Made by a program: the position numbers and the translations under genes. The notes beneath the pieces are model-generated. The model worked only from the letters and a program-made list of their open reading frames with translations. It did not search any database and was not told the DNA's origin. A stretch of 64,000 nucleotides of DNA, taken from positions 26,554 through 90,553 of the forward strand of contig DATKZA010000121.1 in the NCBI GenBank assembly GCA_035528155.1. Reading direction: 5' to 3'. Shown here in pieces: positions 1-64,000 of the stretch; positions within the stretch are counted from its first letter, which is position 1, and every line of letters starts with the position of its first letter. The DNA is from Patescibacteria group bacterium (GTDB lineage: Bacteria > Acidobacteriota > Aminicenantia > UBA2199).

Positions 1-20
1 AGCAGAACCGTTTTTTCCGG

Positions 21-671
21 GTGCGCCGGGCCCGCAGCCAGGCGCAACCCCGGCTCGAAGCCCTGTTCCGGAAAGCCGGCCTGGACTATCCGGCTAAAGA
101 GGTCTTGCTGCGCGTTTTCAAGCTGGAGGAGGAATTGGAGTTGTGGGCCAGGAACGATAAAAACAGCCCCTTCACACTGGTCCAACTCTACCCCGTCTGC
201 GCCGCCTCGGGCACGGTCGGCCCCAAGCGCCGCGAGGGCGACCTGCAGGTGCCGGAAGGGTTTTATTTCATCAGCGCCTTCAACCCCTGGAGCCATTTCC
301 ACCTGTCGCTGCGCGTCAACTACCCCAATGCTTCGGACCGCATCCTGAGCGACCGCCGCCGCCCCGGCGGCGATATCTTCATCCACGGCTCGTGCGTGAC
401 CATCGGCTGCGTCCCTTTGCGGGAAGGTCCGATCGAGGAGGTCTACCTGGCGGCCGTCGACGCCCGCGATGCCGGCCAGGCACGCATCCCGGTCCATATT
501 TTCCCCTGCCGCCTGCAAGGGAGCCTTTTGCAACTGGAACGACAGGCGTGGCGCCATCCCGGCCTGATGGATTTTTGGCTGAACCTGAAAGAGGGGTACG
601 ATCTCTTTGAAAAAAATCGCCGTCCGCCCAGAATCTCGGTGGATCGCAGGGGCAAGTATCTATTTCACTGA
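21..671 (+). CDS. L,D-transpeptidase (YkuD/ErfK family) catalytic-domain protein; the reading frame is open upstream to position 3, so it may be 5'-partial
   Basis: IFIHGSCVTIGCVPL matches the L,D-transpeptidase HG(S/T)x-GC active-site motif; no in-frame stop upstream of the ATG at 21. Confidence 0.6.
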   Translation: MRRARSQAQPRLEALFRKAGLDYPAKEVLLRVFKLEEELELWARNDKNSPFTLVQLYPVCAASGTVGPKRREGDLQVPEGFYFISAFNPWSHFHLSLRVNYPNASDRILSDRRRPGGDIFIHGSCVTIGCVPLREGPIEEVYLAAVDARDAGQARIPVHIFPCRLQGSLLQLERQAWRHPGLMDFWLNLKEGYDLFEKNRRPPRISVDRRGKYLFH

Positions 672-775
672 ACTCAGTGAATAGTGATTGGTGATTGGTT
701 AGGAAAAAAGAAAAACTGAGTTTCTCGGGAATGCGGCTGCCAATCACGAATCACTATTTACCAATCACTACTTTG
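672..775. repeat. Intergenic repeat element with tandem CAATCAC/GTGATTG units; same family as repeats at 18946-19186 and 54830-55300
   Basis: actcagtgaatagtgattggtgattgg ... ccaatcacgaatcactatttaccaatcac resembles ctttaccaatcactaatcaccaatcacgaataacgaatcac at 55245-55290. Confidence 0.4.
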
Positions 776-1983
776 TTGGCTCCAGAGTAACTCATGAAAT
801 CATTTATCAAGTTCACGTGATCACCGCGAATAAGCAAATGGTGGTTGGCCAGCGGTGCCTTCAGGAAATACTCGACCGGTTCCTGAAGACGCAGGCGTAC
901 CTGGGTGCGGCACAGGCCGGGTTCGGGGCGGCCGGGCAGAACGTCGGCAGCCGATACGAAGTAACTCCCCAAATCGGGATTTCCCACTTTAAACACCGTG
1001 GCCGGACCGGGGGGGAAGTCGCCGCTGAGGGCAACGCCCAATCCCGTTTCGAAATGGGTTTGCAGACGGTAAGTGCTGACGGCACGCCGCGGCACCGTGC
1101 AGTGGGCCAGGATCAGTTGGTTGTGCTTGCGGTCGATGGTGGCCGGGTTGGCCATGAAGGGGATCTCCCCGGTCAGGACGAACAGCAGGAGCATGGAAAA
1201 TACCGCCGGCACATCGCCTTCGCAGCCGCAAATCATCCCCTCGTCGTTGAGTCGGGACAACGCCAGGCAGCCGCTGGTTTGCAGCCGCTCGATCAGGCTG
1301 AAGCAGCGCAAGGTGGCGGCCCGCAAGTCGTGGCGGGCATATACCGCTTTTAAGGCCGGAACCAAGCAGGCGGCCGCCTGCAGCGCCGCTTCGTCCACCC
1401 CATCCAGTTTTTTCGCTTGCCCGATCCATTCACGGGCGAGGGTCGCGACTTCCGCCTCATCTGCCATGTGCCCGGACACTTCGTCAAGGGCGATGTCGAT
1501 GAATTCCGTTCCCCAGAGAGCTTTGACGGCGGCGCGGTCAACGATGGAAGCGATCAGCCAGTCCGACGGTTCGCCGATGATGCCGATGCGCCCGGCCAGG
1601 GCCCGGCGTGTCCTTTGAAAATCGGCGAGCCGCCGCAAGCGCCCGACCATTAGACTGCCGTCGCCGTGCACGATCTCGGCCGCCTCTCCCTGCTGGCGCA
1701 CCCAGCTGGAAATTTCCAGGGCGGCGGGCAGGGAATTGTGCTTGCCGTCGGCCAGCAGGATGACCGGTTTGGCCAGGGCAGGGTAGATCTGAACGAATTT
1801 CTGCTCGCTCCCCCCGGAAGCGACGAATACGACCTGCAGATCGGCTTCGGCCTGATCTCCGGGATGGGTCTCGAGAAGCGTGAATTCCTCACTCAGAAGA
1901 GCCAGGAATTCCCTACGGTCTTTTTCAAAGCGGACCTTGTCATGCCTTCCCGAATCCAGGCGGAGCAGGGCGATCTTGATCAT
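754..1983 (-). CDS. Hypothetical protein, possibly a sugar isomerase-like (L-fucose/L-arabinose isomerase family) fold
   Basis: 409-aa ORF with coding-like composition; weak resemblance (MICGCEGD region) to FucI/AraA-type isomerases; no firm motif. Confidence 0.3.
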   Translation of the reverse strand: MIKIALLRLDSGRHDKVRFEKDRREFLALLSEEFTLLETHPGDQAEADLQVVFVASGGSEQKFVQIYPALAKPVILLADGKHNSLPAALEISSWVRQQGEAAEIVHGDGSLMVGRLRRLADFQRTRRALAGRIGIIGEPSDWLIASIVDRAAVKALWGTEFIDIALDEVSGHMADEAEVATLAREWIGQAKKLDGVDEAALQAAACLVPALKAVYARHDLRAATLRCFSLIERLQTSGCLALSRLNDEGMICGCEGDVPAVFSMLLLFVLTGEIPFMANPATIDRKHNQLILAHCTVPRRAVSTYRLQTHFETGLGVALSGDFPPGPATVFKVGNPDLGSYFVSAADVLPGRPEPGLCRTQVRLRLQEPVEYFLKAPLANHHLLIRGDHVNLINDFMSYSGANKVVIGK

Positions 1984-2101
1984 GGTTTTCTCCCGGCCTT
2001 GCCTTGCAAGGCAGCCGGAGAGATTTTACCATATCCGCTCAGCGTCCTTCTTGAGCTGGCGCGATTTTTTTAATAAAAATCGCCAGGTTTTTATTCAGAA
2101 A

Positions 2102-2824
2102 TCATGATTTTCCTGATTGATCATCCTGGACGAGCTTGCGGCCGCGGGCAAACAGGGAGTGGATCTTGTCCATGACCAGGTTGAACAAGAAGCGCAGGCC
2201 GCGCCAGATGTGTTTGCTCGACCAGAGCATGAGCAGGCCCAGGGCGGCCAGCATCATGGCAATGATCAGGGTGAGCACGCCGGCCACCTGGGGATGGTTC
2301 TGGAAGGGGCCGAATTGAAAGATGGCTTCCCCGGCCCAGCGGTTGATCTCCAGGAAGAGGTCCGGGGAGATGATGGTGATCAGGCCGACCAGGGCACAGA
2401 GAAAACCGCTGATCACAAAAACCACGGCCGTGGCGAAATAGGCGATCAGCAGCCCGGCCAGGAAGGCCAGCAGGCCGGCGACCAATCCCAGGCCGCCCAT
2501 GCCCAGAGGCGCGGCGAAAAAGATGATCAGAAAACCGGCCAGGATATAGAGAAGCGATTTTTTTTGCTTGCCCAAACGGGTGATGCTTGCTCCCACCCGG
2601 CTGGAGACCACTTCGGCCGGGTCGCCCAGCTTTTTCAGCACGCGCAAGGAGCGGTCGATCTCGTCGCCCTCACTGTCGCTGCTGAAGGATTCGTAAATAT
2701 GCGAGCGGATCTCGGCCAGTATCTCCTGTTGGTCCTTTTCGTTCATGCCCTTCAATTGTGATTTTAGCTTTTCCAGGTAATCGGCGACGATCTTTTCCGC
2801 TGCCGGCGGGAAATGGTTATTCAT
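2102..2824 (-). CDS. DUF1700/HAAS-type membrane protein (putative sensor partner of PadR)
   Basis: N-terminal soluble helical region followed by 4-5 TM helices; overlaps the stop of the upstream PadR gene by 8 nt, the usual PadR-DUF1700 pairing. Confidence 0.55.
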   Translation of the reverse strand: MNNHFPPAAEKIVADYLEKLKSQLKGMNEKDQQEILAEIRSHIYESFSSDSEGDEIDRSLRVLKKLGDPAEVVSSRVGASITRLGKQKKSLLYILAGFLIIFFAAPLGMGGLGLVAGLLAFLAGLLIAYFATAVVFVISGFLCALVGLITIISPDLFLEINRWAGEAIFQFGPFQNHPQVAGVLTLIIAMMLAALGLLMLWSSKHIWRGLRFLFNLVMDKIHSLFARGRKLVQDDQSGKS

Positions 2825-3248
2825 TTTTCTTCCTCCTGATCACGATTTTTTTATTGCTTGGCGGGTCTGGCTGCGGTTGCGGCTCAGCGGCGGCGCTTTC
2901 CACCAGCAGCACCAGGCGCCGGAACTCAGTTTGCAGTGACTCGCATACGGCCCGGCCGGCCGTGGTCAATTCGTAGTATTTGCGCGGCGGCCCCTGGCTG
3001 GATTCCACCCAATCGGAACGCACCAGCCCTTCGCGGTTCAAGCGGGAGAGGATGGGGTAGACGGTGCCCTCCTTGATTTCGACCGCGTCCGGGTTTGCCA
3101 GGCTGCGGACCAGCGAGTAGCCGTAATGGGTTTGGCGGTACAGGACGGCCAGGACGGCCAGTTCCAGTATACCCTTGCGCAACTGGGTGACCTTGTTGTC
3201 TGTTTCTTCTGCCATGATCTTGTTCATGCCTAGTATACGATAAAACAT
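2817..3248 (-). CDS. PadR family transcriptional regulator (alternative starts at 3227 or 3215)
   Basis: LRKGILELAVLAVL...GYSL...EGTVYPILSRLNREGLV is the PadR winged-helix signature. Confidence 0.8.
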   Translation of the reverse strand: MFYRILGMNKIMAEETDNKVTQLRKGILELAVLAVLYRQTHYGYSLVRSLANPDAVEIKEGTVYPILSRLNREGLVRSDWVESSQGPPRKYYELTTAGRAVCESLQTEFRRLVLLVESAAAEPQPQPDPPSNKKIVIRRKKNE

Positions 3249-3372
3249 AGTAGTTGGTTCAAAAAAAATTAATTTTTATAGATCCCGGCCAGGCCGGTAC
3301 TTTTCATGAAATTAGCGATCCGTCCATCCCGGCCGCTGGGGATCCGCTTAAAGAAGGTTGGCGGAGCGACCG

Positions 3373-4254
3373 CTATGGATTGACAAAAACGCCCATGCGG
3401 CGGTATTTCTGGTAGCGTCGGTTGAGAAGGGTCTCCATGTCGCAATCGAGCAGCTCTTCCAGGGCGGCGGCCAGTACCGTCTTCATGGCTGCGGCGGTTG
3501 CTTCTGGATTTTCATGTGCTCCCGGCTCGGGTTCCTCGATGATGCCGTCGATGATGCCTTTCTGGAACAGGTCCGCGGCGGTCAGTTTCAGCGCCGTGGC
3601 CGCGGCCGGGGCCTTGGCGGCGTCCTTCCAGAGGATGGATGCGCAGCCTTCCGGGGAAATGACCGAATAAATGGTATTGGTCAGCATGAAAATCCTGTCG
3701 GCGACGCCGATGCCCAAAGCGCCGCCCGAGCCCCCCTCACCGGTGACCACGGCCAGGATGGGTACGCGCAGGCTGGACATGCGGTAAAGGTTGTAGGCGA
3801 TGGCCTCGGCTTGGCCCCTCTCCTCGGCTCCGATGCCGGGGTAGGCGCCGGGAGTATCGATCAGGATGAGCACCGGGCGGCCGAACCTCTCCGCCTGCTC
3901 CATTAAGCGCAGGGCCTTGCGGTAGCCTTCGGGGTGGGCCATGCCGAAATGGCGGCGAATGTTTTCCTTGACGTTGCGCCCCTTCTGATGGCCGATGACG
4001 GTCACCGCCAGGTTCGAAAAAAGAGCAATGCCGCCGACGATGGCCTTGTCGTCGGCAAAACGCCGGTCGCCATGGAACTCGATGAAATCGCGGCACAAGT
4101 ATTGGAAATAATCCAGGGTAGTGGGGCGCTTGGGGTGTCGGGCCAGTTTGACGATGTCGATGGCGGATGTCAACTGCCGGGCTTCGTGCAGGTCCTTATC
4201 TCGGCGGTTTTCAGACATGGGCTTCGCCTCCTTGGTCGTATGGCCTTTGTTCAT
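3373..4254 (-). CDS. accA: Acetyl-CoA carboxylase carboxyltransferase subunit alpha (alternative start at 4218)
   Basis: [13 protein letters not shown]...DDKAIVGG...[17 protein letters not shown]...[13 protein letters not shown] closely matches AccA. Confidence 0.9.
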
Positions 4255-5020
4255 GGATGCGCAAAATGGTAGTCAGTACCGGCTTGAGGTTTTTGCGCTG
4301 AACGACCAGGTCCAGCATGCCATGCTCCAGCAGGAATTCCGCGGTCTGGAACCCCGGGGGCAGGACCTGGCCGATGGTCTGCTGAATGACCCGGGGCCCG
4401 GCGAAACCAATCAGGGCTTTGGTCTCGCCGATGATGATGTCTCCCAGCATGGCAAAGGAAGCGGTAACCCCCCCCGTGGTCGGGTCGACCAAAACCGTGA
4501 CCAGCAGCAAGCGCCGCTCATGGAATCGCTTGATAGCCGCCGCCGTCTTGGCCATCTGCATCAGGGAATAGATCCCCTCCTGCATGCGCGCTCCGCCCGA
4601 GCAGATGATGAATACCGCCGGAAGGAAATGGTCGGTCGCGTATTCGATCAGGCGGGTGATCTTCTCGCCGACCACCGATCCCATTGAGGCCATCAGGAAA
4701 CGCGGTTCGAAGACGGCCAGAGCGGTCCGATGGTCGTTGATCTTGCCGACGCCGGTGAGCACGGCTTCGTTCAGCGAGGTGGCGGCCATGGCTGCGGCGA
4801 TTTTCTGACTGTACTGGGGAAAATCCAGCGGATCGGCGCTCTGCAAATCGGCGTCCAGTTCAAAAAAAGTTCCGCGATCGCATATTCTTTTAATCCGGTT
4901 CGGAGCTTCGATGCGAAAGTGCCAGCCGCACTTGGAACAGACATAGTGGGCGTGGCGTAGAAAGGAAATGAAATGGGTGGTATTGCAATTCAGGCATTTG
5001 ACAAATAATTTGGCAAGCAT
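4211..5020 (-). CDS. accD: Acetyl-CoA carboxylase carboxyltransferase subunit beta; the track ORF is over-extended and the true start is MLAKLF at 5020
   Basis: N-terminal C4 zinc ribbon CLNC...CSKCGWH followed by a carboxyltransferase domain; conserved AccD architecture. Confidence 0.9.
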
Positions 5021-5031
5021 GCATTCACCTT

Positions 5032-6371
<1,340 letters not shown>

Positions 6372-6375
<4 letters not shown>

Positions 6376-6881
6376 GAATCTCCCGCGTTTTCTTCGATCT
6401 TGAACATGGTTTGGCCGAACTCGACCAAAGCGCTGTTTTCAACGCAAATTTCGCGGATAATGCCGTCGATGTCGGTTTGGATTTCGTTCATGTTCTTCAT
6501 GGCTTCGATGATGCAGAGGATGTCGCCGGCCTTGACAGAGTCGCCGATCTCGACAAATGGTTCGGCGTCTGGGGCCGGAGCCCGGTAGAATGTCCCGACC
6601 AACGGCGCCTGGACCTGGAAATATTTTTCGCTCTCTGTTTTATCGGCGCTTTCCGGTTCCGGGGTGAGCAGCGCCGCCGGGGGCGGGTCCGCTTGCGCAG
6701 GTGGCAATCCTGTCCAGGCGGCTGTCTTGTCGCTGTCAACAGCAGCAGTCGCCTGGCGCGAGTGGGAATGGCCACGCTTGATTTCGACGCTGGTGAACCA
6801 GTTGCGGATGGAAAGCTCGACGAGCTGGTGCTTGTCCATCAATTCGATCAACTCAAGAACGATTTTTTTCCTAAATTTCAT
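6372..6881 (-). CDS. accB: Biotin carboxyl carrier protein
   Basis: C-terminal biotinyl domain with the IEAMKNMNEI (EAMK biotinylation) motif; 4-nt overlap with accC. Confidence 0.9.
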
Positions 6882-6997
6882 TCTGCCCTCCGCGCCAAGT
6901 ATTCTATTTCAGAGCTGATCCGGACTGGGTGATTTCCATAACATAACAGATAGTTTTAACAATTTCAAGGAGCAGCCGGTTTTTTTCGTTGCCGCCG

Positions 6998-8425
6998 CTA
7001 TTCGAGCTGTTTTTCGCGCAACACGGCAATGAAGGCCTTGGAAAAATAGTTATTGTCGACCAGTGGATGCATCAGGGGGAGATCATTGGCGTAGGTCTCG
7101 CCGGTGATGTAAATCTTCCCATCCGAGCCCCGGCTCAGGCCGTTGCTCCAGTCGGCGCCCGTGCCGCTCTCGCCAACGTATGGATCGCTGGTCGAGCCGC
7201 CATAGTAGGTCGACAGCAGGATCTTCTCACCGCCGGCGCTCAACTTGGTGACAAATGCGTCTTTGACCCCGCCCAGGTGATCCTGGAGGGCGCCGCGCAC
7301 CGGGAAGTCGGGGCTGGTGGTCCAGCCGGAGAGGTATGCCTCGCCGGCGGCATTCAACGCCATGGCCGTGGCCCTGTCTTCACCGCCGCCGCCCAGGTAG
7401 GTTGAATAGACCAGGGTGCTGTTGACCGGGTCGATCCTGGCGGCAAAAGCATCCGTTTTTTCACCATAAACGGTGTCGATGGCATTTTTCAATGGAAAAT
7501 CGGCGGAAGCGGTGGATCCGCAGGCATAGATCGAGCCGTCGGCGCCGAGGGCGACGCCTAAGGCGAAATCGTTCTCCGCCCCGCCCAGCCGGGTGGCGAA
7601 TTCGATGGCGTTGCCGGCGGGGTTTAATTTGAGGATGAAGGCATCGCATAAGCCGCCGCTCGCCGCCGGAATGGGATTGAGGGAAGGAAAGCCGAGGTCG
7701 GATGTCCAGCCGGCCACGATCAGGGCTCCTTCGCTGTCGACAGCCATATCCTCGATCGAGGTGTCGTCCATCTCGGCTAGGATTTTGCACTCATACAGCA
7801 AACGGCCGCCGTCGGCCGAGACCTTCAGGATGGTGTTGTCCATGGTGGCCAAATAGATGTCCTGTTCATCGTCAAGGGCCAGGGCGACGACGCGCTCCTG
7901 GAGGATGAACGTGGAGAAGTTCAGCGTCGAGCCCTGGGGGGCGATGCTGCTCAGGAATCCACATTGCCAGGGTTGGCTGAAGGTTCCGTAGAGCGGATTT
8001 TTCAGGGGGAATTCCTGGCCGCCGGCCAGTCCGCCGGCGATGGCGTTGCCCTGGTCATCGACGGCCATGGCCGTGCAGAAGTTGTAGCCCTGGGGGTCGC
8101 CGAGAAAGGTGGAATAGACCAGCGACTGCCCGTCCGGGGCGAACTTGCTGACGAAACCCGTGGTCGAAAAAGTCTTGTCGATGACCGGGTTTTTCAGGAT
8201 GAAGGAAGGGCTCTGGGTCTCGCCGGCCAGATAGATGTAGCCGTCCTTGTCCACGCTGATGGCGTTGCCTTTGTTGGCCTGGGGCGAACCTCCCCAGTAG
8301 GTGGCGTAAACCAGTTCAAATACCGTGGCAGGTAATTCCGGCTCGTTGCTGTCGTCGTTGTTCCGGCAGGCCGGCGAGGCACAAAGAAACAAATACAGTA
8401 AAATTCCCCCGAGAACCATTTTCAT
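6998..8425 (-). CDS. SBBP-repeat beta-propeller lipoprotein (start MKMV at 8425, GGAGGT RBS)
   Basis: Repeated YSTYLGG/DAF(V/I)xKL blades typical of SBBP repeats; signal peptide with LCASPAC lipobox. Confidence 0.6.
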   Translation of the reverse strand: MKMVLGGILLYLFLCASPACRNNDDSNEPELPATVFELVYATYWGGSPQANKGNAISVDKDGYIYLAGETQSPSFILKNPVIDKTFSTTGFVSKFAPDGQSLVYSTFLGDPQGYNFCTAMAVDDQGNAIAGGLAGGQEFPLKNPLYGTFSQPWQCGFLSSIAPQGSTLNFSTFILQERVVALALDDEQDIYLATMDNTILKVSADGGRLLYECKILAEMDDTSIEDMAVDSEGALIVAGWTSDLGFPSLNPIPAASGGLCDAFILKLNPAGNAIEFATRLGGAENDFALGVALGADGSIYACGSTASADFPLKNAIDTVYGEKTDAFAARIDPVNSTLVYSTYLGGGGEDRATAMALNAAGEAYLSGWTTSPDFPVRGALQDHLGGVKDAFVTKLSAGGEKILLSTYYGGSTSDPYVGESGTGADWSNGLSRGSDGKIYITGETYANDLPLMHPLVDNNYFSKAFIAVLREKQLE

Positions 8426-8496
8426 GGGCGGTACCTCCGCAATAAATGGCGACTGCACTCCATTTCTGATGATATTATATACCGGGAAATATTTTT

Positions 8497-11400
8497 ATGG
8501 TACTTCACGCACAAATTGCAAATTCCGCGCCCCTCCCTTATAATGCCTGCATGGGGTTTGGCAAAAGACTCGAAGCGGGCTATTTTTTCAGTGTGCCGGA
8601 CTTTGCCGATCCGGACAAGAACCTGGCGGCCCGGCAGATTTTTGTCATCGTAAGGGCATTCTTCGTGTTCGCGGTTTTGCTGCAGCTCCTGCAGGTCGCC
8701 CTGGACCCGAAAATAACCGTGCGCTGGTTTGTGTTGTTTTGTGCCACTTTCGCGGTCAGCGTCATGTTGCTGGAACTTGCCAGGCGCGGCCATGTCCGTC
8801 TGGCTTCCTTCCTGCTGGTGTTGAACTTGTGGCTGCTGGTCGGCGTATTCGCCTGGACGAGGATCGGCCTGGGGACGCGGGCCGCCTACGGCTATTTCAT
8901 CGTTGTTTTCATCGCCGGCATGGTGCTGGGCAGGTGGCCGGGGATCATCACGGCGGCGCTTTGCAGCGCTTCGACACTGGCCATCGCCCTGGCGGCTCCG
9001 GTGGCTTCGTCCGACCCCGTCCGCTTCTGGCTGGTCAACTCGTTTTACCTGCTGATCGTGCACCTGCTGCAGAACCTGTCCTGGCGCTCCATAAGGGAAT
9101 CCCTGGTCAGGGCCCGCAGCGAATTGCGGGAACGGCAGCTGGCTGAAACCGAGCTGCGCAGCAGCGATGAGCGATTCAAACAGCTGTCTTCGCTCACCTC
9201 GGAAGGAATTGTGATCCAGGCGGATGGCATCATCCTGGACGCGAACCAGGCATTCGCAGAACTTACAGGCTACGCAAACTCTGACCAGCTGATTGGGAAG
9301 AATGGCCTGGAGATCATTTCATTTACAGCGGAATCGCGAAAACGTGTGTTCGCCCATATGAGCAATCACTCCACCGAAACTTACGAAGTCGAAATTATCA
9401 AGCCGGACGGTTCATTGCTTTCAGCCGAGACCCATGGCAGGGAGATCAACTATCTTGGACGCCAAGCGCGCCTCGTCTCCATGCTTGACATCACCAAGCG
9501 CAAACAGTCGGAGGGTGAATTGCAGGCACGTGAGAATTTGCTCAGCAGTATTTTTCGCGCTGCTCCGACCGGGATTGGCGTGGTGAACAACCGGGTTTTA
9601 ACATTAGTCAATAGCCGGATTTGCGAAATGATCGGCTGGACTCAGGAAGAACTGATCGGCAAAAGCTCGCGGGTTCTCTACGTCAGTGATGCCGATTTTG
9701 AATATGTGGGAAAGAAAAAGTACCGGCAGATCGCTGAACGAGGCACGGGGACGGTGGAAACGCGCTGGCAGTGCAAGGATGGTCGCATCATCGATGTGCT
9801 GTTGAGCTCCACTCCGATCAATCCGTTGGATCAATCCGCCGGAGTGACGTTCACCGCTCTGGACATTACCGACCGCAAGCAGGGAGAGGAAAAACTGCTG
9901 GAGAGCGAGCGGCGTTACCGGACGCTTTTTGAATCGGCCGGTGATGCCATTTTCCTTCTGCATGGGGACCGGATCATTGACTGCAACTCCAAAACACTGG
10001 AGGTGTTCGGTTGTGGCCGTGAACAAATGATCGGTCTGCCCATATCGCGATTTCATCCAGCCCAGCAGCCCGACGGCAGAGATTCGCTGGTTATAGGCAA
10101 GGAGAAAAACACGGCGGCCCTGACCGGAGGCTCGCAATTTTTTGAATGGCGGCATGTCCGCTTCGATGGTGCTCAGTTCGATGCCGAGGTCAGACTGAAC
10201 CATATCCAACTGGTCGCCGGAGACTTTTTACTGGCCCTGGTACGCGACATTTCCGAACGCAAAAAACTGGAAGAGCAGTTGCGCCAGGCGCAGAAAATGG
10301 AAGCCATCGGCATCCTGGCCGGAGGCGTAGCCCATGATTTCAATAATATCCTTTCGACCATCGTCGGCTACACTTCCCTTTTGCAAATGAAGCTGAAAGC
10401 CGATGATCCGTTTAAAGAATACATCGAGCGCATCCTCTCCGCCACCGAGCGGGCGGTGAACCTGACCAGCAGCCTTCTGGCTTTCAGCCGCAAGCAGGAG
10501 ATCGAATTGCGTCCGCTTGACATCAATGACACCATTTACGGTTTCCACAAGATCCTGGCGCGGCTGATCGGGGAGGATATCGATTTCCACCTCGACCTGG
10601 CCAGCCAGACCCTGGTGGTGGACGCCGATGTCCGCCAGATCGAGCAGCTGCTGATGAACCTGGCCAACAATAGCCGCGACGCCATGCCCCGGGGAGGCAA
10701 GCTGACCATCCGCACCGATGCCGTCGTTTTAACGGAGACACGCGCCGAGATTCCCGCCGGATCCTATGCCGTCGTAACGGTTACCGACAGCGGCTCGGGC
10801 ATGACCATGGATGTCCAGGCGCACATCTTCGAGCCCTTCTTCACCACCAAGGAAGTGGGCAAGGGGACCGGGCTCGGAATGGCCATGGTTTACGGCATCG
10901 TCAAAAAGCACAACGGCTTCATCCACATGGCCAGTACAAGCGGAGCGGGGACCACTTTCAGCATCTATCTGCCCTTGAAGGCGCAAACCGTAAAAAAAAC
11001 AGCGCGCCGCAAGCAGGAAAAAATCCCGGCCGGGAGCGAAACCATTCTCCTGATCGAGGACGATGCTGCCGTCCGCCAGGTGACCCGTTCCATGCTCGAG
11101 GAATTCGGCTACACCGTGCTGGAAGCGGCAAACGGGATCGAAGCCCAGACCGTGTTCCAGCGGCAGCGGGACCAGGTCCAGCTGGTCTTATGCGACCTGA
11201 TCATGCCCAAGATGAACGGCCGCGAAACGTACGCCGCGCTCCAAAAAATCAAGGGCGATATCAAGGTGGTCTTCATGAGCGGCTATACCGCCGATATCAT
11301 CGCCGGCAAGGGCATCGCCGATCCCGGCGTCCAGCTGCTCCAGAAACCGCTGAACCCGTCGACTCTGCTCAAGAAAATCCGCAGTGTGCTGGACAAATAA
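8497..11400 (+). CDS. Hybrid sensor histidine kinase (membrane N-terminus, multiple PAS domains, HisKA, HATPase_c, C-terminal receiver)
   Basis: H-box [16 protein letters not shown] boxes ([25 protein letters not shown]), receiver D in [13 protein letters not shown]. Confidence 0.85.
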
Positions 11401-11487
11401 TAAAATATCGCCGGGCGATTGATTTAAAAATCAGGAAATATCCGCGACCCCGTTTCCTTGTTGCGGGAATGGAAACAATTTGATTTC

Positions 11488-11515
11488 TTGACATCGCCTG
11501 CCAATGACTTAAAAT
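11488..11515 (+). promoter_or_regulatory. Sigma-70-like promoter (TTGACA-16 nt-TAAAAT) upstream of the cysteine protease gene
   Basis: TTGACA at 11488-11493, TAAAAT at 11510-11515, then GGAGGA RBS at 11531 and ATG at 11542. Confidence 0.35.
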
Positions 11516-11541
11516 AACAGTTTACGATCAGGAGGACTGAA

Positions 11542-12741
11542 ATGATGAAAAGAAGGATATGGCTCGCTGGTCTGCTTGTTTTTTGTTTTCTGGGAATTCT
11601 TTTCGCCCTGACGGCGTCCGCAGTGAGCGAGAACCGGGAAGTCAAGGCGGTTCAGGATGCCATCGCCGCCGAGAAACTCTCCTGGCAGGCGGAGGTGACG
11701 CCGCTGTCGCTGCTCGACCGCGAACAAAAGCAGCAGCGTTTGGGCGGCCGCTTGAGCGAAGTGCCGGTCCAGATACCCGCTGAGAGTTTCCCCGAGCATG
11801 GGGCTTTGCCGGCATGGCTGGATTGGCGCAACAATGGCGGCAACTGGATCACTTCCGTCAAGGACCAGGGCAGCTGCGGCAGCTGCTGGGCCTTTGCCAC
11901 CACCGCCCTGCTGGAAGCCATGGTCAAAATCAGCAAGCACATGAGCCAGGATATCGATCTTTCTGAACAAATGCTGCTTTCCTGCAGCAATGCCGGCGAC
12001 TGCGTCCTCGGCGGTTATGAATACAAGGCGGCCAATTACATCAAGAGCACCGGTATCCCCAATGAGAGCTGCTATCCCTACTCGGACCGCAAAACTTCGT
12101 GCAGTCCCTGCGCCGGCTGGGCGGCACGGGTAGTGAGAATCACTTCCTGGAGTTGGGTTTCCACTTCGACCAGCGGCATCGAAACGGCGCTGCAAAGCGG
12201 TCCGGTCACCAGCTGGATGGCCGTGTATTCTGATTTCTACCATTACCGCAGCGGCGTGTACCAGCCCACGGCCGGTTCCTCTTACCAGGGCGGCCATTTC
12301 GTGGTCATCGTCGGCTACAACCATGTCGAGAGATACTGGATCTGCAAAAATTCCTGGGGGACGGCCTGGGGAGAAAGCGGGTTTTTCCGCATCAAAATGG
12401 GAACCTCCGGCATGGGCACCCAAGTGCTGCGCATGATCAAGCCGATCCTGAACAATGCGGCGCCTGTGCTGCAGAGCATTCCCGACTGCTCAGGCGAAGA
12501 AGGAAAGACCCTGGCTTTTACGCTGAGCGCCAGTGACAGTGACGGCGACCCGCTGGAATTTATGGCAGCCGGTCTGCCGGACGGGGCCGTTTTGGACGCT
12601 GCCAACGGCACTTTTTCCTGGACGCCCACCCACACCCAGTCCGGGATTTTCAACGTCCTCTTCAAAGTGTCGGACGGCATTGCCGAAGACGCGCAAGTGG
12701 TCAAGATTACTGTGCAGAATGTCAAGCGCAAGCAGTGGTAA
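11542..12741 (+). CDS. Secreted papain-like (C1 family) cysteine peptidase with a C-terminal Ig-like/cadherin-like domain
   Basis: Signal peptide; catalytic Cys motif QGSCGSCWAF, His in GGHFVVIVGYN, Asn-Ser-Trp in KNSWGTAWG. Confidence 0.8.
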   Translation: MMKRRIWLAGLLVFCFLGILFALTASAVSENREVKAVQDAIAAEKLSWQAEVTPLSLLDREQKQQRLGGRLSEVPVQIPAESFPEHGALPAWLDWRNNGGNWITSVKDQGSCGSCWAFATTALLEAMVKISKHMSQDIDLSEQMLLSCSNAGDCVLGGYEYKAANYIKSTGIPNESCYPYSDRKTSCSPCAGWAARVVRITSWSWVSTSTSGIETALQSGPVTSWMAVYSDFYHYRSGVYQPTAGSSYQGGHFVVIVGYNHVERYWICKNSWGTAWGESGFFRIKMGTSGMGTQVLRMIKPILNNAAPVLQSIPDCSGEEGKTLAFTLSASDSDGDPLEFMAAGLPDGAVLDAANGTFSWTPTHTQSGIFNVLFKVSDGIAEDAQVVKITVQNVKRKQW

Positions 12742-12766
12742 AGAGCAAAAATCAAGGAGAAAAACC

Positions 12767-13429
12767 ATGAAAAAAAATACTCCCATCATTTTCACGATAG
12801 TTTGCATGCTGCTGCTTGCCAATGCGCAACTCATGGCCTATCAGCAACCGGCCAAGAAAAGTTTCCTTAAGAAACAATTCTGCCTGCGCGGCGGCTTGAA
12901 TATGTTCGGAATCAATGGCGCGGATAGCGATTATGTGGCCGGAAGCAATGATTTTCCCACTACTCCTGCTTATCAGAGCCCGGTCGTTGGTTTCAGCTTC
13001 GCTGTTTTCACTTCCCGTTCTTTTGCCATAGGTCTGGATGTCCGTTACGGTCTTTCCGCTTCAATCGATTTGCGCGACCCTTCCGATGAAGAAACAATTC
13101 CGGTTGATGCGCCTAAAAATCTTACCGCTGTCTTCAATCTTTACAAGTATTTTGATTTTTCCAAACGATTGGGATTGTATGTTTCCCTTGGTGGCGGCAT
13201 GGAAAATCTTATGGCGGAGGAAAAGGAATATCTGTCCAATCTGGGCAGCAAAATCATCATCGCCCGTCCCCAAAAAACGCTTTCGCCCCTGGCTGCCGGC
13301 GGCATCGGCCTGCAGGCGATGCTGAACCGTTCACTGGGGATTGTTTTTGATTTTCAGGCTCTCTACATTTTTAGAAAAACAGCTCAAGTGCTCTTCTCCC
13401 CCTCCCTGGCCCTGGTGTTCAAGTTCTAA
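12767..13429 (+). CDS. Small outer-membrane beta-barrel protein (OmpA/OmpW-like); real start MKKNTP at 12767
   Basis: Signal peptide, alternating amphipathic strands, C-terminal ...LVFKF ending in Phe; AAGGAG RBS. Confidence 0.6.
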   Translation: MKKNTPIIFTIVCMLLLANAQLMAYQQPAKKSFLKKQFCLRGGLNMFGINGADSDYVAGSNDFPTTPAYQSPVVGFSFAVFTSRSFAIGLDVRYGLSASIDLRDPSDEETIPVDAPKNLTAVFNLYKYFDFSKRLGLYVSLGGGMENLMAEEKEYLSNLGSKIIIARPQKTLSPLAAGGIGLQAMLNRSLGIVFDFQALYIFRKTAQVLFSPSLALVFKF

Positions 13430-13456
13430 ATTGTAAGGACCGGGTTTTTCGGGTTT

Positions 13457-13594
13457 TCAGGAACAGCTGATCCGGTTCTTGCCGTTTTTCTTGCTTTTGT
13501 ACATCAGCAGGTCGATATTGCTCCCAGCTCCAGTCAAGTGAGGGCGACCGTGCTCTCTTCCTCCTTGGTCATGATGTTCAGGCGCATGGTTTTA
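13457..13594 (-). pseudogene. Out-of-frame C-terminal remnant of a GGDEF domain (NIDLLMYKSKKNGKNRISCS*)
   Basis: Translation of the -1-shifted frame gives (A)DxLMYKSKKNGKNRI, matching the GGDEF C-terminal consensus ADxALYxAKxxGRNR(V/I); no start codon in this frame. Confidence 0.3.
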
Positions 13595-13821
13595 TGGTTC
13601 ATATCGATATTGATGATATCGACTTCCAGGTTTTCATTTAATTCCAGTGATTTGAGCTTGGTGGTGATCTCCAACAGGGAATCGGTCGAGAGCTTTTCGT
13701 ATCTTAACTCAGCCCTGATCGTGGCGTAGTTGCCGCGGTCGAATTGATCGATGCGCAGGATGGCGAAACCGTAACGGTCAAAAACATCATAAATCAATTG
13801 CGGATCATAAGTGCTTTGCAT
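13534..13821 (-). CDS. Small hypothetical protein (95 aa) with a degenerate GGDEF-like N-terminal half; likely part of a decayed diguanylate cyclase
   Basis: FAILRIDQFDRGNYATIRAEL resembles the LxxDIDHFKxxND segment of GGDEF; lower GC than the surroundings; no GG(D/E)EF motif. Confidence 0.3.
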   Translation of the reverse strand: MQSTYDPQLIYDVFDRYGFAILRIDQFDRGNYATIRAELRYEKLSTDSLLEITTKLKSLELNENLEVDIINIDMNHKTMRLNIMTKEEESTVALT

Positions 13822-14005
13822 GATTGCCCCCGACCTTTGAGAAAATTTGTCATAAGCGGCTGCATTTTCTCTTTCATTAATATAGAATACTTTGCCTGCA
13901 AAATCAATACAATGCCCCTTTTTGCAAATTTCGGCATGGCCGGGTCGGTTCGGCCGGGGCTTGCAATCTGGCCTATCTTGATTTAAAATTTCCCCGGGTG
14001 TTGAC

Positions 14006-16033
14006 ATGATGGATAAAATCGGCAAATACACGATAAGCGGCGAAATCGGCAAGGGCGGCATGGGGGTGGTCTACCGCGGCCTGGATCCCGTGATCGGCCG
14101 TTCCGTGGCCGTCAAAACCGTCCGCCTCGATATCCTGAGGGGGGAGAGCGGCAGGGAAGACGCGCTCAAGCGCTTCCTGCGCGAAGCCCAGGCGGCCGGC
14201 AATCTCTCCCATGCCAATATCGTTACCATTTACGATGTCGGCGAACACGAGGGGCTGATCTATATTGCCATGGAGTTCATCGACGGCTGCAGCCTGGAGC
14301 AACTGCTGCAGCAGGAAAGGAAATTCACACTGCAAGAGATCACCCATTTGTTCAGCCAGATCGGCTCGGCCCTGGATTACGCCCATGGGAAGGGGATCGT
14401 CCACCGCGACATCAAGCCGGCTAACATCCTGGTCGGGCGGGACCTCAAGGTCTCCATCGTCGATTTCGGCATCGCCCGTACCGCCGCCTCGACCATGACC
14501 CAGACCGGCATGCTCATGGGGACACCGCGCTACATGTCCCCCGAGCAGATTGCCGGAAAAAAGGTGGACAACCGTTCTGACATTTTTTCCCTGGGAGCCA
14601 TCTTGTACGAGCTGTTGACCCAGCACAATCCCTTCGCAGGCGAGAGCATTACCACCGTCATTTACAAGATCATGCACGCCGAACTTCCCCCGCTCAGCGA
14701 TTTCAACAAGCAGCTGCCGGCCGGCCTGGAAGGCGTGGTCAAAAAGGCTCTGGCTCGCGACGCCGACGCCCGGTATCACAGCTGCGGCGAACTGCTTGCC
14801 GACTTGAAAAAATACGCTTTGGCCGTTCCGCAAGGCGCCACGGTCAGGGAAAGCAATTTTTACGACCATGATACGCAGCTTTTGGAAGTTGCCGGGAACA
14901 CGGTTTTTTCCGCGCCGCGCCGCCGCCGGAAACCGCTGTTGTTTTTGACGGCGTTGCTGGTCGGATTGCTGGCCGCCGCCCTTTTTGTCTTCTGGCCCGG
15001 GAGGCGAACGAATGTTCTTCCTTCCCCTGAAGGCGGTGAGATTTCCCGGCCGGCAGCCGCCCAGGAAAACAGCGGGACCGCGGGCCGCGATGTCGCTCCC
15101 GATCAAGCTGCGGTTGACACGTCCGGCCCGGACGGCCTTTTGCCTGGAGGCGAACCGGAGCCGGCCAAGAAGACCGACACCCTGCCGGCTGCCGCTGGGA
15201 CCGGTGTCCGGCCCGGGGCGCCCGTTGAAAAGCCGCTTGCTGAAATTGCCCAGGCGCAAAGCGTTGCCGGTGGGATTCAGGATGAAAGATCGCGCGCCGA
15301 GGCCGCAGCTGCCAATAAAAAAGGCTTCCTGGAGCGGGTTTTTTTCAACGGCACGGTTATGGTACAGGTCCGCCAGGGCAATTTTACCATCGGTTCTCCC
15401 AGGGGGGAAGGCGACGCCGACGAACATCCGGCCCACAAGATATTCATCAGCGATTTCTGGCTGGGAAAAACCGAAGTGACTTTTGAGCAGTTCGATTTAT
15501 TCTGTCGTGAAACCGGGCGCAGCCTGCCAAGCGATGAGGGTTGGGGCCGGGGCAGCCGGCCGGTGATCAATGTTTCCTGGGACGACGCGGACAGCTACTG
15601 CCGCTGGCTGGCGCAAAAAACCGGCCGCAACTTCCGCCTGCCGCGCGAGGCCGAATGGGAGAAAGCCGCCCGCGAAAAGTATCCCTGGGGCAGGAGCTCT
15701 CCAAGCGCAAACCAGGTCAACATGAAGGGCAAGGCGGACGGTTTTGCCTTCACCGCCCCGGTCGGCTCGTTTGCTTTAGGAGAATCGCCTTACGGCATCC
15801 TGGACATGGCCGGGAACGTCTGGGAATGGATGGCCGACTGGTACGACCCCGGCTATTACCAGGCAGCGGCCGGCCGCGACCCGCAAGGTCCGGCCGCGGG
15901 CAAAGACCGGGTGGTACGCGGCGGTTCCTGGAGAGACGGATTGGAGCTGATCCGTTCCGCCAACCGCAGCAGCGAGCGTCCGGAGCGGCGCCTGAACGTG
16001 CTGGGCTTCCGCGTGGCCATGGACTACCGCTGA
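14006..16033 (+). CDS. Hanks-type Ser/Thr protein kinase fused to a C-terminal formylglycine-generating-enzyme (FGE/SUMF1) domain
   Basis: Kinase motifs GxGxxG, VAVK, HRDIKPANIL, DFGIA, SPE; TM helix; C-terminal FGE-sulfatase region ending RGGSWRD...VLGFRVAMDYR. Confidence 0.85.
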   Translation: MMDKIGKYTISGEIGKGGMGVVYRGLDPVIGRSVAVKTVRLDILRGESGREDALKRFLREAQAAGNLSHANIVTIYDVGEHEGLIYIAMEFIDGCSLEQLLQQERKFTLQEITHLFSQIGSALDYAHGKGIVHRDIKPANILVGRDLKVSIVDFGIARTAASTMTQTGMLMGTPRYMSPEQIAGKKVDNRSDIFSLGAILYELLTQHNPFAGESITTVIYKIMHAELPPLSDFNKQLPAGLEGVVKKALARDADARYHSCGELLADLKKYALAVPQGATVRESNFYDHDTQLLEVAGNTVFSAPRRRRKPLLFLTALLVGLLAAALFVFWPGRRTNVLPSPEGGEISRPAAAQENSGTAGRDVAPDQAAVDTSGPDGLLPGGEPEPAKKTDTLPAAAGTGVRPGAPVEKPLAEIAQAQSVAGGIQDERSRAEAAAANKKGFLERVFFNGTVMVQVRQGNFTIGSPRGEGDADEHPAHKIFISDFWLGKTEVTFEQFDLFCRETGRSLPSDEGWGRGSRPVINVSWDDADSYCRWLAQKTGRNFRLPREAEWEKAAREKYPWGRSSPSANQVNMKGKADGFAFTAPVGSFALGESPYGILDMAGNVWEWMADWYDPGYYQAAAGRDPQGPAAGKDRVVRGGSWRDGLELIRSANRSSERPERRLNVLGFRVAMDYR

Positions 16034-16749
16034 TGGCCGCCCTCACCTCGCTGCATGCCCTGATCGAAGCCCTGAGGGACGGAGCGCCGATCAACAAGGT
16101 TCTGCTCAACCGCTCGCGCCAGGACGCGAAGATGCGCACCGTGATCGAGTTGTGCCGCCGGCGCGGCGTGATCTTTCAGCTCGTCCCGGCTGAAGCCGTC
16201 GACCGCAAGGCCGGCGTCAGGAACCAGGGCGTATGGGCCGAGATCGCGCCCGTCGGTTTTGTTTCCCTCGATTCGCTGCTGGCCGCGGTCAAAACCGGCC
16301 TGGTCGTGATCCTGGACGGCATCGAGGATACCGGCAACCTGGGGGCCATCGTGCGCAGCGCCGCCGCCGTGGAAGCCGACGGGATTCTGGTCTCCATCCG
16401 CGGCTCGGCCCCGGTCAACGACACCGTCTGGAAGACCTCGGCCGGGACCCTGGGGAAAGTGAGCCTGGTCCAGTCGCGCAACCTGGCCATGGATATCGAG
16501 AAATTGAAAAAAGCCGGTTTCTGGGTGGTGGCGGCCGACCAGCGCGCCGGCATAAATTTTTATGACTTTGATTTCAAGGGCAGAACCGCCGTGATATTGG
16601 GAAACGAAAGCAAGGGGGTCTCGGCCCTGCTGAAAAAAAATGCCGACCAGCTTCTGGCCATTCCCCATTCGCCGGCCGTGGAATCGCTCAACGTGTCGGC
16701 CGCGGCGGCCATCATGCTGTTCGAGGCCTATCGGCAGAAGAACAAGTAA
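16033..16749 (+). CDS. rlmB: SpoU/TrmH-family rRNA 2'-O-methyltransferase (RlmB-like); start overlaps the kinase stop (TGATG)
   Basis: SpoU methylase motifs LDGIEDTGNLGAIVRSAAA, AVILGNESKGVS, LNVSAAAAIMLFE. Confidence 0.8.
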   Translation: MAALTSLHALIEALRDGAPINKVLLNRSRQDAKMRTVIELCRRRGVIFQLVPAEAVDRKAGVRNQGVWAEIAPVGFVSLDSLLAAVKTGLVVILDGIEDTGNLGAIVRSAAAVEADGILVSIRGSAPVNDTVWKTSAGTLGKVSLVQSRNLAMDIEKLKKAGFWVVAADQRAGINFYDFDFKGRTAVILGNESKGVSALLKKNADQLLAIPHSPAVESLNVSAAAAIMLFEAYRQKNK

Positions 16750-16903
16750 CCTGGGTTCCGGGGAACAGCGAAAACCAAAAAGCAGGGCTCGAAGTTCGAC
16801 GTTGGAACGCCATAGACGAAATCCAAGCCTCGCAGCCAGCGGGCAGGCCTGCCCTGAGGGAACAAATATTTTTAATAAACAAAAATTCTGTTATAATCAA
16901 GAC

Positions 16904-17296
16904 ATGGCGAAAAAAGGCTTTACCCTGATCGAGCTGCTGATCGTGGTCACCCTGATCGGCATCTTGGTGGCGATCATGGTGCCGCAGTACAAGTATTCGG
17001 TTTTGCGGGCCAAGGAGGCGGTCCTGAAGGAGAACCTGTTCCAGTTGCGGGACGCCATCAACAAGTATTATTTCGACAAGAAAAAGTATCCGGCCAGTCT
17101 TGACGACCTGGTCACGGCGCGCTACCTGCGCGAGGTCCCCTTTGATCCCATCAGCAAAAGCAGTGAATGGGAGTTGATCCGGACCGAGCCCCTGGAGGAC
17201 GAGGAATTCGATCCCGAGGCCGACCAGGGCATTATCGACGTCAAATGCCTGTCCAAGGCCACCTCCATGGACGGCACGCCCTATGCCGATTGGTAG
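16904..17296 (+). CDS. Type II secretion/type IV pilus pseudopilin (GspG-like) with a prepilin N-terminal methylation motif
   Basis: MAKKGFTLIELLIVVTLIGILVAI is a classic prepilin peptidase site G|FTLIE; extended -10 TGTTATAAT immediately upstream. Confidence 0.75.
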   Translation: MAKKGFTLIELLIVVTLIGILVAIMVPQYKYSVLRAKEAVLKENLFQLRDAINKYYFDKKKYPASLDDLVTARYLREVPFDPISKSSEWELIRTEPLEDEEFDPEADQGIIDVKCLSKATSMDGTPYADW

Positions 17297-17305
17297 GGGG
17301 CGGCG

Positions 17306-17824
17306 GTGAAAAAACGGCCTTTTGCCGGCCGCGCCGGCTACGTCATGATCGTGCTGATGATCGCCGTGGCGGTGCTGAGCGTGTTCATGCTCATGGCCGT
17401 GCCGCTCTGGCAGACCATGATGCAGCGCGAGGCCGAGGAGGAGCTGATCTTCCGCGCCCGCCAGTACGTCAGCGCCATCGGCTTTTACGTCAAAAGCCAC
17501 AACAACCTCTACCCGCAGAATTTCGAAATCCTGCACCTGGAAAAATTCCTGCGCCGGCTCTATCCCGATCCGGTCAGCGCCGACGGTCGTTGGGACATGG
17601 TTTTCAAGGATACTACCGGCGGCGAGGCCAAATACCTCGTGGTCCCGGCCCACCTGGCCCAGGCCTATTTCAGCCGGGCCGTGCTTGTGGGCGTATGCTC
17701 CACTTCCCCGGAAACGGCTTTCCGCGAATATCGCGGCAAAAAGAAATACAATGAATGGGCTTTTTACCTGGGTGAAAAGGAAAACGAGAAAATGCCCGAG
17801 CTGCAGTACGAGGGCGGCCAGTGA
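17306..17824 (+). CDS. Prepilin-like protein lacking the conserved Glu+5 (minor pseudopilin-like); GTG start
   Basis: Leader MKKRPFAGRAG|YVMIVLMIAVAVLSV resembles a prepilin N-terminus but has V at +5. Confidence 0.45.
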   Translation: MKKRPFAGRAGYVMIVLMIAVAVLSVFMLMAVPLWQTMMQREAEEELIFRARQYVSAIGFYVKSHNNLYPQNFEILHLEKFLRRLYPDPVSADGRWDMVFKDTTGGEAKYLVVPAHLAQAYFSRAVLVGVCSTSPETAFREYRGKKKYNEWAFYLGEKENEKMPELQYEGGQ

Positions 17825-18945
17825 AGAACATCCTGCTGGTGGCGGCCGAAAATTCGGCCGAAACCTACGCCGTGCAGGTCCTGAAGGAATTTCAGGCCCG
17901 GGGCGACCACTTCCATTTCTGGGGAATTGGCGGCGACCGCCTGGCCGCCAACGGCTTTGAAAACCTGGTGCACAACCGCTCGCTGTCGGTGGTGGGCATC
18001 GTCGAGGTCGCGGCCCACCTCTTGCGCATCCGGCGGGTGCTGAACCTGGTCCTGCGCCGGGCGCGGGAACGCAAAGCCGACGCCGCCCTGCTGATCGACT
18101 ATCCCGACTTCAACCTGCGCTTGGCCCGCCGCCTGCGCCGGGCCGGTATCCCGGTTTATTACTACATCAGCCCCACGGTCTGGGCCTGGCGATACGGCCG
18201 GGTCGAGCAGATCCGCCGCTGGGTGAGCCGGCTGTTCATCATTTTTCCTTTTGAAGTGCCCATTTACGAAATGGAAAAGGTGACCTTCACCTATACCGGC
18301 CATCCGCTCCTGGCCGAGGTGCGGGTCAGCGAACCGCGAGAGGAATTCCGCCGCCGCCACGGCGTGGCCGCCGGCGACATCCTGCTGGCGCTGCTGCCGG
18401 GCAGCCGCGAGGCCGAGGTGCGCACGCTGCTGCCCGAGATCATGGGAGCCGTGCGCCGCCTGCAAAAGGAATTTCCCCTGAAAGTGTTTCTGCAGAAAGC
18501 GCAGAATATTCACCAGGAGCAACTGGCCGCGGTCGACCCGGATATCCGCGTCCTGGACCAGGAACAGGGCTTCGACCTGCTCAACGCCGCCGACGCGGTC
18601 ATCACCACTTGCGGCACTTCCAACCTGGAGGCGGCCTTGCTCGGGGTCCCTTTTGTCGCCGTGTACCGCGTCAACCGCCTGACCTACCTGCTGGGCAGGC
18701 GCTTTGTCAAGATCGGTCTATATTCCATTGTCAATATCCTGGCTGGGCGCCAGGTTGCGACCGAGCTGATACAAAAAGAGTGCCGGACCGGGCGCATTTA
18801 TGAGGAAACCAAAAAGATCCTGGACGATCCCCGGCTGCGGGAAGAAATGCGGCGAGAGTTCCGGCGCATCAAGGATAGCCTTAGCCAGGAAGAGAAACCC
18901 GCCGTCATCATCTGCCGCCAGATCGGCGCCGACCTGGAAGGGTGA
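17821..18945 (+). CDS. lpxB: Lipid-A-disaccharide synthase; GTG start overlapping the upstream stop (GTGA)
   Basis: Full-length similarity to LpxB (GT19): MKNILLVAAENSAE...LLIDYPDFNLRLA... Confidence 0.85.
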   Translation: MKNILLVAAENSAETYAVQVLKEFQARGDHFHFWGIGGDRLAANGFENLVHNRSLSVVGIVEVAAHLLRIRRVLNLVLRRARERKADAALLIDYPDFNLRLARRLRRAGIPVYYYISPTVWAWRYGRVEQIRRWVSRLFIIFPFEVPIYEMEKVTFTYTGHPLLAEVRVSEPREEFRRRHGVAAGDILLALLPGSREAEVRTLLPEIMGAVRRLQKEFPLKVFLQKAQNIHQEQLAAVDPDIRVLDQEQGFDLLNAADAVITTCGTSNLEAALLGVPFVAVYRVNRLTYLLGRRFVKIGLYSIVNILAGRQVATELIQKECRTGRIYEETKKILDDPRLREEMRREFRRIKDSLSQEEKPAVIICRQIGADLEG

Positions 18946-19185
18946 GAAAAACTGAGTGGCGCGAGACAAATTCATATTTCTGATCCTACTCAGTAAACTC
19001 ACCCCCGTTCCCCCTCTCTTTTTTTAAGAGAGGGGGTCAAGAAGACTTCCTATTCCCCTTCTCTTGCTAAGAGAAGGGGTAGGGGATGAGTTTCACGCAT
19101 TCAGATTTTCCTGCAAATATTTCATTTTCGAGATTCTATTGTTTTTCTTATTTCTGACCCAACCTGAGGGCCTGACTTTCCTTGC
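18946..19185. repeat. Intergenic cluster of short palindromic repeat units (CCCCTCTCTT-loop-AAGAGAGGGG; GGTAGGGGATGAGTT...GCATTCAGA); same family as 54830-55300
   Basis: ccccctctctttttttaagagaggggg and ccccttctcttgctaagagaaggggtaggggatgagtttcacgcattcaga nearly match units at 54918-54965. Confidence 0.5.
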
Positions 19186-21222
19186 TCAACTGAAACTGAG
19201 TTCCCCGATTTTTTTGGCCAGTGCCGACAAATAATTTTTAACATCGTCGTTCTGCAATTCCGGGTTATGCAAAAGCCGGCGGGCGTCGGTTTGCGCTTCC
19301 TGCAAAAGCCGGTAATCCTTCTTGACGTCCGCCAGCTTGAAATCCAGCTCCCCGGCCTGCTCCAGGCCGGCGATCACGCCGCCGCCGCGAAGTTCCAGGT
19401 CCATCTCAGCGATCTTGAAGCCGTCGTGGTGGGCGGCGACGGCTTGCAGGCGCAGCTTGCCGTTTTCGGTCGGTCGCGGCGACTCGATCAGGAAACAATG
19501 CGACTGCTCTGTCCCGCGTCCCACCCGGCCGCGCAGCTGGTGCAGCTGCGCCAGGCCGTAGCGGTCGGCATTTTCAATGACCATGATGGTGGCGTCGGGA
19601 AAATCGATGCCCACCTCGACCACGGTCGTGGCCAGCAGCAGGCGGACGCCACCTTTGGCAAATTGCTTTAATGCCCGTTCCTTTTGCTCCGCGGTGCTTT
19701 TTCCTGAAAGCACGGCCTGGGGGATGCCGGGCCAGCGGGTTTTGCCTGCCGCCGCTTCTTCCTGGAGTGAACGCAAGTCGGGATAATGCTCTGATTTTTC
19801 GATCAACGGCAGGATGACATAGCCCTTGCGCCCGCTTTCCAGTTCCCCTTTCAGCCGCCGGTAGAATTTGTCGCGGTTCGCGGCATGAACAATAGTAGTA
19901 CAGACCGGCAGCCGCCCGGATAGAGGTTTTTTTAAGGTGGATACGGCCAGGTCGTTGTACAGGGCCAGCAGCATGGTGCGGGGAATGGGGGTGGCGGTGG
20001 TGACCAGCAGGTCGGCGGCCCGGCTTTTGAAAAACAAGGCGGCCCGCTGGGCCACGCCGAAGCGGTGCTGTTCATCGATGACCACCAGGGCCAGGTTTTT
20101 GAAAACGATGCTTTCGCTGATCAGGGCGTGGGTGCCGAAAACCAGGGATATTTCGCCGCAGGCCAGGCGGGCGCGGATCTCCTTTCTGGCTCGGGGTTCG
20201 CAGCCGCCGGTCAGCAGGGCGATACCGTCGCTGCCGAAAAAGGAGCAGGCGTTCCGGTAATGCTGGCGGGCCAGGATCTCGGTCGGGGCCAGTAACGCTC
20301 CCTGGTGACCGTTCTCGCGGGCCAGCAGCAAAGCCAGGAAGGCCACGATGGTCTTGCCGCTGCCGACCTCGCCCTGCAGCAGGCGCTGCATGGTCCGGGG
20401 CGATCGCAGGTCGTTGACGATCTCGCTGAAAGCCGCGACCTGTTCTTCGCTGAGCGGGAACGGCAGGCGGCGGTCGATAGAGCGGCGCAGGTCGTTGTGG
20501 AAGAGGTAACGGTGCAGCCGCCGGCGGCCGTGGAAACATGCGCGGACGAATTGCAGTTCGAGTTGGAAAATGAGCAATTCGCCGTAAATGAAGCGCTCCT
20601 TCATTTTATCGATTTTATCCCGGTTCAGAGCCTGAGGCTGGTGGATGGCGCGCAGGGCCGTTGTTCGTCCGGGAAAGTCATGCCGCTGCAGGACCAGGTC
20701 GGGCAGTGTTTCCCCTTCATCCTGCCAGGAGGCGAGTATGCCGGCAATGATCTTGCGTATGGTTCCGGCTTTCAGCGCGGCCAGTGGCCGGTAACGGGGA
20801 AGAATACCGCCAACGCGGTTTTCCGGCGCCAGCAGCGGATTGACCATCTGCCACCTGTCCTGGCGTTCTTCGATACGGCCGAAAACGTAGGCCGGTTCTT
20901 GCCGGCGCAGGGTTTCCAGCAGGTAGGGTTGGTTGAAAAAGACCAGGGTTACCGGGCGTCCGCCGATCTGGCCCTGGGCCGTGAGCAAGGAGGATCTTTT
21001 CCTGAAATTGCGGCTCACCCGGACGCGGCCGACGGTGAAGGCGTAGAGCCCTTCCCGGCCGGGTAAGGGGGATGCCTCGATTTTAGATAAATCCAGGTAG
21101 GTTTCGGGAAAATACAGCAGCAGCTCTGCGGCCGTGGCCATGCCGCGGCGGCGCAGGATAGCGGCGTAACTGGGGCCGATCCCCTTGAGTTTTTCAACCG
21201 GGGTGTCTGGCGTGATGGTCAA
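19186..21222 (-). CDS. recG: ATP-dependent DNA helicase RecG
   Basis: Wedge domain followed by SF2 helicase motifs (GEVGSGKT, DEQHRFG, QLRGRVGRG) over 678 aa. Confidence 0.9.
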   Translation of the reverse strand: MTITPDTPVEKLKGIGPSYAAILRRRGMATAAELLLYFPETYLDLSKIEASPLPGREGLYAFTVGRVRVSRNFRKRSSLLTAQGQIGGRPVTLVFFNQPYLLETLRRQEPAYVFGRIEERQDRWQMVNPLLAPENRVGGILPRYRPLAALKAGTIRKIIAGILASWQDEGETLPDLVLQRHDFPGRTTALRAIHQPQALNRDKIDKMKERFIYGELLIFQLELQFVRACFHGRRRLHRYLFHNDLRRSIDRRLPFPLSEEQVAAFSEIVNDLRSPRTMQRLLQGEVGSGKTIVAFLALLLARENGHQGALLAPTEILARQHYRNACSFFGSDGIALLTGGCEPRARKEIRARLACGEISLVFGTHALISESIVFKNLALVVIDEQHRFGVAQRAALFFKSRAADLLVTTATPIPRTMLLALYNDLAVSTLKKPLSGRLPVCTTIVHAANRDKFYRRLKGELESGRKGYVILPLIEKSEHYPDLRSLQEEAAAGKTRWPGIPQAVLSGKSTAEQKERALKQFAKGGVRLLLATTVVEVGIDFPDATIMVIENADRYGLAQLHQLRGRVGRGTEQSHCFLIESPRPTENGKLRLQAVAAHHDGFKIAEMDLELRGGGVIAGLEQAGELDFKLADVKKDYRLLQEAQTDARRLLHNPELQNDDVKNYLSALAKKIGELSFS

Positions 21223-21773
21223 TAGTAGAAATAGATGGTTTTAGTGGAGCACTGCACGTTTTTCAAGCCCGGCAGCAGGGTAAACCAATCGAAGATCGAC
21301 TTCTTGGTCTTGGAGTTGAATTGGGCTGCATTGAACGCCTCATCGAGGACAGCGGGAGAAAAGCGGCTGCCGTTGATGACCATTTCCGAAAAAGCGAAGC
21401 GCATGTGATAATTACTGCATTCGAATTTGCCGCTGAAACTTACCTCCACGTCGCGCAGGAACTGGGGTACGGCAGCGTATTTTTCGCCGGCCAGCTTGAC
21501 CTTGAGAGTGCCGTTGACCAGGTTCTTGTCCTTCAGGTGCAGCTCGATGAAGGTCACTTCCTGAGCGTATTTTTTGACGTATATCAAGTTCAGGTATGAA
21601 TTCAATTCGCTTTCGCTGAAGGCAGTTTTTTTCAGGAAAAGGGCGGGCTGGCTGCGGGCGGCGATGCGCGACAGGAAACTGTCGATCCTCTTGGCTTTGT
21701 TCAGTGAAAAATCGGCTGCGGCGGCAAAAGCGGCCAGGGCCAGCAGCAGGCAAGCGGCGATTCTCGGTTTCAT
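21219..21773 (-). CDS. Hypothetical secreted protein
   Basis: N-terminal signal peptide MKPRIAACLLLALAAFAAAADF; no recognisable domain; 4-nt overlap with recG. Confidence 0.45.
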   Translation of the reverse strand: MKPRIAACLLLALAAFAAAADFSLNKAKRIDSFLSRIAARSQPALFLKKTAFSESELNSYLNLIYVKKYAQEVTFIELHLKDKNLVNGTLKVKLAGEKYAAVPQFLRDVEVSFSGKFECSNYHMRFAFSEMVINGSRFSPAVLDEAFNAAQFNSKTKKSIFDWFTLLPGLKNVQCSTKTIYFYY

Positions 21774-21774
21774 T

Positions 21775-22383
21775 TTATTTTATGATAACGGTTCGGCCCA
21801 GTATTTGCAAGCGGCCTGCGAAAAATTGGTGGACGGCCCAGGGATAAAGGCGGTGTTCCTGGCGCAGTATTCTCCGGCTGAGGGTTTCTTGCGTGTCGCC
21901 TTCGCGGACCGCGACCGCTTTCTGGACGATGACCGGACCGCTGTCGATCCCGGCATCGACGAAATGGACCGTGCAGCCGCTGACCTTGACGCCGTAGCGC
22001 AACGCCTGTTCCTGGGCGCACAGGCCGGGGAAGGATGGCAAAAGGGCGGGATGGATGTTCATGATGCGCCCGGGATATTTGTCGAGCAGCACGGGGCCGA
22101 TTAGGCGCATATAGCCGGCCAGGCAGATCAACTCTATGTTTTCGCGTTGCAAATATGCGCAGATCTCTTCTTCGTAAGCGGCCTTGTCGGGAAATTGCCT
22201 GGGATTGATATGATAGGCTGGGATGCCGAAATTGGTGGCTTTTTTCAGTCCCCGAGCGTTCTGGTGGTCACAAATGACCAAGCGCACTGAAAAGTTGGCT
22301 CTGATGTCCCGGGAAGCGCGTAGCATGGCCGTGAAATTGCTGCCCCGGCCCGATAAGAAAACCGCAATTCTTCCTTTGTTCAT
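21775..22383 (-). CDS. purN: Phosphoribosylglycinamide formyltransferase; the track ORF is over-extended across the tRNA and the real start is MNKGRIAVF at 22383
   Basis: RIAVFLSGRGSN...NIHPALLP...DAGIDSGPVI are PurN motifs. Confidence 0.85.
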   Translation of the reverse strand: MNKGRIAVFLSGRGSNFTAMLRASRDIRANFSVRLVICDHQNARGLKKATNFGIPAYHINPRQFPDKAAYEEEICAYLQRENIELICLAGYMRLIGPVLLDKYPGRIMNIHPALLPSFPGLCAQEQALRYGVKVSGCTVHFVDAGIDSGPVIVQKAVAVREGDTQETLSRRILRQEHRLYPWAVHQFFAGRLQILGRTVIIK

Positions 22384-22455
22384 GGTTGGTTTTTCTGACT
22401 TCTGGTTGTCATTTGCCGGATCCGATAAGTATCGCCGCGCGGAAATGAAAAGACA

Positions 22456-22540
22456 TGCCGAAGGGGGGACTCGAACCCCCGCAAGCGTAAAGCTCACCAG
22501 TACCTGAAACTGGCGTGTCTACCAATTCCACCACTTCGGC
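22456..22540 (-). tRNA. tRNA-Leu (anticodon CAG), type II long variable arm; CCA not encoded
   Basis: GCCGAAGTGGTGGAATTGGTAGACACGCCAGTTTCAGGTACTGGTGAGCTTTACGCTTGCGGGGGTTCGAGTCCCCCTTCGGCA folds as a cloverleaf; anticodon stem CCAGT/ACTGG with loop TTCAGGT. Confidence 0.85.
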
Positions 22541-22721
22541 ATGATACCTTACTTTATAAGTTAAAACCGACATTTTGTCAAGACCGCAAGGTCGGGATTC
22601 GTGCTTGAAAAGTTTCGCTTCACCGCCACTGCGGTCGGCGCCGTGATGATTTACTTCCGCCGGCGGCTGTAGTAGAATATCTTTTCAATCCGTTTCCCTA
22701 TTTCAATTTGGAGACAGACAC

Positions 22722-23603
22722 GTGAAACTGAGAAAAAGCGCAGCAGCTTTGCTGCTCGTATGTTTTTTTTCCGGCCAGGCAATTTTTTCCCAGGTGGGCG
22801 AAAGCGAAGAAGCTGAAAAAACCGTGGCCGAGAATACTGCAGCCAAAAAAAAAATCAGCACCTATGTCTCCGGTTTTTTCAAGGATGAAGCGGAAATGTG
22901 GTCGGCTCCCTTTCACCTGGACTGGGAGAACCTTGTGGTCTTTTCAACCGTGCTGGTCGGAGCCGGGTTGCTGGTGGCCAACGACGAAGGCATTTATGAA
23001 AATTTCAAACTGTACCAGAGCCGGAATCCCTGGGTGGACAAGGTGAGCCCCACGGTCACCATGCTGGGCGATTGGGGCGTGGACTGCGGCATCGCCGGCC
23101 TGTTCTTTCTTGGCGGTGTGCTGCTCAAGGACCAAAAAGCCCGGGATACCGGGTTGATGGCTTGGGAAACGCTGCTGCACACCGGCCTCCTGGTTCAGGT
23201 CGTCAAGCACCTGGCCGGGCGCCAGCGCCCCGAAGTCGAAAACGGCCTGGATTACTGGTACGGGCCCGCGGCTATTTTCAAACGCTACAGCCAGGGCTCT
23301 TTTTCGCATTATGACTCTTTTTTCTCCGGGCATACCGTTTCCGCCTGGGGGCTGGCTACGGTGATCGCCGAAAATTATAAAGATCACCGCTGGGTGCCGA
23401 TAACCTGCTACAGTCTGGCCACCCTGGCCGGTTTGTCGCGGGTGACCGAGGACGCCCACTGGCTGTCCGATGTCTTCCTGGGAGCGGTGATAGGTTACGC
23501 CGTGGGCAAGATGGTGGTGCGCAACCAAAACAAGCGCCTGCAGTGGTCTCCAGCCCTTTCCCCCGGCGGCATCGGCCTGGTCTTCAGCTACGAGATCAAA
23601 TAA
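22722..23603 (+). CDS. PAP2-family phosphatase with signal peptide and TM segments; GTG start
   Basis: PAP2 motifs KHLAGRQRP (KX6RP), FFSGHT (PSGH), SRVTEDAHWLSDV (SRX5HX3D). Confidence 0.8.
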   Translation: MKLRKSAAALLLVCFFSGQAIFSQVGESEEAEKTVAENTAAKKKISTYVSGFFKDEAEMWSAPFHLDWENLVVFSTVLVGAGLLVANDEGIYENFKLYQSRNPWVDKVSPTVTMLGDWGVDCGIAGLFFLGGVLLKDQKARDTGLMAWETLLHTGLLVQVVKHLAGRQRPEVENGLDYWYGPAAIFKRYSQGSFSHYDSFFSGHTVSAWGLATVIAENYKDHRWVPITCYSLATLAGLSRVTEDAHWLSDVFLGAVIGYAVGKMVVRNQNKRLQWSPALSPGGIGLVFSYEIK

Positions 23604-23806
23604 TTCATGGCAGTATCTGCCCGGGATCAATTCATCCTCCGGCCCCTTCTTTTGCGAAGAGATGGGAATCTAGGGGCACGGCGCGCCGTGCCCCTACGAT
23701 AGCCAAAGAGAAGGGTTGCGGGTGAGCTTGCTTTTAAGATTCCTATATGGGATTGGAATGAGTTTGCTTGGTTTACGAATCCCCGATTTAATGGTATATT
23801 TCACGA

Positions 23807-26197
23807 ATGACCGCCAAAACCCGGATTTTCATTTTATTTTTGTTCCTGATATGGATTGCCGCTTTGCCGGTCTTTGGTCAGGACACAGATGATGATAACG
23901 AGTTCATCATCTCAAGTTTCATGCTCGAGCGCTTGCCGGGCGGATATTTTTATCCGAATTTTTTTGAAAACTTGGCTCCGGACGCTACTTTCCTGATCGA
24001 GGAAAGCAATGGTTTCGCCCAACTTGATTTTCCCAAGGTTTATTTTGAAGGCGATTCTTATTCTCAGTTCAACTGGTTTTTTAACGGTTTTTCGATCAAC
24101 TCGGCCCTGGATGACGGTGCCCCGGCTTTCCAGCTGCCCTTTCTGACCATTGACTCTATGGCTTTGCAAAGCGAAACTCCCCAGCACCGCGACTATGGAT
24201 TTCATTTCCGTCTGCGCTCCCCGGTTGTAACCCGTTCACGGCTGATGGTTTCTTCTGTCTTTCCCAATATGGGCGGCTATACGGCACTGGGGAAAATGGC
24301 TATCGGCAACCATGCCAGTCTCAGAGCCGATAACCTGTACAGCGGCCGCCGGCAAATTTCCGGAAATCAAGCGTTTGATTACTCTTGGGAAACGAAATCG
24401 CCGCATTCTTCCTTTTTGCTGGGCCTGAGTTATTTCAATCAGGAACGCCGCTTCAACGATTTCAATTTCCGTGATGCCCAGTTTGCTGAAAAAGGCAACC
24501 TGCTGCAGCTTCTATCCCGCTGGCAAAGAGCATATGCCCGGGGAGTGCTTGATTTGTCCCTGGCGGTGAATGGCATCCGGCGCGACCGTTTATTTGCTGA
24601 GGAAGGGCGCTACCCCCAGGAAACCTATGATTTGGATAAAAAAACCTGGTTTGCCGGGGTTTCCTGGCAGGGCCGGCCGTTAAATTTTAGATTTTCCTGG
24701 CAGCTGGAATGGGAAAGACGGACACCAACGGTTCTGGACGCCGGCAAGGATTTGCAAGACATTGATGGGCAGGGATTTTATCCTTTTGAGAAGTGGGGTG
24801 ATTTTGGGGCAAATACCCTGGCTTTAGTTATCGATCAAAAGTATTCTTTTTCTTTACTGGGGGAAAAAGTCGAATTTGAACCTTTCCTGAACCTATCAGC
24901 CGTTCTTTTATCAGCGGCCGAACAAACCGGGTCAAGCAACGCCCTGTATTTCTCCAACCAGCCTTACCAGGTTATCGAATGGCAGAAAGGCGCTGAATAC
25001 CGCAATCAACGATTTCTGGGAACAGGTGGAGCTGAGTTGGCAATAACGATGGCTAGGAAAATCACCCTTAATGCCCGGCTATTTTTCCAATATCAGGAGC
25101 TTGTATTTGGGACGGCGCGCAATAATAGCCGTTTTTCCCAACCAGGTGGCGAACTTGGTATCACTTGGTTCGCTAATATCAAAACCAGGATTTCATTATC
25201 TTATGGCATTCTGCCTTATGAATTGCGAGCCAATGTCAGCGATTTCCTGGAAGACCAGCGTCCCGGAGCGTCCATTTTTTACTGGAATGATGACAACAGC
25301 GACGGCCGCTTCCAGAACCAGGAAAAAGGCGCTTTATTCGGTCAGGTCGGCGGTCCCAGCCATTTCCTTTCTCCGAATTTGCAACCGCCTCAACGGGAGC
25401 GCATCCTGCTGCAGCTGAACACTCGGCTCTCAGCCAATTTCAACCTTAACATCAAGGGACTCTACAAAAAAATCCGCCAACCCATATGGACATATTTCTC
25501 CGATAATTATGGCTATTACGAAGAGGTTGCCGGCCAGAATTACTATTTTTTCGACCGCCCGTTCAGCGCTTTTAAACTGGATAATGCCGCCTTTGACAAA
25601 GATCCGTTTTATGCCCAGTTGCTTATTCAATTGCAAGGACAAAAACTTCAGCGCTGGTTTTTTTCATTTTCTTTCCTGGCCCATATAGGCATGGGCTATA
25701 CTGCTTTTGGTAACGGTCCAACCGCCAATGATATCGGTATCATTTCCGAAAGCCAGGCTTTTCCGAATGCCTGGATCAATGGCTATGGGCGTGTCGACGG
25801 CGATCGGGCTTTCGTCAGCAAGATTTTTTTTGGTTACTATTTATCACGGCGTTTATTTCTGAGTGCCAGCATCAAATATCGTGACGGTAATCCGTTCGCT
25901 TTTATCAATGCTTTTAAGAAAAATGACCAATGGATCATCACCTACCAGACCATCAAGGCTGAGGATAAATATGGCAAAAAAGGCGGTCCAAGAGAGGATT
26001 GCCTTTGGGATTTCAATTTTAAATTCGGTTATGAGATTTCTTTGTTCGGTAAAAAAGGCCGTCTGGAACTTGAATTGTTCAATCTTCTGGATTTTGGCCT
26101 CGAATTGTCAGAAAATGTTTTTTCCGGCAGCAGCCGCCTGGCCAACGAACTGCAGCTGCCGCGCAGTTTGCGGCTGGGCCTGGTCCTGGAGTTATAA
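23807..26197 (+). CDS. Large hypothetical secreted/outer-membrane protein (796 aa); no recognisable domain
   Basis: Signal peptide; Gly/Tyr/Phe/Asn-rich with beta-strand-like alternation; GC visibly lower than neighbouring genes. Confidence 0.45.
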   Translation: MTAKTRIFILFLFLIWIAALPVFGQDTDDDNEFIISSFMLERLPGGYFYPNFFENLAPDATFLIEESNGFAQLDFPKVYFEGDSYSQFNWFFNGFSINSALDDGAPAFQLPFLTIDSMALQSETPQHRDYGFHFRLRSPVVTRSRLMVSSVFPNMGGYTALGKMAIGNHASLRADNLYSGRRQISGNQAFDYSWETKSPHSSFLLGLSYFNQERRFNDFNFRDAQFAEKGNLLQLLSRWQRAYARGVLDLSLAVNGIRRDRLFAEEGRYPQETYDLDKKTWFAGVSWQGRPLNFRFSWQLEWERRTPTVLDAGKDLQDIDGQGFYPFEKWGDFGANTLALVIDQKYSFSLLGEKVEFEPFLNLSAVLLSAAEQTGSSNALYFSNQPYQVIEWQKGAEYRNQRFLGTGGAELAITMARKITLNARLFFQYQELVFGTARNNSRFSQPGGELGITWFANIKTRISLSYGILPYELRANVSDFLEDQRPGASIFYWNDDNSDGRFQNQEKGALFGQVGGPSHFLSPNLQPPQRERILLQLNTRLSANFNLNIKGLYKKIRQPIWTYFSDNYGYYEEVAGQNYYFFDRPFSAFKLDNAAFDKDPFYAQLLIQLQGQKLQRWFFSFSFLAHIGMGYTAFGNGPTANDIGIISESQAFPNAWINGYGRVDGDRAFVSKIFFGYYLSRRLFLSASIKYRDGNPFAFINAFKKNDQWIITYQTIKAEDKYGKKGGPREDCLWDFNFKFGYEISLFGKKGRLELELFNLLDFGLELSENVFSGSSRLANELQLPRSLRLGLVLEL

Positions 26198-26202
26198 GGC
26201 TT

Positions 26203-26547
26203 TTACCGGCTTTTGCTCTCCAATTTTTCTTGGCAGGGGACGCAGAAGCGGGCAAAGGGCAGGACTTCCAGGCGCTTGGAGGATATTTCCTGGCCGCAGT
26301 GCAGGCATTTGCCGTAATGGTTTCTTTCGATGCGCTCCAGGGCTTCCTCCACTTCCTTCAGGTTGGCCCGCATGTTGTTGGACATGACAAAGCCCATTTC
26401 CTTTTCGATCAATTCGTTGGCCTGGTCGATCTCGTCCATGGCGCCACCGCCGCCGTTGGACGTATCCCGCCACTCGATCACTTTCAGAATTTCATCACGC
26501 AGGGCCTGGAGTCTTTTTCTTATTTTAGGGTTCTGTTCATTTTTCAT
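26203..26547 (-). CDS. DksA/TraR-family C4 zinc-finger protein
   Basis: Coiled-coil region followed by CLHCGQEI...CVPC zinc finger (CxxC-N17-CxxC). Confidence 0.8.
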   Translation of the reverse strand: MKNEQNPKIRKRLQALRDEILKVIEWRDTSNGGGGAMDEIDQANELIEKEMGFVMSNNMRANLKEVEEALERIERNHYGKCLHCGQEISSKRLEVLPFARFCVPCQEKLESKSR

Positions 26548-26556
26548 TTTTATCTC

Positions 26557-27021
26557 CTAGCGGTGATATTTGCCGCCATTTATTATGGTCACTGCCCGGT
26601 AGACCTGTTCCAAAAAAACGATGCGGAATATGTCGTGAGCGAAGGTCATATCGGAAAATGATATTTTTTGATTGAACTTCGCGGCCAGGGCCGGGGCAAA
26701 ACCGGCAAAGCCGCCGATCAGAAAGACCAGGCGGCCGGGGTGATAAGAGATTTTTTGCCCCAAAAACCGAGCAAACTGCAGCGAGTCCATTTTCTTGCCC
26801 TCCCTGTCCAGGGCAATGACAAAATCTTTTTCGCGAATTTCCTCAGCAAACATGATACCTTCCTTCTCCCTCACGAAAGCTTCCTCTTTGTTTTTTGTCT
26901 CCTTCAATTTTTTTATGCTGAATTTTACATAATAATTAATGTTTTGTAAATATTTTTTTTCAAGTTCTTGCAGGCCCTTGAATTTTAATTCGCCGCTGCA
27001 GATCAATTCAATGTTCTTCAT
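26557..27021 (-). CDS. rlmH: 23S rRNA (pseudouridine1915-N3)-methyltransferase RlmH (SPOUT)
   Basis: VIALDREGK...LVFLIGGFAGF...SFSDMTFAHDIFRIVFLEQVYRA matches the RlmH/YbeA family. Confidence 0.85.
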   Translation of the reverse strand: MKNIELICSGELKFKGLQELEKKYLQNINYYVKFSIKKLKETKNKEEAFVREKEGIMFAEEIREKDFVIALDREGKKMDSLQFARFLGQKISYHPGRLVFLIGGFAGFAPALAAKFNQKISFSDMTFAHDIFRIVFLEQVYRAVTIINGGKYHR

Positions 27022-27928
27022 GCTTTTTCAGCTTGTTGTACAATGATTTGCGCGAGATGTTAAGGATGCGCGCCACCCGGCTCTTGTTCTTGTATTTGCG
27101 CAACAGGTAGGCGGTATACTCGGCTTCCACCTCGGCCAGTGAACGCTCGCCCGACTGGATGAGGTCCAGAATGGGGCGCGGCCGGTCCAGAAGGGTCCAA
27201 ACGCCTTTTTCGTCCAGAATGCAGTCGCGCACGGCCAGGCCGTTCACGAAGTTTTCGAGTTCACGAATGTTGCCGGGCCAGGGGTATTGCAGCAGCTTTT
27301 GCCGGGCTTCCTCGCCGAGTTGAATTTTCACCCCTTTTTCAGTACAGAAATAGTTCAGCAGCGGCAGGATATCTTTTTTGCGTTCGCGCAGGGGCGGGAT
27401 GAAAATGCTGACCGTGGAGATCCGGTAATAGAGGTCGGCACGAAACTCGCCGCGGCGAACTTTTTCCTCGATGGTGCTGTCGGCCGAGAACAGGAAACGG
27501 GCCGCGATGTCGGCTTCCTGATTGCAGCCCAGGGGGAATATCTTTTTTCTTTCGATGACGCGCAAAAGCTTGGCTTGCATATGCAAACTCAAGAGATCGA
27601 TCTGGTTGAGGAAGATCGTGCCGTTCCCGGCCTGGCGCCATTTCCCCAAAAAGTCACGGTCGGCACCGGAAAAAGCCCCTTTCTGGTAACCGAACCATTC
27701 GCTTTCCAAGAGTGTTTCGGGCACATCGCCGCAGCCCAGATTGAGCAACGGTTGGAAGGGGCTGCTGCCGGCCAGGACGGCCGCCCAGAAATCCTTGCCG
27801 CTGCCGGTTTCGCCCCACAAGAGGACGGGCGTATCCAGCCCGGCGACTTTTTCGATCGCGGCCTTCACGGCCAGCGATTTTGGGTCCGGCAGGTTAGAAA
27901 TCAGGGGAAAAATCGTAACGTTTGGCAT
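27008..27928 (-). CDS. Sigma-54-dependent transcriptional activator (AAA+ sigma-54 interaction domain plus Fis-type HTH) with no N-terminal sensory/receiver domain (PspF-like)
   Basis: Walker A GETGSGKD, GAFTGA-type loop ESEWFGYQKGAFSGA, Walker B IFLNQID, C-terminal HTH VARILNISRKSLYNKLKKH; overlaps the rsfS 3' end. Confidence 0.75.
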   Translation of the reverse strand: MPNVTIFPLISNLPDPKSLAVKAAIEKVAGLDTPVLLWGETGSGKDFWAAVLAGSSPFQPLLNLGCGDVPETLLESEWFGYQKGAFSGADRDFLGKWRQAGNGTIFLNQIDLLSLHMQAKLLRVIERKKIFPLGCNQEADIAARFLFSADSTIEEKVRRGEFRADLYYRISTVSIFIPPLRERKKDILPLLNYFCTEKGVKIQLGEEARQKLLQYPWPGNIRELENFVNGLAVRDCILDEKGVWTLLDRPRPILDLIQSGERSLAEVEAEYTAYLLRKYKNKSRVARILNISRKSLYNKLKKHEEH

Positions 27929-28292
27929 CCATCCACAGCTTTTCCAGTGAAAACTTTTTCCGCCAGTCTGCCGAGAAAATGTTGATGATGAAATCGACGT
28001 AGTCGACCAGAATCCATTCGGACAGCCTTTCACCTTCGCTGCCCAGCGGTTGAAGCTGGAGATCTTTCTTGAGGTTCTCCTTGACGGCGTCGGCCAATGC
28101 CTTGTTCTGGCGAGCGGAGTTGCCGCTGCAAATAACCAGGTAATCGGTCATTTCGCTGATCCCCTTCAACTTTAGGACCGTGATCTTTTCCGCTTTCTTG
28201 TCCAGAAGGATCTGCACGGTTTTCTTGATCTCGCCCGGAATGCGGCGTTTGTGCAGATCTTCCAGGATCAGGCTGAATTCATCCTTCTTCAT
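27894..28292 (-). CDS. rsfS: Ribosome silencing factor RsfS (Iojap)
   Basis: DYLVICSGNSARQNKALADAV is the RsfS signature. Confidence 0.85.
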   Translation of the reverse strand: MKKDEFSLILEDLHKRRIPGEIKKTVQILLDKKAEKITVLKLKGISEMTDYLVICSGNSARQNKALADAVKENLKKDLQLQPLGSEGERLSEWILVDYVDFIINIFSADWRKKFSLEKLWMDAKRYDFSPDF

Positions 28293-28926
28293 ATAGTTTT
28301 ATTTCCTCCATGATCTTTTGCACGTTTTTTTCCACATAGGGAGAAATATCCTGGCCATGGGACATTTTTTTTCTGATGGCTGTGGCCGAGAGTTCCAGGT
28401 AGTCCGACACATAGGCGTGCAGGAATGCGGCTGGGGGTGGGGCCGAGTTTTCGCTTTCACGGCCCAAGGGGATATTTTCCTCGCGCAGCAGTTTCTCCAC
28501 TTTCTGTCGATGGCCGCCCCGGCGCAAAACGATGATGAAAAACACTTCCTGCAGGACCCGGCGGTATTCTTTCCAGGTGCGGATCTTTAAAAATCCCTCG
28601 CTGCCGGTGATAAAAAAGAAGTGTTCGTCCGGCTGCGCGGCTTTCAGTTCGCGGATGGTATCGATGGTCCAGGAATCTCCCTGGCGGTGCAGTTCCATGT
28701 CGCAGGGCAACAAACCGGGGTGGGGAAGCAGAGCGGCTTTGAGCATGGCCAGGCGCAGTTCCGCCGCCGGCAAGGCCTGCCGCTTTTTGTGCGGCGGTTG
28801 GGCGGAAAGAATATAAAGTATCCTGTCCAGGTTGAAGGCGGCTTTGATCTTCAGGCCCAGTTCGATATGCCCGCGGTGAACCGGATTGAAGGTTCCGCCC
28901 AGCAATCCTGTTTTAATCTGGCTCAT
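28279..28926 (-). CDS. nadD: Nicotinate-nucleotide adenylyltransferase
   Basis: GLLGGTFNPVHRGHIEL nucleotidyltransferase (H/T)xGH motif. Confidence 0.85.
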   Translation of the reverse strand: MSQIKTGLLGGTFNPVHRGHIELGLKIKAAFNLDRILYILSAQPPHKKRQALPAAELRLAMLKAALLPHPGLLPCDMELHRQGDSWTIDTIRELKAAQPDEHFFFITGSEGFLKIRTWKEYRRVLQEVFFIIVLRRGGHRQKVEKLLREENIPLGRESENSAPPPAAFLHAYVSDYLELSATAIRKKMSHGQDISPYVEKNVQKIMEEIKLYEEG

Positions 28927-29911
28927 GAAATGCGAAAATGGTTTTTTTCAATTTTTCCAGGTTGATCCCTCTAAGCGCCGATATTTCCACGTAGGGGATT
29001 TTACGCTTTCTGCAATAATTTCGCAAGACGTCGATCCGGGTCCTGTTTTCAGCAGTCAGATCAATCTTGTTGGCGGCCACAACCAGTTTTTTTTGCAGCA
29101 GCCGCGCATGGTGCATTTTCAGTTCGTTTTCCAGGACTTCATAACTTTTCATGGGGGGCAGGGAGCTGAAAGGCGACACATCGATGACGAAAAGCAGGAC
29201 CCTGGTCCGCTCGATGTGCCGTAAAAATTCCAGGCCCATGCCTTCGCCCTGGTGGGCGCCTTCCAGAATGCCTGGAATGTCGGCCACGATTAAACTCTTG
29301 TTCTTGAAATCCACCACGCCCAGGTTGGGGATGAGGGTGGTGAAGGGATAGTCGGCGATCTTGGGCCGGGCGGCGCTGATTTTTGAAATCAAGGTCGATT
29401 TGCCGGCATTGGGCAGTCCGACCAATCCGGCAAAAGCGATGAGTTTCAGTTCCAGGATTACCTTGATGACTTCGCCTTTTTCGCCCTTTTCGATCCGGCG
29501 CGGGGCCTGGTTGACCGAGGATTTGAAATGGATGTTGCCGCGGCCGCCTTTGCCGCCTTTGGCCAGGAGGAATTCCTGGCCGAGGCGCTCGAAGTCGAAT
29601 ATCAGTTTTTCGTCGGGAAAGGTCTTGACTACGGTCCCGGCCGGGACCTGGAGAATGATGTCAGCCCCTTTTTTGCCGGATTGCTTTTTGCTCCGGCCCT
29701 GGCCGCCGTTTTCAGCCTGGAACTGGCGTTTGTACTTAAAATCTGTCAGGGACTGGCAAACCTGGCTGCTGACCAGGATGATGTTGCCACCCTTGCCGCC
29801 GTCGCCGCCGTCCGGGCCGCCGTGCGGGATGAACTTTTCGCGGCGGAAGCTTAAACAGCCGTCGCCGCCGTTGCCGGCGCCGAATGAAATGATTGCTCTG
29901 TCAATAAACAT
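28913..29911 (-). CDS. obg: GTPase Obg/CgtA
   Basis: Gly-rich Obg fold N-terminus (GGDGGKGGN) followed by GTPase G1-G4 motifs (GLPNAGKST, DIPG, NKID). Confidence 0.9.
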   Translation of the reverse strand: MFIDRAIISFGAGNGGDGCLSFRREKFIPHGGPDGGDGGKGGNIILVSSQVCQSLTDFKYKRQFQAENGGQGRSKKQSGKKGADIILQVPAGTVVKTFPDEKLIFDFERLGQEFLLAKGGKGGRGNIHFKSSVNQAPRRIEKGEKGEVIKVILELKLIAFAGLVGLPNAGKSTLISKISAARPKIADYPFTTLIPNLGVVDFKNKSLIVADIPGILEGAHQGEGMGLEFLRHIERTRVLLFVIDVSPFSSLPPMKSYEVLENELKMHHARLLQKKLVVAANKIDLTAENRTRIDVLRNYCRKRKIPYVEISALRGINLEKLKKTIFAFHEPD

Positions 29912-29967
29912 GGGGTAGGGGATAAAAGGCTTGAAAAATTGGCGGGGTTTGAAAAACGCCGGCCAAA

Positions 29968-30219
29968 TTAATTGGGATCGACCTCGACGAATTTGTGCCC
30001 GGACCTGTCGACAAAGCGCACCTTGCCGGTAGCCAGGGCAAAAAGGGTGTCGTCCTTGCCGATGCCGACATTTTTACCGGGTCTGATGCGGGTGCCGCGC
30101 TGGCGGACTATGATGGAACCGGCATGGATCTGCTCGCCGCCGAATTTCTTGACGCCAAGACGCTTGGATGTGCTTTCCCGTCCATTTTTCGCGCTGCCGC
30201 CCGATTTTTTATGTGCCAT
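29968..30219 (-). CDS. rpmA: 50S ribosomal protein L27
   Basis: [16 protein letters not shown]...GKVRF is an unmistakable L27. Confidence 0.95.
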
Positions 30220-30566
30220 TATTCCGTCTCCTTGGTTTTGGCGCTGGCTTTGATCTCGATTTTTTCGATCTGGATCTTGTGGAGTTTCTGCCGGTGTCCC
30301 TGCGATTTGCGGTAGCCTTTTTTGGATTTCATCTTGTAGATGTGGATCTTTTCAGCCTTGATCTCATCGAGAACTTTCGCCTTGACTTTGGCGTTCTTGA
30401 CGTAGGGATCGCCGATCAGTACATCTTTATCGCCCTGAACCAATAAAACCGTGCTCAGGTTGGCCGTATTTTTTTTGACGAACTCTTCGGGAAGCAGTTC
30501 CACTTCCAAAATGTCGCCTTCGGCGATCTTATACTGCTTTCCGCCGGTTTCAAGTATGGCAAACAT
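30219..30566 (-). CDS. rplU: 50S ribosomal protein L21
   Basis: [18 protein letters not shown]... L21 N-terminus; start overlaps the rpmA stop. Confidence 0.95.
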
Positions 30567-30630
30567 GGTCGTATCTCCTTAAATGAATGTACCATTTTAT
30601 ATCACAATTTGCCGGTATAGTCAAACATTT

Positions 30631-32235
30631 TCAACGGGGTTTTCCCGATTTATTGATTGCTTCGGCAGATTTGCCCTCCGGGCTTGGCACGGGAAAGGTC
30701 AGGCGGGTCTTCCAGCGCGGCAGCTCCCGGGTCAGATTCAGGAGCTCGATCAGGCCTACCGCCAGTTTTACCGTTTGACGCAGGCTTTCCAGCTCCCAGG
30801 CGGGGTCGTATTCGTCTTTGACCGTGTGGTAGGTGCCGCCCTTGAAAAATTCGGCGATGCGCTTGCGCCCCGAAACGAAGTTTTCTCCGGACGAAAGCCA
30901 GATGGCCGGAATTCCGGCCTGGGCGAAGGGGAACTGGTCGGAACGGTAGAAAAACCCCTGATCGGTCAGGGAAAACCGGCTGTAGCCCAGCCCTTGAGCC
31001 GCGGCCACCTGGCGCACGGTCTCCTCCAGGGTCGAATAGCGGCCCCCTACGGCGAAAGCGTCCAAACTCTTTTCCCAGACCGGCGTGGATTCAAAATTGA
31101 TGTTGGCCGCGATTTCTTCGCGTTTGCTGTCGGCCACGAAATATTTCGATCCCAGCAACCCCGCTTCCTCGGCCTGGCAGGCCAGGAAGGTCAGCCCATA
31201 ATGGAGTTCCTTGCCGGCGTTGGCAAAAATCCTGGCGACCAGTGCCAAGGCCGCCACGGCCGAGCCGTTGTCGATGGCGCCGTTGAATATCTGGTCGCCT
31301 TCCAGTTGTTCGTCACGGCCCAAATGGTCTATATGGGCACTGAGTACAATGTTTTTTCCCGAGCTGCCGGGAATTTCAGCGATTACATTGCGGGTTTTAA
31401 GCTGACGTGAGGAGTTACGGCCGGAAATCCTGATCTTGAAACCCAGGTCGACGGGGCGGAATTTGCGGCTGAGCGACTTGCGATACAGGTTCTCCAGGTC
31501 AATTTTATTTTCGGCTAAAAGTGATTTCAGGCTTGGTTCGCGGATCCAGCCCCTGAATTTCAGGTCGTTTTCCAGGCTGGCCGGCAGGTACAGCTCTTCG
31601 CCCGACCAGGAGTTTTTCACCACCTGCCAGTCGTAGCCGGCCGTGGCCGTAGTGTGGATGAGCAAAATGGCTGCTGCTCCGGCCCTGGCGGCTTCCTCGA
31701 TCTTGTAGATCCAGCGGCCGAAATAAGTCAAGGTGCTGCCGTCGAAAATCTGCGGAATGAACAGGCCGGGATCATTGACCCGCACCAGCAGGATTTTCCC
31801 GCGCAGGTCTGTTTTCTTGTAATCGTCCCATTCCCACAGGTGAGTGCGAATGCCGAAGCCGGCAAAAACGGCGTCGCCCTCGAAGCTGAACTGGTTTTCG
31901 GAGCGGGTATAACTCCCGACCGCATCCTCAAGAAACAACAACTCGCGCCCGCAGGCGGATACGTTCAAGGCGCTGAGTTGAAAGCCATGGAGAGCGAACG
32001 GCTGGAAGCGACTGTTCAGCCCCAGCTGCTTGAACAGGCTGTGCATATATATTTCCGCAAGTTCGCCGCCGCGTGTTCCTGGTGCCCGGCCTTCCAGGAC
32101 GTCGGCGCTCAGGAATTCGATCACGCTCTGTAACTGGCCTTGAGAAAGTTTGTCGCAACGGTCCTGCAGGTCGCTGGCCCCTGAAATCCATGTCAAACAC
32201 AAAATAGCCAGGGTGGTGAAGGTGATTTTTCTCAT
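30631..32235 (-). CDS. Secreted M28-family metallopeptidase with a PA domain
   Basis: Signal peptide; zinc-ligand blocks HIDHLGRD, NGAIDNGSAVAALL, ACQAEEAGLLGSKY. Confidence 0.75.
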   Translation of the reverse strand: MRKITFTTLAILCLTWISGASDLQDRCDKLSQGQLQSVIEFLSADVLEGRAPGTRGGELAEIYMHSLFKQLGLNSRFQPFALHGFQLSALNVSACGRELLFLEDAVGSYTRSENQFSFEGDAVFAGFGIRTHLWEWDDYKKTDLRGKILLVRVNDPGLFIPQIFDGSTLTYFGRWIYKIEEAARAGAAAILLIHTTATAGYDWQVVKNSWSGEELYLPASLENDLKFRGWIREPSLKSLLAENKIDLENLYRKSLSRKFRPVDLGFKIRISGRNSSRQLKTRNVIAEIPGSSGKNIVLSAHIDHLGRDEQLEGDQIFNGAIDNGSAVAALALVARIFANAGKELHYGLTFLACQAEEAGLLGSKYFVADSKREEIAANINFESTPVWEKSLDAFAVGGRYSTLEETVRQVAAAQGLGYSRFSLTDQGFFYRSDQFPFAQAGIPAIWLSSGENFVSGRKRIAEFFKGGTYHTVKDEYDPAWELESLRQTVKLAVGLIELLNLTRELPRWKTRLTFPVPSPEGKSAEAINKSGKPR

Positions 32236-32362
32236 ACCGCACCTCTATCATCCGATTTTAGTTGACGCGGGTCGCCAAGTCAAAATATTTTTTTGCGGCT
32301 CGGGGGGATTGAAGCTTTTTTCATTTTGTTGGAAAATAGGTCCAGCGGAGGAGGCAACGAGT

Positions 32363-33052
32363 ATGCCCGGATTACTGACAAAAGCAAAAACCTATTTGTT
32401 GCTGGGAACGTTGTTCATCGCCCTGGCCGGGATTGGCATCTTCCTGGAATTGACCAATCGCCTGGATGGAGATCCCTGGCTGCATGCAGCCGCGATCGTC
32501 ATGCTCAACCTGCTCCTGCTGCTTGGCTGCGTCAGCGTCGTCCGCGGCGCCGTCAGCGAACGGCTCGAATATTATTCCAGCATCGACCCCCTGACCGGCA
32601 TTATGAACCGGGTCTCCTTCTGGCGTGTTTTGGAAAAGGAGATTCGCAGGGTGGAGCGTTATCGCCATCCCCTGGCCATGATCATGCTGGATATCGATCA
32701 TTTCAAAGCCATCAACGATTCACAGGGATCTGCGGTCGGCGACCAGGTGCTGAAAACCATGGCCGGTGAGATCAAGAAAAACATCCGGGAAATTGATTTT
32801 TTCGCCCGTATCGGCGGTGAAGAATTTTTGATTTTGGCCCCGGAAACCGACCGGGAAAGAGCCGTGAACCTGGCGGAAAAGATCAGGGAAACGGTGGCCG
32901 CCATCTCTTTTGTCAAAGCCGGGCCCATCACCATCAGCCTGGGAGTGACACAATTTTGCGCCGGCGACCGGGCCGACCTGCTGCTGACAAAGGTAGACCA
33001 GGCGCTGACCCGGGCCAAGGCCGGCGGCCGCAACCGCGTGGTCTGCTCTTGA
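32363..33052 (+). CDS. Membrane-anchored diguanylate cyclase (GGDEF)
   Basis: Two TM helices followed by DPLTGIMNR...LDIDHFKAINDSQG...RIGGEEFLIL...TRAKAGGRNRV; GGAGGAGG RBS. Confidence 0.85.
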   Translation: MPGLLTKAKTYLLLGTLFIALAGIGIFLELTNRLDGDPWLHAAAIVMLNLLLLLGCVSVVRGAVSERLEYYSSIDPLTGIMNRVSFWRVLEKEIRRVERYRHPLAMIMLDIDHFKAINDSQGSAVGDQVLKTMAGEIKKNIREIDFFARIGGEEFLILAPETDRERAVNLAEKIRETVAAISFVKAGPITISLGVTQFCAGDRADLLLTKVDQALTRAKAGGRNRVVCS

Positions 33053-33070
33053 AAGCCGCCCCCATGGCTG

Positions 33071-34405
33071 TCAACGGCCGCTTTTCTTTTTTTTGAAATA
33101 GCAGCAATAGGTGTCGCGCCCCTTGGCTTTTGCGGCATACATGGCCTGATCGGCTTTCTTTATCAGGGTTTCGGCGCTGCAACCGTCATGGGGATAAATG
33201 GCCATGCCGATGCTGGTGCTGATCTGCATGCTGCGGCCGGCGATCAGATAAGGGCGGCGGATTTCAGCAAGGATTTTTCCGGCGATATTGCTGCCGGCTC
33301 GGACCCGGCCTGCTTCAGGGAGCAGGATCAGGAATTCGTCGCCGCCCAGGCGGGCCACGGTGTCGCTGCTGCGCAGTTGGTTTTGCAATCGGTCGCTGAC
33401 AACCTTGAGGAGTTCGTCGCCGATGCCGTGGCCGAAAGCGTCATTGATGGCCTTGAAGCCGTCCAGATCGAGATAAAGCAGCGTCACTTTTTTCCGGTGT
33501 CTTTTGGCTTGTTTCAGGGCCTGAACGAGGCGGTCCTGGAGCAGCGAGCGGTTGGGCAGCCCGGTCAGGGAATCCTGGTAGGCCATGCGGTGGATGGCCG
33601 CTTCCATAAGCTTGCGGCTGGTGATGTCGCGGTTGATGCTCAGAATGGCCGGTTGCTTTTTATAGGTGATTAGCGCCGCGTTGATTTCCAGCAGCATTTC
33701 ACTGCCGTCCTTGCGGAAATGGACGGTTTCGAAATTATGGAATATTTTCTCTTGCAAAATATTTTTAATACGCAATTTGCCGCGCCTGACATTTTTGCTG
33801 ATCTTTTCCAGCGATATGCCGATCATTTCCTGGCGGCTGAAGCCGTACAATTCGCAGGCGCGGAAGTTCACGTCCAGGATGATTTCGTCCTGCATGGTGA
33901 AGATGACGATGGCGTCGTGGGCGTTTTCGAACAACTGGCGGTAGTCCTGCTCCGATTGCCGCAAAGCAGCCTCGAAAAGCATGCGCTCGCTGATGTCGAC
34001 CAGGAGGCCGTCATAGTAGAGCACCCGGCCGTCAGGGCCCTTCACGGCTCGGGGGTAATCCCTGACCCAGATGGTCCTGCCGTCCTTGCTGCGCAGTTCG
34101 AATTCGCTGAAAGCGGCCAGGGAGGCGGCCAAGCGCTGCAGGTGGTCCCGTCGTGCTTTTTTTTTGACATAGAAGTCGTTGACATTCACCTGCCACAGGT
34201 CGGCAATCTTCTTGCAGCCCAGGATGTCGGCCAGCGCCTGGTTGGCCTCGATGATGCGGCCTTCGCTGGTGGTGCGGTAGACGCCGACCGGCAGGTGCTG
34301 GAGCAGATCCTGGTAGCGGAATTCACTCTCCCGCGCATTTTTCCCGGAAGCCGGCTCCCTGGCGCTCACGTTTTTGCTTGCTTGCGGTTTTTTCCTCTCT
34401 GCCAT
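33071..34405 (-). CDS. PAS-PAS-GGDEF diguanylate cyclase
   Basis: Two PAS modules then LTGLPNR...LDLDGFKAINDAFGH...RLGGDEFLILLP...AKAKGRDTY. Confidence 0.85.
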   Translation of the reverse strand: MAERKKPQASKNVSAREPASGKNARESEFRYQDLLQHLPVGVYRTTSEGRIIEANQALADILGCKKIADLWQVNVNDFYVKKKARRDHLQRLAASLAAFSEFELRSKDGRTIWVRDYPRAVKGPDGRVLYYDGLLVDISERMLFEAALRQSEQDYRQLFENAHDAIVIFTMQDEIILDVNFRACELYGFSRQEMIGISLEKISKNVRRGKLRIKNILQEKIFHNFETVHFRKDGSEMLLEINAALITYKKQPAILSINRDITSRKLMEAAIHRMAYQDSLTGLPNRSLLQDRLVQALKQAKRHRKKVTLLYLDLDGFKAINDAFGHGIGDELLKVVSDRLQNQLRSSDTVARLGGDEFLILLPEAGRVRAGSNIAGKILAEIRRPYLIAGRSMQISTSIGMAIYPHDGCSAETLIKKADQAMYAAKAKGRDTYCCYFKKKKSGR

Positions 34406-34459
34406 TTGCCAGAAAATTATATCCGAATCGCTTTATTTTAACAATATTTAACTTATTTC

Positions 34460-35425
34460 CTAGACCGGGATGACGCTGATATTTTCGGCCAATTCCTGGT
34501 GCAGCATGTTCTCGATGAACTGCAGGGTGCCCTTGGTGCTGCTGATGCAGCCCCGGCAGGCGCCCAGGTAACGGATATAGATGTTGATCTTCCCATCGGC
34601 TTCGCGGATGTCAACGACCTCCAGGCTGCCGCCGTCGGCGGCCAGGGCCGTACGGATTTTATCGTCCAGCGCTTTCTCGATGGCCCGGTGTTTCTGGATC
34701 AGGTTCTTGGCCGCGAAATCACCGGCGTCGGCCTGGGCGAAAAGCTTTTCCTGTTCCATGGCCATGCGGGTATCGCGCAGGATGTCGACCAGGTAATATT
34801 TGCGTTTTTCATGTCCGCCCGGGCGCAGGCAGGATTTACAGAAGGCCCCGGCCTTGGTGTATTGGGTGATCTCTTCGACCGTTTTCAGATCGTTGATGCG
34901 GATGACGTCCTTTATGGTGCGCAAGCCGACGCGGGCGCACTCACAGACGATATCTTCCTCGGCCAGGCTGGCCATGTCCACACCCTTGTAGACCGAAGCC
35001 GCTTTCTTGATGACGTCGTAGGCCATAACGCTGCAGTGCATTTTTTGGGGCGGGATGGCCGGGGTTTCGGCATTGTCGCGAAGTGACCTCTCCACCTCGA
35101 TGTTGGTGATCTTCAGGGCTTCGTCCACGGTTTTGCCCATGGACAGCTCGGCCATCATGTCCGACGAGGCGATGGCCGTGCCGCAGCCGAAACTCTTGAA
35201 TTTCGCCTGTAGAATGCGGTCGGTTTTGGGGTCCACGGCCCAATACAGGCGTACGGCGTCGCCGCAGGCCTCGGCACCCCAGTCTGCCACTACCAGCCGT
35301 GCTCCCAGGGCTTTTGCTTCCGCTTCACTGATCTCGCCCCGGTGCATGGGGTTATTCATGCGCTCGCTGACTATGCTGGAATATTGCTCCCAGAGGGCGC
35401 CGCCGATTAAATCGTTCTTTGCCAT
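34460..35425 (-). CDS. nifU: NifU-type Fe-S cluster assembly protein (N-terminal IscU-like, central BFD-like [2Fe-2S], C-terminal Nfu domain)
   Basis: IscU-like GAEACGDAVRLY...KFKSFGCGTAIASS; central CECARV...C..C; C-terminal GACRGCISS CxxC. Confidence 0.8.
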   Translation of the reverse strand: MAKNDLIGGALWEQYSSIVSERMNNPMHRGEISEAEAKALGARLVVADWGAEACGDAVRLYWAVDPKTDRILQAKFKSFGCGTAIASSDMMAELSMGKTVDEALKITNIEVERSLRDNAETPAIPPQKMHCSVMAYDVIKKAASVYKGVDMASLAEEDIVCECARVGLRTIKDVIRINDLKTVEEITQYTKAGAFCKSCLRPGGHEKRKYYLVDILRDTRMAMEQEKLFAQADAGDFAAKNLIQKHRAIEKALDDKIRTALAADGGSLEVVDIREADGKINIYIRYLGACRGCISSTKGTLQFIENMLHQELAENISVIPV

Positions 35426-35450
35426 TTTTCCTCATTCATGCTTCACGCTT

Positions 35451-36653
<1,203 letters not shown>

Positions 36654-36737
36654 TTATTATAAGTTCAACGGTTGCGGATTTCAATAGCCGCGGCCAATAA
36701 AATCCTCATATCGGTAATCTTTAAGAATATTTACGCT

Positions 36738-37055
36738 TCACTTATTTTGCGAGCGGATCATGGTCAGCATCATTTTGAACGGGGTGAGGGCCTTGAGCGC
36801 ATGCGACTGCTGGGCAGGCATGACCAGCATCTCGCCTTCGTTTACCAGGTGGGGGACCCCGGCGATGCGGATTTCGGCCCGGCCGTCGATAACCTGGACC
36901 AGGGCATCAAAGGGGGCGGTGTGTTCACTCAGGGCCTGGTCCTTGTCAAACGCGAAGAGGGTGACCGTTCCGCTCTCTTTTTCGACCAGGGTTTTGCTGA
37001 CGATGGCCTGTTTTTGATAGGCCACCATTTCGTTGATTTTCATGATTTCCGGCAT
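36738..37055 (-). CDS. Cupin-domain protein (start MPEIMK at 37055 with GGAGGA RBS; alternative ATG at 37043)
   Basis: Small beta-barrel cupin-like sequence (GEMLVMPA..H); located 14 nt downstream of the hcp stop. Confidence 0.55.
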   Translation of the reverse strand: MPEIMKINEMVAYQKQAIVSKTLVEKESGTVTLFAFDKDQALSEHTAPFDALVQVIDGRAEIRIAGVPHLVNEGEMLVMPAQQSHALKALTPFKMMLTMIRSQNK

Positions 37056-37068
37056 GTGTTCCTCCAGA

Positions 37069-38733
37069 TTATTTTTCGCCCTGCAGGCAAATGCGAATAT
37101 CTTCATCGGCCGTACCGATGGGTCTGATGGCAAATTTTTCCACGAGAACTTTCAGGACGTTGGGCGTGATGAATGCCGGCAATGTCGGCCCTAGCCGGAT
37201 GTTGCGCAAGCCCAGTGCCAGCAGGGTGAGCAGCACCACGACCGCCTTCTGCTCATACCAGGAAAGGATGAGCGACAGCGGCAGATCATTGACTCCGACC
37301 CCAAAAGCTTCGGCAAGGGCTTGGGCGATGCGGATGGCAGAGTAGGAGTCGTTGCACTGGCCGATGTCCAGTAGCCGCGGCAGGCCCTCGATGGTCCCGA
37401 ATTCGAGCTTGTTGAAGCGAAACTTGCCGCAGGCCAGGGTAAGGATGAGACAGTCGGCCGGAACTTTTTCGGCGAACTCGGTGTAATAGTTCCGTCCCGA
37501 CTTGGCTCCGTCACAACCACCTACTAGGAAAAAATGCCTGATCTTTCCTGACTTGACCGCGGCAACCACCTGGGCGGCGGCGCCGAGTACCGCCTGGTGG
37601 CCGAACCCGACGGTGATCGTCTTTCCCGGTTCGTCGGCAGGGAAACCTCCCAGCTCAATGGCCTTGGCAATCAGGAGTGAGAAATCCCTGCGGTCGGAGA
37701 TGTGGGCCACTCCAGGCCAGGCCACCAGCCCGGTAGTGAATATCCTGTCCATATATGATGCTTTCGACTTCTGGATGCAGTTTGTGGTCATGAGTATGGC
37801 GCCGGGAAAGCGCTCGAACTCTTTCTGTTGATCCTGCCAGGCGCCGCCGTAGTTGCCGGCCAGGTGGCTGAATTTCTTCAGGTTTGGGTAGCCGTGAGCC
37901 GGGAGCATCTCGCCGTGGGTGTATATCTGCACGCCTCGTCCTTCGGTCTGGCGCAGCAATTCATCCAGGTCAAGGAGATCATGTCCCGAGATCAGGATGG
38001 CCGGTCCTTTTTTCACTCCCAGCGCTACCTGAGTAGGGACGGGGTGACCGAAATGTCCGGTGTTGCCCTTGTCCAGCATTTCCATGCAACGCAGGTTGAC
38101 CAGGCCCAGTTCCATGTTCAGCTCCACCAGGTCGGCTGTGCCCAAACCTTCATCAACCAGTGCCGCCAGGGCCTTGTAGAAAAAAGCGGAAACAACTTCA
38201 TCGGTTTCTCCAAGGATGCCGGCATGGTCGGCGTAGGCGGCCATGCCCTTCAGTCCGTAAACCAGCAGTTCGCGCAGGCTGCGAATATCGGGGTCCAATT
38301 GCGGGTTGGCCATGATGCCGGCCATGGCGCCCTGTTTGAGCAGCCCTGCCATGGTCCCGGCCGGAATGAATTCCACCGCTTCCGCAAGCTGCCCGGAAAA
38401 AGTCCGTCCGTTCTTTTTTAAATAGAGTTCATGAAATTTATCTTTCAGGGTTTTCTTGATCTTGTAAGAACTGTCGATCCAGTCCTTGAGGCGCTGGGGA
38501 TCGAAGTCGACGTTGGTCACGGTGGTGAACAGGGCTTCGATCACGAAAAGATCCGTGCGCCCGTCGGCGTAGCCTAGTTCGCGCAAGCGCTGGCCCAGAA
38601 CGCCAATGCCCTTCAGTTCATTCATCAGCAGGTCCTGCAGCAGAGCTACTTCAGGGCTCTTGCCGCAAACACCGACGCGGGTGCAAGCTTGGCTATTGCT
38701 GGTTTGTTCGCATTGGTAGCAAAACATGTTCAT
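37069..38733 (-). CDS. hcp: Hybrid cluster protein / hydroxylamine reductase
   Basis: N-terminal MNMFCYQCEQT...C...C Cys cluster and full-length Hcp similarity. Confidence 0.9.
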   Translation of the reverse strand: MNMFCYQCEQTSNSQACTRVGVCGKSPEVALLQDLLMNELKGIGVLGQRLRELGYADGRTDLFVIEALFTTVTNVDFDPQRLKDWIDSSYKIKKTLKDKFHELYLKKNGRTFSGQLAEAVEFIPAGTMAGLLKQGAMAGIMANPQLDPDIRSLRELLVYGLKGMAAYADHAGILGETDEVVSAFFYKALAALVDEGLGTADLVELNMELGLVNLRCMEMLDKGNTGHFGHPVPTQVALGVKKGPAILISGHDLLDLDELLRQTEGRGVQIYTHGEMLPAHGYPNLKKFSHLAGNYGGAWQDQQKEFERFPGAILMTTNCIQKSKASYMDRIFTTGLVAWPGVAHISDRRDFSLLIAKAIELGGFPADEPGKTITVGFGHQAVLGAAAQVVAAVKSGKIRHFFLVGGCDGAKSGRNYYTEFAEKVPADCLILTLACGKFRFNKLEFGTIEGLPRLLDIGQCNDSYSAIRIAQALAEAFGVGVNDLPLSLILSWYEQKAVVVLLTLLALGLRNIRLGPTLPAFITPNVLKVLVEKFAIRPIGTADEDIRICLQGEK

Positions 38734-38745
38734 GGTTTTCTCCTT

Positions 38746-39612
38746 TTAGTTTTTTTCAAGCAATTGTCCTTGCAGCGAGATCGTATATTCGTGGAGCGGT
38801 ATTTGTTTGCCCGACTGGGTCAGGGCCCGGCGCACCAGGGTCACCGTACCCGTACAGCAGGGAACTTCCATGTGCACGACATGCAATGAGCGGATCGGGT
38901 GCAGGGTGAAAATCGCGGTCAACTTGTCCAGGTACTGCTCGATGGTATGGTCCAGTTTGGGGCAGAAGACGACTGGAATTTTGTTTTTGACAAAGTCATC
39001 GTGAAAGGCGGCATAGGCGAAGGGAACGCAGTCGGCCGCGATCAGCAGGTCGGCGTTGTCGAAAAAAGAAGCCTGGGGATTGAGCAACTGCAATTGCACG
39101 GGCCAGGTTTTCAGTTCCGAGGGGGCGGCGGCCATCGGCGTGGCGGCGGCGGTCGGCGCTTCGTCGCTGCGGCGGTCGTGCTGGCGCGAACCCGGGCAGC
39201 CATGGGTCTCCATGGCGGCCGTTGCCGGCTCCGGCGCGCAACAAGGCGGGGCTTCGTGCGGAACAGGGAGGGGGATGTCATGGTCGCGCAGGTACTGCCG
39301 TGCCTGTTCAAGATACGTTTTTTCATTATGGGCGGCAAGATGATCCATATGGGCGCGGATGACGTTTTCGCCCTGGCTCACGATATTGGCCATGACCCGC
39401 ATCTCGTCATAGGGCTCGGCTTCCCGCTCCTCGACGTGGATGGCGCCCAGCGGGCAGGTGCCGATGCAGGCGCCCAGCCCGTCGCAGAACAGGTCGGAGA
39501 TCAGCCGGGCCTTGTTGTCGATGAGCTGCAACGCCCCTTCGGGACAATTGGGCAGGCATTGGCCGCAGCCGTTGCAGACCTCGGTGTCAATGCGGATTAT
39601 TTTCCTTTTCAT
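38746..39612 (-). CDS. 4Fe-4S dicluster ferredoxin-domain protein with a C-terminal extension (possible electron donor for Hcp)
   Basis: CNGCGQCLPNCP and CDGLGACIGTCP ferredoxin motifs; additional Cys-rich C-terminus (CCAPEP, CPKLD, PCCTG). Confidence 0.65.
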   Translation of the reverse strand: MKRKIIRIDTEVCNGCGQCLPNCPEGALQLIDNKARLISDLFCDGLGACIGTCPLGAIHVEEREAEPYDEMRVMANIVSQGENVIRAHMDHLAAHNEKTYLEQARQYLRDHDIPLPVPHEAPPCCAPEPATAAMETHGCPGSRQHDRRSDEAPTAAATPMAAAPSELKTWPVQLQLLNPQASFFDNADLLIAADCVPFAYAAFHDDFVKNKIPVVFCPKLDHTIEQYLDKLTAIFTLHPIRSLHVVHMEVPCCTGTVTLVRRALTQSGKQIPLHEYTISLQGQLLEKN

Positions 39613-39613
39613 G

Positions 39614-40207
39614 TCAACCTCCTATGGGTATGCTGATGAGTGTTTCCAGAGAGCGCCACAGCTTTTTTCCGGCCCGCATCAGGTCGAAGCCGTAGCCGCT
39701 GACCCGCCACTGCATGACCAGCAGGCGCAACGAGCCCATGACCATGGTGAACAAATGCTCGGCCGGAAGGTCGCGTATCTTTTTTTGCTGCTTGCCGTTG
39801 CGGATGGTCGTGAGCAGCAGGCGGCGGTGGCTGCCCAGCACCTGGTGTATCTTGGCTGCAAGTTGCGGATCGTTCTGGAACAGGTTCTCGGCGAACATGA
39901 CCGTGGCCAGAACGGGATCACCGGCAAAGGTGCGGCAACGGTCGAGGAAAAACAGTTTGACCTTGTCCAGGCTTTCACAGTCGCAGGCGTTGATCCGGGC
40001 GAGCAGCTGCGCCGAACTGCGGGCAAAAAGGTCGATGATGGTACTCAGGATCTGCGCCTTGTTCTGAAAATGGCGGTATACCGCCGCGCCGCTGAAGCCT
40101 ACCCGGGCGGCGATGTTCTCGATGGTCAGCGCCTCCAGTCCCTGGTCGCTGATGATGTCCAGGGCGGCGGCGATGATCTCTTTCTGTCTGGCCGTGATTC
40201 CGTTCAT
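39614..40207 (-). CDS. TetR/AcrR-family transcriptional regulator (ATG at 40207 with AGGAAG RBS; alternative GTG at 40213)
   Basis: N-terminal HTH TARQKEIIAAALDIISDQGLEALTIENIAARVGFSGAAVYRHFQNK. Confidence 0.8.
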   Translation of the reverse strand: MNGITARQKEIIAAALDIISDQGLEALTIENIAARVGFSGAAVYRHFQNKAQILSTIIDLFARSSAQLLARINACDCESLDKVKLFFLDRCRTFAGDPVLATVMFAENLFQNDPQLAAKIHQVLGSHRRLLLTTIRNGKQQKKIRDLPAEHLFTMVMGSLRLLVMQWRVSGYGFDLMRAGKKLWRSLETLISIPIGG

Positions 40208-40218
40208 GCTCACTTCCT

Positions 40219-40238
40219 GTTAGTTAACAATCACTAAC
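40219..40238. promoter_or_regulatory. Inverted repeat GTTAGT-N8-ACTAAC immediately upstream of the TetR gene (candidate operator)
   Basis: gttagttaacaatcactaac is a perfect 6-bp-arm palindrome placed over the TetR RBS/5' region. Confidence 0.3.
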
Positions 40239-40400
40239 ATAACCATTATAGTATCAATTAAATGTTTTGTCAACTTTCATCTCAATTTTTATCTCCCCGG
40301 GCGGTTGACAGGGAAAAGTCCCTGTGTTACTACTGGGCCTTGCAGCGGATTCCCGGAAGTTTTTCCGTTCCGGACCCCTTGGCAAAGCCGGATCAATGCC

Positions 40401-41126
40401 ATGAAGCAGATGAACGTGGAACCTTGTTTGCGCCCTGGGCATGAGCAATACCCTTGGAGATTTTTTTTCGGCTACCTGGCCGCGGCCATCCTGTTCCGCT
40501 ACCTTTGCCACAGTCTGATGCTGATCCCGGTCCTGCTCAACGAATTGCGTCCGGCCCCCACCGTTCCCGACCTGCTCCTGTCCCTGGTGCCGCGCCTGGA
40601 CTGGCTGGCCCACATCAATTATTACCTCTGGATCGCCTGTTATTTCCCGCCCGCCCTGTACCTGCTCTACCGCGACCGCAAGCTTTTCGCCCGTTTTATC
40701 ATCCTGGACGGGATCATTTCCCTGAGCCGCGGTTTGATGATCCCGCTGACAGGCCTGGGCCCGCCGCATGGCGTCGACCTTAACGCCCTGCGCCCCTTTT
40801 CCTTGTGGACGACCTGGTGGCAGCTGGTCAATCCTTTCCGCGCCCTGATCGGTGACACGGCCGGGGTCTACCTTACCAAGGACATGTTCTTTTCCGGACA
40901 CATCGCCACCACGTTCCTGCTGTATTTGTTCGCGCGCCGGCTGGGGAAAAAGGAATCCCGGGCATTCCTGGTTCTGCAGATCTTTTCGCTGCTGGTGGTT
41001 TTCTTTTCGCACCTGCATTACACCATCGATGTCATCGGCGCCTATGCCATTACCTTCACCGTCTTCACCCTGGGCAACCGCTGGCTATGCCGAAACTTCC
41101 CCCGCTTCAACTGCCAGGGCTTTTGA
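40401..41126 (+). CDS. PAP2_C-like polytopic membrane protein (phosphatase/phosphotransferase superfamily)
   Basis: Six predicted TM helices; FFSGHIATT (SGH) and SHLHYTIDVIGAY (H..D) motifs resemble the PAP2_C / sphingomyelin-synthase-like catalytic core. Confidence 0.5.
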   Translation: MKQMNVEPCLRPGHEQYPWRFFFGYLAAAILFRYLCHSLMLIPVLLNELRPAPTVPDLLLSLVPRLDWLAHINYYLWIACYFPPALYLLYRDRKLFARFIILDGIISLSRGLMIPLTGLGPPHGVDLNALRPFSLWTTWWQLVNPFRALIGDTAGVYLTKDMFFSGHIATTFLLYLFARRLGKKESRAFLVLQIFSLLVVFFSHLHYTIDVIGAYAITFTVFTLGNRWLCRNFPRFNCQGF

Positions 41127-41172
41127 CAAAAAAAACCGCTTTATTTACAATCAAATAATAAAGGAGGGTCAT

Positions 41173-42456
41173 ATGGGTGTTTATCTATCCAAACGTGCCG
41201 ATTACGTAAAACTGTACCTGGCTTTGTGGCTGGTCGCTTTCATTGGTTTGTGGGTGAATTTATTTCGTGAATTCAGCGAACCGTTCCGGGTCACTACCAT
41301 TTCCTATTTCCTGGTGTACCTGGGGGCCTTGACCGGCGCCTATTTTATTTTGGCGCCGCTTTTCAAAAATCGGGCCATCACATTTGAAAAAAGCAAATGG
41401 CTGCCGTTCATGCCGGCCTTGCTCCTGCTCCTGCATTGGCTGTTCCAGCAAATGGACCTGATGTTCGCCCCGGGCGGACGCTTGGACTATTTTTCCTTCA
41501 ACATCCTGGTAAGCCCGCTGTTCGTCCTCTTCCTGTTTTTGGGCCTGCTGCTTTACCTGCTGGCCGCTCAACCGCAGATCATGGACGCCGTGTTCGTCGG
41601 CATGAAAAACTCGCTTCGTCTTTTTGTATCCATTGCTTTCCTGGCCCTGGGGCTGATCAGCCTGGCCCAGATCATTCAGGCCTTCTCCGCCCTGGTCAAG
41701 ATCGGCACCAGCAGCAACGCCTGGGGTAATTATTCGCGCCTGGGCGTGTTTTCAAGCGGCGGGCTGCTTGTGGCCCTGTTGCTCAACCTGGTCTTGATGC
41801 TGGTCCCGCTCTGCGGCTGGGTGCTGCTGCAGAAGCTGCTTGGCAAAGCAACGCCCAAGTGGGACAAAGTACTCAAACTGCCCTCGCGCTGGTTGGGCGC
41901 CCTGCCCCTGATCCTTATCGGCCTGGCCGTTCTGGCTCAACCCGAGACATTTTATCAACCCTGGTTCATCATCACGGCCATTTTTTCATTTGTCGCCATT
42001 CTGGTCAATTTCCTGGCTGCCAGCCAGAATCCTGTTGCCGTCGGCATCGTCAAGCTGGCCGAATCGTTCTTTTTCTATCCCTACCGCTATTTCCGCAAGA
42101 TCGTCGCCTACGGCAAGAATGACCTGGAAGTGACCGAGAACGAAAACGCGGGAATCGATTATTTTTGCTACACCATCAAGGGTTTTATCTGCATTGCCAT
42201 CCTGGTTTTCTGGATCCTGTTGGCTGTTTATCCCATCCTCAAATACTATGGGCTGAATTTCCTCACTTTGCCGCTGCAGCTCGATTTTTTCCCGATTGAC
42301 AATTTTCACGGCCTGCTCATCTACCCGCTGGCTTTTTTCATCTTCGTGCCCATATACGCCCTGCTCATCACTATTTTCTATGAAGTACTGACTACGCTGC
42401 TGCAGATCCTGGTCAAGATCAACAAATTCTTCAGTAAGCTGCTGGACAAGAAATAA
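41173..42456 (+). CDS. Hypothetical polytopic integral membrane protein (427 aa, at least 10 TM helices)
   Basis: AAGGAGGG RBS 5 nt upstream; strongly hydrophobic throughout; lower GC than the flanks; no recognisable family. Confidence 0.5.
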   Translation: MGVYLSKRADYVKLYLALWLVAFIGLWVNLFREFSEPFRVTTISYFLVYLGALTGAYFILAPLFKNRAITFEKSKWLPFMPALLLLLHWLFQQMDLMFAPGGRLDYFSFNILVSPLFVLFLFLGLLLYLLAAQPQIMDAVFVGMKNSLRLFVSIAFLALGLISLAQIIQAFSALVKIGTSSNAWGNYSRLGVFSSGGLLVALLLNLVLMLVPLCGWVLLQKLLGKATPKWDKVLKLPSRWLGALPLILIGLAVLAQPETFYQPWFIITAIFSFVAILVNFLAASQNPVAVGIVKLAESFFFYPYRYFRKIVAYGKNDLEVTENENAGIDYFCYTIKGFICIAILVFWILLAVYPILKYYGLNFLTLPLQLDFFPIDNFHGLLIYPLAFFIFVPIYALLITIFYEVLTTLLQILVKINKFFSKLLDKK

Positions 42457-42520
42457 TTTAAATTGATTCGGGAATGTGTGTAGGGGTTCAATATGAGATC
42501 AAGCAGATTGGTTTGAGCCC

Positions 42521-43312
42521 CTACTTTTTTTGAGCCAGTTCGACCTTAAGCCAGATCTTGCGCTCGGTTTTGAAATTTTCGCGGGGTATGCCGCGGCCGG
42601 GGGCCGGGCGCGAACGGTCCAGATCCGTTTTAGCCAAACCGGGCAAGGGCTCGATTTTCCATAGCAGGCCGATGCCAAGGGCTTTGCCGGGATTGTGGTT
42701 CAGTCCCGGCCACTCAGCCAAAGCCTGGAAGGGAATGCGCCACTGGTAGGCGAAATCGCCCCAATCGGCGGCCAGGCGTACGGCCGGTCCCAAAGAACCG
42801 TCGGCGCTGATGAAGGTTTCTTTGCCGCTTTTGCGGTTCACTATTTTCAATAGCGTTGCCGCGCTGGCGAGCGGGCGGGGCGCTGGCGGTGCGGCCGCTG
42901 CCCCGGCAAGGTTTTTTTGTTCGGCAGGCCGCGCTTCCGGCCCCGGAATTTTTCGCCGCTCCTGATCACTGACATGGACCAAGCCGAGGTTTTGGGCTTT
43001 GCCGCCGTTTGCGTCCAGCCACAGGGTCAGACGGGCGCGGCTGGGAGGCCGCTGGCGGTGGCTGATATCGGGTGAGAAAAAAATATACAGGAAACGCTCG
43101 TCATTTCCCACTCCGACCATCATGCCGTTGTCGAACAGATGGCTGGTGATCCTGTTGCTGAAATCGGCCATCCGGCCGTCGGAACCGGTCGGAACGGCCA
43201 GCCACTGTCCAGGGATATTCTGCAGGCTGCGGCAGCCCTGCTGGGTGAAAACAAACGCCGATGCGGCGAGGATAAAAAGCGTCGAGCGCATAAGCGACTT
43301 GTACCATCTCAT
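42521..43312 (-). CDS. Hypothetical lipoprotein (start MRWYK at 43312 with AGGAGG RBS)
   Basis: Signal peptide ending ...FVFTQQGC; Pro/Ala-rich linker; no recognisable domain. Confidence 0.45.
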   Translation of the reverse strand: MRWYKSLMRSTLFILAASAFVFTQQGCRSLQNIPGQWLAVPTGSDGRMADFSNRITSHLFDNGMMVGVGNDERFLYIFFSPDISHRQRPPSRARLTLWLDANGGKAQNLGLVHVSDQERRKIPGPEARPAEQKNLAGAAAAPPAPRPLASAATLLKIVNRKSGKETFISADGSLGPAVRLAADWGDFAYQWRIPFQALAEWPGLNHNPGKALGIGLLWKIEPLPGLAKTDLDRSRPAPGRGIPRENFKTERKIWLKVELAQKK

Positions 43313-43465
43313 TTTGCCGGCCTCCTGAAAAAAACTGCTATCATAATAGGTAACAATCGCCGGCAACGATTCTTGCGGGACCGCAGAATTTATTTTCTTT
43401 TGCCTGCAGGGAAATGAAAAACCAGGCTGAAAAAGAAGCCTGGATGGCAGGGGAACCGTGGTGTC

Positions 43466-45172
43466 CTATTTTCCTCCAGTGTCCGCGGCCCCGGCTTGGG
43501 ATTTTTTTTTTGCCCATGACAGGGCGACCGTCAGAAAAAGGAGTTCCGCGACGACAAACGCCAGCAAGCCCCTGGCCGCCCCGGAAGTGAAACCGTAAGC
43601 GTGCAAGCCCACGCCGAGCAGGTTGACGCCGAACCAGGCCATGACCACAGTGATGATCGCCACGATGCTGCCGGCAGCCATGCCGAGTTGGCCGATCCAG
43701 CCGGCCAGGCGGGCGTGAAACAGGATGGCGCACCAGATGATGATCAGCAGGGCGCCGTTTTCCTTGGGATCCCAGCCCCAGAACCGGCCCCAGGACTGGT
43801 CGGCCCAGATGCCGCCCATCACCGTGCCGATACTCGTGAGCGTCAGGCCGAAAGCCAGGGCGGCGTACATGGAGCGGGCCGTGCCTGCCGCCGCCGGGGA
43901 GCGCGGGTCAAGCAGTTCCTGGACGAGGACCACGTGGCCGATGATGCCGGCGACCACGCAGCCGGCGTAGCCGAGTGAAATGGTCACCACGTGGGTGGCC
44001 AGCCAAAGATTGGAATCAAGCACGGCCGCCAGCATGCCCATGGTGTCGCCGTCCAGGCTGTAGCGGCCGGCAATGACCAGGAAAATCAGGCCGCTGATCG
44101 CCCCGGTCAGGATGCCCAGCGGCTGTTTTTGCCACCAGGCCATAAGCAAACCCATGGCCGCTCCGGCCCAGGCGACGAAAATAAAGGTTTCGTAGAGGTT
44201 GGTCACCGGCGGCCGGTTCATGATCAGCATGCGGGCCGCCAGGCCGAACGTATGGAACAGAAAGCCGAGAAGCAGGCACAGCCAACCCCAGCGATCGAGA
44301 TGGGTGCGGGAGAGCGCCAGGGAAAAAATGAGCAGCAGCAGTGCCAGCACATAGATCAGTTCCGCTTTGAAAAAAGGGTCCAGGCGGTTGTAAAAAACTT
44401 CCAGGGAGAGCTTGCCGGGGGTGATGGCGCCAGGCGGCAGCCTGTTGCGCACCGACCGGCTGAAGGAGTCCAGAGCGCATTTGAAATCACTTCCGTCAGC
44501 CTGCACATAGGCCTGGGCGGCCTGGGCCAGGAGGGAAATTTCCCGCTGCATGGCCGCCGGCAGGGAAGAGCCGCGGGCAAAGGCCTGGGCGGGACCGAGC
44601 CACTGTTCGTCAGGAGAACCGGCAAGCGGCAGCAGGGCCGGCAGCGGCGGGGCGCGACGCGGATCGCCGGACGCCGTTTCTCCGGGCCGGGCAAAGTGAA
44701 ACGCGTGCAACAGGCTGTTGAAAGCGGAAACATTGTAAAAAAGACGGATGATCTCGTTTTCGACCCGGCCGCCGCTAGCTTCATCCTGTTCCGTGTAGCG
44801 GAATGCCAGCTCGTGCAGCCTGGCCAGGCCGGGGCGCAGCTGCGCATAACTGAAGCGGCCGCGGCCGTCTCCTTCCATGCCCAGTGCGGCCAGCACGTCG
44901 GGCTGGTTGATAAGAAACAGCTTGTCTTCCAGTGTTTCATCGGGGACGAAGAGGACGCGCGCCAGCCAGGCGCAAGCGTCCATGCCGTTCAGGGTGGAAC
45001 GTCCGGAGAACTGCTTGAGCAGGTTGCGGGCGTACGTGTCCAGCGGCTTTTTTCGCCCCTGCTCCAGCACCGCCAGGCGCCGGAACGGTTCCAGCGGGAA
45101 AGGGGCGGCCGCCCGGGCTTCATGACCCGCGAGCCAGCAGGCCAGCATGGCAAGAACGATGATCTTCTTCAT
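43466..45172 (-). CDS. ccsA: Cytochrome c biogenesis protein CcsA/ResC (system II) with a ~300-aa N-terminal periplasmic extension
   Basis: WWD heme-handling domain WGRFWGWDPKENGALLIIIW and conserved His residues in flanking TM helices. Confidence 0.8.
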   Translation of the reverse strand: MKKIIVLAMLACWLAGHEARAAAPFPLEPFRRLAVLEQGRKKPLDTYARNLLKQFSGRSTLNGMDACAWLARVLFVPDETLEDKLFLINQPDVLAALGMEGDGRGRFSYAQLRPGLARLHELAFRYTEQDEASGGRVENEIIRLFYNVSAFNSLLHAFHFARPGETASGDPRRAPPLPALLPLAGSPDEQWLGPAQAFARGSSLPAAMQREISLLAQAAQAYVQADGSDFKCALDSFSRSVRNRLPPGAITPGKLSLEVFYNRLDPFFKAELIYVLALLLLIFSLALSRTHLDRWGWLCLLLGFLFHTFGLAARMLIMNRPPVTNLYETFIFVAWAGAAMGLLMAWWQKQPLGILTGAISGLIFLVIAGRYSLDGDTMGMLAAVLDSNLWLATHVVTISLGYAGCVVAGIIGHVVLVQELLDPRSPAAAGTARSMYAALAFGLTLTSIGTVMGGIWADQSWGRFWGWDPKENGALLIIIWCAILFHARLAGWIGQLGMAAGSIVAIITVVMAWFGVNLLGVGLHAYGFTSGAARGLLAFVVAELLFLTVALSWAKKKSQAGAADTGGK

Positions 45173-45972
45173 GGCCGCACCCGGCCGGGGCGAGTTTTTT
45201 TTAGCGCGGCGGCCATCATGGCCAGGAAATGACCGGCCAGCCCCAGGAAGAGCAGGGCGCTGGCGATATAGGGCAGCCAGCGTCCCGAGTTGCGCACCAC
45301 CGAGAATGTGGAACTCTCTCTCCCCATGCCGTCTTCCGCGTACGATGACTGGTAGAAAGTGTAATCGCGGTAGCGCAGCGGCCGGTTCATGGAAATAACC
45401 GCCCGGCGGCTGGTGTTTCCTGATACGATCTCGACCCGGCTGGAAAAACTCCTGGGGATGCCGCTGCCCGGATGCATGGTCTTTTCGAAATCGAGCAGCT
45501 TGATCTCGATCGGCAAAAAGACCTCTTCCGGGGGTGGGGCGGGCAGGGTCTCCTCCGCTCCGACGCGGACGGCGACATGGCTGCTTTCTCCTTCGCGCAA
45601 GGTGAGGAAATATTCCTGCGCCGTGACCGCGATGAAAAAACCTCCGCTTAAAAACAGCAGCAGGCCGTAGTGGACCAGAAGCAGGCCGGCCTGGCGCCAG
45701 CGGTATTGCAGGCGAAAAATGACGGCCGCCAGCAGGTTGATGAAAAGGAGGATGCTGATGAGCAGCAGGCCCGGCAAGGGGACGATCCCGAAAAGCCAGA
45801 TGATCCAGGCGCCGAAAATTTCACGCTGGGCGGCGTAGACGCCGTTTCCAGCCTGGTAGACGGTGCCGGCAATGACCAGCAGGCCCAGCAGAAGGAGGGA
45901 AACGACCGTCAGTTTCAGGGAGGCCAGGGAACGGCCGAGCGCATGCAAGCGCTGGACCCTTCTCTCATTCAT
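45169..45972 (-). CDS. ccsB: Cytochrome c biogenesis protein CcsB/ResB-like (short form)
   Basis: N-terminal TM region plus conserved RYRDYTFYQSSY block and C-terminal TM with His; overlaps the ccsA start. Confidence 0.65.
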   Translation of the reverse strand: MNERRVQRLHALGRSLASLKLTVVSLLLLGLLVIAGTVYQAGNGVYAAQREIFGAWIIWLFGIVPLPGLLLISILLFINLLAAVIFRLQYRWRQAGLLLVHYGLLLFLSGGFFIAVTAQEYFLTLREGESSHVAVRVGAEETLPAPPPEEVFLPIEIKLLDFEKTMHPGSGIPRSFSSRVEIVSGNTSRRAVISMNRPLRYRDYTFYQSSYAEDGMGRESSTFSVVRNSGRWLPYIASALLFLGLAGHFLAMMAAALKKTRPGRVRP

Positions 45973-46057
45973 GGGTGCATCTCGTCCGCAAGGATGGATT
46001 CATCCTTGCTTTATACCATAATTACAGCGGTAGTGGCAATCGGGCCGCCGGCGCCGG

Positions 46058-48157
46058 TCATTGCCGCGTCGTCTGCCCCCTTTTCTCCAGCTCGCGGACG
46101 ATGGCCAGGTTTCTCCTGGCGTTGGCGTCGGTGCCGTCCAGGGCCAGGGCGGCGAGGAATTCGCGCTTGGCACCCTCGCGGTCCCCCAGCTGCAGCAGGG
46201 CGATGCCCAGGTTGTTGTGGGCGCTGGGCAGGAACCGCCCGGCGGCGATGACCTGGCGCAGCGGTCCGACGGCCATGTCCGGGTAGCCGCAAGTGACATA
46301 GGCGGCCCCGAGATCGTTCAGCAGGGCGGGGTCGTCGGGAGCGGCGCGCAGCTGCTCCAGGATGCTGCCCAGCAGCGGATAACGGGCGGCGGCCGCCCGC
46401 TGGCGGAGAAGGCCGCGGGCGAAATTTTTGCCCCACAGGGCCGGCTCGTTTTCCGGCTCCACGCGCAGCACCTGCTCGAAGTGGCGGATGGCTTTTTCCA
46501 GTTCGCCCGTCCGGCCATACAGGTCCCCCAGGTGCAGGTGCGCCTTGACGTCGTCGGGATAGCGCTCCAGGATGCGCAGGAAGCAGCGGCTGGCTTCCTG
46601 CGGCCTCTGCTCCTGCTCATAGAGCACGCCCAGGTTGCCGTTGACCTCGGGGTTGAGCGGGTCGATCTCGGCCGCTTTCAGCAGCCATCCCTTGGCCGCC
46701 ACCGCATTTCCTTCGTTCAGCAGCTGGGTGCCCAGGTTGTAGTAGGAGTCGATGCTGAAATCGCGGCTCATCGGCCCGACCCGCCAGTTGCAGAACAGCA
46801 GCAGCGCCGAAAATCCGGCCAGTGGCAGGAGCGCCTGCCGCCAGTGCTGCTGCCGCAGAAGGCTCCACAGCGTCAGCGTCCCGTAGGCTGCAAAGGCGGC
46901 CAGAAAGGGCAGGATATTCAGGCGGTAGCGGCCGGTGACAAAGAAAGCCAGCAGCACGGCCACGTGGACCAGGATGAAAGCCAGCAGCAGTCCCGCCCCG
47001 GGGACGCGGCGTCGCAGCGCCAGGGCCATGCCCAGCAGCGCCAGCGGCAGGAGCAGTCCGAAGGGGAAGGCCAGCCATTTTTTCCAGACCAGCAGGGAGA
47101 GGAGCGGCGAGTATTGCCGGAAGGGGTAGATGTCCTGGTCGCGCATGATCTCGTTGCCGTTGGCGAACAGGCATAACTTTTTAAGCAGCAGGCGGGCATA
47201 GCCCGCCGGGTCGGCGGCGATGAGTCCCAGGGCCTTGTCCATGAAGTAGGCGGACTGCCCGCCGGCCTTGTGAATGCCGAGGCGGATCGGCTCGTTCAGC
47301 AGCCGGTCCCACTCGTATCCCGGCCGGATGGCGAGCTTGCGTTCGTAGTCACTGCCGGTGCTGAGATAGAAATTGATGCCGGCATTGGTGCTGACGGGGA
47401 CGAATTCGCCCCCGACCCGCCAGTTGCGCCAGGTGACGGGGGCGATGGCCAGCAGCAATCCGCCGCAGAAGGCGCAGCCGAGCAGCAGGCCGCGACGCAG
47501 CCCGGGCCGGCCGGGTTGGCCGCGCCAGCGTCTCCAGGCGTACAGCGGCAGGACGAGGGCCAGGGGCAGGATCACCGACATGGCCAGCGCCGACAGTCCG
47601 AGCAGGACGCCGCAGAGGCCGGCCCGCGCCAGGGTGGGCTTTTCCAGCACGGCGAGGAGGGCCCGGGCGAGGAGCAGGTTGAGGAACACGATCAGCACCG
47701 GGGCCAGGAGGTCCCCTTCATAAAAGATCATCGGACCGTACAGGGAGAAGATCATCGCCGCGGCGAACCCCACGCGGCGGTCGAACAGCCGACTGGCCAA
47801 TCCGTAAAGCAGCCAGGCGCTGGCTGTGCCCGCAGCCATCTGCAACAGGCGCACCAGCAGGAGGTCGCGGCCGAACAGGGCGTAGATCAACCCCAGAAAA
47901 TAGGGATACAGCGGCGGCTGGAAGAACGGTGCGGGGATGGGTACTTCGCCGGCGGCGATGCGCACGGCCATTTCGTCATAAGTCTGGGCGTCGACGACGG
48001 GGTGGTTGAAGAAGGGATTGGCGGCGATCTGCTGGAGATAGACGAGACGGACGGCCAGGGAGAGGGCCAGCAGGATCAAGATGGAACGGAGCGAGGCCCG
48101 GTCTTGGGGCGGCTTCCCCGGGGCGGGGCTTTCAGGCTTCGCTTTGCGTTTGTCCAT
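46058..48157 (-). CDS. GT39/ArnT-like membrane glycosyltransferase domain fused to C-terminal TPR repeats
   Basis: About 12 N-terminal TM helices with PMT/ArnT-like loops; C-terminus shows several 34-aa TPR units (AAKGWLLKAAEIDPLNPEVNGNLGVLYEQ...). Confidence 0.65.
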   Translation of the reverse strand: MDKRKAKPESPAPGKPPQDRASLRSILILLALSLAVRLVYLQQIAANPFFNHPVVDAQTYDEMAVRIAAGEVPIPAPFFQPPLYPYFLGLIYALFGRDLLLVRLLQMAAGTASAWLLYGLASRLFDRRVGFAAAMIFSLYGPMIFYEGDLLAPVLIVFLNLLLARALLAVLEKPTLARAGLCGVLLGLSALAMSVILPLALVLPLYAWRRWRGQPGRPGLRRGLLLGCAFCGGLLLAIAPVTWRNWRVGGEFVPVSTNAGINFYLSTGSDYERKLAIRPGYEWDRLLNEPIRLGIHKAGGQSAYFMDKALGLIAADPAGYARLLLKKLCLFANGNEIMRDQDIYPFRQYSPLLSLLVWKKWLAFPFGLLLPLALLGMALALRRRVPGAGLLLAFILVHVAVLLAFFVTGRYRLNILPFLAAFAAYGTLTLWSLLRQQHWRQALLPLAGFSALLLFCNWRVGPMSRDFSIDSYYNLGTQLLNEGNAVAAKGWLLKAAEIDPLNPEVNGNLGVLYEQEQRPQEASRCFLRILERYPDDVKAHLHLGDLYGRTGELEKAIRHFEQVLRVEPENEPALWGKNFARGLLRQRAAAARYPLLGSILEQLRAAPDDPALLNDLGAAYVTCGYPDMAVGPLRQVIAAGRFLPSAHNNLGIALLQLGDREGAKREFLAALALDGTDANARRNLAIVRELEKRGQTTRQ

Positions 48158-48210
48158 TTATTACCTGCGGCCGATGAACATGATACATCGATACGAACGA
48201 TATTGCCAAC

Positions 48211-48242
48211 AAAAAAAACCCGCCCCGGGGGACCGGGGCGGG
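48211..48242 (-). terminator. Rho-independent terminator downstream of receptor gene 1 (GC stem CCCGCCCCGG/CCGGGGCGGG followed by a U8 tract on the minus strand)
   Basis: aaaaaaaacccgccccgggggaccggggcggg; 10-bp GC stem, 4-nt loop, 8 A on plus equals 8 U on minus. Confidence 0.65.
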
Positions 48243-48292
48243 CGGGAAAACGTTCACGGACCGCGCGCGGCGCGCGGCCCGCTTGAAAATGT

Positions 48293-51200
48293 CTAGAAAG
48301 CGAACTTGATGCCCAGCGTGGCTTCCAGGGGGGGCAGGAAGCGGTAGCCCATGCCGAAGCGCGGGTCGAGCTGCTCCACTCTGGACTTGACGTCGACGCC
48401 ATCCAGGAGGTCCTGGTCGCTGATAAAGACGTCATCTCTGTTGTAAAAGCTGAGCAGGCGCTGCGCCGTCTTGGCGTCGGTCACGTTGCGGACGTTGAGT
48501 GAGAATTCCAGGTTGTTCTTGCCCAGTTTCAGCGCGTACTCGGCGTAGAAGTCGGCGGTGACGGTGAAGGGGGAGCGCAGGCCGGTGTCGAAGCGGTTGT
48601 AGGGGTAGTAGCCCTGCTGGCCGTTCACCTGGATCTCGGTCGACAGCGGCTGGCCGGAGTAGGCATTCACCACGCCGCCCAGGGTCACGCCAAAGGGGAA
48701 AACGTAGGAGGCATAGGCCTTGAGGTAGTGGGGGCGGTCGGTGTTCATCTTGCCGGCGATCGGCTTCATGTACTGGTCGTAGGAAGTCATCCACAGGTCG
48801 AAGTAGCGGTTGACGTTGGGATCGTTGCGCTCAGCCTCGTCGGAGCTGTTCAGGCCGGCGTAGTTGCCGGTCAGCTGGCTCCAGGTGTAGGAGAGGCCGC
48901 CGAGCCAGTTGTCGCTGAAGCGCTTTTCCAGGGAGAGGTTGACGGCATAGTAGTCGCGGGTGGCCTTCTGCGGAGCAGGGATCCCGGCGGGCAGAATGCC
49001 GTTCGAAATGGCGATATCGTACTGGTTCTTCACGTAGTCGCTGCCGGGATTGGCGATGAAATAGGTCTCGCCCTCGGGCATCAGGATGCCGATGTCATCG
49101 ATCGCCCACAGCAGCTTCTTGTTGACCAGGCGCACAGAAAGGGACAGGTCGTCGTTGATCTTCTTTTCCAGGCCGAAGGAAATTTCGCGCTGGGACATGG
49201 GCTTCATGTCGGGGTCGGTCTCGTTGATCGAGGGGATGCGCCAGTTCTTGTTGCCCAGGTACAGGCCGGGGAAATTGCCGTTGACGCCGATCTGGTCCCA
49301 GTTGGGGGTATCCAGCTCATAATATTCGCTGATCCAGACAAAGCCGCCGTAGGAGCCTTCGGGCAGGGCGAGCTTCATGCAGTCCTGGAAAATGCCGAAG
49401 GCGCCGAACACCTTCAGGCTGGAGTCGCCGAAGACGTCGTAGATGAAGCCCAGGCGGGGGGCCAGCTTGTCGCCCCAGCCGAAGTCCAGGGGAACGATGT
49501 CCTTGAATTCAGGCAGGGAGCTGAACGCCGGCACCTGTTCCTTTTCGGCGCGCAGCCCGAAGTTGAGGGTCAGCTTGTTGGCGATGGTCCAGGAATCCTG
49601 GAGGTAGAATGCCCAGCGGTTGGACCTGGCCTTGTCGATCATCTGGCCGAAGGGGGTGCGGTTCTCATAGTAGCCGTACTTGCCGAGCCAGCCGGCATCC
49701 ACCGGGCTGCCCGGGATCTGGTTGGGGAAGGCACGGCCGACATAGAGCCTGATAACCGGGACCGGGGAAGTGCCGTTGTAGTCGTCCATGATCTGGTTGT
49801 AGGCAAAGCCGGCCTTCCAGGAGTGCTCGCCGGCCAGGTTCATGAAGTAGTTGACGTCGATGTTGGCGCTGGTGCGCGTGTAGTTGGCCTTCGACAACTT
49901 GTAGAAAAGGCCCCAGGTGTAATTGGACCAGCCGTAATTGCGGACCTTGTCCTCCGGCCAGCCGTAGGCGGCTTCACCGCCCGCATTGTACGTGAAATGC
50001 TGATAGTAGATCCCCGGGGGGTCCATGACCGAGGCGTCGTTCTGGTTGTAGTAGCCGAAGCGGCCGGACACCTGCAGATTGTTGCCGATGGTATAATCCA
50101 GGTTGGCGGAGGTGGACCAGGTCGGGGAGTTCTCGCCCATCTGGTCATAGGTGAAGGTGGAGCTTCCGATCGTCTGCCAGTCGGGGAAGTTGGTATTGGG
50201 GTCATCGCCCGGCAGGCCGCCGCGCCATTGGTTGTTGTTGGCGATGAAGGAGGCCGACAGGCGCATATTCTTGATCGGCTCGGCCGACAGCTTGATCGAG
50301 CCGTTCATCCATGTGTCCTTGCGCTCGTACGAGGTCAGCGGGGCGCCGGCCACTTCGTCGAAGTTGACGTCGCGGTTGGTCTGGCGATACACAGGCAGGA
50401 AGGAGCCGAAGAACCACAGCTTGTCCTTGAGGATGTAGCCGCCCAGGCTGAGGCCGCCCTCCAGGCGTGAGAAATCCTGATTGCTGAAGTTTTCGTAATT
50501 GAAATACTGGGCTACGGTCGGATCGTCCGGCTTCAGGCGCAGCACGTCGCGCATCTTGCCGCGCAGGGCGCTGCCCTGGAAGTAGCCCATGACCTCGCCG
50601 TGGAACTGGTTGCCGCCCGAGCGCGTGACCACGTTGACCACGCCACCCATGGAGCCGCCGAACTCGGCCTGGTAGCCCGAGGCCTTGACCTGCACTTCGT
50701 CGATGAAGTCGAAGGCGGCCTGCATGCGCTGCTGGGCGCCGCGCACTTCGCCGGTCTCCATGCCGTCGACGTAGAAGACGTTCTCGGCGCCGCTGGCGCC
50801 GTCGACCGACAGGCCGCCGGTCATGGGCTCGTTGTAGACGCCGGGGACGGCCGTGACCAGGGTGCTGAAGTCGCGCCCCTTGGGCAGGTTGTTGAAGAGC
50901 TCCTTGGTCAGGGTCATGCCCTTGGCCGTGCTCTTGACGTCGATCAGCGGCATCTCCCCGGTGATGGTGATGACCTCGTTCAGGTTGCCGAGCTTCATCT
51001 CGATCTTCAGGCTGGCGGTCTGCTCGGCGACCAGCGGGATGTTTTCCCGCACCACGGTCTGGAACCCCTCCAGGGTGAACACCAGCTTGTAGGTGCCGGG
51101 CGTTAAATTCAGAAGCCTGAAGGTGCCGTTCTCGTCGGTGACCGCCGTCGCGTTGCCGACCAGCTTGGGGCTGGTGGCTTCGATGCTGACGCCGGGCACC

Positions 51201-51322
51201 AATGAACCGTCTTCAAGTTGTACCGTGCCGAAGATCTTGGCAGTGGTCTGCTGGGCGCTCAGCATTCCCGCGAGCAGGAGCACGCTGAATGCCAGCAGGG
51301 TGAACCTTTTGACAATACTCAT
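48293..51322 (-). CDS. TonB-dependent-like outer-membrane receptor with an N-terminal carboxypeptidase-regulatory-like domain (1009 aa; real start MSIVKRF at 51322)
   Basis: Signal peptide; TAKIFGTVQLEDGSLVPGVSIEATSPKLVGNATAVTDENGTFRL CarboxypepD_reg fold; plug-like region; 22-strand-scale barrel; C-terminal LGIKFAF; AAGGAGGA RBS. Confidence 0.8.
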   Translation of the reverse strand: MSIVKRFTLLAFSVLLLAGMLSAQQTTAKIFGTVQLEDGSLVPGVSIEATSPKLVGNATAVTDENGTFRLLNLTPGTYKLVFTLEGFQTVVRENIPLVAEQTASLKIEMKLGNLNEVITITGEMPLIDVKSTAKGMTLTKELFNNLPKGRDFSTLVTAVPGVYNEPMTGGLSVDGASGAENVFYVDGMETGEVRGAQQRMQAAFDFIDEVQVKASGYQAEFGGSMGGVVNVVTRSGGNQFHGEVMGYFQGSALRGKMRDVLRLKPDDPTVAQYFNYENFSNQDFSRLEGGLSLGGYILKDKLWFFGSFLPVYRQTNRDVNFDEVAGAPLTSYERKDTWMNGSIKLSAEPIKNMRLSASFIANNNQWRGGLPGDDPNTNFPDWQTIGSSTFTYDQMGENSPTWSTSANLDYTIGNNLQVSGRFGYYNQNDASVMDPPGIYYQHFTYNAGGEAAYGWPEDKVRNYGWSNYTWGLFYKLSKANYTRTSANIDVNYFMNLAGEHSWKAGFAYNQIMDDYNGTSPVPVIRLYVGRAFPNQIPGSPVDAGWLGKYGYYENRTPFGQMIDKARSNRWAFYLQDSWTIANKLTLNFGLRAEKEQVPAFSSLPEFKDIVPLDFGWGDKLAPRLGFIYDVFGDSSLKVFGAFGIFQDCMKLALPEGSYGGFVWISEYYELDTPNWDQIGVNGNFPGLYLGNKNWRIPSINETDPDMKPMSQREISFGLEKKINDDLSLSVRLVNKKLLWAIDDIGILMPEGETYFIANPGSDYVKNQYDIAISNGILPAGIPAPQKATRDYYAVNLSLEKRFSDNWLGGLSYTWSQLTGNYAGLNSSDEAERNDPNVNRYFDLWMTSYDQYMKPIAGKMNTDRPHYLKAYASYVFPFGVTLGGVVNAYSGQPLSTEIQVNGQQGYYPYNRFDTGLRSPFTVTADFYAEYALKLGKNNLEFSLNVRNVTDAKTAQRLLSFYNRDDVFISDQDLLDGVDVKSRVEQLDPRFGMGYRFLPPLEATLGIKFAF

Positions 51323-51366
51323 TTTGTTTGTCCTCCTTTTTTTATTTGACAAAACATCCAAGGTGT

Positions 51367-51382
51367 TGCAAGTTCCATGCCA
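51367..51382 (-). promoter_or_regulatory. Sigma-54 (-24/-12) promoter TGGCAT-GGAAC-TTGCA upstream of receptor gene 1
   Basis: Coding strand CTTGGCATGGAACTTGCAACACC; GG-N10-GC spacing exact; about 45 nt upstream of the ATG. Confidence 0.55.
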
Positions 51383-51689
51383 AGGGAAGCGGATGGTTTG
51401 AAAACAGCCTGGGGAATTTTTAGTGAACCTGAAAAACTTGAATGGAAGAGGGTTTGCCAGCCAGGACAGGTCGCGGAGAACATTCACCGCAAAGAGTCTT
51501 TTCTTTTTTATTGCCCCTAAAAAATACAAATTATTAATTTTTATTTCAAAAAACAATTAAAAACTCAATTTATTGAACTGCGGATAAGGACTGGCCGGAA
51601 AAATATTGCGCTGATTGAAAAAAAAACTCCTCAAAAAGCATTGGCCGGGCCTGGTTCAAGAAAAAGCGGGTTTGCCTTTTGCTGCTTTC

Positions 51690-51718
51690 TTGTCAAGCGG
51701 AACGGGTAGTGTTATAAT
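51690..51718 (+). promoter_or_regulatory. Sigma-70-like promoter TTGTCA-17 nt-TATAAT upstream of GWxTD gene 1
   Basis: TTGTCA 51690-51695, TATAAT 51713-51718; the ATG at 51725 lies 6 nt downstream (possible leaderless start). Confidence 0.4.
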
Positions 51719-51724
51719 AAATTA

Positions 51725-53815
51725 ATGATGATCAATTCAGTAAGTGCAGTGAGGCCGATGATGAAAAAATTGCTTGTGGTTTGCAGCGTTCTGATTTTTT
51801 GCTTTTCACTTCATGGCGAATCCGAGAAAGAACTCATAAAAAAACTTCCACCGCCACACCGCGTCTGGCTCACGGAAGAGGTGGTATACATTATTTCCTC
51901 TGTTGAAAAGGAAGTTTTCTTGCAGCTTGAATCCGACCGGGAACGCGACACCTTCATCAGCGCCTTCTGGAAACAGCGCAATCCCACTCCCAACCTGCCG
52001 GAAAACGAATTTAAAAAAGAGCATTACCGCCGCCTGGCCTATGTCAACAACTGGTTCGGCAAGGATTCCCCGGCCCCGGGCTGGCGCACCGACCAGGGCC
52101 GTATCTACATCACCCTGGGTGAAGCGCATTCGATCGAACGTTACGAAAGCGACAACGACCTGGTTCCTACCGTGGTCTGGTTCTACCAGGGCATGGCCGC
52201 CAAGGGACTTCCCGATTCCTTCAACGTGGTTTTTTTCAAGAAGGACGGCATGGGAGAATATGAGCTCTATTCTCCCGTCAAGTACGGTCCCCAAGCCTTG
52301 ATGCGAAACTTCGAGGGCGATGCCACTTCTTATGAGGCGGCCTATTATGCCCTGCTGGATATACAGCCCCAGCTGGCTACCGTCTCTCTCTCACTGATCA
52401 CCGGTGAACCGCTGGGCGTGAATCCCTCCATAGCCTCGGAGCTGCTGATCCGGCAGAAGATCCCTGAAACCCCGCAGCGGAATATCAAGAATATTTACGC
52501 CAGCAATTTCCTCAAGTTCAAAGGGCAGGTCGAGATCGACTACGCCGACAATTTCATGGAGAGCAGTTCCCAACTCAATGTTGTCCGCCACCCATCCGGG
52601 CACTATTTCATCCATTACCTCATCGAACCCAAGCGCCTCTCCTTTGAACAATACAAGGAGAAGTATTACACCACCCTGGAAATTTCCGGCAATATCTCCG
52701 ACCCTTCCGGAAAGATGCTCACCCAGATCTCACGCCGCATTCCCCTTGAATTGAGTGAAAATCAGATGCGCATGGTCAAGGACAAGCTTTTCAGTTTTCA
52801 GGACATGATCCCGGTCATCCCTGGAAGTTATCGCCTCACCATTTTCCTTAAAAACCTTACCACCAAGGAATTCACATCCCTGGAAAAGGATTTTGTCATC
52901 CCCGACCGGGAAAAATTGGCGATCTCGACGCTGCTGCTGGCCAACCGCAAGGCCGCCGCCGCGAGCAGTGTTGTCATCAAACCTTTTATTTTCGACGGCA
53001 GCCACCTTCTACCTTCGCCGCGCAACGATTTTCTCGCGGCCGACAATCTGGAACTCTTTTTTCAACTCCACGGCCTGAGCGGGGACTTGATACGGGCCGG
53101 CTCCCTGGAAATATCCCTTTTCCGCCGCGGCGAAAAAGTTTTCACCAAGGAACGGCTGCTCCGCGATCTTGGCTCTCTGCCCGACGTGCTGGAAACCCTG
53201 CCACTGAAGGGTCAATCCCCTGCTTACTACAATCTCAAGGTGTCCCTGCTTGACCAGAAAAAAAGCGAGATCGCGACCAAAAACGCCGATTTCTACATAA
53301 CGCCGCAACCCTCCCTGCCCCGACCCTGGGTCGTTTCCGTGCCCACAGCTGTCGGCGATTTCAGCGTCTTTCTTAACGAACTTGGACGCCAGTACGTTCA
53401 GAGCGGTGATCTTGATAAGGCCCGGCCCCTTCTGGAATCGGCTTTCCGGCAAAACCCCGACAGCGTCCGCTTCGGCGGCGATTATTGCCAACTGCTGCTG
53501 CAGAAAAAGGAATTCGCCAAGGTCAAGGCCCTGGCCCTGCCCCAGGTCAAGGAAAAATCCCGTTTTGAATTCGCCCTGCCCCTGGGCCATGCCTGCCAGG
53601 GCTTGAACGAATTCAACGACGCCATCGCTTTCTACGCGGACTTCATCACCCATTTCGGGGCCAACATCAATGTCTTCAACCAGATCGGCGAGTGTTATTT
53701 TCAGCTGGGCAATGCGGCGGAAGCCCTGAAGGCCTGGGAAAAATCATTGGAACTCAATCCCAAGCAGCCGCTCATCAGGGAAAAAGTCGCTGGTTTGCAG
53801 AAAACCGCCAAATGA
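51725..53815 (+). CDS. GWxTD-domain protein with C-terminal TPR-like repeats (alternative start MMKKLL at 51758)
   Basis: Signal peptide; FWKQRNPTP...EFKKEHYRRLAYVNNWF...GWRTDQGRIYITLGEA matches the GWxTD domain signature. Confidence 0.75.
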   Translation: MMINSVSAVRPMMKKLLVVCSVLIFCFSLHGESEKELIKKLPPPHRVWLTEEVVYIISSVEKEVFLQLESDRERDTFISAFWKQRNPTPNLPENEFKKEHYRRLAYVNNWFGKDSPAPGWRTDQGRIYITLGEAHSIERYESDNDLVPTVVWFYQGMAAKGLPDSFNVVFFKKDGMGEYELYSPVKYGPQALMRNFEGDATSYEAAYYALLDIQPQLATVSLSLITGEPLGVNPSIASELLIRQKIPETPQRNIKNIYASNFLKFKGQVEIDYADNFMESSSQLNVVRHPSGHYFIHYLIEPKRLSFEQYKEKYYTTLEISGNISDPSGKMLTQISRRIPLELSENQMRMVKDKLFSFQDMIPVIPGSYRLTIFLKNLTTKEFTSLEKDFVIPDREKLAISTLLLANRKAAAASSVVIKPFIFDGSHLLPSPRNDFLAADNLELFFQLHGLSGDLIRAGSLEISLFRRGEKVFTKERLLRDLGSLPDVLETLPLKGQSPAYYNLKVSLLDQKKSEIATKNADFYITPQPSLPRPWVVSVPTAVGDFSVFLNELGRQYVQSGDLDKARPLLESAFRQNPDSVRFGGDYCQLLLQKKEFAKVKALALPQVKEKSRFEFALPLGHACQGLNEFNDAIAFYADFITHFGANINVFNQIGECYFQLGNAAEALKAWEKSLELNPKQPLIREKVAGLQKTAK

Positions 53816-53867
53816 GACCGTCTAATATAATGCCGGAGACCGGCAATTCAATATGGAGGTTAGCAAG

Positions 53868-54827
53868 ATGAATAGAGATTACAAAAAGCCTTGGTGCGTC
53901 CTGGCCTGTGTCCTGGTCGTTTCTTCACTCACTTTTGCCCAGGCCGGCCGCGGCAAGGGGCGCCTGAGCGGCAACGTGGTCGACGAGAAGGGCGAACCCA
54001 TCGTTACTGCGGAAGTGAAGATCGAGTTCGAGAAAGGCGGCCTGGTGGACAAGACCACGGTCAACAAGAAGGGCGAATGGAGCTTCATCAGTCTGGGAAC
54101 GGGCCAGGCCATCGTCACCGCTTCGGCGGAAGAATTCCTGGACAGCAGCCTGAACATTCACGTGCAGCAGCTGGAACGCAACAAGTTCGTCACCCTGGTC
54201 CTGAAGGAGGACAAGGAAAAAAAGATCCGCCTCAAAGATGCGGGCGCGCTGGAGGAATTGGAAAAAGGCAACCAACTTTTCCAGGAACGCAAGTTCGACG
54301 AAGCCTTGCAGATCTATCAAACCTTCGCTAGCGAAAACCCCAAGGTTTACCAGATCTATTTCAATATCGGTGATGTCTACCGCGAGAAAGGTGAATTCGA
54401 CAAAGCCAACGAGCAGTACGCCATGGCCCAGGTCAAGGCCAAGGAAAAGGCTGATGTCGTCCTGCAGGCCAGGGCCCTGGCCTCGTTCGGCGAGATCTGC
54501 CTGAGGCAGGAAAAATTCAAGGAAGCCCAGGAATTCTTCACCCAGTCGATCGCTCTCAACCCCAAGGACGAGATCCTGGCCTACAATGTGGCCGAGATAT
54601 TTTTCGGACGCAACCAGACCGACAAAGCCATCGAGTATTACCTGCTGGCCATTCAGATAAAACCCGAGTGGAGCGAGCCCTACCTGAAATTGGGCTATGC
54701 CTATCTGAACAAAGGCGACATGGCCAAGGCGGTCGAATATTTGAACGGCTTCCTCACCCACGACCCCGAATCGCCCCAGGCGCCGGTGGTCCAAAGCCTG
54801 ATCGAATCCCTGACCAAGGCCAAATAA
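53868..54827 (+). CDS. Secreted TPR-repeat protein with an N-terminal carboxypeptidase-regulatory-like domain (alternative start 53853)
   Basis: Signal peptide; GRLSGNVVDEKGEPIVTAEVKIEFEKGG CarboxypepD_reg-like; then at least 5 TPR units; GGAGG RBS before 53868. Confidence 0.7.
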   Translation: MNRDYKKPWCVLACVLVVSSLTFAQAGRGKGRLSGNVVDEKGEPIVTAEVKIEFEKGGLVDKTTVNKKGEWSFISLGTGQAIVTASAEEFLDSSLNIHVQQLERNKFVTLVLKEDKEKKIRLKDAGALEELEKGNQLFQERKFDEALQIYQTFASENPKVYQIYFNIGDVYREKGEFDKANEQYAMAQVKAKEKADVVLQARALASFGEICLRQEKFKEAQEFFTQSIALNPKDEILAYNVAEIFFGRNQTDKAIEYYLLAIQIKPEWSEPYLKLGYAYLNKGDMAKAVEYLNGFLTHDPESPQAPVVQSLIESLTKAK

Positions 54828-54829
54828 CC

Positions 54830-55500
54830 AGTAGGGGTTTGATGAATCAAACCCCTACCTATTCACCCATCCCCTCTCTTTCAAAATGAGAGGGGAGTGC
54901 TGTTTTCCCCTTCTCTTCCCAAGAGAAGGGGGTAGGGGATGAGTTGGGAGCATTCAGAAAATTTGTTTGTTTTAGATATCTCTCAGAGATTGAGTTAGGA
55001 AGGAAAAACTCACCCCCATCCCCTCTCTTTTAAAATGAGAGGGGTTTTTTTTTCTCTCCCGGGTTCGGCATGGAGGGAGAACGGCTATTAATACTGATAT
55101 TATATATATGGAAACCCCTTTCGGAGCGAATTGAGTATTCTGGTGGTTTATCCAGGGACGTATACGGAATACTGAACTCACCCCCTGACCCCCTCTCTTC
55201 CCAAAGAGAGGGGGAAGTGCAATTATGGCTGATGAAGCCCTTTCTCTTTACCAATCACTAATCACCAATCACGAATAACGAATCACGAATTGCGGGGGGA
55301 TGAGTTAAGAGCACGATTATCCTGACATTAGAACAAGCCAGCACAAGTTGGATCATTCGTAACGCGTAACACGTAACGCGTGACGAGAAAGAGAAGATGT
55401 CGAGGTTTGAGGTTCGAAGTAGAAGAAAAGATCACAAGGAAATTCCAGATGTAGGGGTTTGATTCATCAAACCCTTGCAGTCAGGTAATATTCTTCTGAG
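54830..55500. repeat. Non-coding island packed with short palindromic repeat units and hairpins (REP/MITE-like family shared with 672-775 and 18946-19185)
   Basis: Units cccctctctttcaaaatgagagggg, ccccttctcttcccaagagaagggggtaggggatgagtt, cccctctcttttaaaatgagagggg, ccccctctcttcccaaagagaggggg; CAATCAC tandem repeats at 55245-55295; palindrome GTAGGGGTTTGATGAATCAAACCCCTAC at 54833 with an imperfect copy at 55446. Confidence 0.55.
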
Positions 55501-55740
55501 TCTGGATTGATATCTGCCTGGGGCAGGGAACGCAGATCGATCTGCGTTCCTTCAGAAGAAAACCTATCATGCTTTTGTTTAGAATATTAGAACTTGGAAT
55601 TTATTTGGAATTTTCTTAAGTACGGGAGGGTTTCACCCCCTGAAGGGGGCACGAACCCTCCCCTACATTCCTCTCCCCCCATACCCCTCTACCTCTCGAA
55701 CTATTCCCTCGTCCCTTACTGCCGGGGGGCGATCTACGGG

Positions 55741-55786
55741 CAAAAAAAAACCCCGCCCCCCGAAGGGGGCAGGGTCTTTTAAGTCC
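55741..55786 (-). terminator. Strong rho-independent terminator downstream of receptor gene 2 (bidirectional hairpin; U9 on minus, UCUUUU on plus)
   Basis: caaaaaaaaaccccgccccccgaagggggcagggtctttt; 25 nt past the gene 2 stop at 55812. Confidence 0.65.
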
Positions 55787-55811
55787 GCTAATTTAAACGA
55801 TTAGCCGACGT

Positions 55812-58800
55812 TTAGAAACTGAACTTGAAGCCCAGGCGGACAGCCAGCGGAGTTCCGCGGACGCCGTCGCCGTAGAACCACGTTTCCTTCTTGAACAGGG
55901 GATCCAGCTCGATGTCGGCGATCTCCCAGGTGGAGCTGTTGGCGATCTCTTCGTAGCTGGGGGCGGTGCCGCCGTTGTTGTAGATCTGGTAGATCCTCTG
56001 CGCGGTGCGGCTGTTGGTGACGTTGTCGACGTTGACGCTGATGTTGAGGTTGTTCTTGCCCAGTTTGAGGTTGTATTCGGCGTAGAGATTGGCGAACCAG
56101 AAGAAGGGGGTGCGGCCCAGGTCGCCGCGTCCGAAGGGCAGGTAGCCCTGGACGTCCATGGAGTACTCGGTCGAGACCGGGATGCCGCTCATGGCGTTGA
56201 TGACCGTACCGAAGGTCAGGCCCATGGGCAGGGAGTAGGAGCCGTACAGTTTGACGTAGTGGGTGCGGTCGCCGGGCATGACGCCGTCGATCTTGTTCAT
56301 CTCCCTGTCAAACGCCAGGTACCAGAGGTCGAAGTAGCGTTCGACGTTGGGGTTGCTGCGGCCCAATTCGTCGCCCGAGGCCAGGCCGGAGTAGTTGCCG
56401 GTCAGGCGGCTCCAGGTGTAGGAGATGCCGCCCATCCAGTTGTTGGAGAAACGCTTGTCGAGGGAGAGGTTGAGGGCGTAATACAGGCGCTTGGCTTTGG
56501 GGATGTCCGGGGCGTTCTGGGGGATCGATCCGGTCGCTTTTTGTTCAGCCCATCTCGCCTTGATGTAGTCGCTGCCGGGGTTGGTGGTGTAGTACATTTC
56601 GCCGTCGGGGGTCAAGATGCCGATGTCCTCGATGGCCCAGAGCAGGTTCTTGTTGACCAGGCGGGCGGTAAAGGCCAGGTCTTCCCTGAGTTTCTTTTCG
56701 ACACCGAGGGAGATTTCCATCTGGCTCATGGATTTCATGTCGGGGTCGGTGGTATCGAAGGAGGGCATGCGGAAGTCGAAGACGGCCAGAGGAGTGCCGT
56801 AGTCCCAGCCTTCCATGCCGATCTCGTCCCATTTGTAGGTGTTGAGCGGGTAGATGGCGCTCGACCATAAGAATCCACCGTAGGAGCCGGCGGCCATTTC
56901 GAGCTTCATGACGTCATAAAAGAGGCCGGCCGAACCGAAGACTTTGAGACTGGAGTCGCCATTGACGTCCCAGATGAAGCCTAAGCGCGGAGCCAGCTTG
57001 TCGCCAAAGCCCCACTCGATGGCCTTGACGTCTTTGTAGTCGGGGTTCGAGCTGTAGGAGGGGATGTATTCGGCTTCGGTGCGCACGCCAAAGTTGATGG
57101 TGACGCGGTTGGCGATGGTCCAGGAATCCTGGAGGTAGAGGGCCCAGCGGTTGGAATACGCTTTGTAATAAGCCCCGTATGGACCGGAATCTACGTTGCC
57201 GCGCGCGGAGTAGTAGCCGTAGGTACCGCGGCCATAGTTTGTACCGTATGCTTCATAATCCCTGTTCCAGCCAAACAAAATATAGGGAAAGGCCGCGGAG
57301 TTGTCATAATTCTGCCCCTGGCGCACGAACTGCACGCCGGCCTTCCAGGAGTGTTCGCCGCCCAGGTTGAGGAAGTAGGTCATGTCGGCGTTGACGCTCA
57401 TTTTTTCGTTCAGGGCCTTTTTGAGCGCATAGGGTACGGCCGATGCGCTTCTAAAACCAGCACTACGCTGGTACTCATCGGGCACGCCCGGCAATCCTCT
57501 GTTGGTGGTGCTGAAATAACCGCCGGGGGCTTCCGTCAAGAATCGCCAGTACGGTTCGGTCGGATCAACAAGAATACCACCTTGGTCGCGCTTGAAGTAG
57601 CCGGCGCGGGCGCTGACCATGAAGTTGTTGCCCGCGGTGAAGTCGGCCGAAAAGCTGCCGGAGAAGTTAGGATAGGAGTAACCATACTCGTCGTAGGAGA
57701 CCTTCGGGGCAGGGTTGCCGCCGAAGGCGTTGTTCAGATCGCCCTTGTAATTGTAGAAACTGTTGACCAAGGAAGCGGTCACGCGCAGGTTCTTGGCGGG
57801 CTGGGCGGTGAGCTTGCCTGAGAAGTTCCAATAGTTTTCGGTCCGTTTCCAGTCTTTGACCGTGCCGCCGCCGTAGTCGACTGTGCGGGTGTTGCTGTAG
57901 TAGACGGGCAGGAAGGAGCCGAAGAACCACAGCTTGTCCTTGATGAGGTAGCCGCCCAGGTTGAAGCCGCCTTCGAGGCGGCTGTCATTGTTGTCGCCGA
58001 TATAATCGACGTAATCGTAATACTTGGCTTTGCTGACGTCCACCTTGTCGTAGTCGAGGCGTTGACTGTAGGGCGCGCGCAGGGCGGCGCCGCTGTAGAA
58101 ACCCAGGATCTCGCCATGAAATTCGTTGCCGCCCGAGCGGGTGACGACGTTGATGACGCCGCCCAGCGAGCCGCCGAATTCGGCACTGTAACCGGAAGCC
58201 TTGACCTGGACCTCGTCGACGAAGTCGAAGGAGGCCGACTGGCCGTTGGCGCCGTTAACGATGTTGGTGACGTCGGTGCCGTCGATGTAGTACATGTTCT
58301 CCAGGCCCGAGGCGCCGTCGATCGAGGTGCCGCCGAGCATGGGCTCGTTGGAAACGCCGGGGATGGCGGTGATCAGCGAGTCGAAGTTGCGGCCCTTGGG
58401 CAGGGTCTGGAAGACCTCTTTGGTCAACGTCATGCCCTTGACCGTGCTCTTGACGTCGATCTGGGCGACCTGACCGGTGATGGTCACCATTTCCTCGATG
58501 TTGCCGAGTTTCATGGAAACCTTGATGCTGAGGGTCTGTTCCAAGCCTACCTGGACGCCGTCCCGAATGACGGTCTGGAATCCCTGCAGGGTAAACACCA
58601 GTTTGTACATACCCGGAGCCAGGTTAAAAAGCCTGAAGGTGCCGTTTTCGTCGCTGACCGCGGTGGTCTTGCCGACTAATTTCGGGCTGGTGGCCTCGAC
58701 GTTAACGCCGGGGACCAGCGAGCCGTCTTCAAGCTGCACTACGCCAAAGATCTTGGCCGTAGATGTCTGGGCTGTCAGCAGTCCTGCGCACAGGAGCAGG

Positions 58801-58838
58801 CTGATCGCCAGCACAGCGAACCTTTTGGCAAAATTCAT
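55812..58838 (-). CDS. TonB-dependent-like outer-membrane receptor with an N-terminal carboxypeptidase-regulatory-like domain; paralog of 48293-51322
   Basis: MNFAKRFAVLAISLLLCAGLLTAQTSTAKIFGVVQLEDGSLVPGVNVEATSPKLVGKTTAVSDENGTFRL is collinear with receptor 1 along the full length; ends GFKFSF. Confidence 0.8.
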   Translation of the reverse strand: MNFAKRFAVLAISLLLCAGLLTAQTSTAKIFGVVQLEDGSLVPGVNVEATSPKLVGKTTAVSDENGTFRLFNLAPGMYKLVFTLQGFQTVIRDGVQVGLEQTLSIKVSMKLGNIEEMVTITGQVAQIDVKSTVKGMTLTKEVFQTLPKGRNFDSLITAIPGVSNEPMLGGTSIDGASGLENMYYIDGTDVTNIVNGANGQSASFDFVDEVQVKASGYSAEFGGSLGGVINVVTRSGGNEFHGEILGFYSGAALRAPYSQRLDYDKVDVSKAKYYDYVDYIGDNNDSRLEGGFNLGGYLIKDKLWFFGSFLPVYYSNTRTVDYGGGTVKDWKRTENYWNFSGKLTAQPAKNLRVTASLVNSFYNYKGDLNNAFGGNPAPKVSYDEYGYSYPNFSGSFSADFTAGNNFMVSARAGYFKRDQGGILVDPTEPYWRFLTEAPGGYFSTTNRGLPGVPDEYQRSAGFRSASAVPYALKKALNEKMSVNADMTYFLNLGGEHSWKAGVQFVRQGQNYDNSAAFPYILFGWNRDYEAYGTNYGRGTYGYYSARGNVDSGPYGAYYKAYSNRWALYLQDSWTIANRVTINFGVRTEAEYIPSYSSNPDYKDVKAIEWGFGDKLAPRLGFIWDVNGDSSLKVFGSAGLFYDVMKLEMAAGSYGGFLWSSAIYPLNTYKWDEIGMEGWDYGTPLAVFDFRMPSFDTTDPDMKSMSQMEISLGVEKKLREDLAFTARLVNKNLLWAIEDIGILTPDGEMYYTTNPGSDYIKARWAEQKATGSIPQNAPDIPKAKRLYYALNLSLDKRFSNNWMGGISYTWSRLTGNYSGLASGDELGRSNPNVERYFDLWYLAFDREMNKIDGVMPGDRTHYVKLYGSYSLPMGLTFGTVINAMSGIPVSTEYSMDVQGYLPFGRGDLGRTPFFWFANLYAEYNLKLGKNNLNISVNVDNVTNSRTAQRIYQIYNNGGTAPSYEEIANSSTWEIADIELDPLFKKETWFYGDGVRGTPLAVRLGFKFSF

Positions 58839-58885
58839 TTGTTTGTCCTCCTTTTTAGATTTTTAGACAAATCACTAATAATATA

Positions 58886-58900
58886 GCAAGAACCATGCCA
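58886..58900 (-). promoter_or_regulatory. Sigma-54 (-24/-12) promoter TGGCAT-GGTTC-TTGCT upstream of receptor gene 2
   Basis: Coding strand CTTGGCATGGTTCTTGCTATAT; same spacing to the ATG as at gene 1; identical 22-nt AAAAAGGAGGACAAACAAAATG RBS region. Confidence 0.55.
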
Positions 58901-59187
58901 AGTTGACAAAGGGGGCGGCTATTGTCAATCGGAACGGAAACAATTTATAGAAGTGCGCTTATCAATGGTTTCGCCCGGGGGAGGAATGAAACCGTATCGC
59001 TGATAGCGAGAGTAGTTTCTCTGAAACCCGGAAAAATTCAAATAATTGAATAATTATTCAAAAAACAGAATTATGGTTGTTGGAAAACTGGGGGATTCCA
59101 CTTTTGGGTCATTGAAAAGCGGCTGGGTGAGTAGCAAAAAAGTGCCGACCGCCGCTTGGGGACGATCGGCACGATAAAAAACTGATT

Positions 59188-60225
59188 CTATAATACGATC
59201 TTGAAGGTGAATTCCTGCAAACCCTTGGTTTTGGAAACATTGTCCAGGATTTCGATCTCCAGGACATAAGCGCCGGGCTCGAGCAGCTTCTCTTTGCGTT
59301 CCGTTTCGACGCCTTTGTCGTTCTTGGTCACCTCGGTGTAGGCAAAGGCGATAGGCTGGCTGATGATGGGGCTGTTGACGGTCTGCGGGGCCATTTTGTT
59401 GACCTCCTTGCCGTCTTTCTTGAATTTGTAGGTGACCTGCAGATTCAGTGCCTTGGTAGCGCTGTCGGGTTTGCCGCCGAGGATAAAATAAAAAAGGTCC
59501 AGGTTCTCGTTGGTTTTGAATTCGTTTTTCAGGTCTGGCGCCAGCAGCAGGGTGTTGTAAACAAAGGAATTTTTATGGATGATCAATTTCGTTTCGGCAG
59601 CCTGCATCATTTGCAGGTCGCGCACCGAAAAAACCGGGGTAGTGACGAGCTTGTCATTGATGCTGGCGAAATCAGGGATGGAAAATTCAGTATAGCAGGC
59701 AGCGATCTTGGTGAAATCCGACGTGCTGACAGCCAGGGCCAGCAGATAGGCGCCGGCCGGGTAAATATCGCCGGCGATGGAGTAATAGTTCAGGGCATCG
59801 GGCTGGAACCCCTGCTGGTTTTCCTCCAGGTCGAAGCGAATGTTGCGTTCCTTGACGATCTCCCCGGGCACGCCGTTCTCCATGCGGTAGACGCGGATGA
59901 AAGCCATGTGATTGGCTTTGAGCACTCCGGGAGCTTCCGCTTGCGATGAAAAATCCAGGTCGGAGTTCTTCATCTGGAACAAGAAGACCGGGTAGGCATG
60001 GTTCTGCTGGGCGGGCAGGTACAAGGTCTTCAGGTAGGTCATGGGGATGTCGCTGCGGTTCAGCCGGGTTGAGACGCCGGCTGCAAACACGGCGGCAACC
60101 TCGGGGGAGATGAAGAACTGGCCCTGGTTCTTTTCAGTGGCGGGTTTGCTTTTTGCGGCCGCCAATTGCAGCGAGATCAACAGCAGTACGGTCAGCGTCG
60201 TAACAATAGAGTTCCTTGCTTTCAT
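59188..60225 (-). CDS. Hypothetical secreted protein (345 aa)
   Basis: Signal peptide MKARNSIVTTLTVLLLISLQLAAA; no recognisable domain; 17 nt downstream of GWxTD gene 2 (operon). Confidence 0.45.
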   Translation of the reverse strand: MKARNSIVTTLTVLLLISLQLAAAKSKPATEKNQGQFFISPEVAAVFAAGVSTRLNRSDIPMTYLKTLYLPAQQNHAYPVFLFQMKNSDLDFSSQAEAPGVLKANHMAFIRVYRMENGVPGEIVKERNIRFDLEENQQGFQPDALNYYSIAGDIYPAGAYLLALAVSTSDFTKIAACYTEFSIPDFASINDKLVTTPVFSVRDLQMMQAAETKLIIHKNSFVYNTLLLAPDLKNEFKTNENLDLFYFILGGKPDSATKALNLQVTYKFKKDGKEVNKMAPQTVNSPIISQPIAFAYTEVTKNDKGVETERKEKLLEPGAYVLEIEILDNVSKTKGLQEFTFKIVL

Positions 60226-60242
60226 TATATTTCTCCTATAAA

Positions 60243-61241
60243 TTACATCTTGATCTTGAGCTCTTTCTGGACCTGGCTTCCGTCGGCGGTATTTACCAGT
60301 GTTGTTTTGGCGGTGTACTGGCCGGGAGGGAGCTTGAGGGCGAATTCGATGATGAAAGTCTTGCCCAGCTGTTCCAACTTGTTCCTGTCAACGGAAACGG
60401 GATGCAGTTCTTCTTTTTCCAGGACTGTTTCGCCCGCTGCGTTGGCAACGAGCACCTTCAGTTTGATGCGGGTCTCCAGGGCTCCACTCTGCTCGTTCTG
60501 TACCAGGTTGGTTACGCGGTAGGGGACCTCAAACAGCAGCTTGGCCTGGCCGGGGGCGTCGGCTTGCAGGGTCAAAACGAAATCGAATTGGCGGATGTTG
60601 CGGGTGATGCCCGGCGGCTTGAGTCGCATCTGGGTGATGTTGATCATGCTCATTCTGCGGGCACTGCTTGGTTCAAGCTTGTATAAGCCTTCGCGCTCAT
60701 AATCGACGAAGATGATCGGGAAAAATCCGTAATACCATATCTCGACCGGCGGGTCGTAGAAACTGTAGCCGCTGGGGAAGACGTCGCGCCGCTCCGGCTC
60801 GCCCAGCAGGATGTAAATGCGGCCGCGGTCGCTCAGCCAGCCCGAATCGCCGCCGCGAAAAAGGTGGTTGGCGAAGTCGATGCGCCGGTAGTATTCTGTG
60901 CGGAATTCGTTTTCCGGTGTGGTGGGGTCGGGGTCCCTCTGCTTCCAGAATTCTTCGATGAACTGTTTCCTTTCATCGGTCTGGGTTCTCATGAAGATCT
61001 TTTTTTCCTTTTTGCTGATCAAATAGCGGACTTCTGAAAGGAATTGCCTGTCTTGGGGAGGCAGGGTGCGCACTGCCCGGCTGCTGCCGGAACAGGAAGC
61101 CAGCAGTTGGATAAGCAAAAAGATTCCCAAGCCGGGCCTGAGCGCCTTCCGTGCCCTTCCCTTCTGCGGCTGCGGCTGGAAATGGACAGGGGACAATCCG
61201 CCAGTAAATCCCAGCCATGAAAAAACATTTTCTTTTTTCAT
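60243..61241 (-). CDS. GWxTD-domain lipoprotein
   Basis: FWKQRDPDPTTPENEFRTEYYRRIDFANHLF...GWLSDRGRIYILLGEP matches the GWxTD signature; LLASC lipobox after an unusually long N-region. Confidence 0.7.
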   Translation of the reverse strand: MKKENVFSWLGFTGGLSPVHFQPQPQKGRARKALRPGLGIFLLIQLLASCSGSSRAVRTLPPQDRQFLSEVRYLISKKEKKIFMRTQTDERKQFIEEFWKQRDPDPTTPENEFRTEYYRRIDFANHLFRGGDSGWLSDRGRIYILLGEPERRDVFPSGYSFYDPPVEIWYYGFFPIIFVDYEREGLYKLEPSSARRMSMINITQMRLKPPGITRNIRQFDFVLTLQADAPGQAKLLFEVPYRVTNLVQNEQSGALETRIKLKVLVANAAGETVLEKEELHPVSVDRNKLEQLGKTFIIEFALKLPPGQYTAKTTLVNTADGSQVQKELKIKM

Positions 61242-61315
61242 TTGATTTTGCGATTGGATCGATTTTCAATTATATCATAATTTACATTTCTTCGCAAAGC
61301 GCTATAATGGCAATC

Positions 61316-63709
61316 ATGAAAAAGCATCTTTTGATCCTGTTTTTATTTGTAGCGGAAGCACTACTGGGTTCAACAGCGGAAAAACTGGAAACCGTGATCC
61401 AGAACAAGGACTGGCCGGCGCTGGCCGCTCGGTTTGGCGATGGCAGCCATCAACAGGCAGCCGTCTATTTTCAGGAATGCCAGAGGGTTGCCTTCAGTTC
61501 GCTGCGCCAGAACAACCTGATGTTTTTTGCCCGCTTTCGGGACTACGCCGAGATCGGCGAGATCACTTTCGCTTTCGAAAACGGCTTGTACCGGCAGTTG
61601 ACCCTGACGCGCAACATCAAGCCCCTGCATTTCATCCAGGCCTTTTCCCGTTATGACATATCCAACCGCACTCTGCGCATGGGCGACGCCGAGATCTTTT
61701 TTAAAAAGGGAGTCATCTACCAGGGGCTGCCCATGGACAACCTGTTCATTTTTTACGGGGAATGGACTTTCAGTGTCCGGCCTGAAGACAAAGAGGAGCG
61801 CTTGACCCTGCGCAGCCTGGAACGCAACGAGCAATTCAAAAAGGATGCCCAGGCCGGGGTATTCATTTCAAGCCGGCCCGAAATGGTCTCCGGCCTGCCC
61901 GATCCGCAAGCGGCGGGCGAACCGCAGGAGCAGGAAGCCAAGCTTCTTTATGAAATTTTTCAGAAAAAGTGGGGGATGCGCATCCCTTTTTTCGATGAAC
62001 TGTGGTATTTGCCTTTTGCCGCCGATTTCAACACCGCCATCTTCTTCCGCAAACCGGGAAAATCGTATTTCCGCTATATTTTCAATTCCGCTATTTCTCC
62101 CGACACCAGCCTGGTGCTATTACCGGAAAACAAGTTTTATTTGAATTACAATGCCGTACAAGGCCTTAAATTCACCACCCAGGCGGTCGATGAGCTGGAA
62201 AAACTTCAGTTGAACCTGTTCTACAACCCCAAGGTCCATTTTCTCTCCGGGACAGCCGTTCTGAATTTCAAGGAGCCTGCGAATATCAAGACGGTCAACC
62301 TTGCTCCCGGGCTGGTTGTCAAGGGCTACGGCAAGTCACAGCAGAATGAACTGCAGTTGTTCCAGCGCCAAGACACCTACTTCCTCCTGGGACCGGAACT
62401 GAATAAATTCGGTTTTTACTATGCCGGGAGCATCCAACCCAGCGATGATGACGAAGAACCGCCCCCTATCGGCATGAAGAACCGCGGGCGCGGCAACCGC
62501 GGTCGTGTTTACATTCTGAAACGCGACCAGGACTTCTATCCCAACCCGGGCCAGCATTTCTTCCCAAGCCGCGTCAAGGTTTCACTGCCGTTTCCCATGC
62601 ATTGCCTGGCCTCGGGGAGCCTGAGCTCGCAGCGGAAACTGGGAGACCACAACGAATTTGTATATGAAAGCCCAGGCACCAAGGGAGTCTCCCTGGTTTG
62701 TGGAGACTTCGAAAAATTGCTGACCGTCCCCAGTAAATTGCCAATCCAACTATACGGCCCGGCCAAGTTGAGGCTGAGGGATTTTTTCCCCGATAATGCG
62801 CTCCAGGGCTATTTTGATTTCCTGCTGGAAAAATTCGGCATGCTGGAGGTCCCTGAAGTGAACCTGTTGTTGCGCCGCTACCATGATTACGGCGGCTGGA
62901 GCAACCAGGGTTTTGTGATCTTCAATCTCCTTGATACCCGGGTCCTTGATGACGACCTGAGCGTTGTCCGGCGCATCCGCAGCGATAGTCCCGTGGTCTT
63001 CTCCGATGTCAACCGCGACAGCATGGTCCATGAATTGGCCCACCAGTGGTGGGGTGGCGTCATCTCCTGGAAATCCTATCAAGACATATGGTTGACCGAG
63101 GGGCTGGCCCAGTTCTCCACTCTGCTCTACCTGCAGGATTTCCTGGGTGAAAAACAGTTCCGCAGGGCGGTGGCCAGCACCAAAAGGTGGGTTTTTCGCA
63201 AAAATGACGCCGGACCGATCATCTACGGCCAGCGCATCGCCAATCTCAGTGAGGACCTGTATACCTACCAGAGCATCATCTACAACAAGGCGGCCCTGGT
63301 CTTTCTGATGCTCAGGGATATTCTGGGCGAGGATGAGCTGCTGGACCGCTTGCGCCAGGTCCTGGCCGATTTCAAGTACCAGAGTCTGAGCACAGCACGC
63401 TTCATTCGGCATATCAGCCAGGACAGCCAACGCCTGCGCAAGTTTTTCAAAGGCTGGATCTATACACGCCAGCTGCCGGAAGTCAGTTATCAGGTCAACT
63501 GTAGCGGAGCGAACGCCGAGATCACCTTCAGCCAAAAAAACAGCGATTTCGTTTTTCCGGTCAGCGTAAGCATTGCCACGGCCGACGGCAAGTACGTCCG
63601 CACCCTGATCGTCGAGGAAAAGGTCCAGAAATTCAAAATAGTTGAAAACACCCCCATCCAATCGATTGAAATCGATGCCGGGGTTGCACCTATTAAATTG
63701 CTGGATTAA
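61316..63709 (+). CDS. M1-family zinc metallopeptidase (aminopeptidase N-like); possibly leaderless (alternative start 61307)
   Basis: Signal peptide; HELAHQWWG then E at +19 (HEXXH-X18-E gluzincin motif); TTTACA-16-TATAAT promoter with the -10 ending 7 nt before the ATG at 61316. Confidence 0.8.
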   Translation: MKKHLLILFLFVAEALLGSTAEKLETVIQNKDWPALAARFGDGSHQQAAVYFQECQRVAFSSLRQNNLMFFARFRDYAEIGEITFAFENGLYRQLTLTRNIKPLHFIQAFSRYDISNRTLRMGDAEIFFKKGVIYQGLPMDNLFIFYGEWTFSVRPEDKEERLTLRSLERNEQFKKDAQAGVFISSRPEMVSGLPDPQAAGEPQEQEAKLLYEIFQKKWGMRIPFFDELWYLPFAADFNTAIFFRKPGKSYFRYIFNSAISPDTSLVLLPENKFYLNYNAVQGLKFTTQAVDELEKLQLNLFYNPKVHFLSGTAVLNFKEPANIKTVNLAPGLVVKGYGKSQQNELQLFQRQDTYFLLGPELNKFGFYYAGSIQPSDDDEEPPPIGMKNRGRGNRGRVYILKRDQDFYPNPGQHFFPSRVKVSLPFPMHCLASGSLSSQRKLGDHNEFVYESPGTKGVSLVCGDFEKLLTVPSKLPIQLYGPAKLRLRDFFPDNALQGYFDFLLEKFGMLEVPEVNLLLRRYHDYGGWSNQGFVIFNLLDTRVLDDDLSVVRRIRSDSPVVFSDVNRDSMVHELAHQWWGGVISWKSYQDIWLTEGLAQFSTLLYLQDFLGEKQFRRAVASTKRWVFRKNDAGPIIYGQRIANLSEDLYTYQSIIYNKAALVFLMLRDILGEDELLDRLRQVLADFKYQSLSTARFIRHISQDSQRLRKFFKGWIYTRQLPEVSYQVNCSGANAEITFSQKNSDFVFPVSVSIATADGKYVRTLIVEEKVQKFKIVENTPIQSIEIDAGVAPIKLLD

Positions 63710-64000
63710 TGAAAAAGAAGCGTCTGATTACGATTGTTTTGGCTGTTTTTTCATTCTTGGCTTTCATGGCGTGCGGCAGCCGAAAAACCGATCATTTCAA
63801 CCTGCTGGTCATAACCCTGGACACCACGCGAGCCGACGGCATCGGCGCCTATGGCAACCGGGATGCCGCCACCCCCCATATCGATCGCCTGGCTGAAAAA
63901 GGGATCATGTTCCGCAATTGCTATACACCGGTCCCCTTGACCCTGCCTGCCCATTGTTCGCTTTTCACCGGCCGCTATCCCCTGGCCCACCAGGTCAGGA
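63709..64000 (+). CDS. Sulfatase-like hydrolase/transferase (alkaline-phosphatase superfamily), 3'-partial; start overlaps the M1 peptidase stop (TAATG)
   Basis: Signal peptide/lipobox FMACGS; LVITLDTTRADGIGAYG metal-binding block; sulfatase-signature position reads T-L-P-A-H instead of C/S-x-P-x-R. Confidence 0.6.
   Translation, partial: MKKKRLITIVLAVFSFLAFMACGSRKTDHFNLLVITLDTTRADGIGAYGNRDAATPHIDRLAEKGIMFRNCYTPVPLTLPAHCSLFTGRYPLAHQVR

What the first reader, a model, noticed from the sequence alone, without database searches (positions are those of the whole stretch)
672..19186. A family of short intergenic palindromic repeats recurs at at least three loci in the window
Related units appear at three intergenic sites: 672-775, 18946-19185 and 54830-55300. 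They include ACTCACCCCC-N-CCCCTCTCTT-loop-AAGAGAGGGG hairpins and GGTAGGGGATGAGTT-N-GCATTCAGA (19077-19120 versus 54944-54965, near-identical over about 40 nt). They also include tandem (A)CCAATCAC motifs (721-770 versus 55245-55295). A weaker echo (tgggattggaatgagtttgc) follows the perfect 24-bp palindrome AGGGGCACGGCGCGCCGTGCCCCT at 23647-23670. This looks like a REP/MITE-like repeat family that could drive recombination. It is also useful as a strain or lineage marker.
Basis: seen in the sequence. Interest (0 to 1): 0.55.

Follow-up and report, generated by a model that had tools for sequence, protein, structure and literature searches.

The report
Triplex-forming palindromic DNA repeat family
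These short intergenic repeats are hairpins followed by a third strand that can fold back into a DNA triple helix, a known but unexplained bacterial repeat type (BoxC/PIT/TM); in other genomes the same repeats bracket a small DUF559 endonuclease gene, which gives a testable clue to their function.

Summary
The repeats are real. The 11-mer GGGGRTGAGTT occurs 6 times against 0.07 expected, always intergenic. The tail mirrors the purine arm (G to G, A to A/T), as an antiparallel purine-motif triplex requires. The rule held for 47 different arm sequences in 118 genome loci from many phyla and replicated in 80 independently chosen loci; controls were near zero. This is the known BoxC/PIT/TM_ECO class (Holder 2015), with a new stem sequence and tails-outward pairing. 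It is neither a RAYT-type REP nor a lineage marker. The window holds five perfect units, one decayed and one interrupted. Site 1 shares only a heptamer array.

Apparently new: the same paired units bracket a ~120-aa DUF559 (Vsr-like endonuclease) gene. 67 of 80 protein-selected loci have units within 200 nt (2.21 versus 0.04 per kb). The ~580-bp module lies in unrelated contexts and ends at the outer tails. E. coli ycjD carries TM_ECO #9 beside it, and both are present or absent together. The window's pairs are gene-less copies. In-vivo triplex formation and DUF559 action are inferred.

The parts
18996..19036 (-). Triplex unit U1 (G-type). Read on the minus strand: CCCCCTCTCTT-aaaaa-AAGAGAGGGGG-aac-GGGGGTGAGTT. 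Left half of pair E1.
   Evidence: Class II scan: 11 triplets, 0 Watson-Crick and 0 third-strand mismatches.
19055..19092 (+). Triplex unit U2 (A-type): CCCCTTCTCTT-gct-AAGAGAAGGGG-ta-GGGGATGAGTT. Right half of pair E1.
   Evidence: Class II scan: 11 perfect triplets.
18996..19092 (.). Pair E1: two units back to back with tails outward, between convergent lpxB and recG. It is bounded by the inverted termini AACTCACCCCC / GGGGATGAGTT. Gene-less counterpart of the repeats that flank DUF559.
   Evidence: Same layout as the DUF559-flanking pairs. No terminator-like site. Alternative Watson-Crick three-way junction at -30.3 kcal/mol as ssDNA. Identical in a strain with 0.5% flank divergence.
54860..54894 (-). 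Decayed unit U3 (G-type), left half of pair E2. Tail reduced to GGGTGAATA, with one stem mismatch.
   Evidence: 1 Watson-Crick and 1 third-strand mismatch. Intact in strain L003 as AACTCACCCCC-aa-CCCCCTCTCTT....
54907..54945 (+). Triplex unit U4 (A-type): CCCCTTCTCTT-ccc-AAGAGAAGGGG-gta-GGGGATGAGTT. Right half of pair E2.
   Evidence: 11 perfect triplets. 47/54 identical to the U2 region.
55006..55044 (-). Solo unit U5 (minus strand): CCCCTCTCATT-tta-AAAGAGAGGGG-atg-GGGGTGAGTTT. On the plus strand its hairpin is followed by T9.
   Evidence: Terminator-like on the plus strand only. Changes in concert with U3 between strains.
55175..55214 (-). Triplex unit U6 (G-type): CCCCCTCTCTT-tggg-AAGAGAGGGGG-tca-GGGGGTGAGTT.
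   Evidence: 11 perfect triplets.
55296..55306 (+). Orphan A-type tail GGGGATGAGTT without its hairpin. With U6 it brackets the heptamer array (element E3, 55175-55306).
   Evidence: sequence.
55250..55290 (+). Tandem heptamer array (CACNAAT, ~5.4 copies) where the right-hand hairpin of E3 would be.
   Evidence: TRF, period 7. Exact ACCAATCAC at 55250 and 55264.
23629..23728 (.). Probable decayed unit (CCTTCTTTT ... AAGAGAAGG-gttgc-GGGTGAGCT). A 52-nt insert splits its loop and contains the 24-bp palindrome at 23672-23695.
   Evidence: Found only in the relaxed scan, which also yields 3-5 hits per surrogate sequence. The call rests on similarity of arms and tail to the family.
54831..54858 (.). 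GTAGGGGTTTGAT-ga-ATCAAACCCCTAC hairpin. It belongs to a second small hairpin family and abuts pair E2. A second copy lies at 55451-55474.
   Evidence: Perfect 24-nt inverted repeat I14. Absent in strain L003, whose flanking 1764 nt differ at one base.
684..768 (.). Site 1: heptamer repeats GTGATTG x2 (684-699, inverted) and CCAATCAC-like copies (739-768). No triplex unit.
   Evidence: Identical in four assemblies.

Best explanation
The repeats at 18996-19092 and 54860-55306, plus a decayed copy near 23.7 kb, belong to the intrastrand-triplex repeat class known from E. coli as BoxC / PIT / TM_ECO.

Anatomy. Each unit is a pyrimidine arm, a 3-5-nt loop, the complementary purine arm, a linker of about 3 nt, and a G/T/A tail. 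The tail runs antiparallel to the purine arm and matches it triplet by triplet (G.GC, A.AT, T.AT).

How it folds. When the G-rich strand is single-stranded, the unit can fold into a hairpin with the tail laid in its major groove. This is a class II purine-motif triplex. It acts at the DNA level, not the RNA level.

Organisation. Units are mostly arranged as back-to-back pairs of two different stem types with the tails outward, about 90-100 bp long.

Link to a gene. In other genomes two such pairs bracket a ~120-aa DUF559 (Vsr-like PD-(D/E)XK) endonuclease gene. They form a ~580-bp module whose ends are the outer tails. The window's pairs are gene-less copies of that module's repeats.

Shown: the anatomy, the three-strand covariation, the distribution, the DUF559 association and the module boundaries.

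Inferred: that the triplex forms in cells, that DUF559 acts on the folded repeat (nicking it to start copying, conversion or deletion), and that gene-less pairs arise from the module or are spread by it.
For: - Enrichment in the window: 6 exact tail 11-mers against 0.07 expected. The class II scan found 7 hits, 5 of them perfect, against 0.05 per surrogate.
- Distribution: the same unit gave more than 118 exact-pattern stretches in reference genomes of many phyla. 117 of 134 of these carry the 5' arm that the pattern did not require.
- Mirror rule, tested without using the tail: 119/317 hairpin sides have a full-length mirror tail, against 7/317 for the direct-order control, 19/15850 for random 20-mers and 74/15850 for base-shuffled tails. 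47 distinct arms comply and the linker peaks at 3 nt.
- Replication in loci chosen by protein only: 91/244 against 3/244 and 14/12200, with 31 distinct arms.
- Watson-Crick pairing is insufficient: 55 of 71 solo units have no complement to the tail nearby.
- Which triplex type: T is used opposite A in about 60% of cases, which suits the purine motif and not the pyrimidine motif on the other strand.
- Prior art: same architecture, shared core GAGAGGG-TTA-GGGTGAG, the same loop-2 types TTA and CCG, intergenic location, heterotypic inverted pairs, and a triplex shown by CD and NMR on oligonucleotides. Three units in the same loci fit the literal TM_ECO pattern.
- Not a transcript element: 80% of units are intergenic, and the strand split in tandem-gene contexts is 40 against 48.
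- DUF559, forward direction: present in 10 of 118 pattern-selected loci and abutted by units.
- DUF559, reciprocal direction: 67/80 protein-selected loci have a unit within 200 nt, 31 on both sides, at 2.21 against 0.04 units per kb.
- Module: intact 114-144-aa ORFs in 79/80 loci, with homology between loci limited to about 560-590 bp. Boundaries fall at the outer tails.
- Link to the window: its pairs have the same layout as the flanking pairs.
- E. coli: TM_ECO #9 lies 168 nt past the ycjD stop on the same strand. The unit and ycjD are present together in 3375 of 5426 genomes and both absent where eefRABCD occupies the site.
Against: - Triplex formation has been shown only for E. coli oligonucleotides in vitro. 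In-vivo DMS footprinting there did not detect it, and PIT elements showed no promoter, terminator or conjugation effect (PMC4666352). Nothing was measured for this stem variant.
- In paired units the two tails can also pair with each other in a Watson-Crick three-way junction.
- The window has no DUF559 gene, and the rest of this genome could not be examined.
- 13 of 80 DUF559 loci have no detectable unit. 108 of 118 pattern-selected loci have no DUF559 within about 4 kb.
- No target-site duplication and no empty-versus-filled site for a solo pair was found.
- DUF559 has no demonstrated activity.
The 80 protein-selected loci are the closest relatives of one query, so the association is shown for that subfamily plus E. 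coli YcjD. Gene calls used for the context statistics were crude.
Confidence: 0.72

Rival explanations
1. REP/REPIN-type elements: extragenic palindromes recognised and mobilised on single-stranded DNA by a RAYT (Y1/HUH) transposase, specific to this lineage.
For: The elements are intergenic, palindromic and clustered in mosaics between convergent genes. A second hairpin family with GTAGGGG...CCCCTAC ends is polymorphic between strains.
Against: The window and the 9 kb beyond it contain no Y1 transposase or any other transposase. The triplex units lack the GTAG head. The same unit occurs across many phyla. The gene found next to them is DUF559, not a RAYT. REP biology does not explain the mirror-image tail.
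Confidence: 0.04
2. Transcript-level elements: bidirectional intrinsic terminators or 3'-end stabilising hairpins for the convergent genes.
For: All three named sites lie between convergent genes. The hairpins are stable. One hairpin (55022-55044) is followed by T9 on the plus strand.
Against: E1 has no terminator-like site, and four of five perfect units have no T tract. Across 88 tandem-gene contexts the unit strand is 40 same and 48 opposite. Purine-motif triplexes are reported not to form in RNA, and E. coli PIT elements had no terminator activity (PMC4666352). The conserved tail would have no role.
Confidence: 0.06
3. Ordinary Watson-Crick palindromic MITE: the tails are simply terminal inverted repeats bound by a transposase, and the resemblance to a triplex motif is incidental.
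For: Pairs and modules end in the inverted termini AACTCAYCCC / GGGRTGAGTT. As ssDNA the termini of E1 pair with each other.
Against: The tails co-vary with the adjacent purine arm in mirror order for 47 and 31 distinct arms, which inverted-repeat function does not predict. 55 of 71 solo units have a tail but no partner terminus. No target-site duplication is visible. The linker length is fixed at about 3 nt.
Confidence: 0.08
4. A host-level structural DNA element unrelated to DUF559, for example a supercoil-driven cruciform/triplex switch, a replication pause site or a nucleoid-protein site. In this view DUF559 genes merely insert preferentially next to it.
For: Stems are conserved while loops and linkers differ in every copy in the window. 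Site 2 is unchanged in a diverged strain. Most units are far from any DUF559. E. coli has 23 units and one ycjD.
Against: Module boundaries coincide with the outer tails, and the flanking pairs are homologous between unrelated contexts. The repeats therefore travel with the gene rather than pre-existing at the site. In E. coli the unit and ycjD are gained and lost together.
Confidence: 0.15

Closest known systems
TM_ECO / BoxC / PIT (potential intrastrand triplex) elements of E. coli and other bacteria (Hoyne et al. 2000; Holder et al. 2015, PMC4666352)
   Same: - Class II purine-motif layout: Py arm, loop of 3-6 nt, Pu arm, 3-nt loop, reverse-Hoogsteen strand.
- Shared core GAGAGGG-TTA-GGGTGAG.
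- The same commonest second loops (TTA, CCG).
- Strictly intergenic, with no strand bias.
- Frequent inverted pairs made of two different types.
- Multi-copy and dispersed.
- Three units in the related loci fit the literal TM_ECO pattern.
   Different: - The stem ends in AA with tail TT instead of GGG/GGG, so only two G tracts remain and an intramolecular G-quadruplex is not possible (inference from the sequence).
- Stems are 10-11 triplets rather than 9.
- Pairs are tails-outward (53 against 5), whereas 4 of 5 E. coli pairs are tails-inward.
- Found mainly in uncultivated phyla.
- The published work reports no associated gene.
REP / BIME elements and their RAYT transposases (REPINs)
   Same: Short extragenic palindromes, often in inverted pairs, present as many gene-less copies plus a few copies flanking a small nuclease-type gene. 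They are thought to act as folded single-stranded DNA.
   Different: The flanked gene is DUF559 (PD-(D/E)XK, Vsr-like), not a Y1/HUH transposase. There is no GTAG head. A third, mirror-image strand is part of the unit. The distribution crosses phyla.
MITEs (miniature inverted-repeat transposable elements)
   Same: The pairs are about 95-bp non-coding elements with 10-11-bp terminal inverted repeats. A larger gene-carrying relative shares the same ends.
   Different: No target-site duplication was seen. The gene in the larger form is not a known transposase. The termini obey the triplex mirror rule relative to the adjacent hairpins.
H-DNA (intramolecular triplex at homopurine-homopyrimidine mirror repeats in duplex DNA)
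   Same: The same base triplets and the same antiparallel purine-motif geometry.
   Different: H-DNA needs a long mirror repeat within one duplex tract and leaves half of one strand unpaired. Here all three strands lie consecutively on one DNA strand, as a hairpin plus tail. The tail uses T as well as A opposite A.
Vsr endonuclease and Vsr-like homing endonucleases (clade 'VSR, DUF559, DUF2726' in PMC3424549; PDB 3HRL)
   Same: The gene in the module belongs to this fold family (Pfam PF04480, E about 1e-32; PDB 3HRL, E = 1.5e-26). The clade includes a DNA-nicking repair enzyme and a group I intron homing endonuclease.
   Different: No activity, substrate or biological role is known for DUF559 or YcjD. 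A link to triplex repeats was not found in the literature I could search.

Membership tests
Class II purine-motif intrastrand triplex motif (ITxF / PIT definition) | A 5' pyrimidine block is Watson-Crick complementary to a following purine block (hairpin). | tested here: met
   Five units have 11-bp perfect or one-mismatch Py/Pu stems.
Class II purine-motif intrastrand triplex motif (ITxF / PIT definition) | A 3' third block runs antiparallel to the purine block and gives G.GC, A.AT or T.AT at every position. | tested here: met
   11 of 11 triplets in U1, U2, U4, U5 and U6. Family-wide covariation with controls.
Class II purine-motif intrastrand triplex motif (ITxF / PIT definition) | Stem 6-15 nt with at most one mismatch and loops 1-6 nt (Holder 2015); or more than 7 perfect triplets with loops 0-10 nt (Hoyne 2000, as quoted by Holder). 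| tested here: met
   Stems 11 nt, loop 1 of 3-5 nt, loop 2 of 2-3 nt. Criteria taken.
Class II purine-motif intrastrand triplex motif (ITxF / PIT definition) | Physical formation of a triplex by the isolated strand (CD, NMR, melting). | not testable with these tools
   Shown only for E. coli TM_ECO oligonucleotides. The available folding tools model Watson-Crick pairs only.
TM_ECO (literal consensus CCCTCNCCC-N3-6-GGGNGAGGG-N3-GGGNGAGGG) | A match to the published consensus. | tested here: not met
   No window unit matches. Three units in related loci (L037, L085, L086) do. The window units share only the core GAGAGGG-NNN-GGGTGAG.
REP / REPIN with RAYT | A RAYT (Y1 transposase) gene flanked by, or co-occurring with, the repeats. 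| tested here: not met
   None among the window's genes or in the 9 kb upstream. The rest of the genome was not available.
REP / REPIN with RAYT | A conserved GTAG-type head next to an imperfect palindrome, in a lineage-restricted family. | tested here: not met
   The units have no GTAG head, and the same unit occurs in many phyla. A separate small hairpin family in the window does begin with GTAGGGG.
MITE | Terminal inverted repeats on a short non-coding element. | tested here: met
   AACTCAYCCC ... GGGRTGAGTT at the ends of pairs E1 and E2 and of the DUF559 module.
MITE | Target-site duplication flanking each copy. | tested here: not met
   No direct repeat is seen at the ends of five aligned modules or of E1 and E2. 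This was judged by eye only.
MITE | A related autonomous element that encodes the transposase. | tested here: inconclusive
   A gene-carrying relative with the same ends exists, but its gene is a DUF559 endonuclease of unknown activity, not a recognised transposase.
Intrinsic (Rho-independent) terminator | A G+C-rich hairpin followed by a T/U tract on the transcribed strand. | tested here: not met
   There are 0 terminator-like sites in site 2, and only one unit's hairpin (55022-55044) precedes a T run. There is no strand bias relative to genes.
DUF559-flanked triplex-repeat module (defined here) | A DUF559 gene lies between the paired units. | tested here: not met
   tblastn with ten DUF559 proteins finds nothing in the window or adjacent contig parts. 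The window's pairs are therefore gene-less copies.

The most novel reading that the evidence does not exclude
BoxC/PIT/TM-type triplex repeats are the cis-acting ends of a self-propagating module that encodes a DUF559 (Vsr-like) endonuclease. The enzyme recognises or nicks the folded hairpin-plus-third-strand DNA. The many gene-less units and pairs, including those in this window and the 23 TM_ECO copies of E. coli K-12, are its non-autonomous derivatives. This would be a nuclease-repeat partnership analogous to RAYT-REP, but built on a DNA triple helix. The cross-phylum three-strand covariation would then be the first evolutionary evidence that such triplexes form and matter in cells.
Probability: 0.4. 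Interest if true: 0.85.

Novelty: new member of a known kind. Interest (0 to 1): 0.62.

Why it matters
BoxC/PIT/TM repeats have been known since the 1990s. A stable triplex was demonstrated in vitro, but no function, no in-vivo structure and no partner protein have been found.

This analysis adds two things.

1. **Evolutionary evidence for the triplex.** All three strands co-vary, across dozens of stem variants and many phyla. The selected stem variant cannot form a G-quadruplex, so selection appears to act on triplex pairing itself.
2. **A candidate partner.** DUF559 genes are bracketed by these repeats in a discrete module, and this includes E. coli ycjD.

The second point makes the open question testable in a model organism by deleting or overexpressing ycjD, running nuclease assays on folded TM_ECO DNA, and comparing strains with and without the module. 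It also gives the large DUF559 family a first functional hypothesis.

For genome annotation, these units explain contig breaks, spurious low-complexity ORFs and local variability in many metagenome-assembled genomes.

Tried and rejected
- **Rfam.** At gathering thresholds the window gave only a tRNA, and five cassette or E. coli loci gave nothing. The permissive scan of 54800-55830 gave only sub-threshold noise.
- **Literature search by sequence string.** Only unrelated primer matches.
- **RAYT or other transposase near the copies.** None.
- **Terminator reading.** Rejected on the lack of T tracts and of strand bias.
- **Watson-Crick partner for the tail.** Exists in pairs but is absent for most solo units.
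- **Heptamer arrays as part of the unit.** Period 7 is the commonest tandem period in these loci, but the arrays are not significantly closer to units than the intergenic background (8/25 against 23%). I treat them as co-residents of the same gaps.
- **'UvrA' cluster near units.** It resolved into generic ABC-type ATPases. The histidine kinase and secreted-protein clusters are likewise generic.
- **Viral contigs.** Only 12 stretches, so the motif is not characteristically viral.
- **Strain comparison as a test of instability.** Most other assemblies are the same strain. Site 2 is unchanged at 0.5% flank divergence. Only the left end of site 3 differs.
- **Phylum of the window.** Not resolved by comparison with the fetched loci. 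The gene content only suggests Acidobacteriota or Aminicenantes-like bacteria (inference).
- **An early bug.** My first hairpin and class II finders double-counted nested arms and missed U2. Both were corrected.

Full report

Yes, with corrections. The 11-mer GGGGRTGAGTT occurs six times in the window against 0.07 expected from dinucleotide-preserving shuffles, and all six copies lie in two intergenic gaps. The longest pair of copies, 19053-19105 and 54905-54958, is 47/54 identical.

Site 1 (672-775) contains no such hairpin. It shares only CCAATCAC-type heptamers with site 3. The 24-bp palindrome is at 23672-23695, 25 bases from the stated position.

All three named sites lie between convergent genes: a YkuD-like gene and a 409-aa ORF, lpxB and recG, and a TPR protein and a TonB-type barrel.

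**2. One unit, not two**

AACTCACCCCC, which precedes three of the hairpins, is the reverse complement of GGGGGTGAGTT. The 'ACTCACCCCC-N-hairpin' and the 'hairpin-N-GGGGATGAGTT' are therefore the same unit on opposite strands.

Read in its own orientation, a unit consists of:
- a pyrimidine arm, CCCC(C/T)TCTCTT;
- a loop of 3-5 nt;
- a purine arm, AAGAGA(G/A)GGGG;
- a linker of 2-3 nt;
- a tail, GGGG(G/A)TGAGTT.

An ITxF-style scan of the whole window found five perfect units: 18996-19036 (-), 19055-19092 (+), 54907-54945 (+), 55006-55044 (-) and 55175-55214 (-). It also found one decayed unit at 54860-54894 (-). The expectation was 0.05 per first-order Markov surrogate.

That scan also yields 3-5 hits per surrogate, so this call rests on sequence similarity to the family.

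Units U1+U2 and U3+U4 form back-to-back pairs (E1, E2) with the tails outward.

**3. The family is not lineage-specific**

My own rough estimate of the chance expectation is a few tens.

The hits come from Patescibacteria/CPR, Bacteroidota, Ignavibacteriota, Bacillota, Armatimonadota, Aminicenantes, Calditrichota, Cloacimonadota, Zixibacteria, Latescibacterota, Margulisbacteria, Gammaproteobacteria and others. They include contigs of 0.7-3.9 Mb, so mis-binning cannot explain the range.

117 of 134 hits also carry the complementary 5' arm, which the pattern did not ask for.

**4. The tail is a mirror image of the purine arm**

Read 3' to 5', AAGAGAGGGG is GGGGAGAGAA, and the tail is GGGGTGAGTT. 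Every G faces G and every A faces A or T. The variant arm AAGAGAAGGGG goes with the tail GGGGATGAGTT. Arm and tail variants are concordant in 141 cases and discordant in 5.

To avoid circularity I searched the loci for perfect Py/Pu hairpins without looking at the flank, and then asked whether the 3' flank obeys the rule over the full arm length.

| Test (879 kb, pattern-selected loci plus window) | Full-length matches |
|---|---|
| Mirror rule | 119 / 317 hairpin sides |
| Arm read in direct order (control) | 7 / 317 |
| Random 20-mers from the same loci | 19 / 15,850 |
| Same tails, base-shuffled | 74 / 15,850 |

Forty-seven different arm sequences comply. Examples are AAGAGGAAGGG|gca|GGGATGGAGTT, AAGGGGGAGG|ccc|GGTGGGGGTA and AAGGGAAAGG|ctg|GGATAGGGTT. 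The linker length peaks sharply at 3 nt.

The result replicated in 80 loci chosen by a protein rather than by DNA pattern: 91/244 against 3/244 and 14/12,200, with 31 distinct arms.

Mirror-order covariation with A/T equivalence is what an antiparallel purine-motif triple helix requires (G.GC, A.AT, T.AT). Neither Watson-Crick pairing nor templated copying produces it. T is used opposite A about 60% of the time, which is incompatible with a pyrimidine-motif triplex on the complementary strand. Each unit has only two G tracts, so an intramolecular G-quadruplex is not an alternative (inference from the sequence).

**5. This architecture is already known**

Holder et al. 2015 (PMC4666352) describe intrastrand triplex motifs in 5,246 prokaryotic genomes. 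They focus on TM_ECO, earlier called BoxC and later PIT elements by Hoyne and Maher. Its consensus is CCCTCNCCC-N3-6-GGGNGAGGG-N3-GGGNGAGGG, a class II purine-motif triplex.

Their findings:
- The oligonucleotide forms a very stable triplex by CD and NMR.
- In-vivo DMS footprinting did not show it.
- The elements are always intergenic, without strand bias.
- The second loop comes in types TTA and CCG.
- Inverted pairs always combine the two types.
- Promoter and terminator activity were not found.
- The loci are unusually variable between strains.
- No associated gene or function was identified.

The window's units share the layout and the core GAGAGGG-TTA-GGGTGAG. Across the loci the commonest linkers are again TTA, TTG and CCG. 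Three units in those loci satisfy the literal TM_ECO pattern.

Differences:
- The loop-proximal stem end is AA, with TT in the tail, instead of GGG/GGG.
- Stems are 10-11 triplets rather than 9.
- Pairs are tails-outward (53, against 5 inward and 7 direct). Four of the five E. coli pairs are tails-inward by their published coordinates.

**6. Context statistics and rival readings**

195 G-containing units were found in 879 kb. 80% are intergenic although stop-free ORFs cover about 90% of the DNA. In tandem-gene contexts 40 units lie on the gene strand and 48 on the other. This argues against a transcript-level role. So does the report, quoted by Holder, that purine-motif triplexes do not form in RNA.

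Pair E1 has no terminator-like site. Only one unit's hairpin (55022-55044) is followed by a T run.

As single-stranded DNA, E1 can also fold into a Watson-Crick three-way junction in which the two tails pair (-30.3 kcal/mol, z = -6.5). This is a real competitor within pairs. However, 55 of 71 solo units have no complement to their tail within 120 nt.

Pairs are mostly heterotypic: 19 of 37 non-overlapping pairs combine a G-type and an A-type unit, and only 5 are homotypic.

Rfam has no matching family.

**7. An associated gene: DUF559**

I clustered the ORFs of the 118 pattern-selected loci. One specific family emerged: a protein of about 120 aa present in 10 loci. It is abutted by units within tens of bases in nine of them and by long-loop units in the tenth. 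It is DUF559 (PF04480, E about 1e-24 to 1e-32).

DUF559 is a Vsr-like PD-(D/E)XK family. It has one solved structure, 3HRL (E = 1.5e-26). It is classed with Vsr and with a group I intron homing endonuclease.

For the reciprocal test I used a profile of ten trimmed DUF559 cores to fetch 80 metagenome loci by protein similarity alone. The seed peptide lay inside the protein. Results:
- 67 of the 80 loci have a unit within 200 nt of the gene.
- 31 have one on both sides.
- Unit density is 2.21 per kb within 250 nt of the gene and 0.04 per kb elsewhere in the same loci.
- The ORF is intact (114-144 aa) in 79 of 80 loci.

Loci with unrelated flanks share 70-82% identity over only about 560-590 bp. 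An alignment of five such modules shows homology that begins at (CG)AACTCACCCT and ends at GGGGATGAGTT(C). These are the outer tails of an upstream and a downstream pair. The two pairs are themselves about 85-89% identical. The window's E1 and E2 have exactly the layout of these flanking pairs.

**8. The link holds in E. coli**

MG1655 has one annotated DUF559 gene in this region, ycjD (1,351,407-1,351,760, minus strand). TM_ECO #9 (1,351,204-1,351,239, same strand) lies 168 nt past its stop. With 18 TM_ECO loci in 4.6 Mb, I estimate chance adjacency within a few hundred bases at about 0.4%. YcjD is 35-43% identical to the cassette proteins.

Among 5,426 complete E. coli genomes, 3,375 carry the stretch with both TM_ECO #9 and ycjD. 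In others, such as O157:H7, homology stops about 40 nt before the unit, and the eefRABCD efflux operon occupies the site.

An independent study reports that ycjD is found in place of eefRABCD, and that the operon was lost at least twice (PMC12817139). It does not mention the repeat.

None of 25 papers mentioning DUF559, nor the searches on ycjD, intrastrand triplex, BoxC or Vsr with triplex, links the protein to these repeats. The library covers open-access papers only, so an earlier description cannot be excluded.

**9. What the window itself shows**

The window has no DUF559 gene, transposase or RAYT. Its units are gene-less copies.

The five perfect units have five different first loops and five different linkers, while all 11 triplets are intact. 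That pattern points to constraint on the three stem strands.

Site 2 is identical in an assembly whose flanking 3.6 kb differs at 19 positions. Site 1 is identical in four assemblies.

Strain L003 differs from the window at 1 of 1,764 flanking bases but shows three differences at site 3:
- It lacks the 28-nt GTAGGGG hairpin at 54831-54858.
- It has an intact left unit in E2.
- It differs at the same positions in both nearby minus-strand units (U3 and U5). This indicates conversion between copies 145 nt apart.

Contigs from three other samples end inside site 3.

**10. How it most likely works**

Shown:
- The unit anatomy and the three-strand covariation.
- The DNA-level (strand-neutral, intergenic) distribution.
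- The paired organisation.
- The DUF559 module with its boundaries, and its presence/absence behaviour in E. coli.

From the literature: a closely related sequence forms a stable triplex in vitro, arrests DNA polymerase in vitro, and marks variable loci.

Inferred:
- When the G-rich strand is unwound, by replication, transcription or negative supercoiling, the hairpin captures its tail as a third strand.
- With one unit on each strand, a pair can do this whichever strand is exposed.
- DUF559, a nicking-type endonuclease fold, acts on this structure and so starts the copying, conversion or deletion events that spread or remove units.
- Recombination between the two flanking pairs of a module would leave a solo pair like E1 or E2.

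I put about 0.9 on the classification, about 0.5 on triplex formation in cells, and about 0.4 on DUF559 being the acting enzyme.

**11. Novelty and caveats**

The element in the window is a new member of a known kind, with a new stem sequence and a new pair geometry. The cross-phylum covariation test and the DUF559 association go beyond what I found published. They make the function of BoxC/PIT/TM repeats testable in E. coli.

Caveats:
- The 80 protein-selected loci are the closest relatives of one query.
- Gene calls for the context statistics were crude longest-ORF calls.
- Target-site duplications were judged by eye.
- The rest of this organism's genome could not be examined.

Noticed in passing
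window 54831-54858, 55451-55474, 23672-23695 (possibly 55622-55668): A second small hairpin family with GTAGGGG...CCCCTAC ends. Two copies share the stem GGGGTTTGAT; the third has the stem GGGGCACGGCG and lies inside the loop of a decayed triplex unit. The copy at 54831 is absent in strain L003, whose flanking 1764 nt differ at one base, so it is a recent insertion or deletion.
   Followed up: partly
window 54860-54894 and 55006-55044; L003 1771-1810 and 1921-1960: Concerted evolution. Both minus-strand units read CATCCCCTCTCTTT.AAAATGAGAGGGG in the window, and both read CAACCCCCTCTCTTTTAAAAAGAGAGGGG in L003. This suggests conversion between copies 145 nt apart.
   Followed up: partly
window 55250-55290, 55358-55385, about 55400-55425, 684-699, 739-768: Tandem heptanucleotide arrays with different unit sequences: CACNAAT, CGTAACG, GAGGTTY and inverted GTGATTG. 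Period 7 is the commonest tandem period in the 118 related loci (57 arrays of at least 3.5 copies, against 27 of period 6). The arrays are not significantly closer to triplex units than the intergenic background (8/25 against 23%). They recall the cyanobacterial STRR heptamers (from my own memory, not checked).
   Followed up: partly
window 713-721, 18949-18957, 19193-19201: The 9-mer AAACTGAGT occurs three times on the plus strand, against about 0.5 expected by my estimate. Two copies bracket the whole lpxB-recG gap as a direct repeat, and the last lies inside the 3' end of recG.
   Followed up: no
window 19097-19105 and 54950-54958: The 9-mer GCATTCAGA lies 4-5 nt beyond the tails of units U2 and U4. 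Its meaning is unknown.
   Followed up: no
window 48293-51556 and 55812-58838 (with neighbours 51725-54827 and 59188-61241): A duplicated gene block with 7.5-kb spacing: two CarboxypepD_reg/TonB-type outer-membrane barrels at 67-80% DNA identity. Each lies next to GWxTD and TPR genes.
   Followed up: no
window 54828-55811: An unusually long (984-bp) gap between convergent genes, filled with repeats. The likely true terminator of the barrel gene is the GCCCCCCGAAGGGGGC hairpin at 55755-55770, with T/A runs on both sides. Contigs from three other samples break inside this gap.
   Followed up: partly
L148 vs L169; L219/L222; L174/L205: Two observations on DUF559 cassettes. In L148 and L169 the cassette is inverted relative to the same neighbouring gene in two related contigs. 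In L219/L222 and L174/L205 there are tandem duplications of about 100-580 bp next to, or including, the cassette.
   Followed up: no
L120 (Bacteroidales contig CAIYUC010000028.1): A UvrA-like stop-free reading frame runs straight through a triplex unit, which translates as ...PPLFLQERGSGGEF.... Such units may account for odd low-complexity segments in predicted proteins.
   Followed up: no
E. coli NC_000913.3 1351040-1351827; NZ_CP066759.1 2773649-2778771: The stretch [TM_ECO #9 + ycjD] is present in 3375 of 5426 complete E. coli genomes. Elsewhere the eefRABCD efflux operon occupies the site, with shared sequence ending about 40 nt before the triplex unit.
   Followed up: partly
window 22456-22540 (-): A tRNA gene, the only Rfam match in the window.
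   Followed up: no

Follow-up and report, generated by a model that had tools for sequence, protein, structure and literature searches.

Deletion of a PAS-GGDEF cyclase gene downstream of a conserved small gene in an Aminicenantes contig

The locus described here, part of a 64,000-nucleotide stretch of DNA (the window), is very probably the relic of a clean deletion of about 900 bp in a PAS-GGDEF cyclase gene, and as such a case of ordinary gene loss. The deletion and its boundaries are found in several independent assemblies, and the 95-aa gene directly upstream is intact and conserved. The original prediction had treated the interval as one dead diguanylate cyclase gene that had lost its catalytic motif and acquired a frameshift: a cyclase gene did die here, but by loss of some 900 bp, with neither a frameshift nor degeneration of the motif. 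The 95-aa open reading frame (ORF) on which that reading was built is indeed present on the minus strand, with the protein quoted at the time.

Table 1. Features of the deletion locus and its immediate neighbours, in window coordinates.
Feature	Position	Strand	Description
Convergent 220-aa gene	12767..13429	+	No Pfam family; right-hand synteny anchor (gene calls, tblastn)
PAS-GGDEF 3′-end relic	13457..13514	-	Last base of codon 286, 18 codons (DLLMYKSKKNGKNRISCS), TGA at 13459..13457
Deletion junction	13515..13519	-	Five bases, AATAT, matching neither flank of intact loci, in place of 903 bp
Retained spacer, left deletion edge	13520..13533	-	First 14 nt of the small-gene/PAS-GGDEF spacer of relatives
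95-aa small gene	13534..13821	-	ATG start, TGA stop at 13534-13536; intact, not GGDEF
Divergent intergenic region	13822..14005	.	Between small gene and kinase-FGE-sulfatase gene; one sigma-70-like match per strand
Ser/Thr kinase (Pkinase) + FGE-sulfatase gene	14006-16033	+	Pfam; divergent from small gene

The deletion and the 3′ remnant of the cyclase gene

In a scan of 185,579 species-representative genomes, relatives of the small protein turned up at 31 loci. The closest relatives of the window, at 86–90% nucleotide identity, are L001 (SPCN01000021.1), L002 (JALHTJ010000216.1), and L042 (ERZ25039603 contig_7117); in each of them the small gene is followed, 60 nt further on, by a 304-aa PAS-GGDEF gene with a GGEEF motif and the C-terminus RADLLMYKSKKKGKN(L/R)ISCS, directly before the stop. 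The L001 copy (4349..5263) has a PAS and a GGDEF domain (PF00990, E=3.6e-38) around the GGEEF motif and ends in RADLLMYKSKKKGKNLISCS. By blastn, the left flank of the window (17834..13520) corresponds to L001 1..4302 at 88% and the right flank (13514..11257) to L001 5206..7454 at 88.5%, leaving a gap of 903 bp in the window relative to L001 and an identical gap relative to L002 and L042; on the left side, collinearity from window position 13520 upward reaches L001 4302, L002 414, and L042 3302. The flanks are collinear with all three relatives on both sides (86–90% identity), with one internal junction between them, as a deletion relic should be. The gap takes in the final 46 nt of the spacer, codons 1–285 of the cyclase gene, and two bases of codon 286.

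The hexamer GAGCGC is present at both breakpoints in intact relatives (seen in L001), which fits a possibly microhomology-mediated deletion and leaves the AATAT filler unexplained. These five bases, accounted for by neither flank of the relatives, could go back to mutation after a simple microhomology deletion or to filler DNA.

Beyond the junction, a minus-strand frame other than that of the small gene reads GAGSNIDLLMYKSKKNGKNRISCS up to the stop codon (HLTGAGSNIDLLMYKSKKNGKNRISCS in its longer form). When the L001 PAS-GGDEF protein is compared with the whole window by tblastn, its residues 287–305 align with 13513..13457 at 17/19 identity (E=5.8e-5), a segment reported as falling within the PF00990 match (144–299) of that protein. 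On the strength of this match and of the collinear flanks, the out-of-frame peptide LMYKSKKNGKNRI, which had been recognised from the start as a GGDEF C-terminus, is a genuine one: the tail DLLMYKSKKNGKNRISCS and its stop are the 3′ relic of the neighbouring cyclase gene. The relic carries the C-terminal ADxxMYxxKxxGKN segment, and is thereby GGDEF-derived. In comparison with the PAS-GGDEF cyclases (PF00990 plus PAS PF00989/PF13426; L001, L042, and about 18 other Aminicenantes loci), it is homologous to the last 18 codons and stop, that is, to the DLLMY(K/R)SKK.GKN end of the GGDEF domain, and it sits where the cyclase gene sits in relatives, with the small gene on one side and the convergent 220-aa gene on the other. 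Unlike them, it lacks a PAS sensor, the active-site motif GGEEF, and any plausible start codon (the missing start had been foreseen), and it is not a functional family member. The relic resembles other bacterial pseudogenes created by internal or 5′ deletions, with a truncated 3′ fragment lacking a start codon, collinear flanks, and signs of relaxed constraint, and has nothing unusual compared with them except for the 5-nt filler at the junction.

The original prediction had also held that a profile search without GGDEF similarity in either frame would speak against it. Taken literally, that is the outcome, as neither frame matches a GGDEF HMM; an 18-codon relic is too short for an HMM and is recognisable solely through its orthologs. 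At E≤10, hmmscan of the 39-residue downstream peptide likewise finds no GGDEF match in Pfam-A or NCBIfam.

We picture the history of the locus as follows. The ancestral state was a two-gene unit, the 95-aa gene followed by the gene for a 304-aa PAS-GGDEF diguanylate cyclase. A single deletion of about 900 bp in the window lineage, from 14 nt past the small-gene stop to cyclase codon 286, then took away the remaining spacer together with the PAS sensor, the active site (GGEEF), and almost all of the GGDEF domain, leaving an untranslatable 3′ fragment of 58 nt (18 codons and the stop), presumably non-functional and drifting neutrally. The frame of the relic differs from that of the small gene because the deleted length was under no constraint to preserve it. 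The small upstream gene came through the event intact and is still under purifying selection.

Could the relic have been retained for a function of its own, either as a plus-strand terminator of the convergent 220-aa gene or as a micro-peptide started at an internal TTG or ATG? Such a role is compatible with the deletion, and we consider it unlikely. A plus-strand hairpin can be drawn at about 13433–13482, with a U-rich tract continuing to about 13500 (GUUUUUCUUGCUUUUGU), directly past the 220-aa stop at 13429, and L001, L002, and L042 have a T9 run in the same antisense stretch. Against this, the hairpin folds no better than shuffled sequences (z=-0.87), a consensus fold computed from 10 loci contains just seven invariant pairs and no covariation, the terminator scan makes no call at the hairpin, and Rfam gives no match for the region. 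Of the three haplotype differences described below, 13481 and 13485 lie inside the supposed U-rich tract and 13478 is at the hairpin edge, and the possible micro-peptides are 26 aa at most, without a conserved start.

Far less probable still is that the gap is an artefact of assembly, with the 0.9-kb gene present in the organism and the contig collapsed or mis-joined. The window comes from a metagenome-type assembly, which makes the question a fair one, and the original prediction had itself offered an assembly indel in a dead regulator as its alternative. In the public collection, 16 contigs encode the identical 95-aa protein; we retrieved 10 of them, from three JGI samples, four Logan SRA runs, and three ENA assemblies. 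Nine of these (L032–L040) have the identical junction, and the tenth (L041) ends within the relic; in nine retrieved contigs the convergent 220-aa gene lies about 105 nt past the small gene. The junction is reproducible across independent data, as expected of a real deletion. That it recurs unchanged in nine other contigs, which represent two haplotypes, three assembly sources, and at least three samples, shows that it is not a one-off assembly error. Some sequencing runs may be shared among the JGI, Logan, and ENA assemblies, so that the truly independent observations number fewer than 10, though samples and assembly pipelines still number at least three each. Both the collapsed contig and the assembly indel are contradicted by these contigs from different samples and assemblers, the former also by haplotypes that differ in the relic only. 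Nor is there a long repeat at the breakpoints that could cause a collapse, the 6-nt microhomology being the only sequence they share.

The two haplotypes differ at just three positions in about 1.9 kb (13478, 13481, and 13485), all of them within the 58-nt relic and clustered within 8 nt (AAC GGC AAG versus AGC GGT AAA; one is non-synonymous in the old frame). By our own arithmetic, the chance of three out of three random differences in 1,955 nt landing in 58 nt is about 3e-5. The clustering suggests that the relic is no longer constrained; it could equally reflect one multi-nucleotide mutation or a short conversion tract.

The small gene and its relation to GGDEF domains

That a single GGDEF gene spans the locus, with the 95-aa ORF as its N-terminal half and the C-terminal end out of frame after degeneration of the motif and a frameshift, is scarcely credible. 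The idea draws on the superficial likeness of the segment ILRIDQFD in the small protein to (I/L)FFDIDDFK of the neighbouring cyclases, and on the fact that the small-gene frame and the relic frame abut. The two intact genes found side by side in L001 and L042 refute it. The comparison of orthologous loci, which had been proposed as a check, turns out against the frameshift and in favour of the loss of a cyclase: relatives have two separate genes, and of the 304 cyclase codons some 286 are missing from the window rather than frame-shifted.

The small protein itself has no detectable relation to GGDEF domains at the level of Pfam, NCBIfam, BLASTP, profile–profile comparison, or predicted fold, contrary to the claim that it is the first half of one. 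PF00990 (gathering score 23.8 bits) has no match at E≤10 to the ORF, to the ORF joined to the downstream frame, or to a 175-aa ORF extended upstream, and an NCBIfam hmmscan at E≤10 has no GGDEF match for the ORF or the joined frames either. When the ORF, the joined frames, and the tail peptide are scanned with Pfam, NCBIfam, and PADLOC, matches are at chance level only (E about 0.01–0.04). The GG(D/E)EF motif, correctly stated to be missing from the ORF, is also absent from all minus-strand frames of 13400–14010 and from 26/26 aligned family members. BLASTP finds no alignment between the 95-aa ORF and the L001 cyclase at E≤100, and hhalign, run between the small-protein (A1) and cyclase (A4) families, gives a probability of 0.2%; given these two results, the likeness of ILRIDQFD to the cyclase segment is, as far as sequence comparison goes, a chance look-alike.

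A fusion of the ORF and the relic by programmed frameshifting was considered and rejected, since relatives have either an unrelated spacer of 60–75 nt or a separate, overlapping start. A fused small-protein/relic tail is absent from all relatives examined.

Judging by its conservation, the ORF is an intact and separate upstream gene under purifying selection. Its 95 codons (13821..13534, minus strand) encode a protein beginning MQSTYDPQLIYDVFDRYGFAILRIDQFDRGNYATIRAEL and ending in STVALT, with homologues in 109 clusters at 62–94% identity, most of them 94–98 aa long. The annotation of these clusters is none or hypothetical protein throughout, and the few named sources are Aminicenantes or Acidobacteria metagenome-assembled genomes, with one labelled Binatia. 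In the family alignment (26 members) 23 columns are invariant, and most of the sequences shown end within a few residues of one position. Pairwise dN/dS between the small gene of the window and its relatives is 0.10–0.22. Full-length alignment, conserved length, invariant residues, and purifying selection together place the ORF in this 95-aa Aminicenantes family. Among 1.84 billion representative proteins, searched exhaustively with HMMER, only 12 clusters at 50% identity came up, all obvious family members and none a remote relative with a functional clue, and a sequence profile search of the PDB with the family alignment gave nothing scoring below E=1. By these searches the family is uncharacterised, unnamed, and apparently confined to Aminicenantes.

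The base composition of the interval had been taken as a sign of decay. It is indeed AT-rich, with a GC content of 46.9% against 56.5% for the whole window, but the GC content of the small gene is about 8–10 points lower than that of its own locus in five out of five relatives measured, so the AT-richness is a property of the small gene and not a trace of decay.

An AlphaFold2 model of the small protein (pLDDT 85, pTM 0.73) has the order helix–strand–strand–helix–strand–strand. A nucleotidyl-cyclase or palm-like fold is not among the structural resemblances: no GGDEF or cyclase structure occurs among the structure matches listed, and Foldseek with this model finds nothing at E≤0.001. The predicted fold resembles the circularly permuted ferredoxin-like type (alpha-beta-beta-alpha-beta-beta) seen in periplasmic domains from GspM/EpsM, GspL/EpsL, and PilO (1uv7, 2w7v, 2rjz) and in the engineered S6 permutants (6i6y), a resemblance of fold only and not of membership. 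Sequence identity to these structures is 8–17%, with no relation at the sequence level, and the small protein has no membrane anchor and no secretion-system context; neither the sequence family nor the secretion or pilus context of such periplasmic domains applies to it.

Ancestry of the cyclase gene and its neighbourhood

The small gene followed by a PAS-GGDEF gene is found in 20/22 family-A loci (genome assemblies), including relatives at only 73% protein identity, and this distribution makes the presence of the cyclase the ancestral state. The 20 loci include three with disrupted reading frames (L002, L007, and L027) and one, L004, that is cut off by the contig end. In five loci (L003, L005, L008, L016, and L030) the start of the longest cyclase ORF overlaps the small-gene stop by 4 nt, an overlap which suggests translational coupling in an operon.

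The converse, that the window represents an ancestral empty state and that relatives gained the PAS-GGDEF gene by insertion, is almost certainly wrong. Two further family-A loci without a cyclase gene (L009 and L017) could be cited for it, but an empty site would not hold 18 codons and the stop of the cyclase at 17/19 identity, the cyclase is spread over the whole divergence range of the family, and the 4-nt start/stop overlap points to an old operon.

The cyclase gene appears to have been lost or damaged more than once. The L002 gene (461–1375) has an in-frame amber codon in place of the first E of GGEEF (codon 225, GAG to TAG); elsewhere the gene is 97% identical to L001 at the protein level, with differences mostly in third codon positions, and the amber codon is either an independent recent knockout or a sequencing error. 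In L009 (JAFGST010000073.1, 859–1182) and L017 (JAPKZM010000264.1, 2497–2820) a convergent histidine kinase gene lies 12–36 nt past the small gene, with no cyclase gene in between. These two are apparently further independent absences of the PAS-GGDEF gene. Neither locus has any relic, though the gene context there is different.

Two other loci have disrupted frames for which error and decay are both possible. The PAS-GGDEF gene of L007 (CAWGGP010000007.1, 4305–5311) has a frameshift, either an assembly or sequencing indel error or real decay, and L027 (CAVXTN010000006.1, 4001–5302) has frameshifts in both the small gene and the PAS-GGDEF gene.

A translocated ortholog of the cyclase, or a second copy of the small gene, elsewhere in the window was rejected, as the search found unrelated GGDEF genes only. 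The other GGDEF coding regions in the window (32549–33052 on the plus and 33595–33101 on the minus strand) are 31–36% identical to the lost cyclase and are not its orthologs.

Gene order around the small gene is conserved. An SpoU-type methylase gene and a Ser/Thr kinase gene with FGE-sulfatase come first, transcribed divergently from the small gene, which is followed by the PAS-GGDEF gene; further on lie, in convergent orientation, the 220-aa gene, a C1 peptidase gene, and a PAS histidine kinase gene. The promoter-like sites in the divergent region are at 13907..13879 (minus strand) and 13961..13989 (plus strand). In relatives, 18–30 nt separate the end of the 220-aa gene from the cyclase stop. 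The C-terminus of the 220-aa protein, LALVFKF, looks like the terminus of an outer-membrane beta-barrel, and the gene is conserved beside the C1 peptidase gene in many relatives. SpoU is the direct divergent neighbour of the small gene in several family-A loci, and a divergent family member of 104 aa (P0117) in L043 (FWPV01012476.1, 2241–3315) stands opposite an SpoU methylase gene with no GGDEF gene nearby; the SpoU/small-gene pair may be the oldest pairing.

The small protein also occurs upstream of a second kind of GGDEF enzyme. A paralog group beginning MKNTYDPQLIYDMFDR is followed by an FHA-GGDEF gene (PF00498, E=5e-17; PF00990, E=6.5e-46) in 5/10 loci (L018, L019, L020, L021, and L025; e.g., L020 4001–5339). 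These paralogs are 65–72% identical to the 95-aa protein and lie about 100–125 nt upstream of the FHA-GGDEF gene, which encodes 312 aa (338 aa in L019, from an alternative start upstream). The PAS-GGDEF and FHA-GGDEF cassettes, which are paralogous, are found together in some genomes, for example JALHTJ, SPCN, and JADFDP. No GGDEF neighbour accompanies the small gene in the window, L009, L017, L022–L024, L026, or L028. The Ser/Thr kinase neighbour, together with the phospho-Thr-binding FHA domain in the GGDEF protein of the paralogous cassette, hints at cross-talk from kinase to c-di-GMP in this clade.

A possible partner of GGDEF enzymes and the meaning of the loss

Small partner proteins are known to be encoded beside GGDEF enzymes, as H-NOX is with HaCE cyclases and YfiR with YfiN. 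By analogy, the small gene would be comparable to these: its immediate downstream neighbour is a GGDEF gene, whose start codon in some loci overlaps the small-gene stop, and the arrangement recurs in two paralogous cassettes. It is possible, if rather doubtful, that the small permuted-ferredoxin-like protein is a new, clade-restricted partner which regulates the adjacent GGDEF enzyme or acts downstream of it, was duplicated together with the enzyme into the PAS- and FHA-GGDEF cassettes, and, having been orphaned in the window, is kept through the paralogous system or through a second role. A literature search on Aminicenantes and diguanylate cyclases found nothing relevant.

For annotation, the 95-aa ORF is to be called as a normal gene (hypothetical protein) and not merged into a GGDEF pseudogene, and the 58-nt relic should at most be flagged as a gene remnant. 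Wider interest is limited to the small protein, uncharacterised and clade-restricted, which is repeatedly found with GGDEF genes in Aminicenantes. For the organism itself, the deletion would mean that the window lineage has lost one PAS-regulated c-di-GMP synthase, and with it one PAS-regulated source of c-di-GMP; that the cyclase gene has apparently been hit independently in relatives (L002, L009, and L017) hints that it is dispensable, or counter-selected, in some habitats.

Follow-up and report, generated by a model that had tools for sequence, protein, structure and literature searches.

Architecture of the pseudopilin locus

The window, defined here as the whole 64,000-nt stretch of DNA that was analyzed, harbors two pilin-like genes directly ahead of lpxB on the same strand (Table 1). 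Nine intergenic bases separate the TAG of gene 1 from the GTG of gene 2, both of which occupy the same reading frame, and the lpxB start overlaps the gene 2 stop in the sequence GTGA. The identity of lpxB is secure, with matches to Pfam LpxB (295 bits, E = 8.9e-88) and to TIGR00215 (257 bits against a cutoff of 190). Upstream of gene 1 lies rlmB, also on the + strand and ending at 16749, with its stop 154 nt before gene 1. The window is DNA of Candidatus Aminicenantes (OP8, class Aminicenantia, Acidobacteriota), and the nearest homologues of both pilin-like proteins derive from metagenomes and metagenome-assembled genomes (MAGs) of this group. Every feature named in a preliminary description of this DNA was recovered where it had been placed, including gene 1, gene 2 shortly downstream, lpxB with its 4-nt overlap, the promoter and the missing Shine-Dalgarno sequence of the first gene.

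Table 1. Coordinates of the genes and expression signals at the pseudopilin locus
Feature	Position	Strand	Details
Gene 1, GspG-like prepilin, 130 aa	16904-17296	+	ATG start; TAG stop at 17294-17296
Gene 2, pilin-like protein lacking Glu at +5, 172 aa	17306-17824	+	GTG start; TGA stop at 17822-17824
lpxB, lipid-A-disaccharide synthase, 374 aa	17821-18945	+	GTG start; third gene of the putative operon
Extended -10 element TGTTATAAT	16889-16897	+	TG at -15/-14 and TATAAT at -12 to -7, counted from the A of the gene 1 start codon
GGGGG, Shine-Dalgarno-like run for gene 2	17295-17299	+	6 nt before the GTG; shares two bases with the end of the gene 1 stop
GAGGG, Shine-Dalgarno sequence for lpxB	17810-17814	+	Inside the end of gene 2; 6 nt before the GTG

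A longer in-frame open reading frame (16640-17296, 218 aa) was considered as an alternative form of gene 1 and rejected. It overlaps rlmB, nearly all homologues are exactly 130 aa long, and the codons that read "CYN" in it are simply the in-frame TGnTATAAT promoter.

Gene 1 resembles a major pseudopilin by predicted fold

The gene 1 protein opens with a five-residue leader (MAKKG) followed by FTLIELLIVVTLIGILVAIMVP, with cleavage predicted before F6, such that the mature protein starts with FTLIELL and carries Glu at +5 (E10) and Pro at +22. It matches Pfam N_methyl (E = 3.9e-7) and contains the sole prepilin motif in the window. E10 is invariant (22/22 sequences) in an alignment with 47 invariant columns, and the Gly at -1, the hydrophobic alpha1N segment and the Pro at +22 are conserved in gene 1 and gene 2 alike. 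Both proteins are also predicted to adopt the pilin fold, in which a long N-terminal alpha-helix packs on an antiparallel beta-sheet, and the best structural matches of the gene 1 model are the major pseudopilins of type II secretion systems (T2SS), EpsG and PulG.

The best NCBIfam match of gene 1 is GspG (TIGR01710), but its score of 50 bits lies below the cutoff of 88.85 and the alignment spans only residues 4-69 (model positions 1-66 of 134). Because of this sub-cutoff score we refer to the protein as GspG-like rather than as a certified GspG. The original designation of a GspG-like major pseudopilin is upheld by the class III signal peptide and by the EpsG/PulG-like model, while the family threshold itself is not reached; GspG-like is a fair name for the protein, and GspG not an established one.

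Gene 2 represents a large pilin-like family lacking Glu at position +5

The second protein carries a basic leader of 11 residues (MKKRPFAGRAG) followed by YVMIVLMIAVAVLSVFMLMAVP. Cleavage is predicted before Y12, which the family profile aligns with residue 1 of mature gonococcal pilin, and the resulting mature sequence begins YVMIV and has Val at +5 and Pro at +22. Among 48 family members, Gly is present at -1 in all 48, position +1 is Y, F, V or A, and position +5 is occupied by V, L, A, M, T, S, I or F and never by E or D; distant members from Acidobacteriota likewise lack an acidic residue at +5. The structural model (pLDDT 84) combines a 56-residue N-terminal helix with a beta-sheet. Gene 2 had been proposed as a second prepilin-like gene with Val at +5, and both the predicted pilin-like fold and the family-wide lack of Glu at this position bear this out; a failure to model as a pilin, the outcome that was to speak against the proposal, did not occur.

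Beyond these shared features, the gene 2 alignment contains 19 invariant columns, with an invariant motif QRE-EEELIFR-RQY and a C-terminal block GVCS...Y.EWAFY...MPEL. An exhaustive profile search (E <= 0.001) returned 5,587 representatives at 50% clustering, to which sources attach inconsistent names (PulG, FimT/FimU, GspH) or none. The comparison with pilin and pseudopilin profiles advised in the preliminary description yielded no family assignment: neither gene 2 nor any of eight family members tested belongs to a Pfam family, NCBIfam gave gene 2 only sub-threshold N-terminal matches (ComGE, 22.7 bits against a cutoff of 49, and PpdD), and the GspK, PilX and ComGG models did not match it above threshold. 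The 172-aa protein also lacks the alpha-domain insertion of GspK (~180 residues), and no GspI- or GspJ-like genes were seen beside gene 2 in any locus examined.

The PilK homologues, which are assigned to the filament tip, "invariably lack Glu at +5", and smaller proteins such as PilX and ComGG belong to this family too (PMC13533445). A length of 172 aa is accordingly not anomalous for gene 2, since absence of Glu at +5 is a property of the PilK family as a whole. The earlier suggestion that its loss marks GspK-type proteins, which are much larger, holds with respect to size for GspK only. In function, the nearest match to gene 2 is the PilK family (GspK, PilX, ComGG), yet gene 2 is not a member of these families by sequence. 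By analogy, it may be regarded as a putative apical, PilK-like cap subunit. The existence of such a large unclassified family of pilin-like proteins without Glu at +5 is mildly new.

An extended -10 promoter and a predicted leaderless start

The extended -10 element TGTTATAAT is separated from the ATG of gene 1 by a 6-nt spacer, CAAGAC. The 20 nt ahead of this ATG contain no GGAG-like run, in contrast to gene 2 and lpxB, each of which carries a purine-rich run 6 nt before its start. No -35 element is recognizable, and a two-hexamer scan found no -35/-10 promoter, as expected for a promoter of the extended -10 type. With a -10 hexamer at -12 to -7, transcription by definition begins at the A of the ATG, so gene 1 is probably transcribed without a 5' leader, with a predicted start at 16904.

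Comparison within the two-gene clade to which the window belongs lends strong support to a leaderless gene 1 mRNA, as judged from sequence conservation. All 31 distinct upstream sequences compared carry TGnTATAAT + 6 nt + ATG, the start codon being ATG throughout, while positions -60 to -17 are unalignable, with ~27% ungapped identity, a random level. T is enriched at -17, and position -1 is C in 24 of the 31. RNA polymerase favors a pyrimidine/purine start dinucleotide, and the C at -1 therefore places such a dinucleotide at the ATG. A few further loci show the same geometry with a 7-nt spacer or with the hexamer TAATAT or TAGTAT. In the three-gene clade, which has an additional pilin gene (gene 0) ahead of gene 1, the motif is missing before both gene 1 and gene 0, and Shine-Dalgarno-like purine runs occur there instead.

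The same geometry recurs at other genes. Four of the 16 TATAAT hexamers on both strands of the window sit 6-7 nt before the ATG of a long open reading frame, a proportion that argues against chance placement of the promoter. TATAAT or TGnTAnnnT followed by 6-7 nt and ATG also precedes long open reading frames of the window at 8551, 23807, 51725 and 61316, and fourteen further cases of this -10/ATG geometry at long open reading frames were found in related loci. Zheng et al. predicted 9.7-19.4% of genes to be leaderless in three Acidobacteria genomes, with a leaderless signal TANNNT ~12 nt before the start codon (PMC3160421). The proposal of a leaderless first gene is supported by the invariant promoter geometry and the missing Shine-Dalgarno sequence, but it does not single this gene out, as other genes of the lineage share the arrangement.

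A rather unlikely alternative is that gene 1 is not leaderless, and that its message instead begins at an upstream start or arises by read-through from rlmB, with initiation independent of a Shine-Dalgarno sequence, for example via ribosomal protein S1, and with TATAAT kept for some other purpose. The region before the ATG is A/T-rich and could support such initiation, and the rlmB stop is just 154 nt upstream on the same strand with no convincing intrinsic terminator in between. The intergenic region itself matches no Rfam family and shows nothing unusual in folding (z-score -0.13). What argues for the leaderless start over this alternative is the pattern of conservation: only the TG, the TATAAT and the exact 6-nt distance are retained, whereas the rest is at random level and the upstream neighbor varies, and an A/U-rich enhancer needs no invariant hexamer in a fixed register. 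Moreover, the start codon is always ATG with -1 mostly C, and the deeper clades that have a pilin gene before gene 1 show Shine-Dalgarno-like purine runs rather than the motif.

Conservation of the gene pair and its linkage to lpxB

A scan of one genome per GTDB species identified 388 stretches with a relative of gene 2, and the best 79 of these 388 loci were analyzed. Within this set, every locus that extends far enough upstream has gene 1 immediately before gene 2, and lpxB lies directly 3' of gene 2 in 73 of the 79 species loci. The adjacency of gene 2 and lpxB holds down to ~34% identity in gene 2 and ~35-40% in LpxB, and the triad persists where both flanking genes differ, the upstream neighbor varying between species. 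Six of the 79 species keep the pilin genes with no lpxB behind them. In deep-branching Aminicenantes the locus reads pnp, gene 0, gene 1, gene 2 and lpxB, with three pilin genes, while in the clade of the window gene 0 is missing from this locus, which leaves gene 1 and gene 2 as its only pilin genes.

Gene 1, gene 2 and lpxB would form one operon and be transcribed together. The simplest explanation of the linkage to lpxB is that an ancient rearrangement has been kept by a shared promoter; a functional link of the pilin pair to envelope synthesis is possible but not directly supported. As a class-wide operon fusion of a pseudopilin module with lpxB, the arrangement is mildly new.

Orthologs of the pair reside in complete filament clusters of other Acidobacteriota

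No gene for an ATPase, platform protein, secretin, PilM/N/O or prepilin peptidase was found over ~80 kb of contig including the flanks, which were inspected as record positions 17,307-97,794 of ENA ERZ27256828 contig k141_2656148 (104,059 bp). A Pfam scan of the 28 largest open reading frames of the window detected no T2SS or type IV pilus (T4P) machinery gene. The same result was obtained by tblastn against the window and the 79 related loci (±6 kb), using as queries acidobacterial machinery proteins, namely the C-terminus of the ATPase, PilM, PilN/O/P-like proteins, the secretin and a Big_1 protein. The literature on Aminicenantes pili and secretion offered nothing usable on a partner machine.

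The cassette had been described as an orphan. This is true of its position, given the ~80 kb free of machinery genes, but not of its relationships, as its orthologs sit inside a complete ATPase-PilMNO-secretin cluster. In the Acidobacteriota loci L084-L087, genes for a T2SSE ATPase, PilM_2, a PilN-like, a PilO/T2SSM-like and a PilP-like protein and a secretin are followed by two pilins, the first of 155-161 aa and the second of 132-139 aa, a Big_1/PKD lipoprotein and a gene-2-like protein. Identity to the Aminicenantes counterparts is 47-59% for the two upstream pilins and 34-37% for the gene-2-like protein. A role for the Big_1 lipoprotein as a tip adhesin, supplying a strand like the MPELxY end of gene 2, was considered and set aside, as it has no such C-terminal motif.

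The location of these orthologs in filament clusters and the retention of three pilins in deep Aminicenantes lead us to regard the cassette as a displaced pseudopilin module. The strict conservation of processing and assembly features points to a partner machine encoded elsewhere in the genome, which is assumed here, since no ATPase, platform, secretin or peptidase gene was located in the ~80 kb or the 79 loci.

A different use for the pair, which we regard as unlikely, is that it was recruited from filament assembly to envelope or lipid A biogenesis together with LpxB, the two proteins serving as inner-membrane-anchored periplasmic components. The order gene 1, gene 2, lpxB in 73 of 79 species, even with different flanks and at low identities, is in keeping with this idea, as are the overlapping or very tight junction of gene 2 with lpxB and the lack of secretion machinery nearby. 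However, LpxB acts at the cytoplasmic face of the inner membrane, whereas the globular domains of pilins are periplasmic. Gene order can also be preserved by an operon shared with an essential gene when there is no link in function, the pilin genes of six species are not followed by lpxB, and the orthologs in other Acidobacteriota lie inside a type IV filament cluster to which lpxB is not adjacent. In addition, the Gly at -1, the Glu at +5 of gene 1 and the Pro at +22 are invariant, and these residues are relevant only to prepilin peptidase and filament assembly.

That the cassette is a functionless, decaying remnant of a lost secretion system is highly improbable: the ~80 kb without machinery and the loss of one of three pilin genes from the locus in the clade of the window would fit decay, but both open reading frames are intact in ~80 species, 47 columns of gene 1 and 19 of gene 2 are invariant, the signal-peptide features and promoter are conserved, and disrupted copies are limited to one long-read assembly, where they appear to be frameshift errors.

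A probable displaced pseudopilin module

We consider it probable that gene 1 and gene 2 constitute the pseudopilin module of a T2SS- or type IVa pilus (T4aP)-like machine that is ancestral to Acidobacteriota, and that in this lineage the module has been displaced to a position before lpxB, with a leaderless start. This reading builds on the gene structures, the pilin folds, the orthology to cluster genes, the synteny and the promoter geometry; it would entail cleavage by prepilin peptidase and the assembly of a filament by machinery whose genes lie elsewhere. The pair itself is real and well conserved, but it is an ordinary kind of system, consisting of type IV filament subunits and a leaderless mRNA.

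Under this model, the module would have become separated in Aminicenantes from the ATPase-PilM/N/O/P-secretin genes and moved in front of lpxB. In the clade of the window, a -35-independent extended -10 promoter would start transcription at 16904, and ribosomes would initiate directly on the 5'-terminal AUG of gene 1. For translation, gene 2 and lpxB would each use a Shine-Dalgarno site of their own, with lpxB coupled to gene 2 through the GTGA overlap. Following cleavage by prepilin peptidase, gene 2 would prime assembly and occupy the apex of a short filament, a placement suggested because a protein without Glu at +5 can make no Glu5 contact with a preceding subunit. Gene 1 would then polymerize below it, powered by an ATPase and platform whose genes lie at another locus.

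A more far-reaching possibility, to which we give little weight, is that Aminicenantes, and perhaps Acidobacteriota, build a minimal endopilus from only two or three pilins, in which one or two GspG-like subunits are joined by an unclassified cap lacking Glu at +5 that replaces the whole GspH/I/J/K tip complex. If this were true, the lpxB fusion might reflect co-regulation of secretion or pilus capacity with lipid A synthesis.

None of these findings changes the current understanding of pilins or of leaderless translation. Their value is more specific. The large unnamed family of gene 2 gains a working assignment, that of a putative cap pilin, and is now tied to a conserved genomic partner and to a fixed position that closes a type IV filament cluster of Acidobacteriota. 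The invariant extended -10/ATG junction makes the locus a clean case in which to test leaderless expression, here in an uncultured lineage. Finally, "orphan" pilin genes can be displaced modules, anchored here by an operon with an essential gene, a point of importance when gene clusters in MAGs are used to call secretion systems.

Comparison with known systems

Among the closest known systems are the pilMNOPQ-type clusters of loci L084-L087, which contain orthologs of both genes, arranged as in Aminicenantes, as well as the extra pilin of the deep-branching clades. They differ in that their pilins are contiguous with the ATPase, PilM/N/O/P-like and secretin genes and not adjacent to lpxB, in the insertion of the Big_1/PKD lipoprotein gene before the gene-2-like gene, and in the long Gly/Pro/Gln-rich inserts and tails carried by the gene-2-like proteins.

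With respect to GspG (EpsG, PulG, XcpT; TIGR01710), gene 1 stands outside a gsp operon (gspC-M/O), and its orthologs in Acidobacteriota neighbor pilMNOPQ-type genes rather than gspC, gspL and gspM. A further difference is the second GspG-like paralog (~155-173 aa) that precedes gene 1 in deeper Aminicenantes and in other Acidobacteriota. Canonical T2SS and T4aP systems have five pilin-like genes, compared with two in the window and three in the deeper clades.

Gene 2 resembles the PilK family (GspK/XcpX, PilK, PilX, ComGG, MshP) in its predicted pilin fold, its class III-like leader ending in Gly, its hydrophobic alpha1N segment, the family-wide lack of Glu at +5 and a size comparable with PilX and ComGG. 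In contrast to that family, it has no GspI/GspJ-type partners, on which a K-type cap normally depends, encoded alongside and no GspK alpha-domain, and it possesses invariant motifs of its own.

As a candidate leaderless mRNA, the gene 1 transcript would be no different in kind from those of Actinobacteria, Deinococcus-Thermus and Acidobacteria, with which it shares a -10 element at -12 to -7, an ATG start and no Shine-Dalgarno sequence. In its promoter the TG extension stands in for a -35 element, and the gene stands out by the complete conservation of both TG and TATAAT across the 31 upstream sequences.

Pilin gene content and the gene 1-gene 2 junction

In deep-branching Aminicenantes (loci L046-L083), a third pilin gene, gene 0, encodes a GspG-like pilin and lies between pnp and gene 1, the GspG-like prepilin gene, about 900 nt upstream of the match to gene 2, which encodes the pilin-like protein without Glu+5. 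The gene 0 products carry the motif GFTLTEMLVT and extend 148-172 residues past the cleavage Gly; in the clade of the window, gene 0 is absent from the pilin/lpxB locus. Gene 1 and gene 2 share one reading frame and are separated only by a TAG and three codons. The metagenome protein P0088 (267 aa) has an N_methyl domain and is 81% identical to gene 2 over 67% of the latter's length; from its sequence it looks like either a fused gene 1/gene 2 product or the two genes called as one by read-through. In contig_20254, a 1.7-Mb contig of a long-read assembly, gene 1, gene 2 and lpxB all appear frameshifted: the called products measure 150 aa for gene 1, whose C-terminus is aberrant, 155 aa for gene 2 and 329 aa for lpxB. 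Indel errors in the assembly, not pseudogene formation, are the probable cause.

Candidate leaderless starts and neighboring genes

TATAAT or TGnTAnnnT elements are positioned 6-7 nt before the starts of four further long ORFs in the window, with the TG extension present in two of the four. The recurrence of such elements at this spacing suggests that leaderless starts are common in this genome, in which case the true starts of the PAS histidine kinase and the M1 peptidase would lie downstream of their longest-ORF starts.

Immediately 5' of rlmB is a gene whose product joins a Ser/Thr protein kinase to an FGE-sulfatase (formylglycine-generating-enzyme-like) domain at the C-terminus. A later cluster encodes two GWxTD-domain proteins, several TPR proteins and two CarboxypepD_reg/OMP_b-brl_4 proteins, which are TonB-dependent-receptor-like outer-membrane proteins. 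Just beyond the window end, the source-contig extension (L092) carries genes that together look like those of a group 4 membrane-bound [NiFe] hydrogenase or of complex I; among them are Oxidored_q6, Complex1_30kDa, NiFeSe_Hases/Complex1_49kDa, NADHdh and Fer4 genes and one for the HycI maturation protease.

Positions of the features described
Feature	Sequence	Positions
Element to start, PAS histidine kinase	window	8539-8553
Element to start, 796-aa unknown protein	window	23792-23809
Element to start, GWxTD/TPR protein	window	51710-51727
Element to start, M1 peptidase	window	61303-61318
Gene 1-gene 2 junction	window	17294-17308
Kinase-FGE-sulfatase fusion	window	14006-16033
GWxTD/TPR/outer-membrane cluster	window	48293-61241
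Hydrogenase/complex I-like set	L092	1-4127 (contig record ~93.7-97.8 kb)
Frameshifted copies	contig_20254 (L002/L023)	9552-10468
Gene 0 (examples)	L064	5082-5590
	L068	5045-5530
Big_1/PKD lipoprotein gene	L084	6466-7983
	L085	5585-6850
	L086	7039-8001
	L087	8205-9971 (- strand)

Comparison with other Acidobacteriota

At the end of the filament clusters of other Acidobacteriota, the orthologues of gene 1 and gene 2 are separated by a gene for a Big_1/PKD-domain lipoprotein, which could be a cargo or tip-associated protein; the Aminicenantes pilin/lpxB locus has no counterpart of this lipoprotein. Gene 2 relatives outside Aminicenantes (P0260, P0263, P0276, P0282 and those of L084-L087) contain long Gly/Pro/Gln-rich low-complexity inserts placed after the helix region and before a C-terminal GV.S.S...Y.EW block, and also have tails of this type. 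In contrast to these tails, the Aminicenantes gene 2 proteins end in a conserved MPELxY segment.

Follow-up and report, generated by a model that had tools for sequence, protein, structure and literature searches.

Transcription by sigma-54 is the textbook example of promoter opening that depends on ATP hydrolysis, and its enhancer-binding proteins (bEBPs) are normally assumed to have GAFTGA together with the Walker B glutamate. The catalytic residues have been dissected by substitution in PspF, the phage-shock activator of E. coli, whose ATPase Vmax of 39.5 per min is reduced to 0.23 in D107A, 0.15 in E108A, 0.07 in E108Q, 0.60 in E118A and 1.5 in N64Q, and to 22 in E43D (PMC3419264). Single substitutions in PspF at the positions that match those altered in the protein described below thus leave 0.2-4% of the wild-type ATPase, and D107A and E108Q less than 1% (PMC3419264). 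ATP binding, assembly into rings and engagement of sigma-54 are all seen in the Walker B mutants PspF E108Q and D107A and NtrC1 E239A (PMC4132715, PMC7175178). PspF E108Q binds ATP 30-fold more tightly, is constitutively hexameric, forms heparin-resistant, GAFTGA-dependent complexes with the holoenzyme in ATP, and at 0.02 mM ATP supports slow and persistent full-length transcription; at this position Gln, and not Ala, permitted activation on duplex DNA (PMC4132715). In the GAFTGA loop itself, PspF T86S is functional with a weaker sigma-54 contact (PMC7229158).

Two further precedents bear on the locus described here. The bEBPs HrpR and HrpS of Pseudomonas syringae are strictly co-operative (PMC3105312) and have a negative regulator, HrpV (PMC4145663). 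In Proteobacteria, the rpoN-hpf linkage is a conserved tie between the sigma-54 system and a ribosome hibernation/silencing factor (PMC3162934).

The window (the whole stretch of DNA analysed here, 64 kb long) contains a bEBP-family gene encoding a protein of 306 residues (Table 1). Pfam matched this protein to Sigma54_activat (PF00158; 9.6e-44), AAA_lid_14 (PF25601; 7e-14) and HTH_8 (6.1e-08), and phmmer against the PDB matched it to NtrC1 at 1.5e-52. Because the Sigma54_activat match starts at residue 18, corresponding to profile position 8, an N-terminal sensor domain could not be accommodated, and the original prediction of a sensor-less AAA+ sigma-54 domain followed by a Fis-type HTH, with GETGSGKD and GAFSGA motifs, was borne out. 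When an AlphaFold2 model (pLDDT 76.5) was compared with known folds by Foldseek, matches had TM scores of 0.76-0.82 on target, and the top match was 3m0e, the ATP-bound Walker B mutant E239A of NtrC1. A longer GTG-started ORF from 28033 was ruled out as the gene, since the 120 homologues all begin MPN and are each about 306 residues long; independent gene calls on 12 contigs gave the identical 306-residue product. Within the HTH, R293, K294, L296 and Y297 are near-invariant among 167 family sequences. Binding of c-di-GMP as in FleQ was considered and dropped: FleQ has Arg-Asn after Walker A, and the corresponding sequence here is GKDFWA, with no Arg-Asn. Two GGDEF genes lie near the bEBP-family gene.

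Table 1 Positions of the operon genes, protein motifs and sigma-54 promoter features in the window.
Feature	Position	Strand	Details
DksA/TraR-type C4 zinc-finger gene	26203..26547	(-)	Last in operon; Pfam zf-dskA_traR 2e-11
rlmH	26557..27021	(-)	23S rRNA pseudouridine-1915 methyltransferase; SPOUT_MTase 2.1e-42
bEBP-family gene	27008..27928	(-)	306 aa, ATG at 27928; sigma-54 AAA+, AAA lid and Fis-type HTH
C-terminal Fis-type HTH	27020..27139	(-)	Residues 264-303; Pfam HTH_8
Arginine-finger segment RADLYYR	27422..27442	(-)	Residues 163-169
Sensor I region FSAD	27479..27490	(-)	Residues 147-150
Degenerate Walker B TIFLNQID	27596..27619	(-)	Residues 104-111
L1 loop GAFSGA	27662..27679	(-)	Residues 84-89; sigma-54 contact motif
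Walker A GETGSGKD	27791..27814	(-)	Residues 39-46
rsfS	27894..28292	(-)	Ribosomal silencing factor; Pfam RsfS 2.1e-28
Dual-coding junction TGGATGGATG	27926..27935	(-)	RsfS Trp-Met-Asp over the ATG of the bEBP-family gene
nadD	28279-28926	(-)	Upstream operon gene
obg	28913-29911	(-)	Upstream operon gene
rpmA	29968-30219	(-)	Upstream operon gene
rplU	30219-30566	(-)	Upstream operon gene; upstream block 28279..30566
Sigma-54 -24/-12 element TGGCATGGAACTTGCA	51367..51382	(-)	Upstream of paralogous receptor gene (ATG near 51321)
Diverged enhancer-like copy TGTTTTTTGAAATAAAAATTAATAATTTGTAT	51520..51555	(-)	Same distance from its -24 element as TGTTTTTTGAATAATTATTCAATTATTTGAAT
Outer-membrane receptor gene	55812-58838		Downstream of TGGCATGGTTCTTGCT
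Sigma-54 -24/-12 element TGGCATGGTTCTTGCT	58885..58900	(-)	Upstream end 62 nt before receptor ATG
Enhancer-like block TGTTTTTTGAATAATTATTCAATTATTTGAAT	59036..59067	(-)	Contains three TTGAAT/ATTCAA half-sites; -24 element lies about 160 nt downstream

The gene order is rplU-rpmA-obg-nadD-rsfS-X-rlmH-dksA-like, where X is the bEBP-family gene; no overlap or gap between these genes exceeds 56 nt, and there is no minus-strand terminator-like site from obg to the dksA-like gene. As originally described, X overlaps both neighbors, by 35 nt at its start with the 3′ end of rsfS (27894-27928) and by 14 nt at its stop with the start of rlmH (27008-27021); the 14-nt overlap recurs in 47 of 50 family loci, and the junction TGGATGGATG is unchanged in all 59 that could be scored. 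Conservation in relatives extends to the arrangement itself, with X lying directly 3′ of rsfS in all 64 related Aminicenantes loci (GTDB genomes; 46-96% identity) and followed by rlmH in most of them. The same obg-nadD-rsfS-X-rlmH setting surrounds a 39%-identical orthologue, P0146. The rsfS-X-rlmH arrangement is ancestral to the whole Aminicenantes class, and to call the gene "wedged" into a conserved cluster, as had been done, is misleading. The constancy of rsfS-X and of the junction supports the predicted co-transcription of X with ribosome-maturation genes, to which it is probably also translationally coupled. The product of the last gene has a DxxDxA tip (DEIDQA) and matches NCBIfam DksA-like models below their cut-offs; its gene follows rlmH in about half of the family loci, among them every one of the closer loci. 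A search with Rfam over 20-34 kb of the window returned one tRNA only, and no leader or riboswitch was found in the operon.

Residue conservation was tabulated over 167 unique family sequences. The Walker A lysine (K45), G84, F86 and A89 of the L1 loop, R123, E126, the arginine-finger residues R163, D165 and R169, and the sensor II arginine R222 are all invariant, as is the ESEWFG that flanks the L1 loop. Position 87 is only Thr or Ser, so that the loop reads GAFTGA in 109 sequences (65%) and GAFSGA in 58 (35%), the window protein being one of the latter. The Walker B motif TIFLNQID aligns column for column with GTLFLDEIG of NtrC1, which places Asn108 at the Walker B Asp and Gln109 at the catalytic Glu. 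The Asp position is Asn in 163 of 167 sequences. The Glu position is occupied by Gln (128), Asn (15), Gly (13), Arg (7), His (2) or Lys (1), with Glu or Asp in none, and the Glu is absent from P0146 as well. The first reading of this sequence had overlooked TIFLNQID in place of hhhhDE. Sensor I, which is ATN in canonical bEBPs, has Ala in 152 and Asp in 154 of the 167 sequences and reads SAD in about 90%, including the window protein. The switch Asn position holds Gly in 79, Asn in 69 and His in 18, the window protein having Gly, and its equivalent of PspF E118 is Ala.

By comparison, 17 of 18 non-family bEBP control loci were readable and all 17 carry the catalytic Glu (13 as DE, 4 as NE), with an ATN or ASN sensor I in 16; among the nearest non-family representatives, Walker B is DE in 153 and sensor I is ATN in 115 of about 180 AAA+ domains. 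Bacillota bEBPs with LLNEIG have Asn at the first Walker B position and are otherwise canonical, and many tandem-AAA+ bEBPs combine one canonical and one Glu-less domain. A literature search found nothing on a natural Glu-less GAFTGA bEBP, an rsfS-bEBP link or sigma-54 in Aminicenantes, an absence that is not proof.

The original comparison to constitutively active PspF thus stands in part. The domain plan is the same, whereas Walker B (NQ), sensor I (AD), the switch residue (Gly) and the E118 equivalent (Ala) all differ, and the protein fails both PspF equivalog models (TIGR02974, 171.9 bits against a cut-off of 443.55; NF008622, 151.9 against 529). An ordinary constitutive activator would hydrolyze ATP normally, either through a site rebuilt with Asp111 or Asp150 or because Asn and Gln are tolerated, and would drive the receptor promoters discussed below in step with ribosome-operon expression. 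Invariance of the GAF(T/S)GA loop apart from its Thr/Ser position, of Walker A, both Arg fingers and sensor II, and the near-invariance of the HTH speak for such an activator, and the Bacillota LLNEIG proteins provide a precedent for the Asn. Asp111 is invariant in the family and Glu in P0146, Asp150 is common, and as acids peculiar to the family that lie close to the missing ones they might conceivably form a new catalytic site. However, the Glu position varies freely among Q, N, G, R, H and K, which is unexpected for a working base, and four more ATPase positions are altered (the Walker B Asp, sensor I Thr, switch Asn and E118 equivalent); PspF D107A, N64Q and E118A each lose more than 95% of ATPase activity, the sensor I Thr being without a PspF figure. 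Asp111 may simply be a helix cap. As a relocated catalytic base it was rated down, since an acid is present one residue further along (+4; DEIGE/D) in canonical bEBPs, where it adjoins the Asp111 spot and is not catalytic. Classical AAA proteins have DEID with the Glu still catalytic. With its ATP-splitting site crippled in this way, an ordinary always-on motor is unlikely.

We prefer, with middling confidence, to regard the bEBP-family protein as a regulator that engages sigma-54 but is impaired in hydrolysis, with the ribosome operon determining its dose. By analogy with PspF E108Q, the AAA+ site would no longer be a fast ATP motor but a site that binds ATP and hydrolyzes it very slowly or not at all, with the parts for DNA binding, ring assembly and sigma-54 contact all retained. 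Like PspF E108Q, the protein would bind ATP tightly and form hexamers without any signal; the Fis-type HTH would seat it on an enhancer, and the raised GAF(T/S)GA loops would engage the sigma-54 closed complex, which would be converted to the open complex only slowly. Its role might then be that of a low-turnover "housekeeping" or poising factor that avoids futile burning of ATP. As there is neither a sensor domain nor an anti-activator nearby, the activity of the protein would be set by its amount. Because that amount would be fixed to rplU-rpmA-obg-nadD-rsfS-X-rlmH-dksA by overlapping, coupled frames, sigma-54 output would track the ribosome-maturation and silencing programme.

Another reading is a brake or trap, in which an ATP-locked ring keeps hold of region I of sigma-54 or of the closed complex, sequestering holoenzyme or blocking productive activators. 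Sigma-54 genes would then be kept off during high expression of the ribosome operon and freed when it is shut down. PspF Walker B Glu variants do bind sigma-54 and closed complexes stably in an ATP-dependent manner and show a defect on duplex DNA when ATP is at normal levels, and the operon also encodes RsfS and a DksA-like protein, each of which is a growth-state regulator. Gly, Arg, Lys and His are tolerated at the Glu position, and the roughly 23% of the family with N, G, R, H or K there is better accommodated by a non-activating role. On the other hand, Gln, at 77%, is the sole substitution that preserves activation in PspF, and a pure inhibitor has no obvious need for strictly conserved Arg fingers and DNA-binding helix. 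We consider a brake quite unlikely.

It is very unlikely, in our assessment, that the protein is an obligate partner subunit of a catalytically competent bEBP encoded elsewhere, to whose rings it would supply L1 loops, DNA binding and trans Arg fingers, with ATP remaining bound at its own sites. HrpR/HrpS and linked dimers of wild-type and E108Q PspF would be the models for this. Loss of the cis catalytic residues together with invariance of the trans-acting R123, E126, R163, D165 and R169 is the pattern expected of such a subunit, rings of alternating wild-type and E108Q PspF are still active, and the tandem-AAA+ bEBPs noted above join the two kinds of domain. Against this, an adjacent partner gene was found in 0 of about 65 loci, and the family is single copy inside a housekeeping operon.

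A sigma-54-independent transcription factor, using its AAA+ domain only for nucleotide-dependent oligomerization and regulating sigma-70 promoters, is the least probable of the explanations weighed here. VpsR lacks residues needed to bind sigma-54 and to hydrolyze ATP. Proteins such as VpsR, Rhodobacter or Caulobacter NtrC, NtrX and TyrR typically have degenerate ATPase residues, NtrX and VpsR are among the structural and sequence relatives of the family, and VpsR is homologous to sigma-54 activators without having the conserved residues that these need (PMC6158489). Such proteins have, however, lost GAFTGA, whereas here G84, F86, A89 and ESEWFG are invariant (n = 167), and this conservation argues for a maintained sigma-54 contact.

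Two sigma-54 promoters had been proposed in the window (Table 1). Judged by the conservation of their -24/-12 elements and enhancer upstream of receptor orthologues, both are genuine, and this conservation indicates that sigma-54 is in use in this lineage. The enhancer common to the two is TTGAAT-N4-ATTCAA-N4-TTGAAT. A hairpin in the receptor 5′ UTR (TTTGTC...GACAAA) was set aside, being no more stable than shuffled sequences (z = -1.0). Neither another bEBP, as the original prediction had held, nor rpoN or PspA/IM30 was found among the annotated genes of the 64-kb window or in the flanks of the family loci. Being the sole bEBP in the window, with real sigma-54 promoters 23-31 kb off that have no local activator gene, is a further point for an ordinary activator, which we nevertheless rate unlikely overall; to be alone of its kind in 64 kb reveals little about the whole genome. 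The promoters of the receptor genes, at 51.4 and 58.9 kb, and their enhancer are candidate targets only. Across the 64 family loci (587 kb, within 5 kb of the gene), TGG[CT]A[CT]-N5-TTGC[ATC] had 0 matches, so the bEBP-family gene has no adjacent sigma-54 target; TTGAAT-N4-ATTCAA gave only two chance-like matches with one mismatch in these loci, and nothing significant resembling the receptor enhancer was found near 26-31 kb of the window.

A bolder form of the preferred reading, which we put forward as speculative and rather unlikely, is that the AAA+ site is a sensor and not a motor. ATP occupancy, reflecting energy charge or a competing nucleotide, would set ring assembly and loop raising, and the ring would lock closed complexes or open them slowly, forming a class-wide circuit between sigma-54 and ribosome silencing. 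If so, a sigma-54 regulon, for example one of nutrient-scavenging outer-membrane receptors, would be tied to ribosome silencing in a previously unrecognized way, through synthesis of the protein in a fixed ratio to RsfS and RlmH. A natural "E108Q-like" bEBP that keeps its sigma-54 contact, is found class-wide and is joined to rsfS and rlmH by dual-coding overlaps would allow a natural test of whether binding of ATP is by itself useful for regulation at sigma-54 promoters. It would also open a way to learn how the Aminicenantes, which are uncultivated and slow-growing, link their envelope and nutrient-uptake genes with translation. It is also a warning that automatic annotation as a "sigma-54-dependent activator" conceals catalytically degenerate members, the Glu-less domains of tandem-AAA+ bEBPs included.

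Of the known systems, PspF is the most similar in plan, having an AAA+ domain and a C-terminal HTH without an N-terminal regulatory domain; the AAA+ domains are about 35% identical, and the Walker A Lys, L1 loop, Arg fingers and sensor II are conserved. It differs in having DE at Walker B, TN at sensor I, N64 at the switch position and E118, where the window protein has NQ, AD, Gly and Ala. The PspA-contact residue W56 aligns, on self-consistent PspF numbering, with F58 and is Phe here, and there is no pspA operon nearby. The PspF gene is divergent from its target, whereas the bEBP-family gene lies inside a ribosome-maturation operon. The mutants PspF E108Q and D107A and NtrC1 E239A share with the family the loss of a catalytic carboxylate alongside an intact P-loop, Arg fingers and GAFTGA. 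These are, however, engineered single substitutions, whereas the state seen here is natural, fixed across a bacterial class and accompanied by extra changes (D to N, sensor I, switch Asn and L1 Thr to Ser).

HrpR/HrpS and other pairs (RedR1/RedR2, VnfA/AnfA) show that bEBP rings can have non-identical subunits. HrpR and HrpS have no sensor domain and are controlled in trans; both keep canonical catalytic motifs, and their genes are adjacent. Here, in contrast, a single gene encodes a protein whose site is degenerate, and a partner gene does not adjoin it. VpsR, Rhodobacter and Caulobacter NtrC, NtrX and TyrR are natural relatives in which, as is proposed for the family here, the AAA+ domain is no longer a sigma-54 remodelling motor. 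The GAFTGA contact has been lost in VpsR (PMC6158489) and, according to a preprint, in Caulobacter NtrC (bioRxiv 10.1101/2023.06.06.543975), whereas it is kept, and strictly conserved, in the Aminicenantes family. The rpoN-hpf linkage is a parallel to the genomic setting; there the sigma factor gene itself is linked to hpf, whereas here, in another phylum, a bEBP-type gene overlaps rsfS and rlmH.

The gene that we call X encodes a bacterial enhancer-binding protein (bEBP) that overlaps rsfS by 35 nt and rlmH by 14 nt, as originally predicted. Because its AAA+ match in Pfam begins about 10-18 residues from the N-terminus, the predicted absence of a sensor domain also stands. The genes of its operon, in the order rplU-rpmA-obg-nadD-rsfS-X-rlmH-dksA-like, overlap or leave short gaps, and no terminator-like site was found on the coding strand from obg to the dksA-like gene. 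With this DksA/TraR-type gene as its last member, the operon combines ribosome factors with a pair of proteins whose predicted target is RNA polymerase. A DksA-like gene follows rlmH in roughly half of the loci of the X family, including all the closer ones. A gene convergent to the operon encodes a protein of 796 aa whose N-terminus resembles a signal peptide and which has no Pfam or NCBIfam match; it is kept at the equivalent place in loci L001 (797 aa) and L163. Two diguanylate cyclase genes and two kinase genes lie near the operon; no bEBP-type cognate response regulator for these signalling genes was found within the window. The 85-nt span of a tRNA gene suggests a long variable arm.

Features of the X operon, its surroundings and the receptor promoters (window coordinates)
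Feature	Position	Strand	Description
PAS-rich hybrid histidine kinase	8497-11400		with receiver domain
Ser/Thr kinase	14006-16033		fused to FGE-sulfatase domain
tRNA gene	22456-22540	(-)	Rfam RF00005, 56 bits
796-aa protein	23807-26197	(+)	
DksA/TraR-type zinc-finger gene	26203-26547	(-)	DxxDxA coiled-coil tip (DEIDQA)
rlmH	26557-27021	(-)	Pfam SPOUT_MTase 2.1e-42
X, 306 aa	27008-27928	(-)	Pfam Sigma54_activat 9.6e-44 (residues 18-175), AAA_lid_14, HTH_8
rsfS	27894-28292	(-)	Pfam RsfS 2.1e-28
Dual-coding junction TGGATGGATG	27926-27935	(-)	RsfS Trp-Met-Asp overlaps ATG of X
GGDEF diguanylate cyclases	32150-33052; 33071-34405		one PAS-PAS-GGDEF
-24/-12 element	51367-51382	(-)	strict sigma-54 match
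Diverged copy of enhancer-like block	51520-51555	(-)	aligned upstream regions of receptor homologues
Receptor 5'UTR	58841-58875	(-)	…TTTGTCTAAAAATCTAAAAAGGAGGACAAACAA-ATG
-24/-12 element	58885-58900	(-)	strict sigma-54 match
Palindrome TGACAA-N12-TTGTCA	58904-58927	(-)	abuts -24 element of 58.9-kb promoter
Enhancer-like block	59036-59067	(-)	aligned upstream regions of receptor homologues

In 5.8 billion proteins, 120 homologues of X were found at 55-97% identity, nearly all of 302-315 aa, and those with an organism name were mostly from Aminicenantes. Scanning one genome per GTDB species gave 80 loci, to which two metagenome loci were added; 64 loci, at 46-96% identity to X, form a family sharply set apart from the next bEBPs, which reach only 34-41%. 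X lies directly after rsfS in all 64, with the order rplU-rpmA-obg-nadD-rsfS-X maintained, and rlmH follows in most. The start junction is the same in 59/59 scorable loci, spanning 52-96% protein identity; the overlap of rsfS with X ranges from 23 to 59 nt (mostly 32 or 35), and in 47 of 50 loci X and rlmH overlap by exactly 14 nt. The RsfS tail past the LEKLW motif is coded wholly inside the overlap with X. Only about five family clusters emerged when 1.84 billion cluster representatives were searched with a hidden-Markov model; one of them is P0146, an orthologue 39% identical to X, which again occurs in an obg-nadD-rsfS-X-rlmH context. Because junction and overlaps are conserved in the family, and the gene order in P0146 too, rsfS, X and rlmH appear to be an old, translationally coupled unit. 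The original prediction had X wedged into the cluster; its placement after rsfS throughout the family and in P0146 instead marks it as a class-wide orthologue. Several MAG records carry the Aminicenantes-type operon under other labels: Chrysiogenales (L004, L017), uncultured Clostridia (L016, L023 and others), Omnitrophota (L051) and Deferrimicrobium (L031). Since their neighbouring housekeeping proteins are, where comparable, 50-95% identical to those of the window, we regard these records as Aminicenantes-like and their taxonomic labels, which look unreliable, as doubtful.

The closest solved structures to X by HMMER are Aquifex NtrC1 (1.5e-52), ZraR, FlrC, NifA, FleQ and PspF, and an AlphaFold2 model (pLDDT 76.5) matches bEBP AAA+ domains, with 3m0e, the ATP-bound NtrC1 Walker B mutant, as top match. 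X belongs to, and would work like, the bEBP superfamily. In gap-free HMMER alignment, however, its Walker B reads GTLFLDEIGELSL versus GTIFLNQIDLLSL in NtrC1, placing Asn108 at the Walker B Asp and Gln109 at the catalytic Glu, and sensor I changes from RILAATN to RFLFSAD. Two defining catalytic features, the Walker B DE and sensor I, thus fail, and to call X a standard sigma-54 'activator' would in our judgement be wrong. For residue mapping we used what we take to be the PspF reference sequence, in which the numbering of K42, N64, F85, T86, D107, E108, R162, R168 and R227 is self-consistent. PspF D107 corresponds to N108 of X, E108 to Q109, T148 to A149, N149 to D150, N64 to G65, E118 to A119, W56 to F58, E43 to D46 and T86 to S87; K42 (K45), F85 (F86), R122 (R123), E125 (E126), R162 (R163), D164 (D165), R168 (R169) and R227 (R222) are kept.

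Among 167 unique family sequences, 163 have Asn at position 108 and none has an acidic residue at 109 (Q128/N15/G13/R7/H2/K1); 152 carry Ala at 149 and 154 carry Asp at 150, and the switch Asn, position 65, varies (G79/N69/H18). Invariant or nearly so are K45, G84, F86, A89, R123, E126, R163, D165, R169 and R222, together with R293, K294, L296 and Y297 of the recognition helix. As controls, 17 of 18 non-family bEBP loci were readable, and all 17 have the catalytic Glu (13 DE, 4 NE); in about 180 AAA+ domains of the nearest representatives, DE occurs in 153 and ATN in 115. This pattern, set beside the canonical controls, argues that the cis-acting catalytic residues of the family are lost or free to drift, and that nucleotide binding, ring interface, sigma-54 contact and DNA binding are still under strict selection. 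X is in effect a natural D107N/E108Q/T86S/N64G/E118A/T148A combination in PspF numbering. That X is instead a normal activator with a rebuilt catalytic site is rather unlikely: Asp111 is invariant in the family, but the acid that canonical bEBPs carry at +4 makes a helix cap the simpler role. A sigma-54-independent factor is highly improbable, being contradicted by the conservation of GAFTGA. Long multi-domain proteins with 2-3 sigma-54 AAA+ domains among the nearest representatives (P0121, P0122, P0130, P0136-P0141, P0144, P0155, P0156 and P0204) have one domain without the Walker B Glu, often without the P-loop Lys or GAFTGA, and the sensor-less P0266 (327 aa) combines GAFTGA with a D-Q Walker B; natural degenerate bEBP modules may be commoner than annotation implies.

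Engineered PspF provides yardsticks. The Vmax of its AAA+ domain is 39.5 per min for the wild type, 0.23 for D107A, 0.15 for E108A, 0.07 for E108Q, 0.60 for E118A, 1.5 for N64Q and 22 for E43D (PMC3419264). E108Q, with ATPase <1% of wild type and ATP bound 30-fold tighter, is hexameric without nucleotide and with plain ATP forms heparin-resistant, GAFTGA-dependent complexes with the closed complex; full-length transcription is delayed but persistent at 0.02 mM ATP and inhibited at high ATP, and E108A is defective on duplex DNA (PMC4132715). A brake or trap is, for X, a rather unlikely reading. PspF rings alternating wild-type and E108Q subunits are still active (PMC4132715). An obligate partner subunit seems an improbable role for X. 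PspF T86S (GAFSGA) still functions as an activator, though it contacts the closed complex more weakly (PMC7229158).

In general terms, X is probably an ATP-binding, hydrolysis-impaired, sigma-54-engaging DNA-binding protein. The best explanation, to which we give about an even chance, is an activator or poising factor whose ring would be assembled constitutively and turn ATP over slowly, and whose output would follow its dose, which would itself be tied to the ribosome-maturation operon. We favour this slow-turnover reading because Gln dominates at the Glu position of the family, because the Arg fingers are invariant, and because a fully active, unrestrained, sensor-less bEBP would consume ATP to no purpose. 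A growth-state link is plausible, we infer, since the operon also encodes Obg, RsfS and the DksA-like protein with its DxxDxA tip.

Matches to a loose sigma-54 consensus in the window (33 versus 37 expected) are not above chance; the strict TGG[CT]A[CT]-N5-TTGC[ATC] has only two matches in the window and none across the family loci (587 kb). Both -24/-12 elements lie about 60 nt, counted from the element's upstream end, before the ATG of paralogous receptor genes (~1000 aa) with a CarboxypepD_reg domain and a TonB-receptor-type outer-membrane beta-barrel. Of 80 metagenomic receptor homologues, ~70 had enough upstream DNA, and about 50 of these carry the element, with the same 55-61 nt spacing in close orthologues. 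In the aligned upstream regions the -24 element is preceded, at a distance of ~160 nt (~90-98 nt in the more distant homologues L109, L136, L138 and L150), by a conserved enhancer-like block, TTTTTGAAT-N4-ATTCAA-N4-TTTGAAT, of which TTGAAT-N4-ATTCAA-N4-TTGAAT is common to both receptor promoters. Given the conservation of element and block, the two predicted promoters are real, the lineage employs sigma-54, and it must have a dedicated enhancer-binding protein, for which X is only a candidate. X is, as predicted, the sole bEBP-type gene in the 64-kb window, a small sample of the genome, in which no other bEBP, rpoN or PspA was found. The palindrome beside one -24 element, conserved in the closest orthologues L083 and L085 and with one mismatch in L145, may serve as a site for a repressor or another regulator. 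In the receptor 5'UTR, whose sequence is strongly conserved, TTTGTC and GACAAA are able to pair around the Shine-Dalgarno sequence, with a fold stability not above shuffles (z = -1.0).

No NCBIfam equivalog model matches X at its curated cut-off, and the searchable literature yielded no description of the X family, an rsfS-bEBP linkage or natural Glu-less GAFTGA bEBPs. The original likening of X to PspF holds for the missing sensor domain but not for the ATPase site, degenerate at Asn108/Gln109; X is not PspF, falling below both PspF equivalog cut-offs and lacking W56 and a nearby psp operon. Unlike VpsR, NtrX and TyrR-type derivatives, X retains GAFTGA. Its closest functional analogues are the engineered PspF E108Q and NtrC1 E239A, and the rpoN-hpf linkage of Proteobacteria offers a loose genomic parallel to rsfS-X (PMC3162934).
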